DNA of 64,000 nucleotides. It comes from a virus. Taxonomy: Duplodnaviria > Caudoviricetes. The notes below the pieces were generated by a model. That model ran no database searches. It worked only from the letters and a program-made list of their open reading frames with translations, and was not told the DNA's origin. Of this stretch, positions 1 through 64,000 are shown piece by piece. Positions within the stretch are counted from its first letter, which is position 1, and each line of letters opens with the position of its first letter. The DNA lies in the IMG/VR virus record IMGVR_UViG_3300029288_000090, positions 1 to 64,000 of that record; one strand, 5' to 3'. The position numbers were made by a program, and so were the translations under genes.

Positions 1-2
1 AG

Positions 3-1001
3 GATGTAAGAAAAGTAGTTGCCAAAGGAATTACTGACAAACAAGATGCAGAAAATGTTGCTCGTTCCAAAAGAGGTAAGGTAGTTTCCGATGAGGACGA
101 TCCGAAAAAGTTTATGGTGGTTGTTGGCGAATCTATACATCCTGGTGTAACTGCAAGGAAAATCGAAAGGTTACTTCGTGGAGAAACCGTTAAGGTTGAT
201 GATGAGGGATTAGACGAAATTGAAAAGAATCTCCCAGAAGATGTTGTTAACAACTTAAGATCTATTATAAATAAGAAAAAGATAGGTACTAAGGATAAGT
301 ATATTGCTAGTTTATCTAAAATAGGAGAATCCAAACTTAATGAAGATCCTTCTACTTTTATTAAAAAGTTATCTCCTAATGCTAAAGTTACTGTTTCTAC
401 TTCTGGTAGTAAGATAACTATAACTTCTGATCTTGGAAGTATTGTTGTATGGAAAGGAGTTACAGATGGAGTTTGGCGATCAAAATTAGGAGAAGGAGAT
501 GTTGATAAATATACTGATCTAACTTCTGCATTGGAAGATTCACTGAAAGCAGTTGATTCAAACTATTCAAGAAAAGAGTTTAAGAGATTAAAGGATATTG
601 CTAAGGAAGGAGAAGATGTTGAAGAATCTAGACTCAACGAAGAAAGACAAACCTTTATTTCTCCTGTTGATGTAACTTTAAACATAACCGATCTTCCTAA
701 TGAACAAATAGAAGATTACGATATTCTAACAAGAAAGGTAGATTTGAACTATGGATTGGATATTGAGTACAGAAGTTGGGGTATAAAAAATATAGATCCT
801 ACTTTTGATACTGGTGTAACTATTTCATGGCAAGACGCTTCTGGAGAGCACGATGTAGATGTAACAGCAGATATTCTAAGAGATGCTGATATCTGGTGGG
901 AAGAAAGCGGATTTTATGGTCCAACTTCTTTAGAAGTATCAGTAGATAGTAAAGGAGTAGTCAGTAACGTCCAGATATGGTTCTCTTATATAAAACACTG
1001 A
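3..1001 (+). CDS. 5'-truncated multidomain protein, probable capsid-internal polyprotein
   Basis: Frame is open from the window edge (DVRKVVAKG...) into the 114..1001 ORF; modules separated by GESIH, ESKLNE and ESRLNE linkers. Confidence 0.5.
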   Translation, partial: DVRKVVAKGITDKQDAENVARSKRGKVVSDEDDPKKFMVVVGESIHPGVTARKIERLLRGETVKVDDEGLDEIEKNLPEDVVNNLRSIINKKKIGTKDKYIASLSKIGESKLNEDPSTFIKKLSPNAKVTVSTSGSKITITSDLGSIVVWKGVTDGVWRSKLGEGDVDKYTDLTSALEDSLKAVDSNYSRKEFKRLKDIAKEGEDVEESRLNEERQTFISPVDVTLNITDLPNEQIEDYDILTRKVDLNYGLDIEYRSWGIKNIDPTFDTGVTISWQDASGEHDVDVTADILRDADIWWEESGFYGPTSLEVSVDSKGVVSNVQIWFSYIKH

Positions 1002-1058
1002 AGAAACACTCTGCGTTCCTCGTACAGTGCGTAAAACGTTAAACGAGTATAAAACCCT

Positions 1059-2870
1059 ATGCGACACTTATGGATTAAAATTGATGGGTCTTTTTATGAA
1101 ACTCCCGAAGGACATGATAAATGGGCATACTCAAAAGTTCTCCGTTTAACAGGGAAAAAGCCAGAAACGGATCCTAGTGAGGTTTGGCAGAAATTGACAG
1201 GAGATATTAAAGTAACATTAGATGACAATTCTGTAGGATATACAATTCATAGAGGAGTAACCAGAAATCAGATTCAGGCTATGAAGGCATTAGCTGATGG
1301 TGTTACTACTTTAGGATACGAGATTTATGGACAAGAAGGACCTCCTTCTCATCAGGAAATAGGTCCGATGCCTTTAGAATGGGACGTATTCATAGGTTAC
1401 TTACGTAAACTTCATCTTCTTCATGAATCAATAGAAACTTCTCCGGAAGAACGTGGAAGAAAATTAGGATTGACATATAATGGTCCTATAAGAAAGGGTG
1501 AAGAAGTTGCGTTGTATATGTTCACGGATCCTATGACTAAAACTACTTTTAGTGTACGACCTCAAGGAGATGTTGAATTAGAACTTAAGAAGTCTAGAAG
1601 AAGATTTGGAATCAATGAACAGCATGAAGTTACTGCAAGTTATTGGATTTATCCAAATGGAAAGATAGAAAAAGTTGATAGCCATGTAGATTCAGCAGTA
1701 TTACTTACTAAAGTAAGAATACGTGCCTTGTCAACTATTTATAAGGCTATGGAGAAGTATAGGTTGATACGTGTAGCTAGGATATTTGCTAACGATATTG
1801 TGTTTGGCGTTGAATCCATTACAAAACCTACAGAAAGTCAGATCCGTGCAGTTAAAGAACTTACGAATGGTGCAGATACAATTACTTATGAGCGAACGAT
1901 TAGAGAAGGGGATAAGTATAAAACTATACTAAAAACTGACGATTTAAATTGGTTCTATACATTTGGAGGATCCGTAAAGGAGTCTCTAATTGATTATCCT
2001 AAAGATGGATTGGATCCGGAAATTTGGGAGTATGAAGAAGGGTTGTATAGTATTCGAGAAGAGGTTAGACAAAAGATACTAAATCTTTTAAGTTGGTATA
2101 CTAAATTGGACTTATCAAATATAGAAGGAGCTGAATACCATATTACTGGTTCTATTTGTACTAATCAGTATCAGTCAGATACGGATATAGATGTTCATAT
2201 TGTGGTTCCAGAAGGTTCAGAATTAAATAATGAAACTGAGCAAAAAGAAGTATTTGTATGGTATAAACGGTTTAGAGATGAAATAGACGGTTATATTAGA
2301 GAACATCCTATAGAAGTTTACATCCAGAGAAATCCGGCTCAGGAATTCCTTTCTGATGGTGTTTACGATTTTATGAATAGAGAATGGTTAAAAGGACCTA
2401 CCTTGGTGGACTTCAATTTTGATCCTTATGAGGAGTACTCTGATCTTATAGAAGATGTTGTAGAAGAGGCGGAGAAAGCAGATATACTCCTTGGAGAATT
2501 GAGAAGGGATGTTATTGATTATGATTTAATTAAGAACACAATAGAGAAAAGGATACCCGTAGATATTCAGAAGAAACTTCTTTCCAGGTTAGAACTCCGT
2601 TTAAAGGATATTGAGGAAGACATAGAAAACTTATTTAGACTCCGTGGAGAATGGACAGATGTCAGAAGAAATTACTCACAACCTACTTCTATAGAACAGG
2701 CACTGAAGGATGTAGAACTTTCAAAGAATTGGAGAGATAGAAATGCTGTTTTTAAATTTTTAGCTCGATATAATTACTTGAAATTAATCGGGGATCTCCA
2801 TATAATGATAGAAGATAATTCCCTTACAGATCAAGACGTCAATGTTATTAAACGTATGATAGGAGTTTGA
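1059..2870 (+). CDS. Multidomain protein with C-terminal Pol-beta superfamily nucleotidyltransferase domain
   Basis: ITGS...SDTDIDVHIV (GS-x-DxD) motif, downstream HPIEVY acidic strand; duplicated N-terminal WI..G..H modules. Confidence 0.7.
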   Translation: MRHLWIKIDGSFYETPEGHDKWAYSKVLRLTGKKPETDPSEVWQKLTGDIKVTLDDNSVGYTIHRGVTRNQIQAMKALADGVTTLGYEIYGQEGPPSHQEIGPMPLEWDVFIGYLRKLHLLHESIETSPEERGRKLGLTYNGPIRKGEEVALYMFTDPMTKTTFSVRPQGDVELELKKSRRRFGINEQHEVTASYWIYPNGKIEKVDSHVDSAVLLTKVRIRALSTIYKAMEKYRLIRVARIFANDIVFGVESITKPTESQIRAVKELTNGADTITYERTIREGDKYKTILKTDDLNWFYTFGGSVKESLIDYPKDGLDPEIWEYEEGLYSIREEVRQKILNLLSWYTKLDLSNIEGAEYHITGSICTNQYQSDTDIDVHIVVPEGSELNNETEQKEVFVWYKRFRDEIDGYIREHPIEVYIQRNPAQEFLSDGVYDFMNREWLKGPTLVDFNFDPYEEYSDLIEDVVEEAEKADILLGELRRDVIDYDLIKNTIEKRIPVDIQKKLLSRLELRLKDIEEDIENLFRLRGEWTDVRRNYSQPTSIEQALKDVELSKNWRDRNAVFKFLARYNYLKLIGDLHIMIEDNSLTDQDVNVIKRMIGV

Positions 2871-2872
2871 AT

Positions 2873-3007
2873 ATGGCAAAAGGACTTAAGAAATTGATTA
2901 AGAATGCCAATAGATATTCTGCAGGGAGTATTCTAAGAAGACTTATCGGAAGACGATTAGGAAGAATTTTGAAGATAGAGGAACTAGAGGATAAAATCGC
3001 TACGTGA
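2873..3007 (+). CDS. Small basic protein, 44 aa (not in ORF track)
   Basis: AGGAG RBS at 2861, ATG 2873, TGA 3005-3007; MAKGLKKLIKNANRYSAGSILRRLIGRR...; fills the gap between neighbours. Confidence 0.5.
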   Translation: MAKGLKKLIKNANRYSAGSILRRLIGRRLGRILKIEELEDKIAT

Positions 3008-3013
3008 GGTTTT

Positions 3014-3331
3014 ATGGAACGAGTTAAGAAAACTTTTACAATAGAAGCTACTCCAGATACAATGAAGCGTTTTGAACGTTTCCTTTGTTTCTTCCATTAT
3101 AATGGAGGTCATTCTGGATTGTTTGCTATGTCTTTTGATGGAGATGGGCACGAGATTATGAAAATAGACCCACCCCCTGATAAAGATCTTATGGATGGAA
3201 TGAGAGATGTTGCAGGGAAAGACGTTGAGATTGCTGAAGAAGAAGGATTCTCTGGACAATCTCTTCAACCGGAAGAAGAGTTAGAAGAAAAACGTATGAT
3301 ACATGCTATATTGCAGAGAATCAAATCATGA
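3014..3331 (+). CDS. Hypothetical protein
   Basis: GAGG RBS, ATGA overlap with next gene. Confidence 0.6.
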   Translation: MERVKKTFTIEATPDTMKRFERFLCFFHYNGGHSGLFAMSFDGDGHEIMKIDPPPDKDLMDGMRDVAGKDVEIAEEEGFSGQSLQPEEELEEKRMIHAILQRIKS

Positions 3332-3792
3332 GTAAAATGATTCCACAGGCAGCTATAGATACATTTAGGCAGCATCAGAATGTCTCTGTAGATAATTATG
3401 GAATCAGTTGTGATTTATACATTCCTTCTAATCTGGAGGATCTTGAGGAGAAGGATATTTATGTAGTTCCTACGGACCATACATTTATTCATTATACAAC
3501 TTTAGTCTGGGTAGAATGGTCCCCAACAACTCGAAGGTTACGGGATCTTGGAATATTTGTTGAAGGTGAACTTCCTATTCTGGCTCGATTTAAGACAGAG
3601 GGACAAGCAGATGATGGAACTATTCAATCTGTTGATGTTTTAGTTAATAGTTACATTAAAGTTCCGTTACAATATGTTCCAGATAAGTTTGAGAAAACAG
3701 ACGAGTTCGAGATAGTTGATTTACTAACAGGACCTTTTCATGATGCCACCCTAACAGCTATTTACAAATTAGCACCTAAACGAACCCCTTAA
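3328..3792 (+). CDS. Probable neck/head-closure protein (T4 gp14-like)
   Basis: N-terminal 'VDNYGISCDLYIP' resembles gp14-type neck proteins; lies upstream of tail terminator and sheath. Confidence 0.45.
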   Translation: MSKMIPQAAIDTFRQHQNVSVDNYGISCDLYIPSNLEDLEEKDIYVVPTDHTFIHYTTLVWVEWSPTTRRLRDLGIFVEGELPILARFKTEGQADDGTIQSVDVLVNSYIKVPLQYVPDKFEKTDEFEIVDLLTGPFHDATLTAIYKLAPKRTP

Positions 3793-4227
3793 ACTACCAG
3801 TGGTGAAGATTATGTTTTTTAAAAGATTACACAGAAAGTTAGATTACATAATATATCTCCTCGAGAGAATATATGGAAAGGAGCACATTATGGGTGCAAC
3901 ACTTGAGCAGTTGATTGAACAAGTGCAGGTGAATACTCAGATAGAACAGTCCGCCGTCACTCTGATTCAGGGAATAGCAGAACAGTTGGCTGCTGCTAAG
4001 GATGATCCTGAACAGATTCAAGAATTGGTTGATCAATTGAAGACCTCTGCAGATGCATTGGCTGCTGCTGTTCTGGCTAATACCGAGGTGGTTTCCAATC
4101 CAGAGGAAACTCCTGCAGATCCAGAGACACCTCCTGCAGAGCCAGAGACACCTGTGGAAGCCACTGCGGAGGAAACAGCAACTCCCGAAGTAAACTCTGG
4201 ACAATAAAAAAATCCACTGGTAGTTTA
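3790..4227. repeat. Perfect 14-bp inverted repeat bracketing one gene
   Basis: TAAACTACCAGTGG (3790-3803) and its reverse complement CCACTGGTAGTTTA (4214-4227). Confidence 0.9.
3800..4207 (+). CDS. Acidic helical protein with Pro/Glu/Thr-rich repeat tail (strong alternative start at 3890)
   Basis: AAGGAG RBS before ATG 3890; Ala/Gln-rich helices; (PETPPA)n tail. Confidence 0.7.
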   Translation: MVKIMFFKRLHRKLDYIIYLLERIYGKEHIMGATLEQLIEQVQVNTQIEQSAVTLIQGIAEQLAAAKDDPEQIQELVDQLKTSADALAAAVLANTEVVSNPEETPADPETPPAEPETPVEATAEETATPEVNSGQ

Positions 4228-4229
4228 TT

Positions 4230-4427
4230 ATGTTAAAGATAAGAAATATTTCAGATCATACAATTGCTATTCTAATTAAAGGAGATACTGTTCGTCTTTC
4301 TCCTGCACATTTTTTGGAGGTTATAGATAGAAATGTTATACAAAACTTTTCAGAAATACGAGATTGTGTTGTTGTAGGTCAGGATTTATCTGAAGTGTGT
4401 GGACCTTCATTCAAGGAACGTCAATGA
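4230..4427 (+). CDS. Hypothetical protein
   Basis: Co-oriented, ATGA-coupled to next gene. Confidence 0.55.
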   Translation: MLKIRNISDHTIAILIKGDTVRLSPAHFLEVIDRNVIQNFSEIRDCVVVGQDLSEVCGPSFKERQ

Positions 4428-5188
4428 ATTGCATTGCTCATTATAAGATGAATGATAATGAAGCTAATACAACTGTTGTTGATAGCATAGGAACTTCTAA
4501 CGGAACGTCACAACAGAACACGTCTGTTCTTCATACTTCTGGAAAGATCAATGGAGCTCTTTCTTTTAATGGAGTAACAGATTACATTGATACAAACAGT
4601 ACTTTTGAATCTGTTTTTCAAAATGATTTCTCAATTAGTGTATGGATAAAACCCAAAGCATACAATCCTGATGCTTTTCATTTTAAAGATATAATAGGAG
4701 CTGTTGTAGAAGGTTTAGGAGGGAATACATTTAGAGTTTCACATGAGCTAGCTCCTGATGAAAGAACTTGGCTTGTTTTTTACTACACTGCGTCTTTTTA
4801 TACTGTAAATTTTGAATGGGAAACAACATTTATAGGCCCAAATATTTGGTTCCATGTTGTTGTTACAATCGCACAGATTGACGAAGAAAATGTTGTAGCA
4901 AATATATACATTAACGCAGATTTAGTTATTTCTACTGGAACAACTCCTTGCGTACTGTCTACGTATAGTCAAAACTCTAAGACTATGTGGATAGGGAATT
5001 CAAATGGAGACAATGATTACAGTTTTGATGGCGAAATAGATAATCTTATGTTGTTTAACGATGCGTTAACGCAAGATAACGTTGACTTTTTATACAATAA
5101 TGGAAACGGAACGGAAAATTTGACATCTTCTAGCATTCAACCTATGAAGTACTACTACGATCTTCAAAAGAAACGAAGTGAAGACTAG
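4424..5188 (+). CDS. LamG/concanavalin A-like lectin domain virion protein
   Basis: AHYKMND...GKINGALSFNG..DYI...FSISVWIK...WFHVVVT...FDGEIDNLMLFNDALT..V..LYN signature; start taken at ATGA overlap 4424. Confidence 0.85.
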   Translation: MNCIAHYKMNDNEANTTVVDSIGTSNGTSQQNTSVLHTSGKINGALSFNGVTDYIDTNSTFESVFQNDFSISVWIKPKAYNPDAFHFKDIIGAVVEGLGGNTFRVSHELAPDERTWLVFYYTASFYTVNFEWETTFIGPNIWFHVVVTIAQIDEENVVANIYINADLVISTGTTPCVLSTYSQNSKTMWIGNSNGDNDYSFDGEIDNLMLFNDALTQDNVDFLYNNGNGTENLTSSSIQPMKYYYDLQKKRSED

Positions 5189-6293
5189 TTTTGTTATGGA
5201 TAACAATTTTGTAAGAAATCAGGTGTTAACAAGGTTTGGAGGGACAGATAGTTCTCTGGTCATCCCTAAATTTAACTTTAGTAAGTTTGAGGACGAATTT
5301 TGGGTGGATATAAATCATACAGAATCCTCTGCTATTTTAAGAAAAGATCTTGTTCAGGAGTCTGTGGATAAGTATCAAATTATCAGTGGCGATTTGAAGC
5401 ACGTATTCTATCAAAAGAATGATGGATTCGAATATGAAATATGGTTTCAAGAACCTCCTAAACCTGAACTTACATTTACTCTGACTTATGCTGATGGGCT
5501 CTCTTTTAATAAGCAATTTTCTTTGACTGAAGAGGAGATTAAGTCAGGATTCTTACGTTCAGAGGAGATAATCAATTCTATTGCTGTTTACTGCAACAGA
5601 AAGAATCATATATACGAGACTGGAAAAATAGCTCATTTTAAACGTCCATTTATTACAGATTCAAAAGGACGTAAAGTATGGTGTGATCAGATTATTTCTG
5701 GGAATGTCTGGACGGTACTTCTTCCTGAGGATGTATTGAAGGATCTTGTATATCCAATTTGTCTTGGCCCAGAAATAGGCTACTCTACTGATGGAGGTAG
5801 TGCTCAATCTATTGAGCTTGATCTTTTCATATTTGTAGGAGGGACAAATTCAGGAGGTGGAGGTGAGGTTAATTTTGTTAAAGCTTACGCTACATCAGCA
5901 GGAACAACAGGAAGAGCAGGATTATATTCTGGAGCAACAACTCCTACTACGAAAGCCTTTGGTCCAGGTGACCAAACAAATATTCCGTTTTCTGCTCCTG
6001 TGACATTTAATATAGGATCTTGGACGTTAGAATCTGACACGGCATATTGGACGACGTTAGAACTCAACGGAGATAATGATACTATTTATCTTAAATACGA
6101 TAGTACAGATGTAAATAGTAACTATTCTGCAGGAGTTGGGCCATATCCTGCTACTTGGCCAAATAATCCTCCTATGTTGAATGATTTAGGGTTTAAAACC
6201 TATTCAGTATGGACAGATTATACGGAAACTTCTTCTCCCATTGCAACATATAGAAATTACTATGAAATGTTAAGGCGGAAGGAGAATGATTAG
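5178..6293 (+). CDS. Putative virion decoration/structural protein
   Basis: Beta-rich G/T/S C-terminal domain; C-terminal tail similar to that of the LamG protein; structural context. Confidence 0.5.
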   Translation: MKTSFVMDNNFVRNQVLTRFGGTDSSLVIPKFNFSKFEDEFWVDINHTESSAILRKDLVQESVDKYQIISGDLKHVFYQKNDGFEYEIWFQEPPKPELTFTLTYADGLSFNKQFSLTEEEIKSGFLRSEEIINSIAVYCNRKNHIYETGKIAHFKRPFITDSKGRKVWCDQIISGNVWTVLLPEDVLKDLVYPICLGPEIGYSTDGGSAQSIELDLFIFVGGTNSGGGGEVNFVKAYATSAGTTGRAGLYSGATTPTTKAFGPGDQTNIPFSAPVTFNIGSWTLESDTAYWTTLELNGDNDTIYLKYDSTDVNSNYSAGVGPYPATWPNNPPMLNDLGFKTYSVWTDYTETSSPIATYRNYYEMLRRKEND

Positions 6294-6318
6294 AAAATTA
6301 TGTTAGGAGAGACTTATT

Positions 6319-6672
6319 ATGTTTCTTAAACAAAATACAGCGGTTACATTATTGTTAGGTCCGTTCGTGGAATCTTCAGATGGAATCACTGTGAAGACGG
6401 ATCTATCTATTGCTGCGTCAGATGTGAAACTAATTAAGTTTGGGGCCTCCGCTTTAGTTGCCAAAAACAGTGCCGTTGCTCCAGAACATGTTTCAAATGG
6501 ATACTATTCTGTACATATTGATACGTCAGATACAAGTGTTGCAGGACAGTTTGTTATTGTTATTCAGAAGTCAGGAGCTCTTCCTTTTGAAGCAGCTTTT
6601 ACAATACTAACAGCTACTTCTTATGGTAGTATGATAGAACGAGTTGCTATGGATACAAACTATTCCGACTAA
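6319..6672 (+). CDS. Small Ig-like virion protein, putative docking/adaptor
   Basis: MFLKQNTAVTLLLGPFV..DG.T...NGYYSV...DT...G beta-sandwich pattern; AGGAG RBS. Confidence 0.45.
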   Translation: MFLKQNTAVTLLLGPFVESSDGITVKTDLSIAASDVKLIKFGASALVAKNSAVAPEHVSNGYYSVHIDTSDTSVAGQFVIVIQKSGALPFEAAFTILTATSYGSMIERVAMDTNYSD

Positions 6673-6678
6673 TAAGCT

Positions 6679-7404
6679 ATGGTTACTTTCTTGAAAGATA
6701 TAGACGAAGCTTTACGTTCTGTTGTCTATACAAAATTTTTAGACAATATGGGCTTTTCTTCTAATGAAAGTGACGATGTTATTTTCTATCCTAAGGAGAT
6801 AGCTCAAAGAATTATATCAGAAAAAAGAGGAGTAGCTACTTTAGAATTTGCTAATATCTGGAGGATAGGGACCAACGTAGATTGGACCCGTCAGAGAACT
6901 CCTTTGGCCAGACGTGGTTTATATGGAGCTTATGTAGATGGCGAAGCTCCTTCTTCGGAAGTTTCCGGAGAAAAGATAGCATTGTTTACTGCTAAGACTG
7001 TTCCTGCTACTTTAGATTATAATATTTGGTTTTGGTCACAGGATAGGGATAAGTTAAATGCTGTTACTGAAACATACTTATTCTGGCAGCATGTTAATCC
7101 CAATTTGGATATCTATTACAATGATGTTTATCCTTTGGAATTTGATCTTCATTTTGGAGAAATTATAGACGAGTCTGATCTTCCTTCTATGTTTGAAATA
7201 GGTCGTTATTTTGTTATCAGAGTTCCTATACGAGTAGAAGGATGGGTGTTCAGTGCTACTTCAACCAAGACAATTAAGAAGATCATTGTTACTTTATATG
7301 ATGAAGATGATATCGAAAGTACAACAGAATTTCTACAAGATGCTACAGAAGAGGAGCAAGAACTCCTCCGCTTGTATCGTAAAATAATATATGCAGACGA
7401 ATAG
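6679..7404 (+). CDS. Tail terminator/completion protein (T4 gp15-like)
   Basis: Immediately upstream of sheath; VPATLDYNIWFW and IRVEGWVF motifs. Confidence 0.55.
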   Translation: MVTFLKDIDEALRSVVYTKFLDNMGFSSNESDDVIFYPKEIAQRIISEKRGVATLEFANIWRIGTNVDWTRQRTPLARRGLYGAYVDGEAPSSEVSGEKIALFTAKTVPATLDYNIWFWSQDRDKLNAVTETYLFWQHVNPNLDIYYNDVYPLEFDLHFGEIIDESDLPSMFEIGRYFVIRVPIRVEGWVFSATSTKTIKKIIVTLYDEDDIESTTEFLQDATEEEQELLRLYRKIIYADE

Positions 7405-7418
7405 ATAAGGAGTATGCT

Positions 7419-9050
7419 ATGGCTATTTATGTGAGTCCAGGCGTATATACGAAAGAGAAAGATATTAGTGATGTCATTACTAGTATTTCTTCTTCTACGG
7501 CTGCTTTGGTAGGTTATTCTACAAAAGGCAGTACAGAAGTGAAAACAATAACTTCTACACAACAGTTTATCAATGAATATGGAAAACCAGATCCTGGAAA
7601 CTACTTCCATTATTCAGCATTGGCGTTTTTGGAGAACGGAAGTACTCTTTATTGTCTCCGTGTTATCAATGGAGCTTTGTACGGAGGAGTGAATGTTGTC
7701 TCTAACACCAGTGATGAAGTCTCTACAGGATTTTCCGTAGGCGTAACAACGCCAGGATTTTTTAATGATTCTATTTTGGAAGACGAGTTGTTTTCTGTCT
7801 ATGGCAAAGATCCTGGAGTATGGAACAACAGAATTTCTGTTATCGTGAGGGATGTTAATGATCTATACTATGGTGGAGACGTTAACTTCCCTGCGGAAGA
7901 AGTGGACCAATATACTTTCACGTTGGATATCTATTATCAGAATGATGATGGTGTAGACGAACTAGTTGAAAGTTGGACAGTCAGTAGAAAACATAAGACA
8001 GACGGAAACGGACGTCAATTGTATCTAGAAGACAAGATAAACGATTTCAGTGATTACATTTTGGTAGCAGATAATACAGATCTTGCAGATACGGTTGTTC
8101 CCAAAGAAAATGATACTGCTGTTGATTTATCTGGAGGAGATGACGGATCACAAGCAACATCATCCCAAGTAGCTACTGGATGGGAAGAGTTTGAAAATCC
8201 TGATGATATAGATGTTAGAATTCTTATCAATGGAGGTGTAACATCTGTGACGGTTCAGCAAGCTATGAAAACTATCGCTGAAGCCAGAAAAGATTGTATT
8301 GCTATTCTGGATATGCCTTATGATTATATCGCTTCTGTAGACGACATGGTGAGTTGGAGAAGAACCGTTCAAAACTTTAACTCCAGTTACTGTGCCCTTT
8401 ACGTTCCGTGGGTAAAGATCAATGACAGATACAATGATAGAATTTTGGAGGTACCCCCTTCCGGATACGTTGCATCTATGATGGCATACAATGATTATGT
8501 TGCACAACCGTGGTATGCTCCTGCTGGCTTTAATAGAGGGATTCTCAATGTCCTTAGCATCTCCAGTGTATTTGCTCAGGGAGATAGAGATGAACTATAT
8601 AAGTATCAAATCAATCCGTTACAGACATTCAGGGGTCAAGGAAATGTTATATGGGGTCAAAAGACACAACAGGTTAAATCATCTGCTTTAAGTCGTGTAA
8701 ATGTTCGTCGACTTCTTATTGTTATGGAGAAATCTATTGCTATTGCTCTTCAGAACTTTACATTCGAACCCAATAGTGAGTTTACACGGTTCCGTATCGT
8801 TTCAATTATTACAGAATATATGGATCAGTTATCTTCACAGGGAGCATTTCAGACGGAAGCAGGGGATAGTGGATATAAAGTAGTCTGTGACGAAACAAAT
8901 AATACGCCTGCTGTTATTGATAGAAATGAACTTCATGTAGACGTATTCGTCAAGCCAAGTAGGGCAGCTGAGTTCATACAGCTGCAAACCATAATAACAT
9001 CAACAGGTGCTTCCTTTGAAGAACTTGTTTCCAAGGGCGTTATGCTGTAA
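7419..9050 (+). CDS. Contractile tail sheath protein (gp18-like)
   Basis: SPGVYTKEKD start; PPSG, PWYAPAGFNRG, INP, WGQKT, RVNVRRL, FEPN motifs. Confidence 0.95.
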   Translation: MAIYVSPGVYTKEKDISDVITSISSSTAALVGYSTKGSTEVKTITSTQQFINEYGKPDPGNYFHYSALAFLENGSTLYCLRVINGALYGGVNVVSNTSDEVSTGFSVGVTTPGFFNDSILEDELFSVYGKDPGVWNNRISVIVRDVNDLYYGGDVNFPAEEVDQYTFTLDIYYQNDDGVDELVESWTVSRKHKTDGNGRQLYLEDKINDFSDYILVADNTDLADTVVPKENDTAVDLSGGDDGSQATSSQVATGWEEFENPDDIDVRILINGGVTSVTVQQAMKTIAEARKDCIAILDMPYDYIASVDDMVSWRRTVQNFNSSYCALYVPWVKINDRYNDRILEVPPSGYVASMMAYNDYVAQPWYAPAGFNRGILNVLSISSVFAQGDRDELYKYQINPLQTFRGQGNVIWGQKTQQVKSSALSRVNVRRLLIVMEKSIAIALQNFTFEPNSEFTRFRIVSIITEYMDQLSSQGAFQTEAGDSGYKVVCDETNNTPAVIDRNELHVDVFVKPSRAAEFIQLQTIITSTGASFEELVSKGVML

Positions 9051-9061
9051 GGAGATAGATC

Positions 9062-9574
9062 ATGGTACAGATGGGTGTTGATAATTTTAAGAATAATCTT
9101 AGCAATCCACAAAGAGAATATTTGTGGGAGTGGCAATGTGCTAATCCTATCGGTGGAGGAGACGGAGAAACACTTCTTCTCCGTTGCCAGACTGCTTCAA
9201 GACCAGGAAGAGGACATGGTGGGATCTTTATTCCTTATAAACAGTCAGCTGGGATTAAAGTTCCTGGAAAGTTGACGTATCCTCATACACTTGATACAAC
9301 TATGATTGAAGGAGAGGATAAGGCCATCCATGATATTATCCATGCATGGCAACAGTTGATAGTCAACGATAAAACAAATATAGGTATTGGAGACGTTTCG
9401 ATTAAGACAGATGTCTATCTAAAACTTCTCTCAACAAAAGGAGAAGAAACACTGAAAATCCGTGTGGTAGGAGTATATCCTGAAAACGTTCCGGACGTCC
9501 CGTTGATTTTTACTGGAGAAGGAACGGTCATGTATCCTGTGACGTGGAGCTATGATCGTTGGGAAGAGGTTTAA
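9062..9574 (+). CDS. Tail tube protein (gp19-like)
   Basis: Follows sheath; 170 aa; GVYP and final VTWSYDRW motifs. Confidence 0.85.
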   Translation: MVQMGVDNFKNNLSNPQREYLWEWQCANPIGGGDGETLLLRCQTASRPGRGHGGIFIPYKQSAGIKVPGKLTYPHTLDTTMIEGEDKAIHDIIHAWQQLIVNDKTNIGIGDVSIKTDVYLKLLSTKGEETLKIRVVGVYPENVPDVPLIFTGEGTVMYPVTWSYDRWEEV

Positions 9575-9577
9575 GAA

Positions 9578-10147
9578 ATGAGCAGACTGTCTGACTATGT
9601 TTCTGCAGCATTGGGGGGTCAGAATATACTTCCTTACCATAGGACGTATAATTGGGACTTTTTTATGTTTTTCAGTATGGGAGGAATTCGTGGTGAACTC
9701 CTTTCTAAATTTTGTCAGGATGTTCGTTTTGGGGATTACTCTATTCAAGAATTGCAAGAACTTCGTTGGGGAGGAAAGACACAATTCTTCCCTGGCCAGT
9801 TAAGTATAAGTAGAGTAACTGTTACGTTTGCTATACCTTCTCCAGATATTGTAGGGCAATTTTTTCAAGCATGGCGTGAGAAGATTGTCAGTAAAGAAGG
9901 TTTTTACGGGCTGAAGAATGCATATACCAAAAATTTATATGTTTGGGTAGAAAATACTTCCTACTATCCTACTTCTCGATATGTCTTGAAAGGAGCTTAT
10001 CCAATTTCTGTTGCTTCATTTACTTTATCTTATGGAGAAGAAAATGTTCTAAGGTATACTATTGAGTTTTCTGTAGACCGGGTGGAGCCTTCAGGGTTGG
10101 CAGGATTAGGTGCAAACATAGGTAACTTTATTACAGGATTGTTCTAA
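9578..10147 (+). CDS. Second tail-tube-fold protein (gp54-like tube initiator)
   Basis: LKGAYPISV..LSY...YTIEFSVD tube-family motifs. Confidence 0.7.
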   Translation: MSRLSDYVSAALGGQNILPYHRTYNWDFFMFFSMGGIRGELLSKFCQDVRFGDYSIQELQELRWGGKTQFFPGQLSISRVTVTFAIPSPDIVGQFFQAWREKIVSKEGFYGLKNAYTKNLYVWVENTSYYPTSRYVLKGAYPISVASFTLSYGEENVLRYTIEFSVDRVEPSGLAGLGANIGNFITGLF

Positions 10148-10171
10148 TGATTTGGAAAGGATGGACCAATT

Positions 10172-10912
10172 ATGAACAAAGGTTTTCAAACAATCAAACT
10201 ACCTTCCTTGTGTCGAACTTATCAAGGAGTAGATCCAGAAAGTATTTCTATTCGAACTCTCACGGGAGAGGAAGAAAGAATATTAGCTGAAACTAAGACT
10301 TCAAACTACGATCGTAAGATTTTAGAAGTTTTAAAGAACGTTGTTCAGGGTATTGATGTTTCCAGGTTGACGGTAGGGGATCGACTATATCTTTTAGTTT
10401 GGGAGTTAATGAATTCCTTTTCGGACGATCTCCCTATAATCTATATTTGTACTAATTGTGGAAGGAAAGTAGATACAGTAGGAAAGCTTTCTTCCGTGGA
10501 GGTAAAAACGCTTCCTAAAGATTATACGGAACCTGTAAAAAGACTACTATCTGATGGACGTCCAGTAAATCTTCGACTATTGACTGCTGGCGATGAGATT
10601 AAGGTTTCTGATTATGAAGCATCAGGAGGAGAGGATTGGATATATAGAAATGCTCTAAGTATCGTTTCCGATGAAGACATTCTGAAGCGGATGGAGTTAT
10701 ACAAGTCGCTTCCTATCAAGGATACAGCTATTATTCGTTCATTTCAGGAGGAATTTAAACATGGACCTGATATGATGTTTAAGCTAGTTTGTCCTGAATG
10801 TAATGAGGAGGACCGTATTTACATACCCTTTCAAGTTGAGTTTCTTATTCCAACGGGTGAAGAGCTTATCAGAAATTTTGGAGGTAGAACTCCTGCTCAT
10901 GCTTCTTCTTAA
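10172..10912 (+). CDS. Baseplate hub assembly / tail assembly chaperone (T4 gp26-like, Zn-binding)
   Basis: LPS...IRTLTGEEE, GDRLYLL, CxxC pairs (CTNC, CPEC); upstream of tape measure. Confidence 0.75.
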   Translation: MNKGFQTIKLPSLCRTYQGVDPESISIRTLTGEEERILAETKTSNYDRKILEVLKNVVQGIDVSRLTVGDRLYLLVWELMNSFSDDLPIIYICTNCGRKVDTVGKLSSVEVKTLPKDYTEPVKRLLSDGRPVNLRLLTAGDEIKVSDYEASGGEDWIYRNALSIVSDEDILKRMELYKSLPIKDTAIIRSFQEEFKHGPDMMFKLVCPECNEEDRIYIPFQVEFLIPTGEELIRNFGGRTPAHASS

Positions 10913-11009
10913 GATGTCACGAACGGATATTTTGGAATGTCCTTTAAATGAACGAGATTGGTATTTGAATCGTATAGAACAGATAATAGGCGAAAAAAAG
11001 AATGGCTAA
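10803..11009 (+). CDS. Small gp51-like/GT-like chaperone segment; may be expressed by frameshift or from an internal start
   Basis: MSRTDILECPLNERDWYLNRI resembles the short post-chaperone ORF of T4-like phages; overlaps previous gene in the +1 frame. Confidence 0.55.
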   Translation: MRRTVFTYPFKLSFLFQRVKSLSEILEVELLLMLLLKMSRTDILECPLNERDWYLNRIEQIIGEKKNG

Positions 11010-12570
11010 ACGTCCTACATGGATCAAGTCCTATATGAAGCTTGGAAGGGAGGCTTTCAGTGAAAAGACACTTTCCACTTTGTATCTCATAGAGAGAAAG
11101 TACAGGGAAGATTATTTAAGATTTCTAAATGAATCTATTAAGATGTTTCCTGCAGGAACTCCTTTAGGAAAAGTAGCGGATGATCTCAAGAAGAAGATCA
11201 AAAAATCAATAACTCTTATCCAAAACGTTACAGGAAAGTATGGCGGGCGAGCAACACGAAAGGATATAGAAAGCTTATATAGTCTTCTTGAAGAAATAGA
11301 AATTGGAATTAAAGAATTTGCAACTACTTCCGGGGCCTCACAAGAGTTTAGCAAGTCATTAGAAGTTATAGAAAAAGAAACTAATGTTTCTCTTGAGCAA
11401 ATCCGTTCTACTCAATCTGCTATTAGAAAAACAGTAAGTAAACTACAATCTTCTAGTAAGAGAAAATCTGGAGCAGGGGAAAGTACACTTGGTTCTTTTG
11501 CCAGAAGCTTAGCAACAGGATATCTAGGCGTTTCAGGAATGCAACTTCTTAGAGGAACTGGACGTCTTGCTACAGCTCCTATTCGTGGAATGAAAGGATT
11601 GGGAGAAGGACGATTCGGTAGGAATTTGTTAGAGGAGCTTTCTATTACTTCTTATCCTTCTTCTGGTGTTGAAGGAAGAGGACGGGCAGAACCTGCTGTT
11701 GCTGCGGGAGGAATTAATCTTTTTGAGTTTTTTGATAAGCAAGCTTATGGAGCTAAGTGGACGGCAGATGTAACTTCTACATTACATTCAATCAAAGCCA
11801 AGTTAGATATTGATAAAGGAAAGGGAGGTTTGTTTGGAGGACTTGCTGAAGCTTTGAAAGGGAAAGGCGGGGTTATTGGTCTTCTGAAAGAATTTGGATT
11901 AGGATTGGGTGTTGCTGGAGCTGCTGCTGGAGTCACTGCCTTGGCGTTAAAAGGATTAGGTTCTAAGGGAGAAAGGGTAGAAAAAGAGAATCTAGATATT
12001 TTTAACAAGCAAGCAGAAGTTGACAGATTAAGAGCTCAACAAGGCTTCTCTCCTATAGAAAGATCTGCTTCGGAACAGCAAAAAGTTTTGGGTGGAGTTG
12101 CTTTTGGAAAACTATTCCAAGGAGAAAAGCTTTCTTCTGAAGAATGGAAAGCTCTATGGGAACAGCAAAAACGATATGCAGGAAGAGCTTTCTCTAAAAC
12201 TAAAGGGATTGTTCAGTCTGCTGTAGGGGCGATGACAGGGATTAGATTTGGGGAATCTTCTTCAAAGACTACTCAAGCAGAAGTGGATATAGAAAAGTCA
12301 GCACAAAATATTCTAGCTACTCGTCAGGCAACACAAGAAATTCTAAACAAGCAGTTAGGGACTTCCAAAACAGCACAGATAGATCCATATGCAAAGATGG
12401 ATGAACTTACAAGACAGTTTATGAAGCAGAATGAGGAAGGATTACGGAAATTAAATGCTACGGTGGAAAAGGCTGTTAGAAAAACAACAGTAAAAGATGC
12501 TTTACCCTTAGTTAAAGGAAGTCAGTTTGAAAATGATACATCTCATATGTGGATGAATAGTAGTAGGTAA
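11002..12570 (+). CDS. Tape measure protein (short)
   Basis: Position after chaperones; helical, G/A/K-rich with hydrophobic GLGLGVAGAAAG stretch. Confidence 0.6.
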   Translation: MAKRPTWIKSYMKLGREAFSEKTLSTLYLIERKYREDYLRFLNESIKMFPAGTPLGKVADDLKKKIKKSITLIQNVTGKYGGRATRKDIESLYSLLEEIEIGIKEFATTSGASQEFSKSLEVIEKETNVSLEQIRSTQSAIRKTVSKLQSSSKRKSGAGESTLGSFARSLATGYLGVSGMQLLRGTGRLATAPIRGMKGLGEGRFGRNLLEELSITSYPSSGVEGRGRAEPAVAAGGINLFEFFDKQAYGAKWTADVTSTLHSIKAKLDIDKGKGGLFGGLAEALKGKGGVIGLLKEFGLGLGVAGAAAGVTALALKGLGSKGERVEKENLDIFNKQAEVDRLRAQQGFSPIERSASEQQKVLGGVAFGKLFQGEKLSSEEWKALWEQQKRYAGRAFSKTKGIVQSAVGAMTGIRFGESSSKTTQAEVDIEKSAQNILATRQATQEILNKQLGTSKTAQIDPYAKMDELTRQFMKQNEEGLRKLNATVEKAVRKTTVKDALPLVKGSQFENDTSHMWMNSSR

Positions 12571-12573
12571 CTT

Positions 12574-13482
12574 ATGGTAGAACAATCACTAACTAGTGCT
12601 GAGGCTTTTGCAGGATTGGTTAAGAAGGCCACTTTGAATCCTAATAAAGTTCGTGTAAGATTCCGTCAGATTCCTGCTCTTAAGGAAACACAATATATAA
12701 GAGTAGGTTATCTCCCTGAGAGTACAGGAGTTCCAGAAGCTTATATAACTACTGTTACTAGCAAAGCCCTTCAGTGTAAAGTTTGTGCTGTTGTTCAAGA
12801 GAAAATACAATTTCTTGTTAACGGGGTTTGGGAACCATTTCCAGGATTAGGGATGTTTAATGAAGTAGCTGAATTGATCCCACAGGCACTACTAGGAGTC
12901 ACACTAGTTCAACCTTGGATGAAGAGAAGGATGTGGAGAGGTTCTACTCCTATAAGTATTTCAGTAGATATGAATTTCTATGCTTATGATGATGCTTATA
13001 ATAATGTTTTACTTCCTTGTATGCTTCTTCAACAGATGGCCCTTCCACAAGAAACTTTATCAGTGGGAGTTGTTGAGAATGAAGGAACTGCAAGTGAAAC
13101 ATACGGAAAACTGTTTTCAGTTTACTCTCCTCCAGGACCTAGCCCTTTCACGGTTTTTGAGGATACGTTAGCTGGTGGAGACAAAATAGACTTAACATTC
13201 GGAAATATTCTTAGGTTTAGTAATGTCATCGTAAGTGAGTGTCTAATAAACTTGGAGAACAAACTTACTGAACAGGGTTATCCTATAACTGGATCTGCAC
13301 GAATCGTTTTTGAGACATTTGAGATGATGACTAAGGAAAGTCTTCGTGCGGTCTACCAGTGGCAAGCTAATACAGTTAATTTCGGTTCCATGCAATCTTT
13401 GACGCTTCAGCAGGCGAAGCAGAAGTTTTCCGGAACTGTTGTAGATAAAATAGCTGATGTTGTTTCAGGAGCTGGAGGTTAA
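12574..13482 (+). CDS. Baseplate tube-cap protein (gp48-like)
   Basis: Position; MWRGSTPISISVDMNF and G.P......F motifs of tube-fold baseplate proteins. Confidence 0.5.
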   Translation: MVEQSLTSAEAFAGLVKKATLNPNKVRVRFRQIPALKETQYIRVGYLPESTGVPEAYITTVTSKALQCKVCAVVQEKIQFLVNGVWEPFPGLGMFNEVAELIPQALLGVTLVQPWMKRRMWRGSTPISISVDMNFYAYDDAYNNVLLPCMLLQQMALPQETLSVGVVENEGTASETYGKLFSVYSPPGPSPFTVFEDTLAGGDKIDLTFGNILRFSNVIVSECLINLENKLTEQGYPITGSARIVFETFEMMTKESLRAVYQWQANTVNFGSMQSLTLQQAKQKFSGTVVDKIADVVSGAGG

Positions 13483-13487
13483 TGTAA

Positions 13488-13793
13488 ATGGATAGAACAA
13501 AATTTTTCCAACAAGTTACAGTGGATGGAGTCAGAGAATTGGATTTTCTTTACAACAGTATTTCTAATTTAACTGCTCGTCGACGTCCTGGTCATTATAG
13601 AATGTCAGTTATAGATCGAAAGAGACCAGATATTACAAGTTATCGTAACTACGGAACGCCTGCATTCTGGTGGATGATTCTTGCTTTTAATGGAATTCAG
13701 GATCCTTTTTTTGAAACGACTGTAGGAAGAGTTGTTCAGATTCCTACATGGCCAGATATCTACGATTTTGTTAAAGATTTTAAACTTAGATAA
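13488..13793 (+). CDS. LysM-like baseplate wedge protein (gp53-like)
   Basis: RPDITSYRNYGTPAFWWMILAFNGIQDPF...G..VQIP. Confidence 0.85.
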   Translation: MDRTKFFQQVTVDGVRELDFLYNSISNLTARRRPGHYRMSVIDRKRPDITSYRNYGTPAFWWMILAFNGIQDPFFETTVGRVVQIPTWPDIYDFVKDFKLR

Positions 13794-15089
13794 ATGCTTA
13801 CAAGAACTACTGATTATGTATTACGACTTAAGTTTGGGGATGTTGAAGCTAGTATCGATCCTCATGCTTTAAGGGAATTTAGTGTAACACAGGATATAAG
13901 TACATTCCTTCCTTCTTTTGTTTTGAAAACTATTGATAGGCAAGGTTTATTGACTCATATTGTTCCTTTTGACCGTCGAGTCAGTAAGATGTTTGTTCAA
14001 TTTGGAAAGCAAGAGGATATTCAAAATGGTGAAGATCATAATTACTTTAATTTTGTAGCTTATAGAAAGTATCCTGATAGTGATGGTATCTTTCATGTAG
14101 AAGGATTGTTAGACGTGGATGGATTATTCTATCCTAAAAGACAAGTTGGAAGATCAGGAACTATTCAATCTATTATAGAAAACATCTCAACGAATGAACT
14201 AAAATTAAAAAATACTGATATAAGTCCTTCTTTGGGAACTTCTTTGACAACAGTTCAAGGAAATTGGAGTAATGCTGAATTTTTAAATTACCTTAAGGAA
14301 TGGTCAGTAGGGGTAAACAATGAGTCTTGTTATTTCTGCTTCATCAGAGTAAGAAAAGGAAAAAAAGAATTTGTCTTTAGATCTTTAAATGATTTTGTAG
14401 GACTTGAACCGATAAATAACTTTGCTTTCTTCCGTGAGAAGGTTGAAGATTATTATCCTATTCACGAATATAGAATGATAGATACATTAACATCTTTTCA
14501 TATAGGAGGATATGCAAAACAACCTTATGCTTACTTTGATTACTTTAATGGAAAATTTGTTACAAATGAATTGGATGTTCAAGATTACTACTCTCTTACA
14601 GAAAAGTTTCTAATAGACGGAAATAGATCCGATCAGGATATGTCACAGATTTCTGATATTGGACGTAACGAAGATTATGATAAAACAAGAATAGGGTATG
14701 TCAAGGATAAGTATTATAGATCTTTGACAGCTTTATCAAAGATGTGGATCACTACTGGCGGAATGCAAAATATTTGTCCAGGAGATATTGTTCTTGTAGC
14801 GTTTCCCGGACCTACAGTAGACGGGAAAGTCCTAGATTATCAGTATTCTGGATTTTGGTTGGTAGAAAAAATTGTTCATTCTTTTGGTTCTAGCTATATT
14901 AGTAAATTGTTATTGACAAGAAATGGAGTGGATTCTACAATTCAATCAACGTTGATTCCTGCAAGTAGGAAAAAAACAAGGTCCAGAAATCTTCCTGTAG
15001 GAAAAACATTTACAACTCCTAAAACAATCATCCGTTCCAGTAGAAGATCTCCAGTTGGAGAGGATGCTGAACAGTTGGTAGCACAATAA
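13794..15089 (+). CDS. Baseplate hub protein (gp27-like)
   Basis: G...I.PGDIV...YSGFWLVEKIVHSF....SKLLL.R C-terminal hub motif; precedes spike. Confidence 0.7.
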   Translation: MLTRTTDYVLRLKFGDVEASIDPHALREFSVTQDISTFLPSFVLKTIDRQGLLTHIVPFDRRVSKMFVQFGKQEDIQNGEDHNYFNFVAYRKYPDSDGIFHVEGLLDVDGLFYPKRQVGRSGTIQSIIENISTNELKLKNTDISPSLGTSLTTVQGNWSNAEFLNYLKEWSVGVNNESCYFCFIRVRKGKKEFVFRSLNDFVGLEPINNFAFFREKVEDYYPIHEYRMIDTLTSFHIGGYAKQPYAYFDYFNGKFVTNELDVQDYYSLTEKFLIDGNRSDQDMSQISDIGRNEDYDKTRIGYVKDKYYRSLTALSKMWITTGGMQNICPGDIVLVAFPGPTVDGKVLDYQYSGFWLVEKIVHSFGSSYISKLLLTRNGVDSTIQSTLIPASRKKTRSRNLPVGKTFTTPKTIIRSSRRSPVGEDAEQLVAQ

Positions 15090-15090
15090 A

Positions 15091-15681
15091 ATGTCAGAAC
15101 CTATATTTGGAAATTTTAGAGGTAAAGTAGTAGATAACAATGATCCGGAACAAAAAGGACGGATTAAAGTAGAAATCTACCCTTACTTTCACAATGTAAA
15201 AGCTGAATATCTTCCGTGGTCAGTTCCAGCATCTCCTTTATTTTGTGGTGCAGGTGTAGGACTAGGAAACTTTTCTGTTCCAGAAGTGAATAGCTTTGTT
15301 TGGTGCTTTTTTGAAGCTGGAAATTTATATCAGCCAGTATATTTTGCTGAAGCTCCTGATTTTGTTCATATTATAGGAGATGAAAAATCTACAAACTATC
15401 CAAAACGAAAGATCTTGAAAACTTCGTCTGGTTTATTGATTATTATAGATGATGAAGTTCCTTCTATTTCTTTAACATATGAAAATGGAATAGGAGTTAT
15501 TATAGATCAGTCAGTTCCTTTCGTATCTATAACTCATGTAGGAGGAACTTCCATTGTAGTCAATGCAGCAATCCCTTCTATTGACATTACTCATCCAGGA
15601 GGTGCCAGTATGTCTGTAGATGCTGCCGGAAATATTTCTATAACTGGAACAACAGTCAATATCAATCCTCCTGCTTCATAA
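15091..15681 (+). CDS. Central spike protein (gp5/VgrG OB-fold plus short beta-helix, no lysozyme)
   Basis: RGKVVDNNDPEQKGRIKV...W...VPEV.SFVWCFFEAG...PVY. Confidence 0.9.
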   Translation: MSEPIFGNFRGKVVDNNDPEQKGRIKVEIYPYFHNVKAEYLPWSVPASPLFCGAGVGLGNFSVPEVNSFVWCFFEAGNLYQPVYFAEAPDFVHIIGDEKSTNYPKRKILKTSSGLLIIIDDEVPSISLTYENGIGVIIDQSVPFVSITHVGGTSIVVNAAIPSIDITHPGGASMSVDAAGNISITGTTVNINPPAS

Positions 15682-15683
15682 TT

Positions 15684-15956
15684 ATGGCAAAAAGAAAAAT
15701 AGCTTGTTTGGGTGATCCGGTGGGAATTGCAGGAGGGACTATCATCTCTTCTGGTCAGGACGGAACTTTCTTGGTAGAAGGTTTAGAAGTTGCTGTCGAA
15801 GGAGCTATTGCTAGACGTTCAGGTGATTGGACACAGACAATTAATCCAACGGTTTCGAAAACTTTTTTTCAAGGAAAAAGAATTATAGTTGAGGGCGATG
15901 AATGTAATAATGGAGCGGTAGTCAACCCTCCTGATAGAGGAGTTTACGTGGAGTAA
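15684..15956 (+). CDS. PAAR-like spike tip protein
   Basis: IACLGD..GG.IISS, VAVEG, IIVEGD.C..GA repeats; follows spike. Confidence 0.8.
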   Translation: MAKRKIACLGDPVGIAGGTIISSGQDGTFLVEGLEVAVEGAIARRSGDWTQTINPTVSKTFFQGKRIIVEGDECNNGAVVNPPDRGVYVE

Positions 15957-15959
15957 GTT

Positions 15960-16382
15960 ATGGAAAATCAAATCCTTACTGAAGCAACTTCTTTAATAGA
16001 TCCAGGTGAAGTTTGGAGTGAACTACATCAGGATCTAATTCTTGACTCCAAAGGTCAGGTTAAGAAAGTACTAAACGAACAAGCTGTTGTTGCTTCCTTA
16101 GATAATATACTACGAACTTCTCCGATGGAAAGAGTGATGCTCCCTAACTTTGGAGCAGGACTTGACGATTTACTATTTGAAAACGTCAGTCAATCTCTAG
16201 CTACAGAACTAGCAGGAAGAATCAAAGATTCAATCACCAAATGGGATGATAGGGTTATTATAAATTCTATTGATTTCAATTTAGATCCAAATAGTAACTT
16301 TTTAGGGGTCAGTATGTCTTTTTCTATAGTTAATTATGCAGATATACTTGAATACGAAACAACTATAACTGCTGGAGTTTAG
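15960..16382 (+). CDS. Baseplate wedge/sheath initiator (gp25-like)
   Basis: NILRT.PMERVMLPNFGAGL..LLFE...I.KWDDRV. Confidence 0.9.
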   Translation: MENQILTEATSLIDPGEVWSELHQDLILDSKGQVKKVLNEQAVVASLDNILRTSPMERVMLPNFGAGLDDLLFENVSQSLATELAGRIKDSITKWDDRVIINSIDFNLDPNSNFLGVSMSFSIVNYADILEYETTITAGV

Positions 16383-16384
16383 TT

Positions 16385-18181
16385 ATGGCTAATAATCTTA
16401 GTTATGTAGATTATGATTTTGATAATCTAAGAGAGCAGCTCCGTGAACGTGTTCGTGAAGCGGATGCTTGGAAGGATGCATATAGATCTGGAACAGGGGA
16501 GATGCTTATAGATTTTTACGCTTATATAGCAAATTTGGTTCTTTATTATGTTGAGAGAAGAGCGGAAGAAAGTTACATAGAAACAGCCAAGAATAGATCT
16601 TCTGTTGTTAATTTAGTTAAGTTAGTCAACTATTCTCCTAAGAGAAGAACTTCCTCTACTGGTATAGTTACGTTTAGTTTAACTACTGCACATACGTCAG
16701 ATATATTCATTGAGAAGTTTACACGTCTTTCAGAGACATCTGGACTTAAGTTTTTTGTTGGAGAAAAGGAGTTAGATTCGGACGGAAATTATACAGGAAA
16801 TATCGTTGGTGGAGGTGTTTTAAAGGCTGGATCTACTTCTATAACTTTACGGGCTATACAAGGAGATATTGTAGGGAAGACCATTACTTCCAATGGTTCA
16901 GTTGACCAGACTTATTTGATTGAAGAAACAACTGTTGAGGAATATACTCTTTCAGTTGTTGTTGATGGAGTTATATGGGAATCTGTTTCTTCTTTTGCTG
17001 CTTCAGAGCCGGAAGATACACATTACGTCGTTCGTCAAGAGTTAGATGGAACTATTAAGATCCTATTTGGGGATAATCAAAAAGGATATGTTCCTCCTTT
17101 GGGATCTACAATATATATTCAATATGTTTTATCCGATGGAGAAGATGGGAATGTTCTTCAAGGAGATAGGATAACAACTATAGAAGACGACGTATCTGAT
17201 ATAAATGGAAACATCATAACTCTTTCTGTAACTAACTCTAGTGAAATAGATCCAGAAACAGGAGATACAGAAGGAGCTTTTGTTGGAGGGGATGCTGAAG
17301 AAGACATAGAAGAAATCCGTTATGAAGCTCCACGTGTTTTTAGGACTGGAGATAGAGCAGTTACACGAAACGATTTTATAGCTATTTTGGAGAATTATGC
17401 TGGAATAGCTACAGCAAACGCTTGGGGAGAAAACGAAGAGGACCCGCCTAATTATACGATGTTCAATAGAGTTAAACTTTGTTTTATGATGACAGGATGG
17501 GCGTTGCCCACAACAACGTTTAAGTCATTGATTTCTGAATATCTTTATACGAAATCTATGATAACTGTCAAATACGAGTTTATAACTCCAGAAGTTATTT
17601 ATGTTGTCCCTACTCTAGATGTCATTGTAACTAAAAACTACTCTTTATCTCAAGCTACGTTGGATATAGAGAATGCTTTTGAAGCTGAGTTTGTTTTAGG
17701 ATCGACAACAAGGTTGGGAACAGATAAAAATTATTCTAACTTGGTTCGTTTGATTGATGATTTGGATGGCGTTTCCTACCATCATTTAACTCTGGAGATT
17801 TACCAGGAAATAGATACAGATATTAGCTCTTCTAACATTATAGGATCTGCAGGATCGTTCAGTGGAACATTAAACCTGGCACCTATCAAAGAAGGGACTG
17901 TTAAAGTTTATGTTGGGGCAGGGGATACAGCAGTTCAAACGGCAGTAGATAATGAATCTGGAGCTTTTGTAACTGTCGGAGATTACGCTGTTGCAGGAAC
18001 AATCGATTACTCAACTGGAGCTTATTCTGTAGACTTGAGTCCCACTCCTCCAGTAGGAACAGTAGTGGCTATTCGATATCAACAAGCGTATGAGAATAGA
18101 GATAATGATATAGTTGTTGGTTATAATCAGATATGTAAACTTCAGGATGTGGATATAACAGATATTTCAAGTGAGAACTAA
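16385..18181 (+). CDS. Baseplate wedge protein (gp6/baseplate J-like)
   Basis: DFDNLR..L, ESYIETA..RSSV, FGD...G..P, GG...EDIEEIR..AP......RAVT..DF. Confidence 0.9.
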   Translation: MANNLSYVDYDFDNLREQLRERVREADAWKDAYRSGTGEMLIDFYAYIANLVLYYVERRAEESYIETAKNRSSVVNLVKLVNYSPKRRTSSTGIVTFSLTTAHTSDIFIEKFTRLSETSGLKFFVGEKELDSDGNYTGNIVGGGVLKAGSTSITLRAIQGDIVGKTITSNGSVDQTYLIEETTVEEYTLSVVVDGVIWESVSSFAASEPEDTHYVVRQELDGTIKILFGDNQKGYVPPLGSTIYIQYVLSDGEDGNVLQGDRITTIEDDVSDINGNIITLSVTNSSEIDPETGDTEGAFVGGDAEEDIEEIRYEAPRVFRTGDRAVTRNDFIAILENYAGIATANAWGENEEDPPNYTMFNRVKLCFMMTGWALPTTTFKSLISEYLYTKSMITVKYEFITPEVIYVVPTLDVIVTKNYSLSQATLDIENAFEAEFVLGSTTRLGTDKNYSNLVRLIDDLDGVSYHHLTLEIYQEIDTDISSSNIIGSAGSFSGTLNLAPIKEGTVKVYVGAGDTAVQTAVDNESGAFVTVGDYAVAGTIDYSTGAYSVDLSPTPPVGTVVAIRYQQAYENRDNDIVVGYNQICKLQDVDITDISSEN

Positions 18182-18184
18182 ACT

Positions 18185-18679
18185 ATGGGAAAACATAAAT
18201 TTTATCAATGTGATTGGGCAGTCAAACATAAAAAGGGTGATGAAGTTCTTTTTGAAGGTACATTTCGAAATTCATTAGCAGATCAGGGTGAACAACTTCT
18301 TCTCCAGACGTTCTTCCAAGCAGAAAACGTTCCTACTAATTTCTTTGTGGGACTTGGTTATGGAACTATGAGTGAAGCTAGTACATTAGACACAGTTCCT
18401 AATGAACCTTCTGGGAATGGCTATAGTAGAATAACATTAACTCGAGATACGACCGGCTTTCCAGAAATGGAGATGGAGGATGGAGATTGGGTTGTTTGGA
18501 CTGAAGAAAAATATTTTGAGGCTTCTGGTGGATCTATAGGTCCAGTCAATATAGCTTTTATAGGAGCTACTCTTCCTGATGCAACGGAGAGATTAGTTTC
18601 CTACCTTTCTCTACCTATTGAGGTTACATTGGCTGATGGGGAAACCTATACCTTTGCGATAAAGATAAAGGCAATGTAA
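18185..18679 (+). CDS. Baseplate/tail structural protein
   Basis: N.LAD.GE..LL...F, EPSGNGYSR motif; located between wedge genes. Confidence 0.5.
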   Translation: MGKHKFYQCDWAVKHKKGDEVLFEGTFRNSLADQGEQLLLQTFFQAENVPTNFFVGLGYGTMSEASTLDTVPNEPSGNGYSRITLTRDTTGFPEMEMEDGDWVVWTEEKYFEASGGSIGPVNIAFIGATLPDATERLVSYLSLPIEVTLADGETYTFAIKIKAM

Positions 18680-19990
18680 ATGAGACTTGAGTTTGAGATC
18701 ATAGTAGATCGTTCTCGAATGCTGGACTTGATGCAGTTGATACCCAAAAAGTATCATAATTCTGAAGTTCTTCAAGCATTAGTTAAAAGAGGATTGAATC
18801 ATCTTGTAGGATCATGGCTGACTAAAATAGATGATTTAATTTTACTTCAAGATCCAGATGTTGTAGGTCTTCAATACATTTATCAGTTAGGAAATCTTTT
18901 GGGAGTAGAATTTCCTTATGTCAGTGAAGATTTTGAAACAAGGGTTAGAAAAGAACTTCGAAATGTTATAGATTGGTATAAGGTAAAAGGTACGTATGAA
19001 TCTTTAAATATCATAGCTAATCTTCTTGGTGTAAAAGCTAATATCTACGACTTTTATACAAATGATTACGTTAACTTTTATGCATCAGAATGGTTTGTAG
19101 GAGAAGAAGGTGAGAATCCACCAGGATTTGATGATACATTTTACAAATCTCCACATTTTGGTTTTGAGGTTATCTTAAGAAACAAAATAGATAATGTAGG
19201 AGAAGGATCCTCTGAAGGGTGTGGACATCTTTGGTCCTTTGATAGTTTTAAGGATCTAATCAGGTATTTGAATCAAGTCAGACCTGTCAATACTGTTCCT
19301 CATTTTGTTCTTCTTTTAGATATAGATATGGACGAAACATCTACATATGATTGGCCTTCTGGTTGGTCTTTATTATGGGATGATTTGGTCTCTGGAAGTG
19401 TTGGAGGTCCTCCAGTTGTCATAGGAGATATAGTAGGACGAGTTTTAGTAGATCGTCCCATTTCACGAATACGATTTGATGAACATACCGTATCAGGGGG
19501 AAGGGAAATTCGTTTCGATCAAGATAATGGAGAAGGAGAACATTGGAGATGGGACTCTTATGATACAACTTTTATGTTATCTATAAATAGTTGGAAAATA
19601 GGAACAGGAAATAAGCACTGCACAATTTTAGACAAAGCTCAAGCCCTTCTCACGCCTGGATTTGATATAGAAACTCAGTATGCTTCAGGCGTTCAGGCTT
19701 CTTATGAAACAACAACCAATCCACTGACCGGGCGTCCAGAGTACATTTGGAAAGATGATGGAGGAGATGAGATCCTAGTCTTATCTGATCTGGATGATAG
19801 TTGGGAATTTGAAATAGTCCTTCCTTCAGAAACACAGATAGAAGGTCTTTCAGAAGCAGTTTTATATAGGGATGGAGAGCCAGTAGTTGCAGCTTTGTTT
19901 CCTGATATCGACAAGGATGGTTCTGGTATATATGATTGGTATTCTTTCACTGGCGTACAATTAAGAATTGTTTTTCGTTTGTATAAATAA
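18680..19990 (+). CDS. Baseplate wedge protein (gp7/P2 gpI-like N-terminus)
   Basis: L..LLG...R..L...WYKVKGT.ESL and VRPVNT motifs. Confidence 0.7.
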   Translation: MRLEFEIIVDRSRMLDLMQLIPKKYHNSEVLQALVKRGLNHLVGSWLTKIDDLILLQDPDVVGLQYIYQLGNLLGVEFPYVSEDFETRVRKELRNVIDWYKVKGTYESLNIIANLLGVKANIYDFYTNDYVNFYASEWFVGEEGENPPGFDDTFYKSPHFGFEVILRNKIDNVGEGSSEGCGHLWSFDSFKDLIRYLNQVRPVNTVPHFVLLLDIDMDETSTYDWPSGWSLLWDDLVSGSVGGPPVVIGDIVGRVLVDRPISRIRFDEHTVSGGREIRFDQDNGEGEHWRWDSYDTTFMLSINSWKIGTGNKHCTILDKAQALLTPGFDIETQYASGVQASYETTTNPLTGRPEYIWKDDGGDEILVLSDLDDSWEFEIVLPSETQIEGLSEAVLYRDGEPVVAALFPDIDKDGSGIYDWYSFTGVQLRIVFRLYK

Positions 19991-20002
19991 AGGTATTAAA
20001 CT

Positions 20003-21142
20003 ATGACTCCTGAACAACTACTCACAGCAGAATATTATGATTTTGTTGATAGTCCTACTATTAACAGACGATTTAAAAATGTCCGTCCAGTAGGGATATA
20101 TGACGGAGGGTATATAGCCCAAGAATCAGCTACAAGCATCCGTGTAAAAACAATGACTGCTGAAATTTCTTCCATTTACTTAAGTACAGTTCATCAGATT
20201 CAAGTAGAAATAACAGCAGACGCTTTAGTTACCTCGTTGGTTTCTACACAAAAGTACGTGGTTCTTCGCTGGCAGTACACCCCTGTTTCTGGATCTAATG
20301 ATGTAACTATAGAAGTAGTAGCTCTTGGTGATATACAGACATACGATGTTATTATAGGAATTTTATCTTGGAGTGGTGCATCTATTTCTGGTATATCCTA
20401 TTATGATAGTGTAAATGATGTTAGACGGACAACTCCGGAAACTCCTGAACAACTTCTTAAAGTAGTTCCACATCCCAGTGGAGGTAGAAATGTAGTTGTT
20501 AAGTACGGTAGAGCAATGATAGGAGGAACATTGTATACTATTTCTGACACGGAAGTAGTTTGTAGTGCAAGTGCTGGTTTTATCTATCTATCTTCTGCTG
20601 GAACTCCTATATTTGAAGCTGGAACTTCTTATACTAATAAGCTTCTTTTAGCATTAGTTAATGATGATGGAGTTATAGTAAAAAGTTCTATTACAGATAA
20701 AAGAGGATTTCTAACAGCTCCTTCTTCTGCTGCAAATTATAATTATGCAACCAGTGTAACGGCTTTTACAATTACGAAGGATGCTTCGACAGGTCCAGAT
20801 GGACAAGGTTCATTTTATGATATTCCGGGTATGAGTATTTCTATTACGACAACAGGGAATCCAGTTCTAATTATGTTTAATGCCTCTCTTGGCTTTAGTT
20901 CAGGAAATAATGATAATTATGTACGATTGTTAGTAGATACAACTTTAGTTGCCAAGAAGGTTATAACATCTGGAGATAATGAGCATCAAGGCGAAGCCAG
21001 TATGATGGCTGTTGCTGTTGTTTCTGCTGGAGCTCATACAATCAAAGCTCAAGTTTGGCCAAAAGATTGTGATGTAAAAAATATTGGTCAAAGTGACGAT
21101 GATTATCAAAATAGAAGAAATATAGCAGTTGTTGAGTTATAA
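20003..21142 (+). CDS. Tail fibre/receptor-binding protein
   Basis: ITDKR junction followed by C-terminal beta-sandwich (DIPGMSISITT...AGAHTIKAQ). Confidence 0.6.
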   Translation: MTPEQLLTAEYYDFVDSPTINRRFKNVRPVGIYDGGYIAQESATSIRVKTMTAEISSIYLSTVHQIQVEITADALVTSLVSTQKYVVLRWQYTPVSGSNDVTIEVVALGDIQTYDVIIGILSWSGASISGISYYDSVNDVRRTTPETPEQLLKVVPHPSGGRNVVVKYGRAMIGGTLYTISDTEVVCSASAGFIYLSSAGTPIFEAGTSYTNKLLLALVNDDGVIVKSSITDKRGFLTAPSSAANYNYATSVTAFTITKDASTGPDGQGSFYDIPGMSISITTTGNPVLIMFNASLGFSSGNNDNYVRLLVDTTLVAKKVITSGDNEHQGEASMMAVAVVSAGAHTIKAQVWPKDCDVKNIGQSDDDYQNRRNIAVVEL

Positions 21143-21145
21143 TAG

Positions 21146-22306
21146 ATGGCTAAGAGAATTGAATTAGTAGATGAAGAGCAGATAGTTCTTCCAACGGTTC
21201 ATACTTTGGAAACTGAACTAAGCCTTTCAGATGAAGTTCTTCAGATTTATACAGATATTATGTATATAGGTCCTTATCCTTCTCTTAGATATATGTTAGA
21301 TTATGATGGAGTTATAACGGAATCTTGGCCTACTGTATTAGCACAAAGTAGTTCAGTTATAAGAGATGTTCTTGGATCTTTTATAGGATTTGGAGGTCAA
21401 CTAACCTACAAATTTAAATCAAACGGTGTTTTGGATACATCTTTTGGAACAAATGGGCACATAGAAGAAGTAGCAGGAGGATATACTGGAATAGTAACTG
21501 ATACAGAGAGAAATATTTACACTGAATATACGAATGACGGATATGTTAGAAAATTTAATAAAAGTGGAGTGGAGCTTTGGCAATCTGACATAGATGTTAC
21601 AGGGTATGTAGACTGTCCATTAGACCTTTCTGATGATTATGTTGTCGCCGGAACTTTTACGGGATATGGAGATTTAGATATAGTTTGGCTTTTTGATAGA
21701 GATGATGGTCATTTTGTCAGTAGTATTATAGAATTGCCAAGATATACTAGATGTAATTTTGTTGATTATGACGAACGGAAAGACAGAATCTACTTAGGTT
21801 TATACATAAGTGGAACTATAACCTCTTCTGTTTCTATTCGGTCTTTTAGGGTTTATGAAAAAAGTACCGAAACGCAATTGTATACAACTACGTTGACTGC
21901 TGGATACGTTCGATCTATATATCGATTGGGAGATTATTATTATTGCTATGCATATCAGGCAGGATTAGATACGAAAGCAACTTTTCAAGGGTACACTGGT
22001 CATATTTTTAAAGTCAAAATCAATTTGGACTCATTAGAAGTTGTTGCATCTTACACATTACCCACAGGATATTTTCCTACAACGGCCCGATATACTTTAG
22101 CTGCAGATCAATATGGAAGGGTTTGGTGTGTATGCTACTATAAACCAGGAGATGCTATTCTTTATTATAAATTGTTCGTTTTAGATATGGACTTAGATCT
22201 TTTGTACATTCCTTCGGTTCAGATGGCAAATTTAGGAGGAGTTGCATGCATTCCGTTTGTAAGAAATTATGATGTAGGTTTATTGCCCTCTGGTTATCCA
22301 GTATAG
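21146..22306 (+). CDS. Beta-propeller protein, probably virion-associated
   Basis: NGVLDTSFGTNG, KFNKSGVELW, ADQYGRVW blade-like repeats; Tyr-rich. Confidence 0.55.
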   Translation: MAKRIELVDEEQIVLPTVHTLETELSLSDEVLQIYTDIMYIGPYPSLRYMLDYDGVITESWPTVLAQSSSVIRDVLGSFIGFGGQLTYKFKSNGVLDTSFGTNGHIEEVAGGYTGIVTDTERNIYTEYTNDGYVRKFNKSGVELWQSDIDVTGYVDCPLDLSDDYVVAGTFTGYGDLDIVWLFDRDDGHFVSSIIELPRYTRCNFVDYDERKDRIYLGLYISGTITSSVSIRSFRVYEKSTETQLYTTTLTAGYVRSIYRLGDYYYCYAYQAGLDTKATFQGYTGHIFKVKINLDSLEVVASYTLPTGYFPTTARYTLAADQYGRVWCVCYYKPGDAILYYKLFVLDMDLDLLYIPSVQMANLGGVACIPFVRNYDVGLLPSGYPV

Positions 22307-22329
22307 TATAACGAAAGGAGTACTCATCA

Positions 22330-22971
22330 GTGGTGGATAGAGATACTGTATTTGTTGTTGGTGGAGGCCCTTCCTTATCCTCCTTTAATTTATCTAAACT
22401 TTCTAACTATCATACCATTTGTATTAACCAATCTGTTTTCGACATTCCAAATCCGGATTATCTAATAACTTGTGATTACACTTTTCTTATCAAATTAGGA
22501 AAGGAACGTCTTTCTACTTTATCTTGTACACGTGTTTTTGTTGCTAATTTTATAGGAGAGGCTCTAAAAGAAACGGGAGGAAAGATTATAGATCCACATT
22601 GTAATCTTTTTTATGATTTGTCCTCTTTTGATACGATTATAAAGGCACGAAATAGATCAGGAATAGGAGGAACGTTCAGAGATTTTCGATCAGGGGGCAA
22701 TAGTGGCTACTGTGGGTTTCAATTAGCTGTTCTTCTTGGCTATAAAAAGATAGTTTTTGTTGGAATAGATCTGACAATTGTTGGGCGAAAGACTCATTAT
22801 CATTCAGTATATACAACGGAACTAACTCTGTTTAAAAGAAGGTTGGATACTTACTATGCTGAATTTAAGCATGGGATAGATCAGGTAAAAAGAGACTTCC
22901 CTAATATCAAGATGAGCACAGGAACTCCTGGAAGATTACAAGAGTTACTTCCTCTAGAAAGCCCTATATAA
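22330..22971 (+). CDS. Maf/MptE-like (DUF115-type) glycosyltransferase-fold protein
   Basis: VVGGGPSL, ICIN, NSG...QLAVLLGYKKIVFVGID, THYH. Confidence 0.7.
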   Translation: MVDRDTVFVVGGGPSLSSFNLSKLSNYHTICINQSVFDIPNPDYLITCDYTFLIKLGKERLSTLSCTRVFVANFIGEALKETGGKIIDPHCNLFYDLSSFDTIIKARNRSGIGGTFRDFRSGGNSGYCGFQLAVLLGYKKIVFVGIDLTIVGRKTHYHSVYTTELTLFKRRLDTYYAEFKHGIDQVKRDFPNIKMSTGTPGRLQELLPLESPI

Positions 22972-23029
22972 TACTCGAAAAACACTCTACGTGTCACTGC
23001 AGTGATTTTTAAAGGATAGATTAGAGACT

Positions 23030-23725
23030 TTGATTAAGAAAGATTTAAAACACGTGAAGACGCTTACAGTGATTATTCCAACAAGGGGCCGATTACAGAA
23101 GTTAAAGGAAACGTTAGCTTCAATTCCTACTCTTCCTTACGTTAAAATTTCTGTAATCTGTGATGATGATGCAATAACTAAATATGAATTGGAGAAAATG
23201 AAAAGATCCGATATGTCTGTTCATTGTTCTGGAAAACATAAAGGATCAGTCTGGTGCAGAAATCTTTTAATAGGAAATGAGGAGGATGGAGTTTTGTATG
23301 CAACAGATGATATTATATTTCTTCCTAATTCTATTCAGACAGCTTTTGAAACTTTTAATAGAACTTTTTTAGATGATGATGGAATAGTAGGGTTCCTACA
23401 ACGTCCAGGAACTTTTGATCCTACTGGAGTAGGTTTGGTGGGACAAACGTTTCTAAAACGATTTCCCAATAAAGTTCTGTTTTTTCCTAAATACTACCAT
23501 TTTGCGTCTCAGGAAATAGGAAGATTATGTGAAAGGATTAAAATAGAGGCAAGAAAAGTTGTCTTTGTTCAACATCCTTCCGTGGTTGTTGAACATAAAC
23601 ATCCTGGAATGTTCAAAGAACTTATAGATCAAACACATAGAGATGCAAGGGTATATAAGAATGTAGATCAAAGTTTATCAAAACAAAGAAAACAACAAAA
23701 TCTTGTATGGGGACGAATAGTTTAA
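23030..23725 (+). CDS. GT-A (GT2-like) glycosyltransferase
   Basis: VIIPTRGR...ATDDIIF...VEHKHP. Confidence 0.75.
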   Translation: MIKKDLKHVKTLTVIIPTRGRLQKLKETLASIPTLPYVKISVICDDDAITKYELEKMKRSDMSVHCSGKHKGSVWCRNLLIGNEEDGVLYATDDIIFLPNSIQTAFETFNRTFLDDDGIVGFLQRPGTFDPTGVGLVGQTFLKRFPNKVLFFPKYYHFASQEIGRLCERIKIEARKVVFVQHPSVVVEHKHPGMFKELIDQTHRDARVYKNVDQSLSKQRKQQNLVWGRIV

Positions 23726-23735
23726 GGAGAAACTT

Positions 23736-24719
23736 ATGCACTGTTTGATTACAGGAATTACAGGATTCGTTGGGAGTCATTTGTGTGATTATCTGCTGAC
23801 TCAAGGTGTTCAGATTTATGGATTGTGTAGATGGAGATCTCCTTTGGACAATGTAAGACACTGTCTTGGGAGTTTTACATCTGTTTATGGGGACCTCCTT
23901 GACTTAAGTTCTATGATAGAAGCTATAGATACTATTCGTCCTGATTTTATATTTCATCTGGCAGCTCAATCTTATGTTCCTTACAGTTTTGTAGCTCCAG
24001 GAATAACCGTTCAAACAAACTGTTTGGGAACAACGAATCTATTAGAAGCAATAAGACTTGTCCGTAATAAATGTCTTACATATGATCCTGTTGTTCATAT
24101 TTGCTCCTCTTCGGAAGTATACGGACAAGTTCTTCCAGAGGAAGTTCCAATTGTTGAAACAACACCTTTTCGTCCAGCATCTCCATATGCTGTATCAAAA
24201 GTCTGTGAAGATATGTTGGGTGCACAATATTTTCTCTCTTATGGAATTAAAACAATTCGAACTCGTATGTTTACACATACAGGACCAAGGAGAGGAGATG
24301 TTTTTGTTGAATCAACGTTTGCCAAACAAATTGTTGAAGCAGAATTGAACCTTAGGCGTCCAATTGTTTATGTTGGTAATTTAGATAGTATAAGAACTTT
24401 TGCCGATGTCAGGGATACGGTCAGAGCCTACTGGATGTTAGTCAACACTTGCGTTCCAGGAGAAGTATATAATATAGGAGGAGATTTTACAGAATCTGTT
24501 GGGGATATGTTAAATCGATTGATAAAGTTATCTAATTTGGATGATATAGAAATTCAAGTAGATCAATCCCGTTTACGTCCATCAGATGTAACATTACAAA
24601 TTCCGTCCTCAAATAAGTTCAAAGAAGCTACAGGGTGGAAGCCAGAAATCACTTTTGAACAGACGTTATTAGACTTGCTACACTATTGGAGAGATTGGTA
24701 TGATCGAAATAATGGTTAA
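23736..24719 (+). CDS. gmd: GDP-mannose 4,6-dehydratase
   Basis: ITGITGFVGSHL, HLAAQSYV, SSSEVYG, SPYAVSK, VGNLDSIR, RLRPSDV. Confidence 0.85.
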   Translation: MHCLITGITGFVGSHLCDYLLTQGVQIYGLCRWRSPLDNVRHCLGSFTSVYGDLLDLSSMIEAIDTIRPDFIFHLAAQSYVPYSFVAPGITVQTNCLGTTNLLEAIRLVRNKCLTYDPVVHICSSSEVYGQVLPEEVPIVETTPFRPASPYAVSKVCEDMLGAQYFLSYGIKTIRTRMFTHTGPRRGDVFVESTFAKQIVEAELNLRRPIVYVGNLDSIRTFADVRDTVRAYWMLVNTCVPGEVYNIGGDFTESVGDMLNRLIKLSNLDDIEIQVDQSRLRPSDVTLQIPSSNKFKEATGWKPEITFEQTLLDLLHYWRDWYDRNNG

Positions 24720-25671
24720 ACTGTTTCGGAAAATGTACTTAATCCGTTCTGCTGAAATAGCTATCCGGCAGGAGTATCAGAAAGACGAGATGAAAACTCC
24801 TATGCATATGTCTATGGGAAGTGAGGCTATTTCTGCAGGATTATGTGAGGCACTCGGAAAAAGAGCAGCTGTATTTGGAACTTACCGATCCCATGCTCTA
24901 TACTTGGCAAGAACAGAAGATGTAGATGGATTCTTTGCAGAAATGTATGGGAAAGAAACTGGACCTTCACAAGGAAAAGCAGGGTCTATGCATCTTTGCA
25001 ATCCAAGATTAGGGTTTATGGGAAGTTCAGCAATTGTTGGTGGGATTCTTCCTATAGCTGTTGGATATGCATTTTCTAATCAGTACTTGTCTAGATCTTC
25101 CCCCACAGCAGTTTTATTTGGAGACGGAGCAACAAATGAAGGTACGTTCTGGGAAAGTATTAATCTAGCTTGTGTGAAGAAAGTTCCTATTATATTTGTT
25201 TGTGAAGATAATGGTTTAGCTGTTCATACTAAAAAAGAAACTAGAAACGGATTTACAAATCTTACAGATATTATTACGTTTTTCAAATGTATGTCTTATA
25301 AATATGAGGGAACTAATGTAGAAGTTATATACAACATATTTGAAGAATGTGTTAAGAATCTCCATTTAGGGCCTTGTTTCGTTCATCTTAAGTATTATCG
25401 ATATCTACAACACGTTGGAGTAAACACAGATTTTGATAAGGGATATAGAAACGAATCTGAATTTCACTGCTGGCATAGTATAGATCCGATAAAAATGTGT
25501 GAGAAGCAACTTCTTAACGGTTGTATCTCTACTGAAACAATAGAAGGTATAAAAGAAGAGATAGATCAAAGAGTTAAGGCTGGTATAGAATTTGCTAAGA
25601 ATTCTGATTTTGCTCCAACCCTTTCTATTATAAAAGGTGTATACTATGATGCGTACAATAACGTACTGTGA
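24700..25671 (+). CDS. ThDP-dependent dehydrogenase E1 alpha-like subunit
   Basis: H.S.G.EA, YRSH, GKAGSMH, GDGATNEG...EDN ThDP motif, YRY..HVG. Confidence 0.9.
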   Translation: MIEIMVKLFRKMYLIRSAEIAIRQEYQKDEMKTPMHMSMGSEAISAGLCEALGKRAAVFGTYRSHALYLARTEDVDGFFAEMYGKETGPSQGKAGSMHLCNPRLGFMGSSAIVGGILPIAVGYAFSNQYLSRSSPTAVLFGDGATNEGTFWESINLACVKKVPIIFVCEDNGLAVHTKKETRNGFTNLTDIITFFKCMSYKYEGTNVEVIYNIFEECVKNLHLGPCFVHLKYYRYLQHVGVNTDFDKGYRNESEFHCWHSIDPIKMCEKQLLNGCISTETIEGIKEEIDQRVKAGIEFAKNSDFAPTLSIIKGVYYDAYNNVL

Positions 25672-26692
25672 GGCACTTAAGGAGGCAACTGCTTATATTC
25701 TTGAGAAGCATTCTAACGCTTTTTTGTATGGAATAGGTGTTCCAGATCATACAGAGATTTTTGGTTCCGTTAAAGGAATTTATGAACAGTACGGAGACAG
25801 GAGATGCTTTGATGTTCCTTTGTGTGAGGACACATTGGCAGGATTTGGTTTGGGAGCAGCTCTTGGAGGTCTTACACCTATATTCATAAATATACGTGTG
25901 GATTTTTTACTATTGGCATTAAATCAATTGGCTAATATGATTAGTAGTTATCAATATATGATGAACGGATCTTATCCTCTTCCGTTTGTTATTAGAGCAG
26001 TCATAGGACGTGGATGGGGACAAGGATGTCAGCATAGTAAAAGTTGTCAGTCAATATTTGCTCATATACCTGGACTAAAAGTAGTAATGCCAACTACTCC
26101 TTCTGATGCAAAAGGTTTACTTATTTCTGCATGTGAAGATATGAATCCTGTTGTTTTTATAGAACATCGTTGGTTATATTGGCAAGAAGAAGAAGTTCAA
26201 GAAGGTCCTTTTAGAAGTACTATTGGAGAAGGACGTGTGTTACGAAAAGGGAAGGACGTTACAATTGTTGCAACTTCATGGATGAATGTTGAAACGTTAA
26301 AAGCTGCAGATATCTTACGAAGGAAGGCAGGAGTTGACGTTGAGATAGTTGATCCTAGAACTATTTATCCATTAGATGAGCAAATTATTTACGAATCTGT
26401 TAATAAAACTCATAATTGTATTGTTGCTGATAATGATTGGACGTTCTGTGGATTTTCTTCTGAAGTTGCAGCTTTGGTATCTGATAATTGTTTTCCTAGT
26501 TTAGAAAACCCTGTTAAAAGAGTAGGATTTAAGCATACTCCTTGCCCAACTGCGAGACATTTGGAAAATGAATTTTATCCTAATTCTATTGAAATTATTC
26601 AATGTGTACAGGAACTTTTGGATTTAGGCTCAATAGATTTATTGGATGAAGAATTTTATTCTAATGAAAACCGTTTTAAAGGACCTTTTTAA
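25637..26692 (+). CDS. ThDP-dependent dehydrogenase E1 beta-like subunit
   Basis: DVPLCE, GQGCQHS, PGLKVVMP.TP.DAKGLL, PVVFIEH, GKDVTIVA, D.RTI.PLD. Confidence 0.9.
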   Translation: MYTMMRTITYCEALKEATAYILEKHSNAFLYGIGVPDHTEIFGSVKGIYEQYGDRRCFDVPLCEDTLAGFGLGAALGGLTPIFINIRVDFLLLALNQLANMISSYQYMMNGSYPLPFVIRAVIGRGWGQGCQHSKSCQSIFAHIPGLKVVMPTTPSDAKGLLISACEDMNPVVFIEHRWLYWQEEEVQEGPFRSTIGEGRVLRKGKDVTIVATSWMNVETLKAADILRRKAGVDVEIVDPRTIYPLDEQIIYESVNKTHNCIVADNDWTFCGFSSEVAALVSDNCFPSLENPVKRVGFKHTPCPTARHLENEFYPNSIEIIQCVQELLDLGSIDLLDEEFYSNENRFKGPF

Positions 26693-27066
26693 TGGAAACT
26701 GTAAGAAAAGTATGGGGAGAAGAATATATTATTGTTAATAAAGAGTATTGTGGCAAGATTTTGACACTAAAACAACAGCATAGATGTAGTATACATCACC
26801 ATAAAAATAAGAACGAAACTTTTTTGGTTCTAGAAGGACTTGTTCTTATTGAAAAAAATGGAGAATTGTTTGTCCTTCATCCCTTCCAATCTATAGATAT
26901 TTTGGCAGGGGAAAATCATAGATTTACTGGACTTACAGGAAGCAGAATGATAGAGTTTTCTTCCCATCATGAAGATGACGATAGCTATAGAACATCTTCT
27001 AGTGAGAGAGTTCCTGATTGTGATTTTCATCCTCTTTATAGTAAATATGTGAAAGGTGGAGACTAA
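26692..27066 (+). CDS. Cupin (sugar isomerase-like) protein
   Basis: KVWGEE, CSIHHHKNKNETF, HRF, EFS..H..DDSYR. Confidence 0.75.
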   Translation: METVRKVWGEEYIIVNKEYCGKILTLKQQHRCSIHHHKNKNETFLVLEGLVLIEKNGELFVLHPFQSIDILAGENHRFTGLTGSRMIEFSSHHEDDDSYRTSSSERVPDCDFHPLYSKYVKGGD

Positions 27067-27812
27067 TGTGTTGGCATGATAGAATTGCAGCAGATACAAT
27101 CCTTCAACTGGCTTATGATTTTCATATTGGTACGTTTTTAGAGACAGGAACGTTTAAAGGTGTTAATGCAAAATTCCAATCAAAACGATTTAAACAAGTT
27201 ATTAGTTGTGAGATCAATCCTGAATATTTCAAGATGGCTAAACAAAGAGTCAGTAACTGCCCCAATGTTTATCTTTTTAATATGAGTAGTCCAGAATTTC
27301 TTAAGCTATTTGTTGATCTTTACGAAGCTACTGAAAGAAAAGATTACTTGTTTATTTATCTGGATGCACATTTTTACGATCCAACTTTAGATCCTAAGGA
27401 TCGTTGGGTAGTTTTGAAAGAGTTAGAAGAGTTGGAAGGATTTGAGAATTGTATCATTTGCATTCATGATTTTGATTGTTCGGGGCTTGGGCATTTAACA
27501 TATGATGGAATTCCTTTAGATTTCAATCTAATAGCAGATAGGATTCAGAGAGTTAATCCTGGATTTTATTATTATTGCAATACAAAACAATTTAGTGAAA
27601 TCCATACTGAGCAATCTATTATTGGGATACCAGGTATGAAGAGAGATGAGGATACTTTAAACAATATAGAATTTACACATTCTACAGAAGCAAGAAAATA
27701 TAGGGGGATGATTTACTGTACACCTCAAAAATTGAATTTGTCAAGATATCGTTTAGTCCGTTTTGAACATCCAAGAATTTCCTATCCTCCCGTGGAGTCG
27801 GTATTGTTATGA
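27066..27812 (+). CDS. Class I SAM-dependent methyltransferase-like protein
   Basis: FLETGTFKG, SCEIN, S.EFL, YLDAH, IHD motifs. Confidence 0.7.
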   Translation: MCWHDRIAADTILQLAYDFHIGTFLETGTFKGVNAKFQSKRFKQVISCEINPEYFKMAKQRVSNCPNVYLFNMSSPEFLKLFVDLYEATERKDYLFIYLDAHFYDPTLDPKDRWVVLKELEELEGFENCIICIHDFDCSGLGHLTYDGIPLDFNLIADRIQRVNPGFYYYCNTKQFSEIHTEQSIIGIPGMKRDEDTLNNIEFTHSTEARKYRGMIYCTPQKLNLSRYRLVRFEHPRISYPPVESVLL

Positions 27813-28525
27813 GTATCCCAAAAGTAAGTATTATCGCAACAGCTATCCATACGGAATTCTGGCAAAAGCTCTATGCAGATCTTTCCAGAGATAATCCTAT
27901 TCCCTTTGAGATAGTTTTTGTAGGGAGTAAAAAGCCAGATTTTGCTCTGCCTCCTAATTTCATTTATATCTATTCTGATGCCAAGCCAGTTCAGTGCTTA
28001 GAAACAGCAGCTAGGAATGCCCACGGTGAGTATTGCATGATTACGGCAGATGATGTAGAAGTCCCGCCGAGAATGCTTTATGATATGAACTACTTTTTAA
28101 TTCGAATGTTCAGTGATAAAGCCATTGTCTCGGCGAGATTTGCGGATTCTGCAAATGGGCCTCCTAATGATAAACTTCTTGTTTTGGATACCAGAAATCC
28201 AAGATCTCCCGTCTTGGGAGTTAATACGATGATTAAAAGGAGTGTATGGAAGGAGATAGGAGGATTGGACAAACGTTTCTTTGCCTTCAAAGCAGATTTA
28301 GATCTTCAAATGAGAATATATGCTTCTGGAGGATATTTATTTTTAGTTCCAGATAGTATAGCCAGGGAGAAGCCACGTCCAGGACCAAGATTGGTAGACA
28401 CATTTTCAGCACATGATAGTAAGATTTTGTATGATCTTTGGGTACTTCCTAATGGAGAAACCAGTAAAACTCGAATGGGAGAACTTCATCCTTTTGAAGA
28501 TAATGAGATTCCAATAGTGAGATAA
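27809..28525 (+). CDS. GT-A glycosyltransferase, paralog 1 of 7
   Basis: VSII..AI, FEIVFVG, KP.QC.E.A.R...GEY, ADD, GGLDKRF...D.DL..R. Confidence 0.75.
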   Translation: MSIPKVSIIATAIHTEFWQKLYADLSRDNPIPFEIVFVGSKKPDFALPPNFIYIYSDAKPVQCLETAARNAHGEYCMITADDVEVPPRMLYDMNYFLIRMFSDKAIVSARFADSANGPPNDKLLVLDTRNPRSPVLGVNTMIKRSVWKEIGGLDKRFFAFKADLDLQMRIYASGGYLFLVPDSIAREKPRPGPRLVDTFSAHDSKILYDLWVLPNGETSKTRMGELHPFEDNEIPIVR

Positions 28526-28527
28526 TT

Positions 28528-29250
28528 ATGACAACTCCTTATATTAGTATTATTAGTTCAGCTATTCATACGCAATTTTGGATGGAGATTTATAATCAGT
28601 TTAATTGTTCACTAAATAAAGTTCCGTTTGAACTTGTGTTTGTCGGAAATAAAACTCCTAATTTTCAACTCCCTCCTAATTTTATTTTTATTTATAGTGA
28701 TGCAAAACCAGCCAAATGTTTTGAGATTGCTGCTAGAAATGCTCATGGAGAATATATGATGTTCTTTCAGGACGATCTTATAATTCCTGATAGAGCCTTG
28801 AATTGGATTTGTGCATATATTCCAAGACTTCCAGAACAAAAGAAGTTAGTTCTTACACCACGATTTAGTGATACTCCTAATGGAGAACCAAGAGATAATT
28901 TGTTAAGTTTCTATCCTCCTTATATAGGATCTCCAGTTATAGGAGTGGGAACTATTTTTCATAGACAACTATGGTATGAATTAGGGGGGATAGATAGACG
29001 ATTTAATCTTCTTTTTTCTGACTATGATATGATGTTAAGAATTTATGAGCAGGGAGGAATTCCTTTTATAGTTCCAGAATGTGTGTTGAAAGAACGTTCT
29101 CATGAAGGAAGGAATAGATTGATTAACAACTATAAACCTGATAGAGAACTTTTATATTCATTATGGCTTCTTCCTGATAAAACAGTAAGTAAGAAAAGAC
29201 TGCAATCGTTGCAACCTTATACAAAAGAAGAGATTGTTATAGTGAGATAA
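28528..29250 (+). CDS. GT-A glycosyltransferase, paralog 2 of 7
   Basis: Same motif set, QDD, GGIDRRF; shares LPPNFI.IYSDAKP with paralog 1. Confidence 0.75.
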   Translation: MTTPYISIISSAIHTQFWMEIYNQFNCSLNKVPFELVFVGNKTPNFQLPPNFIFIYSDAKPAKCFEIAARNAHGEYMMFFQDDLIIPDRALNWICAYIPRLPEQKKLVLTPRFSDTPNGEPRDNLLSFYPPYIGSPVIGVGTIFHRQLWYELGGIDRRFNLLFSDYDMMLRIYEQGGIPFIVPECVLKERSHEGRNRLINNYKPDRELLYSLWLLPDKTVSKKRLQSLQPYTKEEIVIVR

Positions 29251-29254
29251 GATT

Positions 29255-29428
29255 ATGGAACTTCTACTACTTATTCTTATTATTGCATTTTGCTTTGGAG
29301 GCAAGGGAGAACAAAGAGCTAGAACGTATATCAAATCTCCACCAAAAACACCACGTCCGGAAAATGTAAACCCGATACCTCATTCTTTTAAAAAGGACAG
29401 CACAAATGGAACTGAATCTAAAAGGTAA
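29255..29428 (+). CDS. Small membrane-anchored Pro-rich peptide, 57 aa (not in ORF track)
   Basis: MELLLLILIIAFCFGG...SPPKTPRPE...; fills the gap and overlaps the next gene. Confidence 0.45.
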   Translation: MELLLLILIIAFCFGGKGEQRARTYIKSPPKTPRPENVNPIPHSFKKDSTNGTESKR

Positions 29429-30179
29429 AACTGCTTTAATTACAGGAGGTACTCACGGGATAGGGAAAGCTATAACCATGAGTTTGGCTTTGGAAGGATG
29501 TAATGTTATATTTGTATCCAGTAATAAAGATAGAGTTGATTTCATGATAGGAGAGATGGAACCTCTTCGTCAGAAGTTGGAGTTTAACTATGCTGGTTTT
29601 TGTCATGATTTAACTCAAGAAAATGAAATTAGAAACTGTTTGAAAAATATATATACTCTTATTCGTGATATCGGAACTATTGATATTTTGATTAATAATG
29701 TTGGAGGAGGAGGAAGACGGGGAGATAGAATGTGGGAAATAACCCAGCAAGATATATGGGAGGAGGTAATGGCGAAAAATCTTTTCGTTTCATCAATGTT
29801 TACAATGCATCTTATTCCTGATATGATTAAGAAGAAGTGGGGAAGAGTAGTTACTATATCTTCAATTTATGGAAAAGAAAGTGGAGGACGTCCATGGTTT
29901 ACAGCAGCAAAATCAGCACAAATAGCCATGATGAAAGAATTATCACGGAACAGGAGGTATGTATCCTCTGGAATTACTTTTAATACGGTTTGTCCAGGAT
30001 ATATAGATATTCGTGATAATCAGAAGATAGAATATTTGGAAGCTATAGATATTCCTGCAACACGCTATGGGGATCCTTTTGAAGTAGCCAACGTAGTTAG
30101 TTTCTTATGTTCAGATAAAGCTTCTTATGTTAATGGAGCTTGTATTACTGTAGATGGGGGTTTAAGTCATAGTTTTTAG
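29406..30179 (+). CDS. Classical-type SDR oxidoreductase (FabG-like fold)
   Basis: TGGTHGIG, DILINNVG, WGRVVTISS, N.VCPG, VDGG; catalytic motif reads FTAAK. Confidence 0.85.
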   Translation: MELNLKGKTALITGGTHGIGKAITMSLALEGCNVIFVSSNKDRVDFMIGEMEPLRQKLEFNYAGFCHDLTQENEIRNCLKNIYTLIRDIGTIDILINNVGGGGRRGDRMWEITQQDIWEEVMAKNLFVSSMFTMHLIPDMIKKKWGRVVTISSIYGKESGGRPWFTAAKSAQIAMMKELSRNRRYVSSGITFNTVCPGYIDIRDNQKIEYLEAIDIPATRYGDPFEVANVVSFLCSDKASYVNGACITVDGGLSHSF

Positions 30180-30194
30180 AATAAGGAGTCAAAA

Positions 30195-31184
30195 ATGGTT
30201 GTTCAAAGACCTTCAACGAAAAATGTTAAATCATCAAAACTATTTACTGATAAAATTCAACTATTTCATGTAGGAGGCGTAGGCGGAATAGGCCCTGCTT
30301 CCGTTTTATATGGATTTGGTGTCAATGGAATTCATCAAACAGTATTTGAAGCAGATAATGAAAACTTCGCTCCTTCTTCTGGAATAGAGACCACAATTGT
30401 TCCCAAATGTATTTGGAGCGAAGAAGCTGAGATTGACTTTCATTCAATGTGGAAACCTCTTGCCAGTAGTGTCTACCGTGGAAGTACAAAAAATGCCAAA
30501 TTGCAACGTCAGGATGTTAATCATAGACTCGTTATCGAAGAGATGTGCCACGTTGTAAAAACTCATAAGGTTAAAGCAACAACATTGAATAAGTTGATTG
30601 AGAATAAGGAGATCCCAATTCCTGATTATCTCAGTATGGATGTTCAAGGAGCAGAGCTGGCTATTATGCAAGGATCTACTACAGCTTTTGAATCTGATCT
30701 TTTAGGAGTTTGTACCGAAGTAGAATTTCAAGAACTATATGAAGGACAACCTTTATTTGCTCATCAAGATGCCTTTTTAAGACAGTATCAATTTACATTG
30801 TGGAATTTCTTCAGCGTTGAGTATTGGTATCCTGGACTAATTATGGGACAAGGAGCTTTTACTGTTGCAGAAGCTGTTTATTTCCGTGACGTGAATTGGT
30901 TTGTTGAAAGATATGAAAATGATAAGCAGTCCCTTCTGGAACGTCTTCTTAAGTTGGCTTTGGTTGCCAAGCAATCGGGTTTTGTTTCTTATGGCTTGTA
31001 TATTCTAGACTATATCTCCATTCATCTTACAGATCTTTACTATCAATTTCAGAAGGAACATGTAAACGCTTGGTTTACCAAAGACTTAATTGCATATCAT
31101 ACAGCTATGTGTACGCAAAGAAAACAGTATGAAGCCACTCCATCATGGGCACAATCAGCAGGAATTGACTTAAGTAAAATGTAG
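30195..31184 (+). CDS. FkbM-family methyltransferase
   Basis: HVGG.G, FEAD, DYLSMDVQGAEL..MQG, TEVEF.ELYEGQPLF. Confidence 0.85.
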   Translation: MVVQRPSTKNVKSSKLFTDKIQLFHVGGVGGIGPASVLYGFGVNGIHQTVFEADNENFAPSSGIETTIVPKCIWSEEAEIDFHSMWKPLASSVYRGSTKNAKLQRQDVNHRLVIEEMCHVVKTHKVKATTLNKLIENKEIPIPDYLSMDVQGAELAIMQGSTTAFESDLLGVCTEVEFQELYEGQPLFAHQDAFLRQYQFTLWNFFSVEYWYPGLIMGQGAFTVAEAVYFRDVNWFVERYENDKQSLLERLLKLALVAKQSGFVSYGLYILDYISIHLTDLYYQFQKEHVNAWFTKDLIAYHTAMCTQRKQYEATPSWAQSAGIDLSKM

Positions 31185-31194
31185 GAGTCTTAGT

Positions 31195-32208
31195 ATGCTA
31201 TCGCAAGAAATCAAAGATTATCTAAAAGGAAAGAACTGTCTTGTTACAGGAGGAACTGGACTCATAGGACGACAAGTTGTTGATCTATTAGTGGATTGTG
31301 AGGCAGCAGTAACTTCTGTTTCTCTTGATTCCCTTACTCTTAATAAGCATGCTAATTATGGCGTTGTTGATCTTTCTGACTATAAATTCATAAGATCACT
31401 TATTAAAAGTATGGATCTTGTTCTTCATGTAGCTGGAATAAAGGGATCAATTGAAGTAACAAAAACAAAACCTGCTAGCTTCTTCGTTCCTCTTCTTCAG
31501 ATGAATACAAATGTTTTAGAAGCTTGTAGGTCATGTGGAATAAAACGAATGGTCTATGTCAGTTCTGTCGGGGCATATCAATCTGCAGAGATATTTAAAG
31601 AAAAGGATTGTGACTTCTCTAAACCTCCTATGGACGAATTTCCGGGTTGGGCAAAAAGGATGGCTGAACTGCAAATTCAAGCATATAAGAAGCAGTATGG
31701 AATAGTAGATTATGCTATTGTCCGTCCTGCTAATATATATGGACCTGGAGATAATTTTGATTCTAAAAATGCTATGGTTATTCCTTCTCTTATGGCAAGA
31801 TTAGTGGATGGAGAAAATCCATTAGTTGTATGGGGAGACGGTTCAGCTGTACGAGATTTTGCTTATTCTAAAGATATTGCAGAAGGAATTATTCGGGCTC
31901 TTTACTATGGAACTGATGGAGAAGTAGTCAATCTTGGATCTGGAAAAGGAGTTACTATTCGTGAGTTAGTAGAAACATTAGCAGAGGTTTGTAAGGATGA
32001 TCTTTCTTTTGACATCAAATTTGACGAAGCAAAACCTTCTGGATTTCCTAAACGTGTTATGGATATAACCAGAGCACAGCAGTGGTTTGGTTGGGAACCT
32101 ACAACTTCTCTTAAAGATGGATTGAAAGAAACCTGGGATTGGTTTTTAGATCATGGAGAAGAATCACTTAAAAGAACGGATTATTTCAATGAGCAAGCCA
32201 CTAGTTAG
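31195..32208 (+). CDS. NAD-dependent nucleotide-sugar epimerase/reductase (GDP-fucose synthase-like)
   Basis: VTGGTGLIG, RPANIYGPGDNF, VIPSL, VWGDGSAVRDF, NLGSG; catalytic motif reads PGWAK. Confidence 0.85.
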   Translation: MLSQEIKDYLKGKNCLVTGGTGLIGRQVVDLLVDCEAAVTSVSLDSLTLNKHANYGVVDLSDYKFIRSLIKSMDLVLHVAGIKGSIEVTKTKPASFFVPLLQMNTNVLEACRSCGIKRMVYVSSVGAYQSAEIFKEKDCDFSKPPMDEFPGWAKRMAELQIQAYKKQYGIVDYAIVRPANIYGPGDNFDSKNAMVIPSLMARLVDGENPLVVWGDGSAVRDFAYSKDIAEGIIRALYYGTDGEVVNLGSGKGVTIRELVETLAEVCKDDLSFDIKFDEAKPSGFPKRVMDITRAQQWFGWEPTTSLKDGLKETWDWFLDHGEESLKRTDYFNEQATS

Positions 32209-32986
32209 TATTTATGCTGCGGCTATTCGACCTTCATTATGGATGAGATTATACGAATCTCTTCTCCAAAATGAAGATATAAGATTTGAAGTTGTTTTTG
32301 TCGGACATATTCCTCCTAACTATGCTCTTCCAAAAGATTTTAAATATATTTATAGTCCAGTGAAACCTGTTCAGTGTGCAGAAATAGCTTTTCGAAATAC
32401 TCAAGGACATTTTTGTATACAAGCGTTTGACGATCTTGTTTTTGGACCACATGCTTTGGATTGTTTATTTAGACAATATAAAGAAGTTGGTCATAAATGG
32501 TATCTTCCCTGTTGTATTCAGTATGCAAAGAATGTTCTTATAGAAAAAGAGAGATGCAGATTCTTTGGATGCATTTTAGACTCTCCTATTCTTCCTATCT
32601 GTGGATTTTATAGGAGGGATGCTTTGGAGGAAGTAGGGAGTAGAGATAGTTGTTTTATTCGTACATATGCTGATTTAGATATTGCTATGAGATACTATGA
32701 AAAAGGAGGATGGGCAGAGTTTTGTGATCATGCAATAGTCAATGAGCTTCCTCCTGAAAATACTACAGACTATTCAGGGTTGAATCATAAAGGATCACAA
32801 ATAGATTGGCCAAAACTTCTTTCTCTTTGGAGTATTTCTAGAGAAGACTATAAAATACATTCTAGACCTTTTTATTGTGTAATGGGAGATACGTTCGTAG
32901 TAAAAAATAGAATACGCCCTGTTGAACCTTTTGTTGAAGATGGCTTACTAGATCATTCACAAGGAGCTAATGATGACTGGATCTAA
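32189..32986 (+). CDS. GT-A glycosyltransferase, paralog 3 of 7
   Basis: KPLVSIY..AIRP, FEVVFVGH, SPVKPVQCAEI, FDD; start at overlapping ATG 32189. Confidence 0.75.
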   Translation: MSKPLVSIYAAAIRPSLWMRLYESLLQNEDIRFEVVFVGHIPPNYALPKDFKYIYSPVKPVQCAEIAFRNTQGHFCIQAFDDLVFGPHALDCLFRQYKEVGHKWYLPCCIQYAKNVLIEKERCRFFGCILDSPILPICGFYRRDALEEVGSRDSCFIRTYADLDIAMRYYEKGGWAEFCDHAIVNELPPENTTDYSGLNHKGSQIDWPKLLSLWSISREDYKIHSRPFYCVMGDTFVVKNRIRPVEPFVEDGLLDHSQGANDDWI

Positions 32987-33731
32987 ACCTTTAGTCAGTA
33001 TTTATATGCCAGCAATTCGACCTCACTGGTGGAGAAGAATTTATGATTCTCTTCAAAGCAATAAGAAAGTAGATTTTGAACTGATCTTTGTAGGACATGT
33101 TCATCCTGATTTTCCTATGCCTAGCAATATGATTCATATTTACTCTCCTGTCAAACCTGCACAGTGTGCGGAAATAGGATTCCGAAATTGTCATGGACAG
33201 TTTTGCATGAATATAGCAGATGACATCGTTTTTGGAGAGAGATGTCTGGATATTCTCTACGATAAGTTTATATCATTAGGAACGGATTTGGTTGTTGTTT
33301 CTTGCATTCATCATGCTGGAGGAAAGCCACTTCCCAAGGAGATGAACACGTTTTTTCCTAATAATCCTTCTACTCCTATTAATCCTATAGCTGGATTGTA
33401 CAAGACAGAAGTTTATAGAAGTTTGGGGTCAAGGGATAGAAATTTTGTATGTACATATTCTGATTCTGACATGGCTTTCAGATTGTATGAACGTGGAGGA
33501 AAAAGTGTAATATGTGAGGAGGCCCATGTTCACGAAGTTAACCCTCCTGGAACACGTCATGATTCAGGATTGAATTGGATAGGAAAAGATATAGATTGGC
33601 CTCTTATGTTAGATTTATGGTTCAAAAACAGAAGTACGGTTTATTTAGGAAAACGATCTCGTTCCATCGACCCATTCGTAGAAGAAGGATTACTTACAGC
33701 ATCTCAAGGTCCGAAAGGAAAATGGCAGTGA
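32970..33731 (+). CDS. GT-A glycosyltransferase, paralog 4 of 7
   Basis: Same motifs, ADD, ends SQGPKGKWQ. Confidence 0.75.
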   Translation: MMTGSKPLVSIYMPAIRPHWWRRIYDSLQSNKKVDFELIFVGHVHPDFPMPSNMIHIYSPVKPAQCAEIGFRNCHGQFCMNIADDIVFGERCLDILYDKFISLGTDLVVVSCIHHAGGKPLPKEMNTFFPNNPSTPINPIAGLYKTEVYRSLGSRDRNFVCTYSDSDMAFRLYERGGKSVICEEAHVHEVNPPGTRHDSGLNWIGKDIDWPLMLDLWFKNRSTVYLGKRSRSIDPFVEEGLLTASQGPKGKWQ

Positions 33732-34531
33732 AACCAGTAATTAGTTTATATGTCCCTAGTATAAGACCAGAAAATTGGCCTAAACAACTTGCTTCTTTAA
33801 AGCAAAGTACTGTTCCTTTTGAAGTTATTTATGTAGGGCATGTTCCTCCTATTGAAGGAAAGAACTATCCTCCTGAACTTCAGTATATTCATAGTGCTGT
33901 CAAACCAGCTCAATGTGCCGAGATAGGGTTTAGAGCATGTGAGGGAGAATTTTGTATATTTGCTCAGGATGATGTCATATTTGGACCTAATACATTGGAT
34001 ATTCTCCATGCTGCTTTCTTAAAGCAAGGAACAGACTTGTCTGTTGTATCGTGTATGCCTTACTTAAATGGAAGTCCTCTGGAAACAGCTCGATACCGTT
34101 TTTGGGATGGAGACCGTGGGAGTCCTATGACTCCAATAGGAGGATTATACAAGAGGAGTGTACTGGTAGAATTAGGCGGGATAGATAAGAATTTTGTGTG
34201 CACTGCTTGGGATATTGATCTATGTATGAGATTATTTGAACGTGGAGGATTTGGAGTTTTTTGTGAGGGAACTATTGCGAATGAAGTAGTTCCTCCTAAC
34301 TCCACGAGACTGTGCTCCTATGGAGCAAGAATTGATCGTCCACTTCTTCACACTCTGTGGACTATGACGCACGGAGAATATGCTCATCAAAAGAACATCC
34401 CTATTCATTATTTGAATCCTGGTCGAAAACCCAATGGAGTTATTTGTAAGAATCGCCGACGTCCCTTTGAACCTTTTTCTCCTATTGATCTTTTAGTCAA
34501 GTCTCAAGGTCCTACAGGAAGATGGCAATGA
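33722..34531 (+). CDS. GT-A glycosyltransferase, paralog 5 of 7
   Basis: Homology begins at MAVKPVISLY (33722); QDD; GGIDKNF; ends SQGPTGRWQ. Confidence 0.75.
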   Translation: MAVKPVISLYVPSIRPENWPKQLASLKQSTVPFEVIYVGHVPPIEGKNYPPELQYIHSAVKPAQCAEIGFRACEGEFCIFAQDDVIFGPNTLDILHAAFLKQGTDLSVVSCMPYLNGSPLETARYRFWDGDRGSPMTPIGGLYKRSVLVELGGIDKNFVCTAWDIDLCMRLFERGGFGVFCEGTIANEVVPPNSTRLCSYGARIDRPLLHTLWTMTHGEYAHQKNIPIHYLNPGRKPNGVICKNRRRPFEPFSPIDLLVKSQGPTGRWQ

Positions 34532-35397
34532 AAACACACTCTCGATTCAGGACAAGATGTCGATCTATGCCTACAACTTTTGAAAAGCCTATTATTAGCA
34601 TATATGTTCCTTCCATTCGCCCTTCTTTATGGAAGAGATTATACGATTCGTTACTTCTTAACAGAACACCATTTGAAGTTATTTTTGTAGGCCCTATAAC
34701 TGGAAGGTTTCAACTTCCTAAGAATGTCAGATATATCTGTACATCAGTAAAACCTTCTCAATGTGCAGAAATAGGATTAAGATCCTGTATAGGTCAATAT
34801 TGTATATTTGCTCAAGATGATATTGTTTTCAGTAAAAAAGCTTTAGATATTCTCTATGAAACAGCCAAAGAAAAAGGAGATCAGGTTGTTGTTTCTTGTT
34901 ATCCTTGTGTCAACTATAGAAGATTGCAAGATTCTTATTACAGATTCTTTCCTGTAGATGATAAAGATACAATTCATAAAAAAGATAGTCCTATAGTTCC
35001 TTTGTGTGGCATATATAAAAAATCAGTTTTGATGGAGTTAGGAGGAATAGATAGAAATTTTATTTGCAGTTGTTGGGACATTGATTTAGCTATGAGATTT
35101 TATGAAAAAGGAGGGCAGGCTATATTTCATCCAGATGCTTTGGCTAATGAGATAGTTGTTCCAAAAGAAAAAAGATTAGCTGCAGAAGGAAAGAAAGACA
35201 GAACTTTTCTGGAATCTTTATGGACGATGACACATGAAGAATTCAAACATCCTACTAATGTTGGAATGCCTGTGTTTCATATAGATAACAATATACCTAT
35301 TGGAGTCATAGTCAAGACTAGAAGAAAACCCTTTACTCCTTTTACAGAAGAGAATATTATGACTATTTCTCAAGATCCCAAAGGAAGATGGCAATGA
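34522..35397 (+). CDS. GT-A glycosyltransferase, paralog 6 of 7
   Basis: KPIISIYVPSIRP, QDD, GGIDRNF; ends SQDPKGRWQ. Confidence 0.75.
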   Translation: MAMKTHSRFRTRCRSMPTTFEKPIISIYVPSIRPSLWKRLYDSLLLNRTPFEVIFVGPITGRFQLPKNVRYICTSVKPSQCAEIGLRSCIGQYCIFAQDDIVFSKKALDILYETAKEKGDQVVVSCYPCVNYRRLQDSYYRFFPVDDKDTIHKKDSPIVPLCGIYKKSVLMELGGIDRNFICSCWDIDLAMRFYEKGGQAIFHPDALANEIVVPKEKRLAAEGKKDRTFLESLWTMTHEEFKHPTNVGMPVFHIDNNIPIGVIVKTRRKPFTPFTEENIMTISQDPKGRWQ

Positions 35398-36200
35398 AGC
35401 CAGTGATTAGCATTTATGTTCCTGGAGTAAGGCCTCATTTTTGGTTACAGATGTATGACTCCTTATGTGCTAATGATATTTCTTTTGAACTTATCTTTGT
35501 AGGACATATAGATCCTCCTTATATTCTTCCTAATAATGTTCTTCATCTTCATACACCAGTCAAGCCAGTGCAATGTGCTGAGATAGGGTTTAGATTATGC
35601 CAGGGTGAATACTGTATGTATCTTGCAGATGACATTTTGTTGAATCCACATGCGTTAGATATTCTTTATGAGAAAACAAAGGAGAAAGACGGATCTGCAA
35701 TTTTTTCTTGTACTCCTTATATTAATGGGAGGAGGATTAAAACAGCTTCTTATAGATTCTTTCCTGCTGATGATATTAGTCAGTACAGAGAAGATAGTCC
35801 TATAACTCCTTTAGGAGCTTTATATAAAAAGAAATGGATCCGTGAGCTAGGAGGAATAGATAGAAATTTCGTTTGCACAGCTTGGGATATTGATTTGGCT
35901 ATGAGATTTTATGAACAAGGAGGAATCTGTGAATTTTTAGAAGAGGCGGAAGCTAATGAGATTGTTCCCTCACAATCTGGAAGATTAGCAACGGAGGGAG
36001 AAGGAGATAGACTTACGTTAGAACGATTTTGGACTGTGAGAAGGACCAATATCACTCCGGAAGAAGAAAAAACTACTGTTATGTATGTTGATGAATCTTT
36101 ACCCTTATGTATCCTGAAAAAGAGAACTTGTCCAGTAGAATCCTTTGTAGATGATAATATAGGAACACTTTCCCAGGGTCCCAAGGGAAAATGGGTATAA
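35388..36200 (+). CDS. GT-A glycosyltransferase, paralog 7 of 7
   Basis: KPVISIYVPGVRP, ADD, GGIDRNF; ends SQGPKGKWV. Confidence 0.75.
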   Translation: MAMKPVISIYVPGVRPHFWLQMYDSLCANDISFELIFVGHIDPPYILPNNVLHLHTPVKPVQCAEIGFRLCQGEYCMYLADDILLNPHALDILYEKTKEKDGSAIFSCTPYINGRRIKTASYRFFPADDISQYREDSPITPLGALYKKKWIRELGGIDRNFVCTAWDIDLAMRFYEQGGICEFLEEAEANEIVPSQSGRLATEGEGDRLTLERFWTVRRTNITPEEEKTTVMYVDESLPLCILKKRTCPVESFVDDNIGTLSQGPKGKWV

Positions 36201-36283
36201 ATGACACACTGGGTGTGCTTGTATGTGTTTTGTTTTTAATACGTGTATAAATATTCCCTTAAAACACGTATACGTGAATCCAA

Positions 36284-36361
36284 TATAACTACTTATAATA
36301 CAATAGGTTATATAAAAGATTGAAAAAGGTATTATAACTGCTTATAATACAATAGGTTATA
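36284..36361. repeat. Pair of 29-bp imperfect palindromes (operator-like), locus A
   Basis: TATAACTACTTATAATACAATAGGTTATA (36284-36312) and TATAACTGCTTATAATACAATAGGTTATA (36333-36361). Confidence 0.85.
36320..36348 (+). promoter_or_regulatory. Sigma70-type promoter
   Basis: TTGAAA-17 nt-TATAAT, 16 nt upstream of the radical SAM ATG. Confidence 0.7.
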
Positions 36362-36364
36362 CAT

Positions 36365-37756
36365 ATGAAAATACTTTTTGTAATCAATCAGTTAGATTAT
36401 GCAGATCATATATCTATAGCGTATCTATCTGCAATTGCAAAAAAGAAGGGACATAAGACAGCTCTTTGCATCCTTTCACAACATCCTTTGCTAAATAAGT
36501 TTATAGAGTTTCATCCAGATGTAGTAGCCTATTCTACGGATATAACAGGATTTAATAATATCGTTCTCGCCCATAGGACATTAAAAAGTATTCGTAAGTC
36601 CTTCGTTTCTATTTTAGGAGGGCCACATGCTACTTTTTCTCCTGGAACTTTTCTTGATTCTGGAATGGATGCCTACTGTATAGGAGAAGGAGAAGGTGCC
36701 TTTTCCGATTTTTTGGATGCTGTAGAAAGAGGAGAAGCTATTTATGCAATTCCTAATCTAATAACTTATGGAGGATCCACTCCTGTCAGGTCTTTGATTC
36801 AGGATCTGGACTTATTACCTTTTCCTGATAGAGAGTTGACTATTGCTAATTCTCATTTGAAAGATGTACCCAAAAAGACATTTTATACTACTCGTGGCTG
36901 TCCATTCAGCTGTAGTTATTGTTGTAACAACTATTATAAAGAACTATATAGAGGAAAAGGAAAGATCGTTCGTCGCTTTTCTGTTTCTCGTGTGTTGGAA
37001 GAAATTAGATTTGTTAGAAGTAGATTTAGAACAGATTTCATAAAGTTTGGAGATGATCTTTTTGCATTGAAAGCAGATGATTGGTTGAAAGAATTTGCAG
37101 AAAGATACCCAAGGGAAATAGGAATTCCGTTTAATTGTTATCTTCGTTTTGATCAGGTGGATAAAGAAGTTTTACAACTTCTTCAACAATCAGGATGTTA
37201 TTCTGTTCATCTTTCAGTAGATAGTGCTTCGGAATATGTTAGAGAAAATATTCTTCATCGACAAATGAAGAAGATAGATATTATTTGGACGCTAAGATTG
37301 ATCCGATTTTATGGAATGCATACGTGGGTCAATTTTATGCTAGCCCTTCCTGAATCTACTTTAGAGGACGACCTTACTTCTTTAAGTATATGTCGAAAAG
37401 GAAAAGTTACTTATCCTTCTTTTTGCACTACAGATCCGATGAAGGGAACGGCTCTTCATACGTATTGTATAAATAAAGGATATTTGGATCCATCCTATGA
37501 AGGGGATATGACAAAGCTAAAGGATAAATCTCCTTTAAACTGTTTTAGTAAAAAGGAAAAAGCAATTAGATACAATATAGCTTTGTTAGGATCTGTTGCT
37601 GCAAGAAGCCCAAAATATCTTGATTGGTTGTTTATGTTTCTAATTAAATATATTCCCCCCAATCCAGTTTTTAGATGGATTCAAAAATGGTTCTACAAGT
37701 ACAGTATAACGCATACCATTTTTAAACTTCCGAAAGGCGAAATATGGAAACTGTAA
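36365..37756 (+). CDS. Cobalamin-binding radical SAM protein (class B methyltransferase-like)
   Basis: N-terminal B12-binding domain (YLSA, PDVVAYS, GGPHAT, IGEGE), DLDLLPFPDR, TRGCPFSCSYC CxxxCxxC. Confidence 0.85.
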   Translation: MKILFVINQLDYADHISIAYLSAIAKKKGHKTALCILSQHPLLNKFIEFHPDVVAYSTDITGFNNIVLAHRTLKSIRKSFVSILGGPHATFSPGTFLDSGMDAYCIGEGEGAFSDFLDAVERGEAIYAIPNLITYGGSTPVRSLIQDLDLLPFPDRELTIANSHLKDVPKKTFYTTRGCPFSCSYCCNNYYKELYRGKGKIVRRFSVSRVLEEIRFVRSRFRTDFIKFGDDLFALKADDWLKEFAERYPREIGIPFNCYLRFDQVDKEVLQLLQQSGCYSVHLSVDSASEYVRENILHRQMKKIDIIWTLRLIRFYGMHTWVNFMLALPESTLEDDLTSLSICRKGKVTYPSFCTTDPMKGTALHTYCINKGYLDPSYEGDMTKLKDKSPLNCFSKKEKAIRYNIALLGSVAARSPKYLDWLFMFLIKYIPPNPVFRWIQKWFYKYSITHTIFKLPKGEIWKL

Positions 37757-38298
37757 AACGGTCCAGATTAGTTTCTGTTGAGAAAACTAAACTCCCTAAC
37801 GTTCTTTTATTCAAAAGAGAAGTGTTTGAAGATCATCGTGGTACCTATGAGGAACTATGGAATGAAGAAGTGTATCAAGCAGAAATAGAACGTTTGATCG
37901 GTTTTAAGATGCGATTTATGGAAGACGATATAGCTATTTCCAACAAACATGTCTTAAGGGGACTTCATGGAGATGATAGGACTTGGAAGTTAGTTACTTG
38001 TTTAAAGGGACGGTTTTATATTGTTGTAGCGTGTAACGATTCTAATTCTTCTTATTACACAGATTGGCAGTCTTTTGTTCTTTCGGATAGTAATAAGCAT
38101 CAATTGTTAGTACCTCCTATGCACGGGCATGGATATGTAGTTATGTCAGACGATGCGATATTTCATTACAAACAGTCACATTCTTATCGTGGGATGGTTC
38201 AGCAGTTTACAATTAAGTATGATGATGAACGTTTTGGATTTTGGTGGCCAGTCCAGAATCCTATTTTGTCCCTTAGGGACACGAGAGGCAAAGTATGA
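37744..38298 (+). CDS. rmlC: NDP-4-keto-6-deoxyhexose 3,5-epimerase (RmlC family)
   Basis: FEDHRG, S.KHVLRGLH, KLVTC..G, LLVPP..GHG, YK, WP...PILS.RD. Confidence 0.85.
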   Translation: METVKRSRLVSVEKTKLPNVLLFKREVFEDHRGTYEELWNEEVYQAEIERLIGFKMRFMEDDIAISNKHVLRGLHGDDRTWKLVTCLKGRFYIVVACNDSNSSYYTDWQSFVLSDSNKHQLLVPPMHGHGYVVMSDDAIFHYKQSHSYRGMVQQFTIKYDDERFGFWWPVQNPILSLRDTRGKV

Positions 38299-39284
38299 GT
38301 AATTTCTATCAGGGTAAGAAAGTATTGGTAACAGGAGCATCGGGGTTAACTGGAGCTTATGTTGTACAAACGCTTCTTGCAGAAGGATCTTTTGTTAGAG
38401 CTGTAGAGCATGTTACTCCACTTGTTAATAAAGATAACAGCTCAAGGCTTGAGATTTTTAAAGGTGGTCTATGTAATGTTGACAGTTGTCAACAGGCTGT
38501 TAAGGATATAGAATTTGTATTCCATTGTGCAGCTGTTACTTCTGGGGCTTATGATATTGTTAATACTCCAGCAAAACATATCACTCCTAATCTGATTATG
38601 TGCTCTCGATTGTTAGAATGTGCAGCAGCTGAAGGTATTAAACGATTCTTATTTATGAGCAGTAGTACTGTATATCCCAATAGTACTGCGGCTATGAAAG
38701 AAGACGATGCTTGGACTGGAGATGTTCATCCTTCTTATCAAGCAGTAGGATGGATGAAAAGATATGTTGAGAAGATGTGTGAATTCTATAATGATAGAAC
38801 TCCTATGAAAGTCTGTATCGTACGTCCTGCTAATATTTATGGGCCTGGAGATAAATTTGATCTTAAGACCGCTCATGTTCTACCTGCGTTGATTCATAAA
38901 ATAGTTCGTGGAGACAATCCATTGGAAGTCTGGGGAACAGGATATGATATGAGAGAATTTATTTTTGTTCAAGACTTAGTCAATGGACTTCTTTTGGCCA
39001 TGAAACGATACTGTTGTGGCAAGCCTATAAACCTTGGATCTGGAGAATGTGTATCTATATCAGATTCAGTTAGTGCGATTTGTGATATTTGTGGATATAA
39101 AGGGAAGATTGTTTATAATGCTTCCAAGCCTTCTACTATTCCTATTAGAAGACTGGATTCTTCTTTAGCCAGGGCAGTATTAGGTTTTGCTACCAGTACT
39201 GATTTTAGAGAAGGTCTTTACTATACAATTAGTTGGTTCAAAGAGAATTGTAAGGAGCTGTTAACTAATGAAGCTTCAAAGTAA
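38295..39284 (+). CDS. NAD-dependent nucleotide-sugar epimerase/reductase (second GDP-fucose synthase-like)
   Basis: VTGASGLTG, SSSTVYP, RPANIYGPGDKF, HVLPALI, VWGTG...REF; catalytic motif reads VGWMK. Confidence 0.85.
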   Translation: MSNFYQGKKVLVTGASGLTGAYVVQTLLAEGSFVRAVEHVTPLVNKDNSSRLEIFKGGLCNVDSCQQAVKDIEFVFHCAAVTSGAYDIVNTPAKHITPNLIMCSRLLECAAAEGIKRFLFMSSSTVYPNSTAAMKEDDAWTGDVHPSYQAVGWMKRYVEKMCEFYNDRTPMKVCIVRPANIYGPGDKFDLKTAHVLPALIHKIVRGDNPLEVWGTGYDMREFIFVQDLVNGLLLAMKRYCCGKPINLGSGECVSISDSVSAICDICGYKGKIVYNASKPSTIPIRRLDSSLARAVLGFATSTDFREGLYYTISWFKENCKELLTNEASK

Positions 39285-39693
39285 ATTACGTCGTTGGCTT
39301 CCTCATTTTGCTGAGTTAGTAGATAGACTATCTATTCATCAACTCAAAGAGGTGTTTATTCCTGAGCATAAGAAAAAATATGCTTCGGAGATGAAAGATA
39401 TTATGTATGATTTGGACTTACTGATTCAGGATAAAAAGGTCCCTTTGACTGCAGATATTATCCGTTGCATTGTTGTGATCTCACAGATAAATACTCATAT
39501 CTGGTACAATGAAACTAAAGCTCGTAAAGGAGATACCCAGGATATTAAACTTCTTCAGTTGACTCATGGATTGAATGGGATCAGAAATAACGCCCAAAAC
39601 CGACTTTTGGAATTGGTAGGACAATTAGAAAGAAAGGATTATAAAACTGATTGCCTGGCAGCTGAGTTTAAAGACTGGGAGATCAGCCTATGA
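39268..39693 (+). CDS. Helical hypothetical protein of the glycan cluster
   Basis: ELVDRLSI..LK...N..IW..E...R...N..RN pattern; overlaps both neighbours. Confidence 0.55.
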   Translation: MKLQSKLRRWLPHFAELVDRLSIHQLKEVFIPEHKKKYASEMKDIMYDLDLLIQDKKVPLTADIIRCIVVISQINTHIWYNETKARKGDTQDIKLLQLTHGLNGIRNNAQNRLLELVGQLERKDYKTDCLAAEFKDWEISL

Positions 39694-40445
39694 AATTCTC
39701 TCTTCTTGTTTCATCCCGGGGACGTCCAGAGATGCTTCTCCAAATGTGGAGAACAGCGAATGAACATCGTTTTAAGCTTCCACTTCATGAAGGAGATTCC
39801 TTTCTTTCGCCTAAATGTAAACATCCTATTGAGCTTGTTTTATACGTAGATGAGGATGATAAAGATACATTAAATTGTTATTATAGTAAAATAGTAGCTT
39901 TAAATACTACTTTAATTATAGGAAAACGTCCAAGAATTTTAGGGGAAACAACAAACAGATGTGCCAAGGAATCTACTGGAGAAATCTGTATGTTGTGTAC
40001 AGACGATGTTATTTTTCATACGGAAGGATGGGATGAATTAGTTGTTGAACAATTCTTAAATTATAAAGATCGAATAGTTCTTGTTTATGGCGAAGATGGA
40101 ATTCAGCATGGACGAACAGCTACACTTCCTTTTCTTCATATCAATTGGATAAATACTATAGGACGTTTTCTTCCTACCTATTTCATCAGTGAGGTTGGAG
40201 ATAGATGGTTAACTGAAGTTGCTACAAAAATAGGAAGATTATGTTATCTTCCTAATTTATATATTCAACACTTACATCCAGTCCATGGAACTATGCCTTA
40301 TGATTCAACGTATACAGAAAGAAGGTCTATGAGAGCAAAGGAAGGGTCTTCAGCACAGTGGTCTACTCTTTATAATATGTATAATAATGTAAGGCAAGAA
40401 GAGGCAAACAAACTTCTTAATTATATCAATGAATATAAAGGATAA
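39690..40445 (+). CDS. GT-A (GT2-like) glycosyltransferase
   Basis: SLLVSSRGRP, YVDEDD, CTDDVIFHTEGWD, D.WL.EVA..IGR, HLHP. Confidence 0.8.
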   Translation: MKFSLLVSSRGRPEMLLQMWRTANEHRFKLPLHEGDSFLSPKCKHPIELVLYVDEDDKDTLNCYYSKIVALNTTLIIGKRPRILGETTNRCAKESTGEICMLCTDDVIFHTEGWDELVVEQFLNYKDRIVLVYGEDGIQHGRTATLPFLHINWINTIGRFLPTYFISEVGDRWLTEVATKIGRLCYLPNLYIQHLHPVHGTMPYDSTYTERRSMRAKEGSSAQWSTLYNMYNNVRQEEANKLLNYINEYKG

Positions 40446-40447
40446 TT

Positions 40448-41887
40448 ATGGGATACGTTGTTACGCATGCTCGACGAAACCGTGCAGTAGTTCATCGTAA
40501 AAATAGATTGATTACAACTCCTTCTCCTATGAATAATAAAAGTAGAGACATCAGTGAACTTTATAGTCCTAAGATATGGGAAGGAAAGAGATGTTTTCTA
40601 CTTGCAGGGGGAGATAGTTTAAAAAATTTTAATTACTCTTGTTTAGCAGGGGAACTCACTGTAGGTGTTAATAGAACTTTTGAAACGTTTGAACCTACAG
40701 TCAACTATTCTATGGATGTCAGTTTTTGGAATTGGCTTCATGGTTATAAAGCTAGTGAAGAGGAAGGACGAATTCGTCTCCAGAAGTGGCGGGAATATAG
40801 TGGCATAAAACTTTTTCTTGAAAATCCTGGAAAAGATTTTGGAGTTGGAACGTTTTTTATTAAACGTTTATCTGAAAGAGCTTTGAGTTTAAGTATTAAA
40901 AGAGGAATTTATGGAGGAACGAATTCTGGTTTTGGTGCTCTTTCTTTCATCATAGCTATGGGATGTAAGTTAATTTATCTTCTTGGACTGGATCTTAAAG
41001 TCAATGGAACATCTACACACTGGCATGATGGGTATCCTGGCCAGACCGTTGAGAGGACATCCAGAGTCTTGACTAACTTTCAGAAAGTATTTACTGAATT
41101 TGCTCCTTCTATACAAAGATTAGGAGTCACAGTTGTTAATTTGAATCCTGGATCTGCATTGGATTGTTTTTCCAAAGCGGATCCGTCTTCTATCCTATCT
41201 TGTGCTCATACAGTAGTTCCTTCTTCATCAGGATATGCAGAGATGAGTAAAGTTACAGGATTGTATCCTTCTTCTTTTCCTATTATTACTTCTTTCTATA
41301 CAAAGAATTCTGGTTATGAACTAGAGGCCAAGAAGTTAGCCAGATCATTGAAGGATATGAACCTGGATTACGAGATAGTAGGAATAGTAGATAGAAAAAA
41401 CTGGCAACTAAATATTCGGTACAAACCTGTACTGATTAAAAAGATGTTGGAAAGATACTATCCACGTCCAGTTTTATATGTAGATGCGGATGCTATCTTT
41501 CTTAAATTTCCAGAACTTTTGCGGACGTTAGATGCTGATGTTGCTATTCATACTGTAAAATGGAGTGTATACGGAAGAGATCGGGCGGACGAAATGTTAG
41601 GTGGAACTGTCTATTTTAAGAATACTCCCACAGCAAAAGGAATTTTAGATAAATGGGTTCAATTATGTGAGACAACTCCTTTATCAGTTTGGGATCAAAA
41701 AATACTTCAAGGTATTTTAGGAAATAACTATTATAATCTTCCTCCAGAATATTGTACTATTTTTGATAGTATGGGATCGGTGGTCAAGGAGCCAGTTATA
41801 TTGCATACCCAAGCCAGTAGAAGACTAAAGCAATCTGGAAGACATTTACATACAATTACAAGACCTTCCAGGAGGAGAAAAAATTAA
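40448..41887 (+). CDS. Bifunctional protein: Maf/MptE-like domain fused to a nucleotide-diphospho-sugar transferase domain
   Basis: N: LLAGGDSL, VGVN, TNSG...AMGCK.IYLLGLD, THWH; C: YKP..I, LYVDADA DxD, WDQ..LQ, LPPEYC.IFD, HTQASR. Confidence 0.8.
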   Translation: MGYVVTHARRNRAVVHRKNRLITTPSPMNNKSRDISELYSPKIWEGKRCFLLAGGDSLKNFNYSCLAGELTVGVNRTFETFEPTVNYSMDVSFWNWLHGYKASEEEGRIRLQKWREYSGIKLFLENPGKDFGVGTFFIKRLSERALSLSIKRGIYGGTNSGFGALSFIIAMGCKLIYLLGLDLKVNGTSTHWHDGYPGQTVERTSRVLTNFQKVFTEFAPSIQRLGVTVVNLNPGSALDCFSKADPSSILSCAHTVVPSSSGYAEMSKVTGLYPSSFPIITSFYTKNSGYELEAKKLARSLKDMNLDYEIVGIVDRKNWQLNIRYKPVLIKKMLERYYPRPVLYVDADAIFLKFPELLRTLDADVAIHTVKWSVYGRDRADEMLGGTVYFKNTPTAKGILDKWVQLCETTPLSVWDQKILQGILGNNYYNLPPEYCTIFDSMGSVVKEPVILHTQASRRLKQSGRHLHTITRPSRRRKN

Positions 41888-41906
41888 AACATCTCCACCC
41901 TGATGG

Positions 41907-41953
41907 CCCGAGAGAGGTCGTTGCAACCATCCTGCACACCCTCTCGGGTTTTT
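41907..41953 (+). terminator. Intrinsic terminator ending the late/glycan arm
   Basis: CCCGAGAG...CTCTCGGG stem followed by TTTTT. Confidence 0.65.
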
Positions 41954-41956
41954 AAC

Positions 41957-41993
41957 AAAAAACTGCCTGAAAGAAATGTACAATCAGGCAGTT
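41957..41993 (-). terminator. Intrinsic terminator ending the early arm
   Basis: AACTGCCTGA/TCAGGCAGTT 10-bp stem with adjacent A-tract (U-tract on - strand). Confidence 0.7.
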
Positions 41994-42015
41994 ACGAAGA
42001 GGGAACGTAATGAAG

Positions 42016-42546
42016 TCAAATAGAAGACTTTAATAACGATCTTATTTTCATCTCAATACTTCTTCCATGGGAACTTTTAATGTTTAGTTCTTCTCGAATT
42101 CTTTTTCTTAACGTTGTAAGATTTATTTTAAATACTTCAGAGAAAAGTAATCTCGGATCCAAAAGAAACTTTAAATATTCTTTTTCTATTTGTGTAAGTT
42201 GATCGTCTAACATAAACAATGAAACATCATTTTCTTTTGCAGGAAGAGCTTTATGAAGAATAGTTGTGTCGTTACTATCTAAAGTTTCTTGATTTATCGA
42301 TCGATAAGATTTGTATACTATTCCTCCTAATCTCCTCTTTAAACAGAATTTGAAAAATCCTTCAAAGGAACCTATTTCTTTATTATAACGATCTTGGCAT
42401 GACAAAAATACAATAATCCCTTCATTGAAAAGGTCTTGGAAATCATATATGGTTGGTTTTTTAAGTTTTAAGTAGCAAACCGCAGCATGCGCCTTAATGG
42501 TCTCTATCAACTCTTTTGAAGGCATCCGTTCCTTATAAGATTCCAT
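42016..42546 (-). CDS. Phage sigma70-family sigma factor (region 2)
   Basis: DFQDLFNEGIIVF....RYN...GSFEGF....L region 2 pattern; LTQIEKEY region 4-like start. Confidence 0.65.
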   Translation of the reverse strand: MESYKERMPSKELIETIKAHAAVCYLKLKKPTIYDFQDLFNEGIIVFLSCQDRYNKEIGSFEGFFKFCLKRRLGGIVYKSYRSINQETLDSNDTTILHKALPAKENDVSLFMLDDQLTQIEKEYLKFLLDPRLLFSEVFKINLTTLRKRIREELNIKSSHGRSIEMKIRSLLKSSI

Positions 42547-42554
42547 ATCTACTC

Positions 42555-42755
42555 CTAAAGTAAACTTTTTCTAACGAATATTCTTCCTTTGAAATTGACT
42601 GCATCTAATTCTTTCCGTTTAATTCGGTTATAGATTGTAGCAGTTGTTACGCCGTCTGCTTGTGCCTTTTCAAAAGCTGGCATCCATTCAGATTGAGATT
42701 GTGCCATTTCGTATACTGACATCTCTCTAAGTGTTTCTACTAATCTTTGTGTCAT
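42555..42755 (-). CDS. Small HTH DNA-binding protein
   Basis: A...GVTTATIYNRIKRKEL.A....GRIFV excisionase-like HTH; GGAG RBS before ATG 42755. Confidence 0.65.
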   Translation of the reverse strand: MTQRLVETLREMSVYEMAQSQSEWMPAFEKAQADGVTTATIYNRIKRKELDAVNFKGRIFVRKSLL

Positions 42756-42784
42756 GCTATTTGATCTCCGTATCAAAGAATACA

Positions 42785-42813
42785 AGTATATATGCAAGGC
42801 AGAAGAGCATCAA
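42785..42813 (-). promoter_or_regulatory. Sigma70-type promoter
   Basis: TTGATG-17 nt-TATACT on - strand, upstream of the HTH and sigma genes. Confidence 0.65.
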
Positions 42814-42944
42814 GTAAAATTTTATAAAAATTAAACTTTATCCTACATTCTTTTTACTCTTTATGTGATGGAGGAAAATACATCCCATGATGACTTTGAA
42901 GCCTTGTAAAAGTTAGGAATGGGTTTAATCACAAGCAAACAAAC

Positions 42945-43184
42945 CTATATCTTTGGGAGTTCATTCATACTAACCATATTGAATGTATTGTTGGAGAAGT
43001 CTAGGGCTATTGCCATAGGAATATAAACAAGGTTAGAAGAGTTGATCTTATTCTTCAACCCTGGTTTCCATCCTGGCTTTCTCTTTTTGACGTACTTGGG
43101 ACAGTGAGCTGTATGAGCAGCTACGGCAACGGGTGTTTTGAATCCGCCCTTACCACACCACTTACATTTGTACGTTTTTGTCAT
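42945..43184 (-). CDS. Small zinc-finger protein
   Basis: YKCKWCGK..F......H..HC. Confidence 0.6.
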   Translation of the reverse strand: MTKTYKCKWCGKGGFKTPVAVAAHTAHCPKYVKKRKPGWKPGLKNKINSSNLVYIPMAIALDFSNNTFNMVSMNELPKI

Positions 43185-43516
43185 TTTCGTTCTCCTTCCA
43201 AGATTCTAAAATACGACGTTCACAGGACGTCCATTTATCAAGTTTAAGAAGATTGTCAAGAAGTGGTGCAACAGTTTCTTCGATAGATTGATAGCATCCG
43301 TTTAATGGGATCCCAATTCTTCCTTGCCGCTTCTGTTGGAAGTATTTTTCCTATCGTTTGAAATGGAGGTTCATAAACGAAAGACCAGTATGGAGATTTA
43401 GCTTTACATCCTTTTCCAAAGCTACATCCTTCTCCGAAGCTACTATTTGCTGGAAATACTTTTCTTACGTATTTATCAAAAACTTCCCAATTATCAATTT
43501 GTTTTTGCGTAATCAT
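43162..43516 (-). pseudogene. Apparently frameshifted gene with SFGEGC repeats
   Basis: After ..TEAARK the +1 frame reads GIPLNGCYQSIEETVAPLLDNLLKLDKW... to TAA 43162, filling the gap to the next gene. Confidence 0.4.
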
Positions 43517-43524
43517 TTTTTTCC

Positions 43525-43770
43525 TTAAAATTCTAATGGACCTGTTTCATATTTTCTTCGTATTTGAAAATGTTTACAACCAAAACATCTGGTTATATAT
43601 GTTGTTTTTCTTTTACGAACAGAATTAGGATTGATACAAAATCCTTCATCTATAGTATTATCAGAAAAGTAAGACCATGTACAGTCTTTACAATCTCCTT
43701 TTTTTCTCAATAAGATTTTTTTGATTTGAGTCTTTAACTTATAATACCACTTACATTTGCACGGTTTCAT
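43525..43770 (-). CDS. Cys-rich hypothetical protein
   Basis: CKDC...C...C..CKHF; overlaps upstream gene. Confidence 0.5.
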   Translation of the reverse strand: MKPCKCKWYYKLKTQIKKILLRKKGDCKDCTWSYFSDNTIDEGFCINPNSVRKRKTTYITRCFGCKHFQIRRKYETGPLEF

Positions 43771-44188
43771 CTTTTATTCCTAACAACCAATTTCTATTGG
43801 CTTCTAGTAGTGACTTCGCTTTCTCTATTTCTATAACAACTCCTCCCATTGTTCTTGCCTCCTTTTTGGCTTTCTTTTCGTTGTCAAACTGTAGCCATCC
43901 TATCCCTTCTTTGCATAAAACTTTTGTTTTAGAGACGTTCATAATTACGAATCTTGTTCCTACTAGTTCTCTAATTATCGGACTTTGGACTATCTGCTGT
44001 TTAGCCAGTGCCATGCATCTCTCGCAGTATTGTTCGTTGAGATGTCCTTTAACTCCCCACGCATCAAAACTAAGATAAGTATGCATAACCTTAGCTCCGC
44101 ATAGAGCTACGATAGGATTTTCTTTCTTACTGATATGGTAATGCCAAACCCCTGCAATTCCTTCTGTGATAACAAATAACTTATCCAT
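43751..44188 (-). CDS. Hypothetical protein
   Basis: GGAGG RBS; WHYH, ALCG, CERC. Confidence 0.6.
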   Translation of the reverse strand: MDKLFVITEGIAGVWHYHISKKENPIVALCGAKVMHTYLSFDAWGVKGHLNEQYCERCMALAKQQIVQSPIIRELVGTRFVIMNVSKTKVLCKEGIGWLQFDNEKKAKKEARTMGGVVIEIEKAKSLLEANRNWLLGIKDETVQM

Positions 44189-44212
44189 TCTTATCCTCCA
44201 TAAAGTACATTT

Positions 44213-44425
44213 TTACTTTTTTAGAATTTTTATTTGGTGAGCTAGAAGTTCAATCGCTCTGGAAAATACTGATATTAAAAAAGCACAATCACTTATAGAT
44301 AGATTCATTTCAGATAGATTAAGAGTTAAAGTTTCTACTTCCTTCGTATTTATCAACTTCGTGATTGTCATGTTCTTTCCATTGCAACCCTCTGTGTATA
44401 CAAAGGAATGTTTTTTTGTTTTCAT
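44213..44425 (-). CDS. Hypothetical protein
   Basis: AGGAG RBS, co-oriented. Confidence 0.5.
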   Translation of the reverse strand: MKTKKHSFVYTEGCNGKNMTITKLINTKEVETLTLNLSEMNLSISDCAFLISVFSRAIELLAHQIKILKK

Positions 44426-44448
44426 CTTAAAAGCTCCTATTCAAATAC

Positions 44449-44484
44449 GGCAGGATGAATAAACTGCTGCTTATCCACCCTGCC
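44449..44484 (-). terminator. 16-bp RNA hairpin (terminator or processing/stability element)
   Basis: GGCAGGGUGGAUAAGC-AGCA-GUUUAUUCAUCCUGCC; fully paired only on the - strand, via G-U pairs. Confidence 0.55.
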
Positions 44485-44503
44485 TGAGGGAGGAGAAAAG
44501 AGT

Positions 44504-44731
44504 TTACTTTTTACCCTTCTCCCTTTTGATAGCACCTAAAATCGCTTTGGCCCGAGCTATTGAGTACTCCTTGTCTTTGCCTTCATTCTCATAGGTCGCG
44601 GCAAGATCTTTCAGAATTGCTTCTGAATCTTTCTTCTGGGCCAACAGGTCTCTGCACAATTGTTTTCGGTTCATTCGTTTTTCATCCTTGACCGTTTTCT
44701 TGGCTCCGCCTTTTTTGGTTTTTGTTGCCAT
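44504..44731 (-). CDS. Small Lys-rich protein
   Basis: Likely start MATKTKK at 44731 after GAGG; ORF track extends it upstream. Confidence 0.55.
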   Translation of the reverse strand: MATKTKKGGAKKTVKDEKRMNRKQLCRDLLAQKKDSEAILKDLAATYENEGKDKEYSIARAKAILGAIKREKGKK

Positions 44732-44801
44732 GTTTTCACGTTCCTCTATTTCATAGATACGTTTTAACCCTTCAACAATATCAGGGTTTTGTCTGTATTC
44801 C

Positions 44802-45257
44802 TCAAGAATTTTTCCTCTCATGATACGTTGCTGAAAATTCTGTAGAATGTTTGTTATTCTGACAATCTTGATGATGCTTGACTTCATGGGCTACTACACA
44901 TACGAAGACTTCTTGCCATGTAGTATATGTAAAGGGAGGGACTCTATGTCTATTTAATGTAATAGGAAGATACCTTTGTAATCTTTCTAAAGTATCTAAA
45001 CTTACTCGAAGTACTCGTTTTTTATCCTGAGTTGCTTTACATTGAACGTAACCCTTTTTTACAACAATTTTTTGTTTTTCAAAATCAAGATCTTCTGGAA
45101 AACTAAACCATCCAAAATAACACTTTCCACTAAATTGTCTTTTGGCTTTTGTAACTTTGATAACTATATCATTACTATGCATGCCTTTGCTGGCAAATTG
45201 GGCTAGAACTTCTAGCTCCAAGGTTGGATACTTTGTTTTGTTTATAACTAATCTCAT
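44802..45257 (-). CDS. Putative zincin-like metallopeptidase-motif protein
   Basis: VVAHEVKH HExxH motif near the C-terminus. Confidence 0.45.
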   Translation of the reverse strand: MRLVINKTKYPTLELEVLAQFASKGMHSNDIVIKVTKAKRQFSGKCYFGWFSFPEDLDFEKQKIVVKKGYVQCKATQDKKRVLRVSLDTLERLQRYLPITLNRHRVPPFTYTTWQEVFVCVVAHEVKHHQDCQNNKHSTEFSATYHERKNS

Positions 45258-45279
45258 CTTCTTCTCTTTTCTCTTCTTC

Positions 45280-45319
45280 AAAAATGCCCCGCCCGGCCGG
45301 TTGTAGTACCGAACGGGGC
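45280..45319 (-). terminator. Intrinsic terminator downstream of DUF932 gene
   Basis: GCCCCG...CGGGGC stem followed by ATTTTT on - strand. Confidence 0.6.
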
Positions 45320-45334
45320 TTCTTCTTGGAGAAC

Positions 45335-46342
45335 TTATGCGGTCAACAATTCATATGCTTTCTCACGTAACTCTCTCCCACCTTTATACAGAATGGTATC
45401 AAATCGAATATCCGCTTCTTCTTTGCCTTCTTTGACTCGCGTAGGTCTGTTATGATCCACGAAGGTCGTAATAGCGTTGAAAGCCGCCCACTTTGTGTTT
45501 CGAACATCCTTTGTGGTAGGATCTTCAGTGAAGATCTTGACCAACGAATCTCGGGTCTTTTGACGGCGCTTGGACTCTTTCTCCTTGCCTTCCTTATCTA
45601 CAGAATTTGGAAGCAGATCCAAGGTGAATTTTTCGAAATCGGACTGAGAGAACTGTTGATCTAACATCTGGTTGAACTGTTCACCCATATATTTGTAGTA
45701 GTAATCAGCCAACTTCAACGCTTCTCGACATTCAGCAACACGATCTTTGAAGTTGCCAGTATGTTTGATCCGGAACGTATCTTGGATCTGCTTCTTTTTT
45801 CCGGCTTGGACTTGGACATTAAGTGCCATACTCAGCGTATTATTGCACACGACTCGGACCGGAGTAAACTTGACATGTACCGCCATTGTGCCGTCGTGCC
45901 CAGCTGCCAGAAACAGATATTTGTTTACTGCATCCTGGCCCACCATCATATCTTCATTAAGCTTGATAGTAATAAAAATTCGACGACCTTGGAATAAAGA
46001 ACCGGCCGTGTGGTACACTGCTTGCCCTTCTCCGATCACCTCGTCAAGGAAGTTGAAGCAATCCACATTCTGGATGATGTTGTAATTTGGACCAACTACC
46101 CCAAGAACGGATTCGTCTGTTTTCCGAATAACGGCTTGCTTTTCGGGAACCTGATTACCAATAACCGGAATCCCATCAACTACATTTTTCCCTTTCAGAA
46201 AAATGGGCTGAAGTTCACTTTCCCAATCTAGGCCTGCAAATACAATTGCATCTTTTGCAGTTTTTTCGGTACCAACCGCTTTTCCTAATCCATGCCAGGG
46301 CACCTCACCGGCATACATCATGGTCTCTACTTCGTGTGACAT
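45335..46342 (-). CDS. DUF932 / TIGR03299 phage-plasmid protein
   Basis: MSHEVETM..AGEVPWHGLG, AGLDW, LGVVG..Y..IQN, TAGSL..GR, HDG, TPVRVVCNNTL, IKHT, T.WAAFNAIT...DH. Confidence 0.9.
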   Translation of the reverse strand: MSHEVETMMYAGEVPWHGLGKAVGTEKTAKDAIVFAGLDWESELQPIFLKGKNVVDGIPVIGNQVPEKQAVIRKTDESVLGVVGPNYNIIQNVDCFNFLDEVIGEGQAVYHTAGSLFQGRRIFITIKLNEDMMVGQDAVNKYLFLAAGHDGTMAVHVKFTPVRVVCNNTLSMALNVQVQAGKKKQIQDTFRIKHTGNFKDRVAECREALKLADYYYKYMGEQFNQMLDQQFSQSDFEKFTLDLLPNSVDKEGKEKESKRRQKTRDSLVKIFTEDPTTKDVRNTKWAAFNAITTFVDHNRPTRVKEGKEEADIRFDTILYKGGRELREKAYELLTA

Positions 46343-46364
46343 CTTCTTTTTCTCCTTCAAAATA

Positions 46365-46544
46365 TTAACCAAGAAATGTAAGAAGAGACAACTCTGTTTC
46401 TCTAACACATTTCTTTACTGTAGCATTTGTTGGATCTAAACCTAACTCGACTAACATCTCATTTACTTCCGTATTAAAATCATCATTGCAGAACAGACGG
46501 TCACCTAATACTTCTTTAATAGCAGCTTTAACATCTTTTTCCAT
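46365..46544 (-). CDS. Small acidic protein, 59 aa (not in ORF track)
   Basis: GAGGAAAAGAAGATG start, MEKDVKAAIKEVLGD..., TAA 46365; first gene after promoter. Confidence 0.55.
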   Translation of the reverse strand: MEKDVKAAIKEVLGDRLFCNDDFNTEVNEMLVELGLDPTNATVKKCVRETELSLLTFLG

Positions 46545-46617
46545 CTTCTTTTCCTCTGTTTAAAAACTATTAACTTTTTCATTGTCTAGAACATCTAAAC
46601 TCTTATCCTATAAATGC

Positions 46618-46646
46618 ATTATAAGTTATAGTTTTATAAAACTCAA
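46618..46646 (-). promoter_or_regulatory. Sigma70-type early promoter
   Basis: TTGAGT-17 nt-TATAAT; identical copy at 57334-57362. Confidence 0.85.
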
Positions 46647-46680
46647 TGGTAAAATGGATAAAGTTTACTTTTCTCATGTT

Positions 46681-46765
46681 TATAACTCCTTATTTTATAA
46701 AGGATTATAAAAATGTTCTTTTTTCTTACACTTTTTTATAACTTCTTATTTTACAAGGAGTTATA
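46681..46765. repeat. Pair of 29-bp imperfect palindromes, locus B
   Basis: TATAACTCCTTATTTTATAAAGGATTATA (46681) and TATAACTTCTTATTTTACAAGGAGTTATA (46737). Confidence 0.85.
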
Positions 46766-46862
46766 AAAATCACTTAAACGTGATATAAGGGATTATTTGG
46801 ACCCGTCCAATGATTCGAACCACGCCAAGGGCCCACCAGTGCCACGATTATTTTTTAGTATT

Positions 46863-47282
46863 CTAATTTCCGATGAGTATGGAATAGTCTTTCCAAAGGT
46901 AAAGTTCCGAAAAGCCAATCTTTATCTTTTGTACCAAAGTGGCTTTCCATAGAAGCCATTCCTTAATTTCTTCTTCTTTAATTCCGTACAATTTGCAGGC
47001 CCGATCATAGAAGTATTTACTATCTCTATCTTTAAGAATCGTATGAAGTCCCTCCCATATCAATTCCAGATAATCAATGATAGGCGGACAGGTACAAAAT
47101 CCTCCTCCGGTTCTTTCTTCTTCTAGAGATAGATGAAGACCACATTGAGTACATCTACCCCGTCTGGTATTGTGTTTCCAAGGTTTCTTCTGTTGATGGA
47201 TCAACCAGGATGTAAAAGATCTTTCATCTTCTGGTGATTTTTTAATTTGTTCTACAGAATCAAACTGAAAAATCCAAAGCAT
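46863..47282 (-). CDS. Hypothetical protein
   Basis: GGAG RBS; CxxC...CxC. Confidence 0.55.
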   Translation of the reverse strand: MLWIFQFDSVEQIKKSPEDERSFTSWLIHQQKKPWKHNTRRGRCTQCGLHLSLEEERTGGGFCTCPPIIDYLELIWEGLHTILKDRDSKYFYDRACKLYGIKEEEIKEWLLWKATLVQKIKIGFSELYLWKDYSILIGN

Positions 47283-47292
47283 ATTCTACTCC

Positions 47293-47652
47293 TTATGCTA
47301 TTTCAAAACGTGGATGTTTCTGTCCGTCAGGTGTGAGGACTTCTAATTTATGGATCTGAAGAAGTCCGCCAAGTGTCCAATCACATCCTTTCCCTTTGAC
47401 AAATCTTCCAATACAGCTGAAGCCAAGATAGCCATCAAGATCTTCCTTTTTAACCCCAGCGGCAAGCAAGTCTTCTGCGGTTTGAATTGTTCCACAACGG
47501 GGACATTTAAACGCCCATTTTTTAGGATCAGCCCCGAACTTTTCTCTAAGGGTAGCAAGAAATTCATTCAAAGGAAGTACTGTTATCTCCTTTAAAAGTT
47601 CCTTTGTCTTCTCATTGGCTTGTTGACAATTAGGGTTTTGTTCAGAATACAT
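47293..47652 (-). CDS. VVA0879-family phage protein
   Basis: WAFKCPRCG..QT..D......GFSCIGRF....GCDWTLGGL. Confidence 0.7.
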   Translation of the reverse strand: MYSEQNPNCQQANEKTKELLKEITVLPLNEFLATLREKFGADPKKWAFKCPRCGTIQTAEDLLAAGVKKEDLDGYLGFSCIGRFVKGKGCDWTLGGLLQIHKLEVLTPDGQKHPRFEIA

Positions 47653-47661
47653 TTTATTCTC

Positions 47662-47850
47662 CTATGGTATAATATCTCCTTTTTTGTAATTTTTATCTGC
47701 AACAAAATGATCAAACCATTCATCCGGATGTATACCTTGCTGTTTTCGTCTCCAAGAACTATCTCTATAAATTTTGTAGTCTTTTCCTACTATCATCCTA
47801 TCTCCTTTTTGTATATTCATTCCAGCCACTTCTGCTCTTATAGATGTCAT
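47662..47850 (-). CDS. Hypothetical protein
   Basis: GAGG RBS; internal repeat KGD..I / KDYK-KNYK. Confidence 0.45.
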   Translation of the reverse strand: MTSIRAEVAGMNIQKGDRMIVGKDYKIYRDSSWRRKQQGIHPDEWFDHFVADKNYKKGDIIP

Positions 47851-47897
47851 AAAGATTTATCCTCACTATTAAGTGTCTCTTTGATGGATTGAGGGAG

Positions 47898-48128
47898 TTA
47901 TTCTTCTCTTGTTCTCTGTTCTAAACATTGTTTGCATGGAATTAAAAATCCTTCCGGTCCACGACTTAAATCATCATTCCTGTCAAATGTTGTAAACAAT
48001 CTACATGAGAATTTCATTCCAAAATGAGAACTTAAAAGTTGTGGACAAAATTCTTTTCTCTCAAAACTACGAGCACAGGTTACTGGTTCTTTTCCATCAT
48101 CAAATATATCCGTTTTTATAAATGTCAT
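47898..48128 (-). CDS. Cys-rich hypothetical protein
   Basis: ATGA-coupled to upstream gene. Confidence 0.5.
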   Translation of the reverse strand: MTFIKTDIFDDGKEPVTCARSFERKEFCPQLLSSHFGMKFSCRLFTTFDRNDDLSRGPEGFLIPCKQCLEQRTREE

Positions 48129-48667
48129 AAAGATCCGTCCTCATAATAATGCTTATATCCACACACCGGACAACAGGTTGTTCCACAAAATCTATGATCT
48201 GTTCCATCTTGTGTAGCACATGTCCATGCTCTTTCCAATATAAAAGTTCTACCAGTTTCATCACTTGATAGATCCACAGGATCTCCTCTTTCACTTCCAC
48301 AATGAAAACATTCTCCTCCACTTATTGCAAATCCAGCAGTTGTTTTTCCTACTTTATGAATTATTTCAGATATTAACGGTTTGTAGGTTATCCAACCATT
48401 TTCACTTTTGCAAAACGGTCTCCAGGCTTCATAATGTAACCATTTACAAAATTTGAAAATGGTACGATACATCACATACCAGTGTAAGTTAGGAATTAGC
48501 CAGTAGCCACTCCATAATCTTTTTGGAAGCCATTTTATATAAGAAGAACATATTAGCTTTCGAAAGAACCATCTACGTGGACGAACAAAAATCCATCCGT
48601 AAATATACATCAGTTTTTGTGAGAACGTTCTTTTTGGGAATTCTGCTGATATTACAGAATCTTTCAT
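48125..48667 (-). CDS. Hypothetical Zn-ribbon protein
   Basis: CFHC and CPVC pairs; coupled overlaps. Confidence 0.55.
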   Translation of the reverse strand: MKDSVISAEFPKRTFSQKLMYIYGWIFVRPRRWFFRKLICSSYIKWLPKRLWSGYWLIPNLHWYVMYRTIFKFCKWLHYEAWRPFCKSENGWITYKPLISEIIHKVGKTTAGFAISGGECFHCGSERGDPVDLSSDETGRTFILERAWTCATQDGTDHRFCGTTCCPVCGYKHYYEDGSL

Positions 48668-50406
48668 ACAACTTCTTTCTTTAGTTTACTTAAAATCATT
48701 CTATATGCTTTTTTATCATCTTTGGTTATTGGTCTTTTCCATTTGTTTTTGAATTTCCACCAATCGATCGCTTCTTGAATTTTATCTTCCGTATGTCCAG
48801 TTTGAGATTTTATAAGTGTTATAAAATGAGACTCCTTCCCTTTTTCTTCAAGAAGTTGATCTCGAATTTCCCAAAGTAACGGAATGGAATCCACATAGCT
48901 TTCTCTGTCTATTCGTGAGTTAATATAAAATTCAACATCATCTAATCCTATTTGGTCATAGTTTAAAATATCTCCATTACTTCTATGGAAGAAGAAAGAA
49001 ACTCTTTTCTTTCTTTCATGACATTCCCATTCTCCATATTTATTCCATCCATGAATTTCATCGCCAGGGTTATACTTAAAATAAAAATCTCCATAAGGAG
49101 CATAATTAGTTTTTTCGTGTGTTCCTTCTACAACATATAATCCTTTGCATGGACTACAAACATGTTTAAATTGATAGTGTACACTATATTTCATATCTTC
49201 AAAACTTCTATATCCCGTAAAAATAATACGTGAACCTACTCCTATTTTGGAATTGATTAACTTATGCCACTTATCATAACTAAGTCTTCCGTCGGTGAAT
49301 AGTAGTTCATCGTCTCGAATTAGTTTCAATTCTCCTTCCCAGGTATCTTCGTTCATTAGAGAGATTTTGTGCATCAAAGGTTGGAACAAATCTGTTCTAT
49401 CTATTATTCCTTGGAGAAAGATTATATTTTGTTTATATGTAAATAGATCATCTTTTATTTGCCTTCTTTCAGATTCCCAGATGTTAGGATCGTCTAACTT
49501 CTCAAACTCTTTTTTAGTGGGAAAGAATCTTGGATAAACGTTTAACTGACTCCAAATTCTATATAAATTATCTCCATTCCGAATTAATACATACGTTTTA
49601 TTATTAGCATTTTCCATCTGTACATTTTTCCACATATCTCCATAATCTTTTCGTTTCCTTCTAACTCGAAGAACAACTAATCCCTTTGGTTCAGGAAGAA
49701 TCCTTTTCAGATTTTCTCCTGTAAGTAACCAGGTATCAAACTGTTCAATCTTCTCAGCATCAATACCTCCATTTCGTGGATCTCCTACCTCTTCATCCAT
49801 ATACAAAAGTTGTTGTCGAACACTAATAGGAGTTCCTACAGGAGCCCTTTCTCCTTCTGAGAGCTGATAGATATCCTCTTCAATGCCTAGATATATTTCA
49901 ATAGTTCCAATTACTTTTCGAATATAAGATAATTTACTTTCAAATTTTTGTTTTATGTGATAGAGAGTATTTCGTTTTCTTTCTAAAATAGCTGTTATAA
50001 TTTGGATTTGGTCCATTTTCTTTTGTACTAAACTTTCCATATGGATAAGAGATTCTTTAGATCCCGATTTGACCAAATCTGTACATTCAGGAGATTCTTG
50101 TTGTTCTTCGTCAAGATCGTCAAGATTAGACAGTTGTGCTAATGCTTCTTTTTCTAACTCTTCATATGATTTATCTACTTTTATGTATCTTCCATGTTCC
50201 CAACTATGTTTATCAATAGTAGAGTAGTGAGTCCAATCTCCAGAATCATGTTGACAATAGAGTTCAAACCCTTCTTCTGTTATAGCTACTACTTTGTAGA
50301 AATCTCCGTCTTTATCTAAATAAACAGCTCCTACAATTATTCCCAATGAGGTAGCCAGTTGTTTATACTCATTTATTTGTATTTCTTTTTTCTTTTTACT
50401 ACTCAT
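48664..50406 (-). CDS. Large hypothetical protein with coiled coil
   Basis: 580 aa ORF with coiled-coil segment; function not recognised. Confidence 0.65.
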   Translation of the reverse strand: MSSKKKKEIQINEYKQLATSLGIIVGAVYLDKDGDFYKVVAITEEGFELYCQHDSGDWTHYSTIDKHSWEHGRYIKVDKSYEELEKEALAQLSNLDDLDEEQQESPECTDLVKSGSKESLIHMESLVQKKMDQIQIITAILERKRNTLYHIKQKFESKLSYIRKVIGTIEIYLGIEEDIYQLSEGERAPVGTPISVRQQLLYMDEEVGDPRNGGIDAEKIEQFDTWLLTGENLKRILPEPKGLVVLRVRRKRKDYGDMWKNVQMENANNKTYVLIRNGDNLYRIWSQLNVYPRFFPTKKEFEKLDDPNIWESERRQIKDDLFTYKQNIIFLQGIIDRTDLFQPLMHKISLMNEDTWEGELKLIRDDELLFTDGRLSYDKWHKLINSKIGVGSRIIFTGYRSFEDMKYSVHYQFKHVCSPCKGLYVVEGTHEKTNYAPYGDFYFKYNPGDEIHGWNKYGEWECHERKKRVSFFFHRSNGDILNYDQIGLDDVEFYINSRIDRESYVDSIPLLWEIRDQLLEEKGKESHFITLIKSQTGHTEDKIQEAIDWWKFKNKWKRPITKDDKKAYRMILSKLKKEVV

Positions 50407-50566
50407 GAATTTCTTCTACTTTGAATTTTTCTCCAAGTTGCTTTGCCTTCTTTTTGGCCTCTTTCTTTCCTATAAATTCTATTGCCCATAATCCATTAAC
50501 TGATAATTTCATCTGGCCTACCCAATAATGTTTTCTTTTTCCTTTTTCAGTTATGATCCGATACAT
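50399..50566 (-). CDS. Small basic protein, 55 aa (not in ORF track)
   Basis: MYRIITEKGKRKHYWVG...; overlaps start of the next gene. Confidence 0.4.
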   Translation of the reverse strand: MYRIITEKGKRKHYWVGQMKLSVNGLWAIEFIGKKEAKKKAKQLGEKFKVEEIHE

Positions 50567-50584
50567 TTTCTTCGGTACATTCTT

Positions 50585-50914
50585 CTAAATAAACTGCAGT
50601 AAAATTAAACCCGGCATCTGAGCAGAATAGGAGCATCTTAGCTTCTGCTTCTTTTTTGTTCTTCCTTTAAACGTATGTTTTGTTGGTCTTGATTCACCTA
50701 CTCCATGTTTGTTGTAGTATGTCCAATACATTCTATATAGTTTGTAATTACTTTTAGGAATCTTTTTCTCTCTAGTACTCCAATTTAAAGCTACACATTC
50801 TTTACAATATCCAATATGATTATTAGAAAATTCCTCTAAGGGTTTAGCTTTTTTACAACGTAAACACCGTCTGTGCGTAGCTGCTTTTCCTTGTGCTCTT
50901 TCACTATTTCTCAT
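50585..50914 (-). CDS. Basic Zn-finger protein
   Basis: CLRCKKAKPLEEF......CKEC motif. Confidence 0.45.
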   Translation of the reverse strand: MRNSERAQGKAATHRRCLRCKKAKPLEEFSNNHIGYCKECVALNWSTREKKIPKSNYKLYRMYWTYYNKHGVGESRPTKHTFKGRTKKKQKLRCSYSAQMPGLILLQFI

Positions 50915-51013
50915 TTTATACCCATGTAACGAATAATTAGGATTGTTAGTACAGCAGTTCCTATGTAAATACCTACTACAAGTAGAAATAACAGCTTATA
51001 GTTTACTTTCATA

Positions 51014-51508
51014 TTAATTCTTTCCTACTATGGGAAGTTCCTTCTTTTGGGACTGATGGATTCTTTCAAAATATTCAGTATAATGATCTGGACCCAGGTT
51101 TATGTACGGATAGTAGTATAGGGATTCTATTTGTTCTTGCTTCTCTAATATCTTTAGTAAAGACATCGGTATATTCTCACTTATATCAAAGTACACTTCT
51201 CGTACAGTGAGTTGTTCAGGGTATCCATTATAAAATAATATACTAAGTTTATTCTTGGCTTGGACGGGATCCTTGGAAGAAATCTTGCTTTCTATAAGAT
51301 ATAAGATAACTTTTCTCATATCTGAAGCTTGCTGTTGGTTTAGTTCCTTGTAAGGTTTCCACGCATTGTTAAACTCTATTTTCTTGTACCAAATGATCTG
51401 GACGGGAACTTTAGATTGCATTTCCGGTTCTGCATGTAGAAAAGTGTAGTTAACTTTTTGTGAACATCCCACTAAAACTAGCAAGGATAGAATTAGTAAG
51501 TTTTTCAT
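51014..51508 (-). CDS. Lipoprotein
   Basis: AAGGAG RBS, MKNLLILSLLVLVG-C lipobox. Confidence 0.7.
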   Translation of the reverse strand: MKNLLILSLLVLVGCSQKVNYTFLHAEPEMQSKVPVQIIWYKKIEFNNAWKPYKELNQQQASDMRKVILYLIESKISSKDPVQAKNKLSILFYNGYPEQLTVREVYFDISENIPMSLLKILEKQEQIESLYYYPYINLGPDHYTEYFERIHQSQKKELPIVGKN

Positions 51509-51518
51509 AATAGTCTCC

Positions 51519-54470
51519 TTATTGAAGTTTGATATCATTTAAATTAATTATACCCAATCCCCATACAAAAATGTTATCATCTCCATCAATATCTCCTATT
51601 TCTGCTTTTAAGTTATCTCCCCAAATAACTTTATTTACTGTACTACTACAATTAAGATAGCTATATTCCAAGGCTTTCCTGACCCCTTGTCCGGCTCCTA
51701 AAGCTTCAAAGAATTTAACTAGTCCATCTGTACTATTTTGTAGGAAGTTAAATATTCCTACTTCATGATTGGAATTACATCTCCAACTGATATATACTTG
51801 ATCTAAAGATCCCTGCCCTTCCAGTGAGAAAACTCCATAGGTTGTGGCCATATCGGAGTATGTTCCGTTTAAACTAACATCATGGATTACTAACTTCTTA
51901 TCCCACGATCCTGTCATTCCTATGGTCATCATATCAGCTGCTGTAGCATCTAACGAATCTGGAAGTGGAGGGGAAGAAGGGATAGATCTTGTTGTCCAAG
52001 AGTAGATCGGAACCTCCTCCCAACTATCCCAGAAAATTCCTTCTTTCTTACCCCATATCATAGAGTAAGTTCTTACAACGTTTCCTGTACGATTTCCTCC
52101 ATATCCACACCAGTATACGTATCTTACACAAGGATTATTATAAAGCATATATAAGTTTTCATACGTGATGTCATGGTAGAACAAAGAGGTATAAGGAATA
52201 TTTCTATCTTCACATACTTTTGCACATTGATAAATAGCCCGTTTCCGTTCTTTGAGAAAAGTTTTGTCTTGAACAATAATTATCATTCTTGACGCTTGAT
52301 CGTAAGTATAAGGATCAAACGATTTTGTTAATTCTTTATCGTACTTATTATAGTCAGAAGAAGAAAGTGGTTTAATCTCATCTGAACCTTCTGGAGTGAG
52401 TTCTATTTCTTCTAGAGATAAGGTACAGAATTTATTATCATAAAAGCCTTCGGGAGGAATAACTATATCCACAAATTTATCAGTATAGTAGGCATATCCT
52501 ATAGATTGATCGTGTGTATTAAAGAGTCGTGCTTGTACAGTTTTACTTCCGTCATAGAAGCCAGTGTATCTATAATCCTTGGAAGAAGTATATGTATCTT
52601 CTCCTTCTGCAAGATATAAGATATTGTGGAATTGGATTGATATAGGTTCCGAAACAACAACCATCCCTGTTTCCGTCAGTGATGTAACTGTTAACGAATG
52701 ATATCCATTTGTTTCTTTTGTTGTATCTATTAGGGCACTAAATCGTCCTTGTGTTATATCAGCAACTCCAAATATAGTATTGTCTATTGTCAGATATGAA
52801 CGAATCGTCCCTCCTGGAAGTTCTGAAAATTGGATTTCTACATATCCGTATACGTTAGAAGGAAGAAGTTCATTTCCTTCTGCATCAAATATGTTAATAG
52901 TAGTTTCTACTCCATAATACGTTTTGTTCCAATCATAACTAAACTGACAACTGTCTCCTAAATTAAGAATTTTATCTCCATTAAAATCACATTTGATCAT
53001 CATAGGATAGTCAGGATCATTCAGATAATCGTTTGGATCCGAAATATCTTTCAGCCAGAAAGGGGAAAATATTTGATAATCTTCTTCATTTGTGATTCCG
53101 TCTTCGTTCAAGTCTGTTTTTCGGAGTTCTGTTGAAGTACTGACATAACTGGTGTAATAGTGAACACCAAGATCACATCCATCTCTATCAGGTTCTCCGG
53201 AGAGATTAGTAGTTAATCCCGGAAACAATTCAGGGGCTAATCCAAGTCCTACATCGACAAATCTGCTAGTAGATTTCAGAAATAGATATCTATATCCGTC
53301 TCCCGGATTTTGATAGGGAAAAGTATCCTCTATAGTAATGTTATACATGGGAAAAGGAAAATTCTGATGTTCAGTATTACTGTAAAATCCATCATTATAA
53401 ACTCCTATCTTGAGATATCCGTTTGTACAAGTCAATGCAGCATAGTTTACGGAATAGGATAAAATATCGTTGACTGAAACAAAAGTAGGAGCATCTTCTT
53501 CTGAAGTTGTACAATTAGAATTTACGAATATAGCCCCATCTCCATCATTGATTGTGTTGTTTTGTGAATAGAAAATAGATTCAGGATGTTGTTGATCCTC
53601 ACTATCTACCATGGTCCTGGATATGCCAAATCCGTAAGATCCGTAGTATCCTTCTGCTATACATCCATGATATGTTATTTGGTTGTTAATAGCTATTAGA
53701 TTTGCTGGTCCATAGGAAACAATTCCTTTATAACATCCAAAGAAGAACGAATTGGTTACCACTAGTTCTACATTATCAGAATAAACTCCTATATAAGCTC
53801 CTTCGATGTAAACGTTATTTAACTCATGATGAACAGGAGTTTCTGATTCTTCATCTCCCAAATAAACTATTCCGTAACCATATCCGATAAAGAGCTCAAG
53901 ATTTTCAGCAACAAAGTAAGTAGGAAAAACCCGTGTATCCAATACATCTGGATTCTCTATATCAGGATCCAATCCTTCTCTATATCCTGTAATAAGTTTA
54001 GCATGAGGAGAAATGATCAGTCCTGATTCCCAATCCGTTCCAAGGGTAACGATTGTGTTGGACGGAATGTATAGTTTACATCCATCTAAAAGATATGTAT
54101 ATCCTCTTATGTGATATATTTTGTTGGATTCTAATTTTAATGTTGTATCTATGATTGAAGGGAGAATCCAACCACATGTATTTGGATCCTGAACTATTTC
54201 TGATTGAAGAAGAGGTTGATTGAGAACATCTATCAGGTAGTCGTTGTGTAGTTCTTTTTTAGATTGAATCAATTGTTGTGCCTGTCCTGTTTTTTGTTCT
54301 CTAAGAAAGATACTCGATGTAGAAACTTTTATGTCTTCTGGAGTAGGGCAACTCTTGAGTTCAGTTTTTTTGTCTAATTTAGGGAGTCCTAGTATAAATT
54401 TGTTATCAGATCTTCCAATTAGAGTAAGGAACAGAATCAATACCAACATGATCAACAATTGCCTTTTCAT
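51519..54470 (-). CDS. Large secreted protein: beta-helix region, dockerin-like repeat pair, Ig-like domain, C-terminal alpha/beta domain
   Basis: N-terminal hydrophobic signal; parallel beta-helix-like repeats; DLNEDGITNEEDY..F...WL and DFNGDKILNLGD...F..DW. Confidence 0.65.
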   Translation of the reverse strand: MKRQLLIMLVLILFLTLIGRSDNKFILGLPKLDKKTELKSCPTPEDIKVSTSSIFLREQKTGQAQQLIQSKKELHNDYLIDVLNQPLLQSEIVQDPNTCGWILPSIIDTTLKLESNKIYHIRGYTYLLDGCKLYIPSNTIVTLGTDWESGLIISPHAKLITGYREGLDPDIENPDVLDTRVFPTYFVAENLELFIGYGYGIVYLGDEESETPVHHELNNVYIEGAYIGVYSDNVELVVTNSFFFGCYKGIVSYGPANLIAINNQITYHGCIAEGYYGSYGFGISRTMVDSEDQQHPESIFYSQNNTINDGDGAIFVNSNCTTSEEDAPTFVSVNDILSYSVNYAALTCTNGYLKIGVYNDGFYSNTEHQNFPFPMYNITIEDTFPYQNPGDGYRYLFLKSTSRFVDVGLGLAPELFPGLTTNLSGEPDRDGCDLGVHYYTSYVSTSTELRKTDLNEDGITNEEDYQIFSPFWLKDISDPNDYLNDPDYPMMIKCDFNGDKILNLGDSCQFSYDWNKTYYGVETTINIFDAEGNELLPSNVYGYVEIQFSELPGGTIRSYLTIDNTIFGVADITQGRFSALIDTTKETNGYHSLTVTSLTETGMVVVSEPISIQFHNILYLAEGEDTYTSSKDYRYTGFYDGSKTVQARLFNTHDQSIGYAYYTDKFVDIVIPPEGFYDNKFCTLSLEEIELTPEGSDEIKPLSSSDYNKYDKELTKSFDPYTYDQASRMIIIVQDKTFLKERKRAIYQCAKVCEDRNIPYTSLFYHDITYENLYMLYNNPCVRYVYWCGYGGNRTGNVVRTYSMIWGKKEGIFWDSWEEVPIYSWTTRSIPSSPPLPDSLDATAADMMTIGMTGSWDKKLVIHDVSLNGTYSDMATTYGVFSLEGQGSLDQVYISWRCNSNHEVGIFNFLQNSTDGLVKFFEALGAGQGVRKALEYSYLNCSSTVNKVIWGDNLKAEIGDIDGDDNIFVWGLGIINLNDIKLQ

Positions 54471-54504
54471 ATCAGTACTCCTTAAAGTTTAGTTTGTATC
54501 TCTT

Positions 54505-55050
54505 TCAGAACTTATCTTGTTCCTTTACAGAACTAGTAGAAGAATATCTTCCTGTAGTTGCTCCTTTTAAACTAAAATACGGTTCTGTTTTGCTTTTGAC
54601 TTCCCTATTCACATGCAAAGGAAGGGTAACAATTGTTTCGTATCTACCATCAGGCCAGACAACTATGACTTCTTTTCGAACTCGAACTGCATATCTAATA
54701 GTAGCCCACGTTCCACTTCTTTGCTCTTCGTCAAATCCTTTGGGAGTTGCAATCAGGAGATGGCAGCAGTCTACAATATCGTGATTCCGTTCTATGGGAG
54801 CTTTGGCTGTCCAAACTCCTTCGTAACACCAACAATTAGCCCGTTTGGAATCAATATCACAAGGATGCTTGACAATTCTGTATCCCAATGGAGCAGCAAT
54901 TTGGTGAGCTTCTGCATCAGCTCCTACACAATCTCCATGGTGCAGTATTGTTCCTTTTCCTTCCTTTTCAAACAGCATTTTTACTGTAAGTTTTTGTTGC
55001 TCTGTCATTTCCTTTTGTGTTCCGGTAAAGCCTAAGATTTTAGTTTGCAT
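54505..55050 (-). CDS. SLOG (DprA/YspA-like) domain protein
   Basis: GFTGT, HHGDCVGADAEAH, RNHDIV, SGTWATIRYA. Confidence 0.7.
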   Translation of the reverse strand: MQTKILGFTGTQKEMTEQQKLTVKMLFEKEGKGTILHHGDCVGADAEAHQIAAPLGYRIVKHPCDIDSKRANCWCYEGVWTAKAPIERNHDIVDCCHLLIATPKGFDEEQRSGTWATIRYAVRVRKEVIVVWPDGRYETIVTLPLHVNREVKSKTEPYFSLKGATTGRYSSTSSVKEQDKF

Positions 55051-55061
55051 CTTCTAGCTCC

Positions 55062-55286
55062 TTAAACAATTTCAACATCAATATGTTGCATTTTTCCAAA
55101 CATCACTTCTCCAATTTCAAAACAAGATCCTGGTGGAATTTCATGCAATAAAAGTTCAATAGGAAGGCAGTGTCCGTCTTCCATACCTCCTACGTATGCC
55201 CAATGTCCGTGAACGTCGGTCTTGTAGGGTTTGTGCTCCCAAATTTGAACGTATTTCATATTTAATTCATTTCGAGTTATGTACAT
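55062..55286 (-). CDS. Hypothetical protein
   Basis: Co-oriented; AAGAAGATG start context. Confidence 0.45.
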   Translation of the reverse strand: MYITRNELNMKYVQIWEHKPYKTDVHGHWAYVGGMEDGHCLPIELLLHEIPPGSCFEIGEVMFGKMQHIDVEIV

Positions 55287-55413
55287 CTTCTTTTTCTTTT
55301 TTATTTTTCAAACCATAAATAGTATCTAATGCAAGTCGAAGTTGTATAATTTCATTACGTCCACTTCGTATTCCTTCTTGCAAATGTTCTACAGCTTTTA
55401 GAAAGTCTGACAT
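55267..55413 (-). CDS. Small protein, 48 aa (not in ORF track)
   Basis: AGGTG RBS; MSDFLKAVEHLQEGIRSG... Confidence 0.4.
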   Translation of the reverse strand: MSDFLKAVEHLQEGIRSGRNEIIQLRLALDTIYGLKNKKEKEDVHNSK

Positions 55414-55431
55414 ATTTCACCTAAAAAAGGC

Positions 55432-55519
55432 AGTATAGGATAGTTGGCTTTTACGCCAAAGTACGTCTCGGGATTTTCAAGGATTTTCGTACTTCTCGGG
55501 GTCAAGACTATCCTATACT
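55432..55519 (-). ncRNA. Candidate structured RNA (three-way junction)
   Basis: 13-bp perfect closing stem AGTATAGGATAGT/ACTATCCTATACT enclosing two inner hairpins; U-tract downstream on - strand. Confidence 0.4.
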
Positions 55520-55545
55520 TAAGGGAGGGCATTATTCTTCAACCT

Positions 55546-56040
55546 TTACAATTCTAAATTCGAATAAAGTTTCTTGTTTAACACCAGTAAAACAAAAAAT
55601 TGTTTGTTTTGTATGTATGTTCCAATCGGAGCATGCTCCAGATCTTTATTTTCTTTACGGATTATTTCTGAAATGGCAAGAGGTAGATCGGTAATACTTT
55701 TTGGAAATTGAAATGCTCTTACTCCATAACATCCTTTTATTCCTAAATGGGTTCCCCCTTCAACGTATACTGTTTTATTATTAGAATTCTTACCCTCTTC
55801 TTGTAGATTGCAAGATTGTTCTATTTGTTTTGGACGTTCATAATTAGATACGTCCTCATAGAAACAGCAAAGTCCGCCAGAAAGTTTAGAAAATAAGGTG
55901 CATAGTTCTTTTGTTTCTTGTTCTGTTGTTTCTCCTTCTTTTCTATTATGAAACAAAATTGTTATTCTTCCTAACGAACAAGGAGTCCCAACTGAAGGAT
56001 CGCCATTCGATCTAACAAACAATTCCACTATTTCTGCCAT
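55546..56040 (-). CDS. Hypothetical protein
   Basis: GDPSVG motif; overlap with upstream gene. Confidence 0.5.
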   Translation of the reverse strand: MAEIVELFVRSNGDPSVGTPCSLGRITILFHNRKEGETTEQETKELCTLFSKLSGGLCCFYEDVSNYERPKQIEQSCNLQEEGKNSNNKTVYVEGGTHLGIKGCYGVRAFQFPKSITDLPLAISEIIRKENKDLEHAPIGTYIQNKQFFVLLVLNKKLYSNLEL

Positions 56041-56357
56041 TTTTCAATTCCTTGTACTTGTCCAAATTCTTCGTATTCTTCTTGATATAGACGTTTGTAT
56101 TTAACTCCTACTCTTGGAGCAAAGAGAAGTTTAAAAAACATCCATATTCCAATACATATCCATTTAATAATCCAAAAAATCGATTTAAAGAAGTAATAGA
56201 TAATAACTAATGCCAACCCTGAAAGAACTATATCATTCTGACGGATTCGATCCCGTTCTCTTTCTACAGCCATTCGAGCTCGGGCTCGGTCTTCTGCAGC
56301 ATATTGATCTTGTAGATATGCTCTTCTATTGTTAGCGTAGTCAGTATAATTTGTCAT
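56028..56357 (-). CDS. Membrane protein
   Basis: Long hydrophobic aromatic stretch. Confidence 0.55.
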   Translation of the reverse strand: MTNYTDYANNRRAYLQDQYAAEDRARARMAVERERDRIRQNDIVLSGLALVIIYYFFKSIFWIIKWICIGIWMFFKLLFAPRVGVKYKRLYQEEYEEFGQVQGIEKWQK

Positions 56358-56689
56358 ATAGTAGGTGTCCTTAAAGAAAGAACCTTAGCTTTACATTCTT
56401 CGCAACGTTCTGTTAGATCTAACAGATTTTTAAGTATATCAACAACACCTCTTTCAGGATCTTTAAATTCTGGCAGAGGAGAATTATGTTTGTATCCTCT
56501 TTTTGCTATCTCCTTTGCTAATTCTTCATGTCTGATTCTTATTTTAGCTGTATTAATCAATCCATTTTCGTAATATCCCTCAAGACTAGTTCCTCTATTT
56601 ATACATCCAACAATCATATGAAGTTCTACATGTTCTCCTAAAAGATGTTTTCGACACATAAACTGAGGATTTACTAGCCACATTCTCAT
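56354..56689 (-). CDS. Pyrimidine dimer DNA glycosylase / endonuclease V family protein
   Basis: MRMW.V.P..MCRKHLLGEH.ELH...RHEEL..E...RGYKH.SPL. Confidence 0.8.
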   Translation of the reverse strand: MRMWLVNPQFMCRKHLLGEHVELHMIVGCINRGTSLEGYYENGLINTAKIRIRHEELAKEIAKRGYKHNSPLPEFKDPERGVVDILKNLLDLTERCEECKAKVLSLRTPTI

Positions 56690-56718
56690 CTTATTCTATA
56701 TCCTCTTTTTGTTCTTTG

Positions 56719-57003
56719 TTATTCGAATCTATCTGTTTCATTTTGATATCCTGACGTTCTTGGACTGAAGCAAGGAGTTCCTGCTCCATTCAGGTCATGG
56801 GCGATAGTAATAGCAATTTGGGTTGTATTCAGATTCTTTTCCTTTGCAAACAGAATGAATCTTTTCATTGCCTCAACTGCTTCTTGCCCTTGCAGTTCTT
56901 GGAAACGGAGTAGGGCACATCCTATATCCATCATTTTCCAACCAAAAGGGTTAAGGTAATCTGCTAATACAAGTTCAAAATCCATTACATCATTCCTTAT
57001 CAT
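56719..57003 (-). CDS. Hypothetical protein
   Basis: Co-oriented; HDL.G....FSPRT C-terminus. Confidence 0.5.
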   Translation of the reverse strand: MIRNDVMDFELVLADYLNPFGWKMMDIGCALLRFQELQGQEAVEAMKRFILFAKEKNLNTTQIAITIAHDLNGAGTPCFSPRTSGYQNETDRFE

Positions 57004-57015
57004 TTTCTTTTCTCT

Positions 57016-57288
57016 TTAATACAACGTGTGTGACCACGAATAACCACATCTTTTACACGTAACTCCGATTCCACCTGAATCAGGACCACACCAACCACCA
57101 TCCTCTTCCAAATCGTGCCCTAAAAAACAGCAACGGGCTCCTCTCAAAAACTGCTTCAATGCAAACCAGTAAAAGTTCTCCTTGGTTCCATCCGTATAAC
57201 ATCCGTATTCAAAAAACTTCTTTTCTTCTTTTCCGAAGGATCTAATCCACAAATCCTTCAGGTCACTAAATGCTTGTCTAAATTTCAT
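57016..57288 (-). CDS. Hypothetical protein with C-terminal Zn ribbon
   Basis: GGAG RBS; C..GH...CKRCG; first gene after promoter. Confidence 0.55.
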   Translation of the reverse strand: MKFRQAFSDLKDLWIRSFGKEEKKFFEYGCYTDGTKENFYWFALKQFLRGARCCFLGHDLEEDGGWCGPDSGGIGVTCKRCGYSWSHTLY

Positions 57289-57333
57289 CTTCTTTTCTCC
57301 TGTACTAAAAACTAATCTTTTATCCTATACTTT

Positions 57334-57362
57334 ATTATAAGTTATAGTTTTATAAAACTCAA
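57334..57362 (-). promoter_or_regulatory. Sigma70-type early promoter
   Basis: TTGAGT-17 nt-TATAAT, identical to 46618-46646. Confidence 0.85.
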
Positions 57363-57386
57363 TGGAAATCTTAAAAAAGTACAGGT

Positions 57387-57472
57387 TATAACTCCTTATT
57401 TTACAAAGGTTTATAAAAAAGTATCCTTTTTATTTATTTTTAATAAAACTCTTTATTTTATAAGGAGTTATA
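57387..57472. repeat. Pair of 29-bp imperfect palindromes, locus C
   Basis: TATAACTCCTTATTTTACAAAGGTTTATA (57387) and TAAAACTCTTTATTTTATAAGGAGTTATA (57444). Confidence 0.85.
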
Positions 57473-57493
57473 ATCATATCCCTAGATGTGTTT

Positions 57494-57976
57494 TTAGGGC
57501 CCTTTTATACCCATATCTCTAAGCAATTCACGGATAGGGCCCGTCAGTGCTTCGTTTATGTCTTCTTTTAGGAATTGGATAGGTTTAAGTGGTTCTATTT
57601 GTGGATCAAATTTTGTTATCCCATCTTTTTCTAAAATAAAGACACTAAATTTTTTCATAAGAAGCTCAAACTTTTTACACAGAACTTGTTCTTTAGTATC
57701 AAAAACTTCTATTGGAATGCCAAGAAAAGTTTTAAGATATGTAGAAGGATACTTGTAATTTACTATTTCTTTTTGCTTTAAGAATAGTTTCTTCCAAAGG
57801 AACCAATTTTCTTTTGTGGAAATTATTACTCCACGTTCTTTGAATAGACTATCTAACATTAAAGATAGATGAGTTAGTTTCTTAAGATCAACTACAACTT
57901 CAGAAGAAGATGCTGAAGTAAAAGTAGCCTCTTCCCAAAACTCAAAAGGACAGGAATTCTTGTCTACATCTGGCAT
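57494..57976 (-). CDS. Hypothetical protein
   Basis: GGAGG RBS; TFLGIPIE motif. Confidence 0.55.
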   Translation of the reverse strand: MPDVDKNSCPFEFWEEATFTSASSSEVVVDLKKLTHLSLMLDSLFKERGVIISTKENWFLWKKLFLKQKEIVNYKYPSTYLKTFLGIPIEVFDTKEQVLCKKFELLMKKFSVFILEKDGITKFDPQIEPLKPIQFLKEDINEALTGPIRELLRDMGIKGP

Positions 57977-57991
57977 CTTCTCTAAAACCTC

Positions 57992-59164
57992 CTATCTATT
58001 TTTTAGTAACATAAAAAATTCATCTCTAACTATTTGTTTGTCTCTAAAAACACCTTCTACAGAACTTGTAATTGTTACTGCATCAGGTTTTTTAACCCCT
58101 CTCATTATCATACAAAAATGACGCCCTGAAATATGAACTGCAACTCCTTTTGGATTGATTTTTTGAAGTTGATTTGTAATATCTCGTGTTAGTTCCTCTT
58201 GTACAACTGGACGCTTAGCTAGTAATTCAACAAGTCTTGCTAGTTTAGATATACCTAATATTTGTCCGTTCGGAATGTATCCTAAACTAATTTTATATTC
58301 AACAGGAAGAAAATGATGTGGACACATTGAAAAACATTCAATATCTTTTAGTACGATCATTTCATCAGTATCAGAAGTAAAGGATGTTCCTAATATTTCA
58401 TTTACTTGTTCATTTGTATTCTTGACGCCTTCAAAAATTTCAGCATATGCTCTAGCAACTCGTTTTGGCGTTTCTTTAAAATGTTCACTAGAAAGATCCA
58501 ATCCATAATCTAGCTTTAATCCTTTTAGAATAAGATGCATTCCTCTTTCTACCTGACTTAAACCTACAAAACCTCCATGGACTCTTTGTAATTCATTATG
58601 AAGTTTGGAATGACATTTCTTGCAAAGTACAAGTAAATTTTCTAAAGAATGATTTCCTAATTCTGTTCTTGAACTATTCATATCTATATGATGAACAACT
58701 AACTTTTTAACGTCTGTTTCTCCACATCTTTGACATTTTTTTCCATAAAAGGAGAAAGCATTTTCTCGATAACTTTTTCCCCAAGGTTTTGATTTGGATT
58801 TTTTCATTTTTTCTATAGATTCTTTTGATTTTGGTTTTCCAATTTGTGCAAGTCTTCTTACCTTTATTTGTTCAGATTTTTTCATCTGATTACTTGCAGA
58901 ATCACTACGTCGTTTTTTCAATCTAATCCCTTCTTCATTTCCATGTATTTCTTCATATGTTTTATTTTTGAGTTTCTTTCCACGTAATTCTTTTAGATAT
59001 TTACAATCTATAGAAGAATTTGGGAAACTTAATTTATATTCTTTCATAGTTATGTTATGCATTGCAAGATGTGTACTAGATATTCTTCTCAACTTTTTTT
59101 TACATATCTGACAAACAACATAATCTCTTCTTAATATATGTTTACTCATTATTTTCTCCGTCAT
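57992..59164 (-). CDS. folE: GTP cyclohydrolase I fused to N-terminal Zn-finger/HNH endonuclease
   Basis: C-term: ETPKRVARAY, FSMCPHHFLP, GISKLARLV, R..VQEELT, HFCMIMRGV; N-term: CQIC..H...H and CQRC...VHHID...N...NLLVLCKKCH. Confidence 0.9.
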   Translation of the reverse strand: MTEKIMSKHILRRDYVVCQICKKKLRRISSTHLAMHNITMKEYKLSFPNSSIDCKYLKELRGKKLKNKTYEEIHGNEEGIRLKKRRSDSASNQMKKSEQIKVRRLAQIGKPKSKESIEKMKKSKSKPWGKSYRENAFSFYGKKCQRCGETDVKKLVVHHIDMNSSRTELGNHSLENLLVLCKKCHSKLHNELQRVHGGFVGLSQVERGMHLILKGLKLDYGLDLSSEHFKETPKRVARAYAEIFEGVKNTNEQVNEILGTSFTSDTDEMIVLKDIECFSMCPHHFLPVEYKISLGYIPNGQILGISKLARLVELLAKRPVVQEELTRDITNQLQKINPKGVAVHISGRHFCMIMRGVKKPDAVTITSSVEGVFRDKQIVRDEFFMLLKNR

Positions 59165-59606
59165 TTCTTAACTGATCTGTTATCTCATTTATTCTAATTA
59201 CGTTTTCTAACCATTTCAAATCAACTGGTGTATATGTTTCAGGTTTTAATACTTTTCCTCCTGCATCTTTATGGACTGTTCCGTCCTCCCAAACCTTAGT
59301 CATATTTGATCTATGAATGTCGTCAAATATTCTATCTATATCCAATCCCATCTCCATAGCCATTCCAAATGTAACATACAGAAGATCTCCCAAAGCATCT
59401 GCTATTTCAACAATATCTTTTCTCCGGACAGCATCTCCCAATTCTCCTACTTCAGAAGTTATCAAGGACAATCTTCTAATAAAATCTTTTGGATCTAATA
59501 GTGTAGGTTTGTAGCGGATTGGAAGATCAAAAGTTGTATGAAATTCAGCCATTTCTCTTACATACATACTGGATTCAACAGGGTCTCTAACATATCTTCT
59601 GTTCAT
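59142..59606 (-). CDS. MazG-like NTP pyrophosphohydrolase
   Basis: EFH..F, R..LI.SE.GEL, EIADALGDLLYV, IHRSNMTK, GKVLKP. Confidence 0.85.
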   Translation of the reverse strand: MNRRYVRDPVESSMYVREMAEFHTTFDLPIRYKPTLLDPKDFIRRLSLITSEVGELGDAVRRKDIVEIADALGDLLYVTFGMAMEMGLDIDRIFDDIHRSNMTKVWEDGTVHKDAGGKVLKPETYTPVDLKWLENVIRINEITDQLRNDGENNE

Positions 59607-60580
59607 AATATCTCCGTTTCTTCAATGAGTTTACTTAATGCATCTAAACCTTCTTCTCTTCCATAACTATCAGGATCATGATGTTTTGGAAACTGCACAA
59701 TTTTTATATTTTTAATATGTGCTTGAAACCTTTTTGCTTCTCTTCTGGCCTTCCAATAGGCATCTCCGTCCCAAGCTAAAACCAACTCCTGGAGTTGCTT
59801 ATTTAAGATTAGAATAGATTGTTCCTTGGTAATATGGGTACCAAATGTACAAACAACATCTTCAGTCAGTTTTTGGATTCTCCAACAATCTAAAATCCCC
59901 TCAGTAACTATTATTCTTGTTCTTTTAATTCTATCTAAATCATAAAGAAAGTCGTTAACTGAAGTTTCTGACATTTTATACTTTAGCCAGCTTCTTCCCG
60001 TCATGTCTGCTCCTACAAAAGAAACCATCTCACTTTTATAAAATATGGGAATAAGAAGTCGATGGGTCCATTCTCCTCCTTTTCCGAAAGAGCATCGATG
60101 TCTGACGCAATCCACCAGACTAAATTTCCTTTTTTCTAACCATTCTTCTAATAACGGATAATAGGTTGCAGGAGTTATAGTTTGTGTATGTTTTGGAAGA
60201 TCTAGAAGGGTTCTACTTTGTGGAAGAAATTGTTCATTAGGAGGGTTTAATATATCATTAATCCTGGATAAAGCAGAGGTTTCTTCTACTGTTCCTATTC
60301 CTAATGCTTCTTGATATTGTTCCCAAGTAACATCTGCAACTTCCTGTAACAGTTCAAAGAAAGAACCATAGGCCTTACATTTCCAGCATGTATAAAATCC
60401 TTTAGTTCTATGAATGCCTAAATGGTCAGAATCATCGTCACAAAACGGACAAGTCATTCCATAATAGTCAGAGGAGACGTTCTTTCCTTGTTCAATGTAA
60501 GGAACGTCAAAGGCGTCTAACATTTCTTTGATTTTATCAGGAGTCAGTTCGTTCTTAAGGCGTTTAGGTATTGATTCCAT
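59603..60580 (-). CDS. DNA primase (Zn finger plus TOPRIM)
   Basis: CPFC.D...HL......CWKC; RLLIPI; VTEGILD; WDGD; DPD. Confidence 0.85.
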   Translation of the reverse strand: MESIPKRLKNELTPDKIKEMLDAFDVPYIEQGKNVSSDYYGMTCPFCDDDSDHLGIHRTKGFYTCWKCKAYGSFFELLQEVADVTWEQYQEALGIGTVEETSALSRINDILNPPNEQFLPQSRTLLDLPKHTQTITPATYYPLLEEWLEKRKFSLVDCVRHRCSFGKGGEWTHRLLIPIFYKSEMVSFVGADMTGRSWLKYKMSETSVNDFLYDLDRIKRTRIIVTEGILDCWRIQKLTEDVVCTFGTHITKEQSILILNKQLQELVLAWDGDAYWKARREAKRFQAHIKNIKIVQFPKHHDPDSYGREEGLDALSKLIEETEIL

Positions 60581-60842
60581 ATTTCTTCTTCAATATTTTG
60601 TAATGTTGAGAAGCCGTAACTTCTAAGACTCCTCTCTCTCGACATTCCAGACAAGGAAACGTGCATGTATGATCTAGATCATCTTTTTCACTATAAAACT
60701 CAGCTCCATAGCAGTAAGGGCATGGGATCTTTCTTTTCTTGAAATAGTATTTATATATAGCATATACTGCACATACTAATAAACTTGAAAATACCATTAT
60801 CAAAATGATCACTGGCAATCTTCCTAAATTTTCGTTCATCAT
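60564..60842 (-). CDS. Membrane-anchored Zn-ribbon protein
   Basis: N-terminal TM helix, CPYC.G and CLEC...G. Confidence 0.55.
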   Translation of the reverse strand: MMNENLGRLPVIILIMVFSSLLVCAVYAIYKYYFKKRKIPCPYCYGAEFYSEKDDLDHTCTFPCLECRERGVLEVTASQHYKILKKKYGINT

Positions 60843-61129
60843 TTTAATCGTCCTCTATTTCTAATATATTCAAACCAATTCCCTCTGGAACGGATTCTGG
60901 GGAGAAATTCTTCCCAGTTGCTAGAAGAATACGCAATATTCTCCATCTCATCTATATGAGTGTCACTCCATCCAAACTTTCTTAAACGCTCTTTGAACTG
61001 ACTGACTAAAATCATAACATCTATTTCTAACAAATGTCCTACATTGGCGTAATCTCGGAATCGCTGTATAATTTGATGTTTATCAAACGGACTGACATAG
61101 CAGCAGGGCTTCTTACGTCGGATGATCAA
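60839..61129 (-). CDS. Hypothetical protein
   Basis: Coupled overlaps on both sides. Confidence 0.5.
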   Translation of the reverse strand: MIIRRKKPCCYVSPFDKHQIIQRFRDYANVGHLLEIDVMILVSQFKERLRKFGWSDTHIDEMENIAYSSSNWEEFLPRIRSRGNWFEYIRNRGRLK

Positions 61130-62801
61130 CTATGCCTCCTTTCATCTTGATGTATTCTAATATAGCATTTGTCGCTTTTGTCTCATCATCTCTATGAACA
61201 AAACTGATCTCTTCTGCAGAGTTTTTAACAACAATATCAATAATAATACATTGTTTGGTTTGAAATTCACGGAGTACTCTTCCCTCACATTGCTCTCGTG
61301 TTAAGCTCTTTTCCGCTTGTGCAAAGAAAATAACAATTCTGGAAACGACAAGTTCTAACGATTCTGAGCAACAGGACATTTGTCCTAAAAGAATTTGAAT
61401 TTTCTTATTATTTACAAAATTCTTATAGTTGGTAGATCGTTCTTCTTTTGAATCCTTTCCACGAATTGTAGTAAAATGATAATGGTTTTTCTTACACCAA
61501 TCGATCAAAAGGTCTCCTTCTTCAACATACTCAAAGAATATAATTACCTTTTCATCGATCTCTTGGAGAAGATATTCTAACTCTTTGAATTTGTTAGTAG
61601 GAACAGGAAAGGATCCTTTACTCCCATCAGGAGTTACTCCATAAATAAAACCACTACAAATCTGTTTTAATTTTTGTGGTTTGACTAAAGGTCCCTCAGT
61701 ATTGATTGTCAGATCTTTTAGATAAAGACAATCAGATTGTATAATCGATTCTTCTAACTTTAACTGTTCTGGTGTAGGGTCTACATTAATTCTCTTTCTG
61801 ACAGGTTCTTGAAGATCAATACATTCTTCTTTTGTATATCTGATACATGCAGAAGCTATCTTTTTTAAGATCTTTTCTTCACATCCTGATTTTAATTTCC
61901 ATTCAAATCCATATTGTTTAAAGTAAGCATTTCGGTATTTAAAGAAGTTGTTACCTAATGTTGCACCTAGGTCTATAACTCGCATAATATGCCACATTTT
62001 GAGAAGATTGGCGTCTTTGGTCCTTTTATTCAAAGGGGATCCTGTAAGGGCCACTAACTTTTTGGCTCTCCATGATAGTTGATAGATTATCTCAGATTGT
62101 TTACTAGCCTCTCCGGATGCTCTATGAACTTCGTCAAGATGAAGACAATTGAACTGATTCCCTATTCTATCATAGTTAATAACCCAGCCCTTCCAAAGTG
62201 GTTTTTTATCTTCCTCTTTTTTAGGTGTATAGGAGCATTTCTTATAGTGCTCCATGGCTTTTTGTTTGGCACTTCCTTCTTTGTCAGAATCATCCTGAGA
62301 GGTCCATTGAAGGGTACAGTAAGGACATTTATATACAAAATCTCCAAATATTGTTTTCAATCCCTCATATTGAATAATATAGTAATCAAATTCTTTTTCG
62401 AGACATAGCCTTCTTTCTGTAGTTGTTCCCTTAAGAAAAATGTACGAAAAGTCAGTATATTTAGATAAGTCTCTTTCCCATGCATCAAAGGAAGAACTTG
62501 GACCTACAACTAAATTTTTCTTACATCCCCACATCCAGGATGTCCAAATTGAGCATAAAGTTTTTCCAGTTCCAATTCCGTGAATAAACCCTACTCTATC
62601 TTTTTCAGAAGCAAAGCCAAGAGAAGCATATTGATGTTTTTTAGGGGTAGTCTTTGCAAACATAATAGGAGCTACATCTTGGAACAAATACTCAAGATCT
62701 TCTAAAGACAATAGTTTATAATCAAATTGACGGGTCTCAATAGAACGTCGCCTTTGAGAACCCACTTTAACTATCTTTCCATTTCTTTTAATAATACCCA
62801 T
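61113..62801 (-). CDS. SNF2-family helicase
   Basis: HQ, GTGKT Walker A, LDEVH, LTGSP, KVIIF, Q.EGRVLR motif VI. Confidence 0.85.
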   Translation of the reverse strand: MGIIKRNGKIVKVGSQRRRSIETRQFDYKLLSLEDLEYLFQDVAPIMFAKTTPKKHQYASLGFASEKDRVGFIHGIGTGKTLCSIWTSWMWGCKKNLVVGPSSSFDAWERDLSKYTDFSYIFLKGTTTERRLCLEKEFDYYIIQYEGLKTIFGDFVYKCPYCTLQWTSQDDSDKEGSAKQKAMEHYKKCSYTPKKEEDKKPLWKGWVINYDRIGNQFNCLHLDEVHRASGEASKQSEIIYQLSWRAKKLVALTGSPLNKRTKDANLLKMWHIMRVIDLGATLGNNFFKYRNAYFKQYGFEWKLKSGCEEKILKKIASACIRYTKEECIDLQEPVRKRINVDPTPEQLKLEESIIQSDCLYLKDLTINTEGPLVKPQKLKQICSGFIYGVTPDGSKGSFPVPTNKFKELEYLLQEIDEKVIIFFEYVEEGDLLIDWCKKNHYHFTTIRGKDSKEERSTNYKNFVNNKKIQILLGQMSCCSESLELVVSRIVIFFAQAEKSLTREQCEGRVLREFQTKQCIIIDIVVKNSAEEISFVHRDDETKATNAILEYIKMKGGIVDHPT

Positions 62802-62812
62802 AAAATTTTCTC

Positions 62813-63214
62813 TTATACCTTATATTCTATAAACCATTCATGAACGGCATTATTATTATAATCAATACTACGGTTGTAGTTAATGTTCGGACGGAGTTGA
62901 ATTAACTCTACTTTATCCCAAGAGCTAGAATGAAAGTGTTCTCCATCACGATATTTTTTCTCACATTGAGGAATAACACATAAACTTCTTCCATCAGGCA
63001 ATGTACAAAGAAATATTCTTGGTTCCGCTTCTTTTATTATTATATCTCCTTTCTTATAGTAAACATTGACGGGAGTACCTAATGTAGGAGGGTGTGCAGG
63101 ATATTTGACCTCTAGAATTACTTGTGCCCAAGATTTGATTAGTTCCTGATGTTCTGTGGAGAAGGAGAAACTGCTTGGTGTTGTAATAGTCAGTAACACT
63201 TCTTTTTTAAGCAT
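62813..63214 (-). CDS. Hypothetical protein
   Basis: Co-oriented ORF in dense operon. Confidence 0.5.
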   Translation of the reverse strand: MLKKEVLLTITTPSSFSFSTEHQELIKSWAQVILEVKYPAHPPTLGTPVNVYYKKGDIIIKEAEPRIFLCTLPDGRSLCVIPQCEKKYRDGEHFHSSSWDKVELIQLRPNINYNRSIDYNNNAVHEWFIEYKV

Positions 63215-63216
63215 AC

Positions 63217-63699
63217 TTAAGTTCCTTTTCTAAATAATTTTGCATAATACTTTATATACTCTTGTCCACTATAGTTTTTGATTTCCGCTGCTTGATAAAT
63301 AATAGAGATATACTCAACCATCTTCTTTACGGTCCACGCGTGGATATATTTTCCAGGTTCTTGAGTTACCTCTTCATTATGAATCCAAAAATCTTTCTCA
63401 ACAAATCCTTCATACTCTAACTCCCAAACTCTTTTTCTTCGTTTTATCCAGATCCAAACGTTGGGTTCATAAATTCGAGTAGGAAGACGAGCTATAGAAA
63501 TATGAAACCAATAAGGACATCGACAAATTCTCCCGTCTCCATCTTTATTTGGGCAGTATTCATTATTGTAGTAATTTACATCTCCTATTTGTAACCCAAC
63601 CAAAGCCAGACCTTCTGAAAAAGCATTGTATTGAACAAACGTTTCCAGAAGTCGTAAATCTTTTTTATCTAATAATTGTGTTGGTTTATCGTAACTCAC
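63217..63699 (-). CDS. Hypothetical protein
   Basis: AGGAG RBS; co-oriented. Confidence 0.5.
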   Translation of the reverse strand: MSYDKPTQLLDKKDLRLLETFVQYNAFSEGLALVGLQIGDVNYYNNEYCPNKDGDGRICRCPYWFHISIARLPTRIYEPNVWIWIKRRKRVWELEYEGFVEKDFWIHNEEVTQEPGKYIHAWTVKKMVEYISIIYQAAEIKNYSGQEYIKYYAKLFRKGT

Positions 63700-63712
63700 A
63701 AATATCTCCTTA

Positions 63713-63928
63713 CTACTTCTCCATAAGTTCTTTCATATCCTTCTTAATCTGTCCGTTCTCTCTACATAATCTACAAACGTACCACGTCCCATTTTTAGGA
63801 GTGTCAAAGCAGAATAGATCTTTAAACTTAACTTCATCATTACAAAAATCACAACTGGTAAGATGATCATCTGTATGATCTCCAAGAGTCAAAGATCTGA
63901 ATTTAATCATCCTCTTCCTCCTCTTCAT
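63713..63928 (-). CDS. Small Zn-finger protein
   Basis: CDFC...CRLC. Confidence 0.5.
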   Translation of the reverse strand: MKRRKRMIKFRSLTLGDHTDDHLTSCDFCNDEVKFKDLFCFDTPKNGTWYVCRLCRENGQIKKDMKELMEK

Positions 63929-64000
63929 CTCTCTTATCAGAAGGATCTGGAGGAAACCAACTGTCTGTACAAACTTGGCCTATGTCCAAATTCTGTTTTA

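Follow-up and report, generated by a model that had tools for sequence, protein, structure and literature searches.

The uncultured phage genome is complete at 126,556 bp, with a 127-bp terminal repeat at the contig ends. Its near-gapless structural arm leads from the portal gene at 101 kb, by way of the capsid, sheath, and baseplate genes, to an island at positions 22330-41887 of the window, the 64,000-nucleotide stretch of DNA that was analyzed. The island is composed of 23 ORFs, all on the plus strand and mostly overlapping or abutting. Gaps occur at just three places: 58 nt (22971-23030), ~155 nt (29250-29406), and 164 nt (36200-36365). A chimeric host-phage assembly is ruled out by the even GC level (0.34-0.37), the terminal repeat, and the island position shared with sibling phages. 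The features are as follows.

16385..22306, plus strand: baseplate and presumed fibre genes directly upstream of the island (Baseplate_J and gp6-like matches; weak Tail_P2_I and phrog tail protein matches)
16385-18181, plus strand: baseplate J-like gene
18185-18679, 18680-19990, and 20003-21142, plus strand: genes following the baseplate J-like gene
21146-22306, plus strand: last gene before the island, variable, presumed fibre region
22330..22971, plus strand: g1, stand-alone Maf-like ("sialyltransferase"-type) glycosyltransferase domain (phrog_4603, E 1.1e-14)
23030..23725, plus strand: g2, probable GT-A glycosyltransferase (GT64, E 2.7e-4, just under cut-off; phrog_14945 weak)
23736..27066, plus strand: sugar-nucleotide block 1 (Pfam and NCBIfam matches)
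23736-24719, plus strand: Gmd
24700-25671, plus strand: E1alpha (PDB pyruvate dehydrogenase E1alpha, E 1e-30)
25637-26692, plus strand: E1beta
26692-27066, plus strand: cupin
27066..27812, plus strand: g7, probable class I SAM methyltransferase-like protein, tentative
27809..29250, plus strand: g8 and g9, "type A" GT-A paralogues (46% mutual identity)
29406..32208, plus strand: sugar block 2, with a classical SDR (29406-30179), an FkbM methyltransferase (30195-31184), and an extended SDR (31195-32208)
32153..36200, plus strand: g13-g17, five "type B" GT-A paralogues in tandem (37-51% mutual identity)
36284..36361, plus strand: internal promoter-like site with two palindrome copies
36365..39284, plus strand: sugar block 3, with a B12-binding radical SAM enzyme (36365-37756), an RmlC-type 3,5-epimerase (37744-38298), and an extended SDR (38295-39284)
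39268..39693, plus strand: g21, small virus-specific protein (weak DUF4254 match only)
39690..40445, plus strand: g22, phage-type glycosyltransferase (phrog_14945, E 2.3e-30)
40448..41887, plus strand: g23, two-domain glycosyltransferase with a Maf-like N-terminal half and an A064R-D1-like, retaining-type GT-A C-terminal half (model pLDDT 87)
41906..41954, plus strand: intrinsic terminator closing the late arm (hairpin 41906-41949, then UUUUU; dG -28.3 kcal/mol, z -5.76)

The first-pass annotation described about 23 co-oriented, mostly overlapping genes that run to the terminator of the arm, and the 23 ORFs and the hairpin agree with this. The gene beyond the terminator is convergent, on the minus strand. 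The island was also said to start 23 nt after the last tail-associated gene. The spacer (22306 to 22330) is as described, and no terminator-like site is found within these 23 nt. The label is weaker: gene 21146-22306 has no family or structure match and is presumed to be tail-associated only because it is highly variable and follows baseplate J-like and tail-protein-like genes. Within the island, TTGAAA-17-TATAAT at 36320-36348 is the best promoter match of the region (11/12 positions). The accompanying 29-bp palindrome, TATAAC-N17-GTTATA, has seven copies in the genome, all intergenic, versus 0.9 expected. The sibling phage G001 lacks the gap in which this promoter-like site sits.

Glycosyltransferases (GTs) are encoded by 11 genes with 12 domains, as originally counted: g1, g2, seven GT-A paralogues (g8, g9, and g13-g17; 27-51% mutual identity), g22, and the two-domain g23. 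In the GT-A family tree, g8 and g9 form their own clade together with sibling-phage orthologues, and the type B clade has an SH-aLRT support of 100. The type B alignment (A1) has an invariant DD pair and a D..D motif, and an AlphaFold model of a type B paralogue has a GT2-type GT-A fold (pLDDT 89). Homologues of g2 adjoin Maf-like and g22-like genes in two unrelated viral contigs (L033 and L036). Homologues of g22 are encoded by Pelagibacter phage HTVC008M as well as by phages of Streptomyces and Arthrobacter.

The N-terminal half of g23 matches phrog_4603 (E 1e-24), and the C-terminal half is a Nucleotid_trans GT-A domain. In the structure model, residues 28-251 match Maf 5mu5 (Z 16.1, rmsd 3.4, 192 aligned), and residues 274-462 match PBCV-1 A064R 2p73 (Z 17.9, rmsd 2.7, 180 aligned). 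These top fold matches of g23 are cytoplasmic enzymes that act on protein-bound glycans. g1 scores 28.1 bits against PF01973, under the cut-off of 34.6, shares 25% identity with the g23 N-terminal half, and matches a Maf-domain HMM built in this analysis (E 4e-25). As modeled, the phage-specific transferases resemble protein-glycan enzymes, namely the Maf flagellin GT and domain 1 of chlorovirus A064R.

Family matches bear out the earlier listing of Gmd, E1alpha/beta, RmlC, a cupin, and three SDRs, one classical and two extended. The extended SDR at 31195-32208 is similar to GDP-fucose synthase. Bacterial orthologues are 47-63% identical for block 1 and 40-60% for block 2, and those of the B12 radical SAM enzyme are 50-59% identical across 26 bacterial genomes. 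Three methyltransferases had been proposed. FkbM and the B12 radical SAM enzyme, a probable C-methylase, are present, and g7 is tentative because its likeness to class I and FkbM methyltransferases (Atlas, TM 0.62-0.70) comes from predicted structure only; Pfam, PHROG, and NCBIfam searches gave no match for it. The Atlas neighbours of g21 are viral clusters, some with DUF6165, and g21 is kept in the sibling phages at 65-70% identity.

The island enzymes are soluble. The highest 19-residue hydropathy among them is 1.9, which extends island-wide what had been said of the GTs. The lack of a flippase, Wzy, exporter, or polyprenyl-phosphate transferase, noted before, holds for all 126,556 bp, in which no polytopic membrane protein has the size expected of a flippase, Wzy, or transferase. 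NTP_transferase, ABC2_membrane, Bac_transf, and Glycos_transf_4 domains are absent from this phage (G000), from G001, and from nine further viral loci. Because Gmd is present and no sugar-1-P nucleotidyltransferase is encoded anywhere in the genome, the pathway must draw on host GDP-mannose, in keeping with the earlier view that host NDP-sugars are used.

Two sibling phages (G001 and G002) carry the island in the same post-tail position, which upholds its continuity with the tail operon. Their common gene order is baseplate J, three conserved genes, one or more variable fibre-region genes, g1, g2, and the rest of the island. Baseplate-region orthologues are 45-72% identical at the protein level; gene 21146-22306 is 26% identical in G001 and replaced in G002. 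The three phages have seven, eight, or nine GT-A paralogues.

The first-pass annotation overlooked the bacterial nature of most of the island, a cassette whose GT-A family lies beside Wzm/Wzt in several phyla. At 35-63% identity, the sugar genes and the GT-A family also recur across many bacterial phyla, and the sugar cassette is of bacterial origin. Wzm/Wzt adjoin GT-A in 6 of ~10 cellular GT-A-bearing contigs, and the homologous genes of Nealsonbacteria, Omnitrophota, and Planctomycetota adjoin a Wzm/Wzt pair that includes a Wzt_C domain. In Geobacteraceae, the cassette adjoins a flagellin gene. In Trichlorobacter thiogenes, it is followed by four large soluble TPR/GT-like proteins and a full-length flagellin gene, with no exporter, which suggests that cells too put this sugar on a cytoplasm-made protein. 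Maf- and A064R-type genes are restricted to the viral versions: Maf-like transferases occur in 8/11 viral contigs (one more has a GT29-like gene) versus 0/33 cellular contigs, and the A064R-like domain occurs in five viral and no cellular contigs. In the phage copies, protein-type sugar transferases take the place of the bacterial exporter.

From this swap, the phage probably sugar-coats its own particle. Gene content, solubility, the genome-wide lack of export and lipid-carrier genes, the kept post-tail position, the bacterial source of the sugar cassette, and the confinement of Maf/A064R-type genes to viral versions are established by computation, and a cytoplasmic, soluble pathway is supported. 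That the island is a phage-adapted glycan factory for virion proteins is a candidate reading with about an even chance of being correct. Gmd would convert host GDP-mannose to GDP-4-keto-6-deoxymannose. The RmlC-type epimerase, three SDR reductases, E1alpha/beta, the B12 radical SAM enzyme (probably a C-methylase), and the FkbM and g7 methyltransferases would then yield at least one rare 6-deoxy sugar; by analogy with Plm8/Plm9 of the paulomycose pathway, E1alpha/beta would use pyruvate to attach a two-carbon branch. Beginning the chain on a protein acceptor and capping it would fall to the phage-specific transferases (Maf-like g1 and g23-N, g2, g22, and A064R-like g23-C), and the seven GT-A paralogues would lengthen it to a non-repetitive oligosaccharide of perhaps ten residues. 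Read-through from the tail operon would make the enzymes appear together with virion proteins. The product, if this reading is true, is a rare branched, methylated sugar chain on the phage's own particle.

Several observations count against virion glycosylation. No acceptor is singled out, and the structural proteins have no mucin-like Ser/Thr tract (maximum 47% per 30-residue window). A064R-D1 extends a glycan and does not contact protein. The Maf-like domains are below the Pfam cut-off, and the phage has no nonulosonic-acid pathway. A separate sigma70-like promoter precedes the last six genes, and its operator recurs in non-structural arms. Streptomyces phages have their g22 relatives in replication regions, and the GT-A family of cells keeps company with Wzm/Wzt exporters.

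The main rival, unlikely but the strongest of the alternatives, is host surface remodelling, in which an undecaprenyl-linked polysaccharide is built or altered on a host primer and exported by host Wzm/Wzt and ligase. This could block superinfection or progeny sticking to debris. Because the GT-A family sits beside these exporters in several phyla, its native acceptor in cells is probably lipid-linked, and this keeps host export alive, as do the identities of 35-63% to Wzm/Wzt-adjacent genes. Recognition of a terminal cap by the exporter is established for ABC-transporter-dependent O-antigens, and the island methyltransferases could make such a cap. Large cyanomyovirus GT sets are also read as surface remodelling by their authors (PMC12801897). 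Against it, an exporter or initiating transferase occurs in 0/11 viral contigs, and the genes close the late operon, leaving little time for surface change before lysis. The viral versions alone add Maf- and A064R-type genes, and they have inflated GT-A numbers, 7-9 versus 1-3 in cells.

Another protein acceptor (host flagellin, pilin, other host proteins, or non-virion phage proteins) is improbable. The Maf fold of g1 and g23-N and the Geobacteraceae flagellin layout suit it; however, no flagellin gene is found in G000 or G001, late flagellar decoration of the host is a small gain for a lytic phage, and the post-tail position is conserved. Sugars on phage DNA bases are very improbable, even with a 7-deazaguanine cluster at 68-73 kb that includes a GT1 and a radical SAM/SPASM enzyme, g22 relatives among replication genes in Streptomyces phages, and a relative of the SPASM enzyme inside the glycan loci of contigs L013 and L033. 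The island lies in the structural arm, at least 25 kb from replication and base-modification genes, no ThyA/dCMP-hydroxymethylase family gene is found, and the bacterial cassette has exporters or flagellin as neighbours. Eleven transferases and C-branched sugars are also far beyond any known DNA glycan. Least probable of all is a soluble glycoside or oligosaccharide free of any macromolecule. Antibiotic deoxysugar pathways typically contain sets of E1alpha/beta, B12 radical SAM, and methyltransferase enzymes (PMC4802897), but here there is no aglycone pathway, no phage product of that kind is known, and the tail-gene synteny would be left unexplained.

Virion glycosylation has precedents. Mycobacteriophages Che8, Corndog, and Myrna bear glycans on both capsid and tail tube (Freeman et al. 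2023, PMC10527164, cited in PMC12619734). Their soluble phage-encoded GTs lie in or beside the structural genes and the glycans are made in the cytoplasm, as proposed here, but the cassettes rely on host sugars and comprise one to four transferases. This phage, known from its genes alone, has 11 transferases and a 12-gene rare-sugar pathway. The claim that this exceeds known phage cassettes was overstated: a published cyanomyovirus has 13 glycosyltransferases and 22 cell-wall-type genes (PMC12801897), and giant-virus glyco-clusters hold 9-34 genes (PMC9614988). The cyanomyoviruses S-SCSM2R, S-SCSM1, and P-SSM2 are likewise large myoviruses with 13 GTs and NDP-sugar enzymes, but have KdsA/B and PgaA-type genes and, as the paper describes them, no single post-tail block (PMC12801897). 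No sequence match to them was found: querying cultured phages with the GT-A gave no hits.

Chlorovirus PBCV-1 (A064R, A111/114R, and A075L) also has cytoplasmic multi-transferase machinery, which places a methylated glycan of ~9-10 sugars on the capsid protein (PMC9614988, PMC7826918), and shares the A064R-D1 fold with g23-C. It is a eukaryotic virus with scattered glycogenes, and sequence identity to g23-C is only 12%. Mimivirus and Megavirus have contiguous, clade-variable fibril clusters of 9-33 glyco-genes with bacterial-type rare-sugar pathways and many transferases for virion decoration (PMC9614988), but are giant eukaryotic viruses whose sugars are viosamine, bacillosamine, and rhamnose and whose genes have individual promoters. 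Bacterial Wzm/Wzt polysaccharide loci share the GT-A family, sugar genes, methyltransferases, and cytoplasmic-side assembly; the phage genome lacks Wzm, Wzt, and any initiating polyprenyl-phosphate transferase.

Flagellin glycosylation islands and Maf flagellin transferases (Magnetospirillum Maf, PDB 5mu5; Caulobacter FlmG, PMC7591256) O-glycosylate a self-assembling structural protein in the cytoplasm without an exporter. Like the phage island, they combine soluble transferases with sugar-modifying enzymes, and the Maf fold recurs in g1 and g23-N. The phage, by contrast, has no nonulosonic-acid pathway and no flagellin, and its Maf-like domains, at ~200-220 residues, are short and have none of the flanking Maf domains. 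In cultured phages, Maf-like genes lie in virion modules: PAJU2 gp10 is located between head-closure and tail-terminator genes, and CcrColossus gp126 directly follows a tail protein gene.

The phage genome is complete at 126,556 bp with a 127-bp terminal repeat, and the window is its first 64 kb. GC content is flat across the window (0.34-0.37). The main features are listed below.

Late arm, + strand: starts with a T4-type portal gene at 101 kb and passes the record's origin
Downstream of the portal gene in the late arm, + strand: prohead-protease-like gene
118.6-120.1 kb of the genome (118582-120054), + strand: gp23-type capsid gene
7419-9050, + strand: tail sheath
16385-18181, + strand: baseplate J-like gene
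18680-22306, + strand: presumed fibre-region genes
22330-41887, + strand: the glycan island, 23 ORFs
Elsewhere in the genome, outside the island: replication genes
Elsewhere in the genome, separate from the island: 7-deazaguanine cluster with its own GT1 and a radical SAM/SPASM enzyme

The layout described in the first-pass annotation, about 23 co-oriented genes running from 23 nt past the last tail-associated gene to the terminator of the arm, is confirmed. A strong hairpin terminator (dG -28.3, z -5.8) closes the island opposite a convergent arm. The 23-nt junction with the preceding gene contains no terminator-like site, and the gene layout suggests read-through from the structural arm into the island. 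Ahead of the island genes, no excess of a T4-type late promoter motif (TATAAATA) was seen. The preceding gene (21146-22306) is termed tail-associated by position and variability only, and searches of solved structures and cultured phages with the last two tail-region proteins gave no match.

The island encodes 11 glycosyltransferase genes with 12 domains, a total reached by the first-pass annotation and again by family searches and paralogue comparison. Seven of these genes are GT-A paralogues. The first gene, g1, and the N-terminal half of the last, g23, belong to phrog_4603, annotated 'sialyltransferase'. The second gene, g2, has a weak GT64 match, g22 belongs to phrog_14945, and the C-terminal half of g23 matches Nucleotid_trans. 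Sugar enzymes assigned by family searches are Gmd, E1alpha, E1beta, a cupin, a classical SDR, two extended SDRs resembling GDP-fucose synthase, an FkbM methyltransferase, a B12-binding radical SAM enzyme, and an RmlC-type epimerase. A further gene, g7, is called a methyltransferase purely from structural likeness. The pathway chemistry is predicted from these families, and the E1 pair would form a two-carbon carboligase, after Plm8/Plm9 and AviB1/B2 (PMC4802897).

None of the 23 island proteins has a convincing membrane segment, in agreement with the earlier view that the transferases are soluble. The reported lack of a flippase, exporter, polyprenyl-phosphate transferase, and nucleotidyltransferase also holds when family searches are extended from the window to the whole genome. 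Among its 177 ORFs, none encodes a polytopic protein as large as a flippase, polymerase, or transferase, and no members of NTP_transferase, ABC2_membrane, Bac_transf, or Glycos_transf_4 were found in it. ABC2_membrane and the initiating polyprenyl-phosphate transferases of the WecA/WbaP type (PF00953, PF02397) are absent from the five viral records examined. Gtr-type seroconversion, which uses the GtrA flippase, GtrB, and a polytopic transferase, is rejected because the required membrane proteins are not present. A scan for Ser/Thr-rich acceptor tracts yielded nothing striking.

The model of g23 (pLDDT 87) is made up of two halves. Residues 28-251 resemble the Maf flagellin transferase 5mu5 (Z 16.1, rmsd 3.4, 192 aligned), and residues 274-462 resemble domain 1 of A064R, a capsid glycan transferase of chlorovirus PBCV-1 (Z 17.9, rmsd 2.7, 180/207 residues aligned). 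The next fold matches after A064R are glycogenin, GT6 enzymes, and the Skp1 galactosyltransferase. The A064R-like half also shares the DxD motif, with D346 and D348 invariant across 40 homologues. A064R domain 1 extends a glycan and does not start one (PMC9614988). With only 9-16% identity, the modelled fold matches of g23 indicate the kind of enzyme, not its acceptor. At the sequence level, g1 scores 28.1 bits against PF01973 (Maf), below the Pfam gathering score of 34.6; g23 has no PF01973 match at E <=0.01, and many of its homologues have a precomputed one. The GT-A paralogue g16 (pLDDT 89) is modelled as an ordinary GT2-type GT-A enzyme, and the GT-A fold search returned generic GT2-type matches only (ppGalNAc-T, TarP, WrtF, SpsA), uninformative on the acceptor.

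Island DNA has no match among 50,697 phage records, and neither the last tail gene nor one GT-A gene, each used as a single-protein query, retrieved anything from IMG/VR. Viral relatives were reached only by alignment queries, with a narrower GT-A alignment for the genome scan. The GT-A family is rare, with 51 clusters in a database of 5.8 billion. Two sibling phages carry the island: G001, of 124 kb with a terminal repeat, and G002, a 56-kb fragment. IMG 3300035698 and 3300024262 are metagenomes from which the lineage comes. Both share the gene order of baseplate J, three conserved genes, variable fibre-region gene(s), g1, g2, and the island remainder, so the placement after baseplate and fibre-region genes is kept, as the synteny survey proposed in the first-pass annotation was meant to establish. 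Glycosyltransferases directly beside the virion structural operon, in a position conserved in siblings, are a criterion of virion glycosylation systems. A chimeric assembly is ruled out by the even GC content, the terminal repeat, and the conserved synteny.

Island content varies in the manner of surface-glycan loci. G001 has three extra transferases; the extra genes of G002 are for an aldo-keto reductase, two methyltransferases, and a transketolase in split form. There are seven GT-A copies in the genome studied here, nine in G001, and eight in G002; the family tree contains two phage clades of one-to-one orthologues plus recent duplicates. In six to eight more unrelated viral contigs (40-548 kb), the GT-A family is accompanied by Gmd, RmlC, SDRs, and enzymes of the ThDP and B12 radical SAM types, and none of these contigs encodes membrane proteins. 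The sugar island of one viral record of 159 kb (L008, IMGVR_UViG_3300005573_001166) comprises Gmd and GT9 heptosyltransferase-like genes together with a PAS/GAF protein, a ThDP flavoenzyme-type protein resembling YerE, and a fusion resembling GmhA/GmhB; an NTP_transferase is found in the same record.

The occurrence in bacteria of what is, by sequence, the same cassette of sugar genes is the main new fact. Carriers number at least 33 bacterial contigs from a dozen phyla. Identity of the bacterial block to the phage proteins is 51-63% for Gmd, 40-51% for E1alpha, 56-64% for E1beta, 37-61% for the SDRs, 45-54% for RmlC, and 50-59% for the radical SAM enzyme. Cells that also bear the GT-A family are Nealsonbacteria, Omnitrophota, and Planctomycetota. 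In 6 of about 10 such contigs, GT-A adjoins Wzm and Wzt, the ABC exporter of polysaccharide loci (called by Pfam ABC2_membrane, ABC_tran, and Wzt_C). The chain-building transferases and sugar genes are 35-63% identical to genes adjoining Wzm/Wzt, but the exporter and initiating transferase of those loci are missing from the viral records.

Geobacteraceae cassette contigs have no exporter. In the cultured Trichlorobacter thiogenes, the cassette (Gmd/SDR/RmlC/B12-radical-SAM) is followed by four large soluble proteins of TPR/GT-like type, one with OGT-like TPR repeats, and then by a full-length flagellin, which can be aligned over its entire length with those of Caulobacter.

G006:C29:110000-150164 (L063, L042): cassette-to-flagellin stretch of Trichlorobacter thiogenes ATCC BAA-34

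This locus is likely a flagellin glycosylation island for a rare sugar. From the Wzm/Wzt and flagellin contexts, cells would attach the rare sugar to exported polymers and probably also to a protein that receives its glycan in the cytoplasm. T. thiogenes is a cultured bacterium in which the sugar could be identified.

Viral and cellular versions were compared with HMMs built from both g23 halves, counting in +/-10 kb windows and related contigs. The Maf-like domain is present in 8 of 11 viral contigs vs none of 33 cellular contigs; with the three sibling phages taken as one lineage, the independent cases number about five to six of eight. A ninth viral contig has a GT29-like gene. The A064R-like domain occurs in five viral contigs and no cellular ones, whereas Wzm/Wzt HMMs match cellular loci only and no viral contig. 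On two contigs (L033 and L036), Maf-like, g2-like, and g22-like genes occur together, which suggests a phage-specific transferase core. Among cultured phages, Maf-like domains are found within virion modules. The one in Pseudomonas phage PAJU2 is flanked by the head-closure and tail-terminator genes and accompanied by a methyltransferase; the one in Caulobacter phage CcrColossus directly follows a tail protein and precedes two more transferases and a methyltransferase. As a caveat to a virion role, the relatives of g22 in Streptomyces phages are surrounded by replication genes.

The most economical account, which we consider about an even bet, is a captured bacterial sugar cassette whose product is directed by phage-type transferases to a target present in phages and not in cells, pointing to the particle; the export parts would have been lost or never taken. 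The main rival, which we rate as less likely, is that the phage enzymes act on a lipid-linked primer of the host and the product leaves through the exporter of the host. The setting of the GT-A family in cells favors this rival, but phages consistently lack exporters, the island sits in the late operon, and Maf/A064R genes are added in the viral versions, all of which speak against it. Maf flagellin glycosylation differs in having a CMP-nonulosonic acid pathway and a flagellin, and neither the NeuB family nor Flagellin_N is found in this genome or G001. DNA, other proteins, or a soluble product are less likely still as destinations. DNA glycosylation of the T4 alpha/beta-GT type and in 5hmC-based systems would link the transferases to a hydroxymethyl-pyrimidine pathway and to replication genes. 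This island is in the structural arm and a search of the phage genome gave no Thymidylat_synt-family gene, and the genome also has the separate 7-deazaguanine cluster with its own GT.

More specifically, and only tentatively, a lineage of large, uncultured myoviruses may have captured a bacterial rare-sugar/GT-A cassette, shed its exporter, acquired transferases of the Maf and A064R types, and multiplied GT-A to 7-9 copies, building a long, non-repetitive, C-branched, methylated oligosaccharide on its own virion. To our knowledge, virion glycosylation by phage enzymes has so far been shown only in a few actinobacteriophages, with short glycans. If this capture scenario is true, no other bacteriophage would have a virion glycan as complex, and bacterial viruses would have their counterpart to chlorovirus and mimivirus glycosylation; the make-up of the glycan would vary between sibling phages as O-antigens do between strains. 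A self-contained 19.5-kb factory would put phages level with giant viruses in glycan complexity. The size of the island is not unique, since 13 transferases are encoded by one cyanomyovirus (PMC12801897). A glycan of this kind could influence recognition by immune systems and grazers, particle stability, and host range, and the enzymes could serve glyco-engineering of proteins in the cytoplasm. A genomic rule for finding such systems would be the same cassette with Wzm/Wzt or flagellin in cells vs with Maf/A064R-type transferases in phages.

Within the island, the best-matching sigma70-like promoter of the region lies in a 164-nt gap (36200-36365), where a 29-bp palindrome, TATAAC-N17-GTTATA, is also present twice. 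G001 has no gap at the matching place, so the gap is read as a recent regulatory insert, and the last six island genes may be under extra control. The palindrome has seven genome copies vs 0.9 expected; all seven are intergenic and mostly paired beside sigma70-like promoters, as would suit an operator bound by a phage regulator.

Window 36284-36361, 46681-46765, and 57387-57472: palindrome sites
Genome 100915-100943: palindrome site
One copy is upstream of the portal gene

Two viral glycan loci (L013:8483-9226 and L033:18270-19034) contain relatives (23-24% identity) of the radical SAM/SPASM enzyme of the 7-deazaguanine cluster (genome 69971-70873). Because of this setting, that enzyme and the adjoining GT1 may serve sugar rather than base chemistry. 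One ORF at 57992-59164 on the - strand combines GTP cyclohydrolase I with an HNH endonuclease domain at the N terminus and a segment resembling ROS/MucR. A family A DNA polymerase (genome 75217-78819; L002:12218-15820) forms a fusion with a uracil-DNA-glycosylase-like domain, and an intein containing an HNH endonuclease interrupts it. Directly 3' of the capsid gene, a GC-rich hairpin with a T-run (genome 120054-120163) is likely an attenuator inside the late arm. Shortly past the capsid gene, the late genes include a Tad3-type anti-Thoeris domain (E 8e-34; genome 122593-123381; L005:4594-5382).

Follow-up and report, generated by a model that had tools for sequence, protein, structure and literature searches.

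A phage-encoded E1alpha/E1beta pair without E2 and E3 is a probable carboligase for a two-carbon-branched, GDP-linked sugar

An E1alpha/E1beta pair encoded by a Caudoviricetes phage is probably a stand-alone ThDP-dependent carboligase of the alphaKADH2 type, which would add a two-carbon (C2) branch to a GDP-linked 4-keto-6-deoxy sugar. The genes lie in a window of 64,000 nucleotides, the whole stretch analysed (IMG/VR record IMGVR_UViG_3300029288_000090). This window is part of a complete phage record of 126,556 bp with direct terminal repeats. We base the reading on the observed gene content, translational coupling, absence of E2 and E3, synteny and phylogenetic placement, and from these we infer the donor, the acceptor, the branch position and every catalytic step. 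The genes between 23736 and 30179, whose boundaries agree with those of the first-pass annotation, and the cassette members beyond them are the following.

23736..24719, + strand: NDP-sugar 4,6-dehydratase of the GDP-sugar (DmhA/Rmd/Gmd) group (PF16363, 264 bits)
24700..25671, + strand: ThDP-dependent E1alpha of alphaKADH2 type, without E2/E3 partner (PF00676, 151 bits)
25637..26692, + strand: E1beta (PF02779 and PF02780; probable start ATG 25646 or 25649)
26692..27066, + strand: small accessory cupin, outside the core cassette (PF01050 and Cupin_2, weak; phrog_7851 cupin)
27066..27812, + strand: methyltransferase-like protein (Methyltransf_3 only, a weak hint, E 0.023)
27809..28525 and 28528..29250, + strand: two GT-A-like glycosyltransferase paralogues (PF13632, weak)
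29255..29428, + strand: 57-aa ORF with a hydrophobic N-terminus, between the glycosyltransferases and the SDR
29406..30179, + strand: classical SDR with FabG-like fold, candidate acetyl-branch reductase (PF13561, 131 bits; PF00106)
30195..31184, + strand: FkbM-family methyltransferase, cassette member
31195..32208, + strand: Fcl-like extended SDR, cassette member
36365..37756, + strand: B12-binding radical SAM enzyme, cassette member
37744..38298, + strand: RmlC-like 3,5-epimerase, cassette member
38295..39284, + strand: second Fcl-like SDR, cassette member

The dehydratase, E1alpha and E1beta genes form one overlapping, coupled unit, as had been proposed. E1alpha starts at ATG 24700, 8 nt downstream of a GGAG, and shares 20 nt with the dehydratase gene. 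From this start, residues 1-11 are alignable to the homologues. For E1beta, the most likely start is ATG 25646 or 25649, after AAGGTG, which gives an overlap with E1alpha of 23-26 nt; from the alternative start GTG 25637 the overlap is 35 nt. Overlaps of 1-4 nt chain the cupin, the methyltransferase-like gene and the two glycosyltransferases, up to 29250. The 57-aa ORF bridges the gap between this point and the SDR, and no terminator-like site was found in the gap. The downstream SDR is present where it had been described, at 29406-30179. The three-gene unit is embedded in a 19.5-kb glycan cluster, and the phage has at least nine glycosyltransferases. Neither heptose-activation genes nor genes for making any NDP-sugar were found in the phage. 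The earlier reading is corrected on this point: the phage does not itself supply an NDP-sugar.

Both subunits resemble the E1 component of pyruvate dehydrogenase (PDH). In NCBIfam they match best to PDH E1 alpha and beta, and their closest solved structures are PDH E1s. However, the equivalog cut-offs are not reached: E1alpha scores 238 bits against 394 (TIGR03182) and E1beta 273 against 321 (PRK09212). The two subunits are separate and their cofactor residues are intact, with the GDG...N ThDP/Mg motif in E1alpha and the ThDP-activating Glu (PLCE) in E1beta. All domains found are of E1_dh or transketolase type; the single-chain TPP_enzyme N/M/C architecture of YerE-like enzymes is absent. Also kept are the His residues with which true E1s carry out reductive acylation (equivalent to human His263 in E1alpha, aligned to Bst beta-His128 in E1beta). 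This counts against a carboligase-only reading, since it makes lipoyl chemistry with a host E2 compatible with the sequence.

The partner genes are missing. The first-pass annotation had seen no E2 or E3 in the window, and had named their presence elsewhere in the genome as a finding against a carboligase. PF00198 (E2), PF00364 (lipoyl) and PF02852 (E3) have no match in the whole 126,556-bp phage record. Likewise, seven E2 probes and three E3 probes detected no E2 or E3 near the E1 genes in any of 103 related loci. The predicted mislabelling of these genes does occur. In JGI annotations the homologues appear as 'TPP-dependent pyruvate/acetoin dehydrogenase alpha subunit', and in PHROGs the SDR is classed among the auxiliary metabolic genes.

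The phage pair falls within a clade supported by SH-aLRT values of 98-99 in the E1alpha tree and 99 in the E1beta tree. In both trees this clade consists of the phage, a dehydratase-linked clade, four E2-less Streptomyces pairs, a plasmid glycan-cluster pair from S. magneticus RS-1 and a second viral clade. The 13-14 E2-linked references (PDH, acetoin dehydrogenase and BCKDH), a small set taken from plasmids and Streptomyces, are all outside it. The proposed comparison with PdhA/B, AcoA/B and sugar-cluster homologues thus groups the pair with E2-less Streptomyces pairs of deoxysugar clusters, which are stand-ins for AviB1, Pau11 and KbDH, themselves absent from the trees. The Streptomyces pairs are sister to the dehydratase-linked clade in the E1alpha tree, with an SH-aLRT of only 82. 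Their sister position is unresolved in the E1beta tree, where the nearest E2-linked outgroup is the acetoin-cleaving Ao:DCPIP oxidoreductase. When 401 Streptomyces genomes were compared with a profile of the clade, the four best matches (240-250 bits) were all E2-less, and a 4,6-dehydratase-like gene is located no more than 3 kb from two of them. The deoxysugar context is fully annotated in one of the four loci (L235). Here, genes for a 2,3-dehydratase, an NDP-sugar transferase, an EryCIII-like glycosyltransferase, a 4,6-dehydratase and a 3,5-epimerase lie upstream of the pair. By its scores, the missing E2/E3 and the position outside the E2-linked references in both trees, the pair does not classify as a housekeeping PDH E1.

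The arrangement is conserved in cells. Of 75 cellular loci, 54 have a dehydratase homologue no more than 2 kb upstream of E1alpha. These homologues are at least 45% identical, or 54-67% where they immediately precede E1alpha. E1beta follows E1alpha in 73 of 73. Such conservation argues that the arrangement is not due to chance. The loci come from more than 10 phyla, mostly uncultured, including Chloroflexota, Patescibacteria, Omnitrophota, Planctomycetota, Thermodesulfobacteriota, Nitrospirota and Thermoplasmatota. About 10 other viral contigs also carry the unit. Synteny extends over the full cluster in two sister phages (L002 and L087), with identities of 56-57% for E1alpha, 66-67% for E1beta and 60-81% for the glycosyltransferase paralogues. 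Homologues of the methyltransferase-like protein (46-67% identity) directly follow E1beta in L002, L087, L090, L019, L022 and L026, and a different methyltransferase-like gene occupies this slot in other cassettes. Viral contig L088 alone has a cupin homologue directly behind E1beta; in L008 a weak homologue is located upstream. The Fcl-like protein at 31195-32208 has homologues of 57-63% identity in 33 of 62 cellular loci. The radical SAM enzyme, the RmlC-like epimerase and the second Fcl-like SDR are syntenic in cellular cassettes. These often include HddA- and GmhA-like heptose genes, and many have an additional split transketolase-like pair.

The first-pass annotation called the dehydratase Gmd. 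That it is a 4,6-dehydratase of the GDP-sugar group agrees with its Ser/Thr-Glu and YxxxK motifs and with its top three solved relatives, all of them GDP-sugar enzymes. The Gmd label is too narrow: the protein scores 171 bits with TIGR01472 (gmd), whose cut-off is 415. Its closest solved relative is the Campylobacter jejuni GDP-heptose 4,6-dehydratase (7US5, 273 bits); E. coli Gmd is more distant (158 bits). At least 90% of 72 homologues share the motifs SSSEVYG and PASPYAVSK, but these do not discriminate a dehydratase from the reductase Rmd, the second-best solved relative, which has the same motifs. Likewise, the best solved relatives of the RmlC-like protein include the C. jejuni GDP-4-keto-heptose 3- and 3,5-epimerases. 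GDP as the nucleotide carrier is therefore supported by the sequence relatives. The branched octose proposed with it is only one option. The product could also be a branched nonose, given the likeness to a heptose dehydratase and the HddA- and GmhA-like genes of the cellular cassettes.

The SDR at 29406-30179 had been proposed as the reductase of the branch. The gene is present, but its catalytic Tyr is not: F164 occupies this position in the alignment to FabG 2P68 (motif RPWFTAAK). It lacks the Asn-Ser-Tyr-Lys tetrad of a canonical classical SDR, and RPWFxxAK, with the same Phe, occurs in 24 of 27 cassette SDR homologues. A YerF-like role is uncertain because of this replacement. The SDR and an aldo-keto reductase are nearly mutually exclusive in 62 loci (19 and 17, one with both). 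Pau7, a proven acetyl-branch reductase, is an aldo-keto reductase (PMC4753412), and the alternation of the two reductase types speaks for the carboligase reading. Both Fcl-like proteins lack the canonical YxxxK Tyr; the one at 31195-32208 has a PGWAK motif, and this Tyr is missing in at least 90% of its 41 homologues. So, all three downstream SDRs have non-canonical active sites.

A carboligase acting on a 4-keto-6-deoxy NDP-sugar is supported by all the in silico checks that the first-pass annotation had proposed. In such a pathway, the dehydratase would convert a host-supplied GDP-sugar to its 4-keto-6-deoxy form. E1alpha/E1beta would decarboxylate pyruvate to hydroxyethylidene-ThDP and transfer the C2 unit not to a lipoyl-E2 but to the ring ketone. 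This would yield a C-acetyl-branched tertiary alcohol (+44 Da). The branch may be at C4, as the first-pass annotation proposed, or at C3, two positions that the sequence does not distinguish. Tailoring of the branched sugar would probably involve the methyltransferase-like protein, the atypical SDR, the FkbM protein, the two Fcl-like SDRs, the B12 radical SAM enzyme and the RmlC-like epimerase. The phage glycosyltransferases would then attach it to an acceptor.

We compared the phage pair with the alphaKADH2 pairs AviB1/AviB2 (avilamycin eurekanate), Plm8/Plm9, the same as Pau11/Pau12 (paulomycose), EvdU5/EvdS3 and KbDH-alpha/beta (kibdelomycin). C2 branching from pyruvate is assigned to AviB1/B2 and Plm8/9 (PMC4802897, PMC4753412). 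Evidence from gene knockouts has been reported for AviB1/B2, as cited in PMC4802897. According to the review PMC12247030, feeding and knockout evidence supports the aldgamycin pair, and KbDH-alpha/beta couples pyruvate to a ketone in vitro. Like these, the phage pair is a two-subunit, PDH-E1-like ThDP enzyme without E2/E3, its genes adjoin that of a dehydratase predicted to form the keto-sugar acceptor, and a ketoreductase candidate lies downstream. It shares a superclade with the Streptomyces stand-ins for these enzymes. However, it is in a separate clade, with identities of 31-33% (alpha) and 41-43% (beta) to the Streptomyces pairs. Its flanking enzymes are of GDP-sugar type (DmhA-, Fcl- and C. 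jejuni epimerase-like) and not dTDP or UDP. The setting is a phage glycan cluster, together with cell-surface cassettes of uncultured phyla, and not a secondary-metabolite cluster.

The same logic is known from YerE/YerF (yersiniose A) and YerE-like LPS enzymes, where an NDP-4-keto-6-deoxy sugar of a surface glycan receives a C2 unit from pyruvate at its C4 ketone and the acetyl branch is reduced afterwards (PMC12247030, PMC4802897). Nevertheless, YerE is a single-chain flavoprotein of the decarboxylase (acetolactate-synthase-like) superfamily acting on a CDP-sugar, and the phage enzyme is an E1alpha/beta heteromer. The resemblance is functional and does not make the phage pair a member of that family. 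The C. jejuni GDP-heptose system provides the best solved relative of the phage dehydratase and some of the best of the RmlC-like protein, and HddA- and GmhA-like genes recur in cellular cassettes. In contrast, it has no ThDP step; the phage lacks heptose-activation genes and the Tyr in the Fcl-like pair. The E1s of PDH, acetoin dehydrogenase and BCKDH share with the phage pair the fold, the Pfam domains, the ThDP-binding and activating residues and heterotetramer-type subunits, and differ in the E2/E3 linkage, scores and tree position described above.

Another ThDP reaction in the same sugar pathway is unlikely, though it deserves consideration. The donor might be hydroxypyruvate, 2-oxobutyrate or a longer 2-oxo acid (cf. 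ErwE), the branch might be placed at C3 through keto-isomerisation, or the pair might cleave an acyloin. In known antibiotics alphaKADH2 branching occurs at C3 or C4, and the donor varies among YerE-like enzymes (PMC12247030). The acetoin-cleaving outgroup of the E1beta tree and the cupin directly after E1beta also point this way. So does the transketolase-like second pair of many cellular cassettes, with which more than one C-C step is possible in the pathway family. However, the sole sugar-type alphaKADH2 enzyme tested in vitro accepted no donor other than pyruvate (PMC12247030). The cupin is outside the conserved cassette, and no FdtA-type 3,4-ketoisomerase domain was detected.

It is very improbable that the cassette is captured host cargo whose E1 pair is non-functional in the phage. 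The lack of NDP-sugar genes and the odd active sites of the SDRs would fit. However, the genes have intact reading frames with conserved catalytic motifs, and the SDR motifs are family-wide, cells included, and not a phage-specific decay. The synteny kept in the sister phages at such low identity suggests long purifying selection in the phage lineage. Least probable of all is an auxiliary gene of central metabolism, whose product would join a host E2/E3 core and boost the conversion of pyruvate to acetyl-CoA during infection: the PDH names, the closest structures and the retained His favour it, but the scores below cut-off, the coupling to a sugar dehydratase within a glycan cluster, the conservation of this unit in sugar cassettes of, for example, Patescibacteria, and a clade without any E2-linked relative (SH-aLRT 98-99) speak against it.

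To our knowledge, C2 branching of keto-sugars by an E1-like pair of this kind has been described so far only for actinomycete antibiotic sugars. If the carboligase reading is true, this chemistry would extend to a phage and to the surface cassettes of uncultured phyla.

The E1alpha and E1beta proteins of this phage probably work together as a stand-alone ThDP carboligase. Judged from sequence and gene context, the pair would take a C2 unit from pyruvate and attach it as a branch to a GDP-linked 4-keto-6-deoxy sugar. The virus is a myovirus with the T4-like phages as distant relatives. Its complete record is 126,556 bp long and has direct terminal repeats; the window covers the first 64 kb. The relevant genes are arranged as follows.

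16385-18181, gp6/Baseplate_J protein
22330-41887, glycan cluster of co-oriented genes, directly 3' of the baseplate and tail genes
23736-24719, plus strand, 4,6-dehydratase
24700-25671, plus strand, E1alpha
25637-26692, plus strand, E1beta
26692-27066, plus strand, small cupin
27066-27812, plus strand, methyltransferase-like protein
27809-29250, plus strand, two GT-A-like glycosyltransferases
29255-29428, plus strand, 57-aa ORF
29406-30179, plus strand, classical SDR
Downstream of 23736-30179, FkbM methyltransferase and Fcl-like SDR
Further downstream in the cluster, five more glycosyltransferase paralogues
Further downstream in the cluster, B12-binding radical SAM enzyme, RmlC-like epimerase and second Fcl-like SDR

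The first-pass annotation described gmd, E1alpha and E1beta as one coupled unit with an SDR downstream, and the gene boundaries agree with this. The E1alpha gene opens with an ATG at 24700, preceded at 8 nt by a GGAG, and shares 20 nt with the dehydratase gene. For E1beta the likeliest start is ATG 25646 or 25649, after AAGGTG, which gives an overlap of 23-26 nt with E1alpha. The junctions 3' of E1beta are overlaps of 1-4 nt, and the downstream SDR is the classical one at 29406-30179. The unannotated 57-aa ORF (29255-29428) occupies the only sizeable gap of the operon, and its last 23 nt overlap the start of the SDR gene. Its N-terminus (MELLLLILIIAFCF...) is strongly hydrophobic, and its tail is basic and rich in Pro. 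No terminator-like site was found in this 155-nt gap, and comparison showed that the gap does not duplicate the dispersed module at 36208-36361. MptE/Maf-like domains occupy both ends of the glycan cluster (22330-22971 and 40448-41887). No informative solved relative was found for the cupin at 26692.

The annotation also reported no E2 (lipoyl acyltransferase) or E3 gene in the window. This absence extends to the whole phage genome, where no E2 catalytic, lipoyl or E3 dimerisation domain was detected. As a control, the same searches covered 14 other genomes, and each detected its domain in 10 to 14 of them. Likewise, ten probes from annotated operons detected E2 or E3 near E1 in 0 of 103 related loci. 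The ThDP/Mg motif of E1alpha (GDG...N) and the ThDP-activating Glu of E1beta are intact. The phage pair also retains the His residues that true E1s employ for lipoyl acylation, so the sequence alone is compatible with lipoyl chemistry too. A role of the pair in central metabolism is highly improbable.

Compared at the nucleotide level, the region matched no phage record. With tblastn, the matches to E1alpha all had 30% identity or less and were mostly in unannotated or bacterial-looking records, so that no context could be drawn from published phage genomes. The E1alpha protein search returned thousands of homologues at about 50% identity. Their label in the source data is 'TPP-dependent pyruvate/acetoin dehydrogenase alpha subunit', the kind of mislabelling that had been predicted. 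We drew 80 cellular loci from data with one genome per species and added 23 viral contigs. The cellular loci come from Dehalococcoidia, many Patescibacteria lineages, Omnitrophota, Planctomycetota, Thermodesulfobacteriota, Nitrospirota, Thermoplasmata and others. All phage cluster proteins were compared with the fetched loci.

The comparison reveals a conserved cassette. A dehydratase homologue (at least 45% identity) lies on the same strand within 2 kb upstream of E1alpha in 54 of 75 cellular loci, directly adjacent in 43 of those 54. E1beta is the next gene after E1alpha in all cases (73/73). Among the 62 cellular loci with enough downstream sequence, 42 carry an RmlC-like epimerase, 33 an Fcl-like SDR and 12 a B12 radical SAM enzyme. 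In two sister phages, L002 (123.7 kb) and L087 (124 kb), the whole cluster is collinear, with 45-81% protein identity. The viral loci L088 to L092, contigs of 219 and 351 kb among them, retain the core. A second, split transketolase-like ThDP pair follows E1beta in about a third to 40% of the cellular cassettes (27/62), for example at L003:11988-15904 and in L021, L024, L044 and others. Two loci encode an STT3/AglB-type oligosaccharyltransferase (L003:2070-4472 and L005:4686-7055) a few kb before the cassette; one of these loci is from a Dehalococcoidia MAG and the other from a metagenome contig. We rejected a general link between the cassette and N-glycosylation, given that STT3/AglB is adjacent in only two of 54 long loci.

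We built trees of E1alpha and E1beta using the E1s of annotated plasmid operons as E2-linked references. These include PDH from Limosilactobacillus, Streptomyces and Leisingera, the acetoin dehydrogenase of Burkholderia, the BCKDH of Rhizobium and two sugar-regulated complexes. In the first E1alpha tree, 107 E2-less sequences form a clade (SH-aLRT 99) with every E2-linked reference outside. The phage E1alpha falls beside L002, L087 and L088, inside a clade of 92 dehydratase-linked sequences (SH-aLRT 99).

To add actinomycete sugar enzymes, the clade profile was searched against 401 Streptomyces genomes. The best four matches, at 240-250 bits, are pairs that lack E2, and two of them have a 4,6-dehydratase-like gene no more than 3 kb away. 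The majority of the next-best matches sampled are E2-linked. The one Streptomyces locus that we annotated is a classical deoxysugar cluster. Directly upstream of its pair are a 2,3-dehydratase, a GFO-type reductase, a nucleotidyltransferase, an EryCIII-like glycosyltransferase, a 4,6-dehydratase and a 3,5-epimerase. The trees take these best matches, identified by context, as substitutes for AviB1/Pau11/KbDH.

With the Streptomyces pairs added, a single clade has support of 98 (E1alpha) and 99 (E1beta) SH-aLRT. It unites the dehydratase-linked clade, the Streptomyces deoxysugar pairs, a pair from a glycan cluster on plasmid pDMC1 and a second viral-only clade. Neither tree places any E2-linked reference inside it. 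Thus, set against true PDH and its relatives, the phage pair groups with the Streptomyces deoxysugar pairs, as the proposed sugar chemistry had predicted. The Streptomyces pairs are sister to the phage clade with moderate support in the E1alpha tree (SH-aLRT 82), a relationship without resolution in the E1beta tree.

Other E2-less pairs were observed. The second viral-only clade (SH-aLRT 100) comprises 14 IMG/VR contigs, L096-L109, among them records of 182 and 436 kb. Its only annotated locus, L098:8953-17669, is a different sugar cluster from this cassette. It encodes a Zn-ADH, a PfkB-like kinase fragment, FkbM, an epimerase, a cupin, a 4,6-dehydratase-like protein and a GT2. Several other contigs of this clade have dehydratase- or cupin-like matches. 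The pDMC1 pair, from Solidesulfovibrio magneticus RS-1 (L116, 27415-29438), has as neighbours GT2s, a radical SAM enzyme, a kinase, a GDP-fucose synthase, an aminotransferase and a nucleotidyltransferase. Streptomyces G020, G214, G342 and G253 (L249, L254, L253 and L252) have more E2-less pairs, outside the sugar superclade. No sugar genes were found within 9 kb of them.

The carboligase proposal is supported by gene context, E2/E3 absence and phylogeny, but the label Gmd for the dehydratase is too specific. The dehydratase scores 171 bits against the Gmd equivalog model, whose cut-off is 415. Rmd (2PK3), a reductase, shares the Ser-Glu and YxxxK motifs, so these motifs do not separate the dehydratase from an Rmd-type reductase. 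We read 23736-24719 as a dehydratase because it is the sole candidate ketone maker of the cluster. Its three top solved relatives are all GDP-sugar enzymes, and the RmlC-like protein is nearest to the C. jejuni GDP-4-keto-heptose epimerases. Moreover, an HddA-like kinase occurs in 33 of 54 long cellular loci and a GmhA-like isomerase in 10. On these grounds, GDP is the well-supported candidate for the nucleotide of the sugar. The acceptor may be a 6-deoxy-4-keto-heptose of the type described for C. jejuni (PMC10680097), with a nonose as product, instead of 4-keto-6-deoxymannose, with an octose as product. No sugar nucleotidyltransferase, GHMP kinase or SIS isomerase was found in the phage genome. 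The NDP-sugar must therefore be host-supplied, and the phage alone cannot decide between a heptose and a hexose acceptor.

The reductase step is less clear. An SDR was proposed for it and is present, but is no more than a candidate, as Phe takes the position of the catalytic Tyr of FabG (motif RPWFTAAK). The RPWFxxAK motif occurs in 24 of 27 cassette homologues. The Fcl-like SDRs at 31195-32208 and 38295-39284 have PGWAK and VGWMK where YxxxK is expected. The Tyr loss in PGWAK is conserved in at least 90% of 41 homologues. In 36 homologues of the third SDR (38295-39284), WMK is at least 90% conserved and Tyr is absent from the canonical position. Since the Tyr-less motifs are family-wide in cellular homologues, we regard the substitutions in all three SDRs as a conserved family feature, not phage decay. 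Speculatively, these active sites could have been reshaped to accept a substrate with a single, exocyclic carbonyl.

The Tyr-less classical SDR is downstream in 19 of the 62 cellular loci and an aldo-keto reductase in 17. They are almost mutually exclusive (both in 1/62), which fits two alternative enzymes for a single step. In paulomycose, the enzyme proven to reduce the acetyl branch, Pau7, belongs to the aldo-keto reductases (PMC4753412). Cassettes with the aldo-keto reductase usually also have the second transketolase-like pair, so the variants may differ beyond the reductase.

PDH-E1-like pairs have been assigned the C2 branching of keto-sugars from pyruvate in the avilamycin, paulomycin, everninomicin and kosinostatin pathways (PMC4802897, PMC4753412, PMC10338323). 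A 2025 review names them alphaKADH2 enzymes and counts about 120 gene clusters (PMC12247030). For aldgamycin it reports evidence from feeding and from knockouts, and for KbDH-alpha/beta pyruvate-ketone coupling in vitro. Branched sugars of cell surfaces are ascribed there to YerE-like enzymes, unrelated to the E1-like class. The alphaKADH2 precedents are documented only in actinomycete antibiotic pathways, whereas the phage pair lies in a glycan cluster. In the literature on thiamine with GDP-6-deoxy-4-keto sugars, and on PDH E1 as a phage auxiliary gene, we found no example of the cassette or of such a phage. Most likely, the pair is a known kind of enzyme in a new setting, namely phage and the surface-glycan cassettes of uncultured microbes.

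We propose that an alphaKADH2 carboligase would act on a GDP-linked 4-keto-6-deoxy heptose or hexose. The Tyr-less SDRs, O-methyltransferases and B12 radical SAM C-methyltransferase would tailor the product, and the phage glycosyltransferases would put it on the virion or host surface. This whole virus-encoded C-C-forming pathway, leading to an undescribed branched and methylated nonose or octose, is a tentative reading that we hold with less assurance than the carboligase itself.

Together, this phage and the related cellular loci suggest that the E1-like class has a large and unstudied branch, which appears to act on GDP-sugars within the surface-glycan cassettes of many uncultured phyla and in several phage lineages. 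The cultivable S. magneticus RS-1, with its E2-less pair, is a possible experimental model, and the clade would be a source of new ketone-accepting ThDP carboligases for biocatalysis. Virome annotation can easily count such genes among the auxiliary metabolic genes as 'pyruvate dehydrogenase', which would misassign them to central carbon metabolism. The product would be a sugar that nobody has described. If the whole pathway reading is true, this same sugar would commonly form part of the cell surface in many uncultured phyla of bacteria and archaea.
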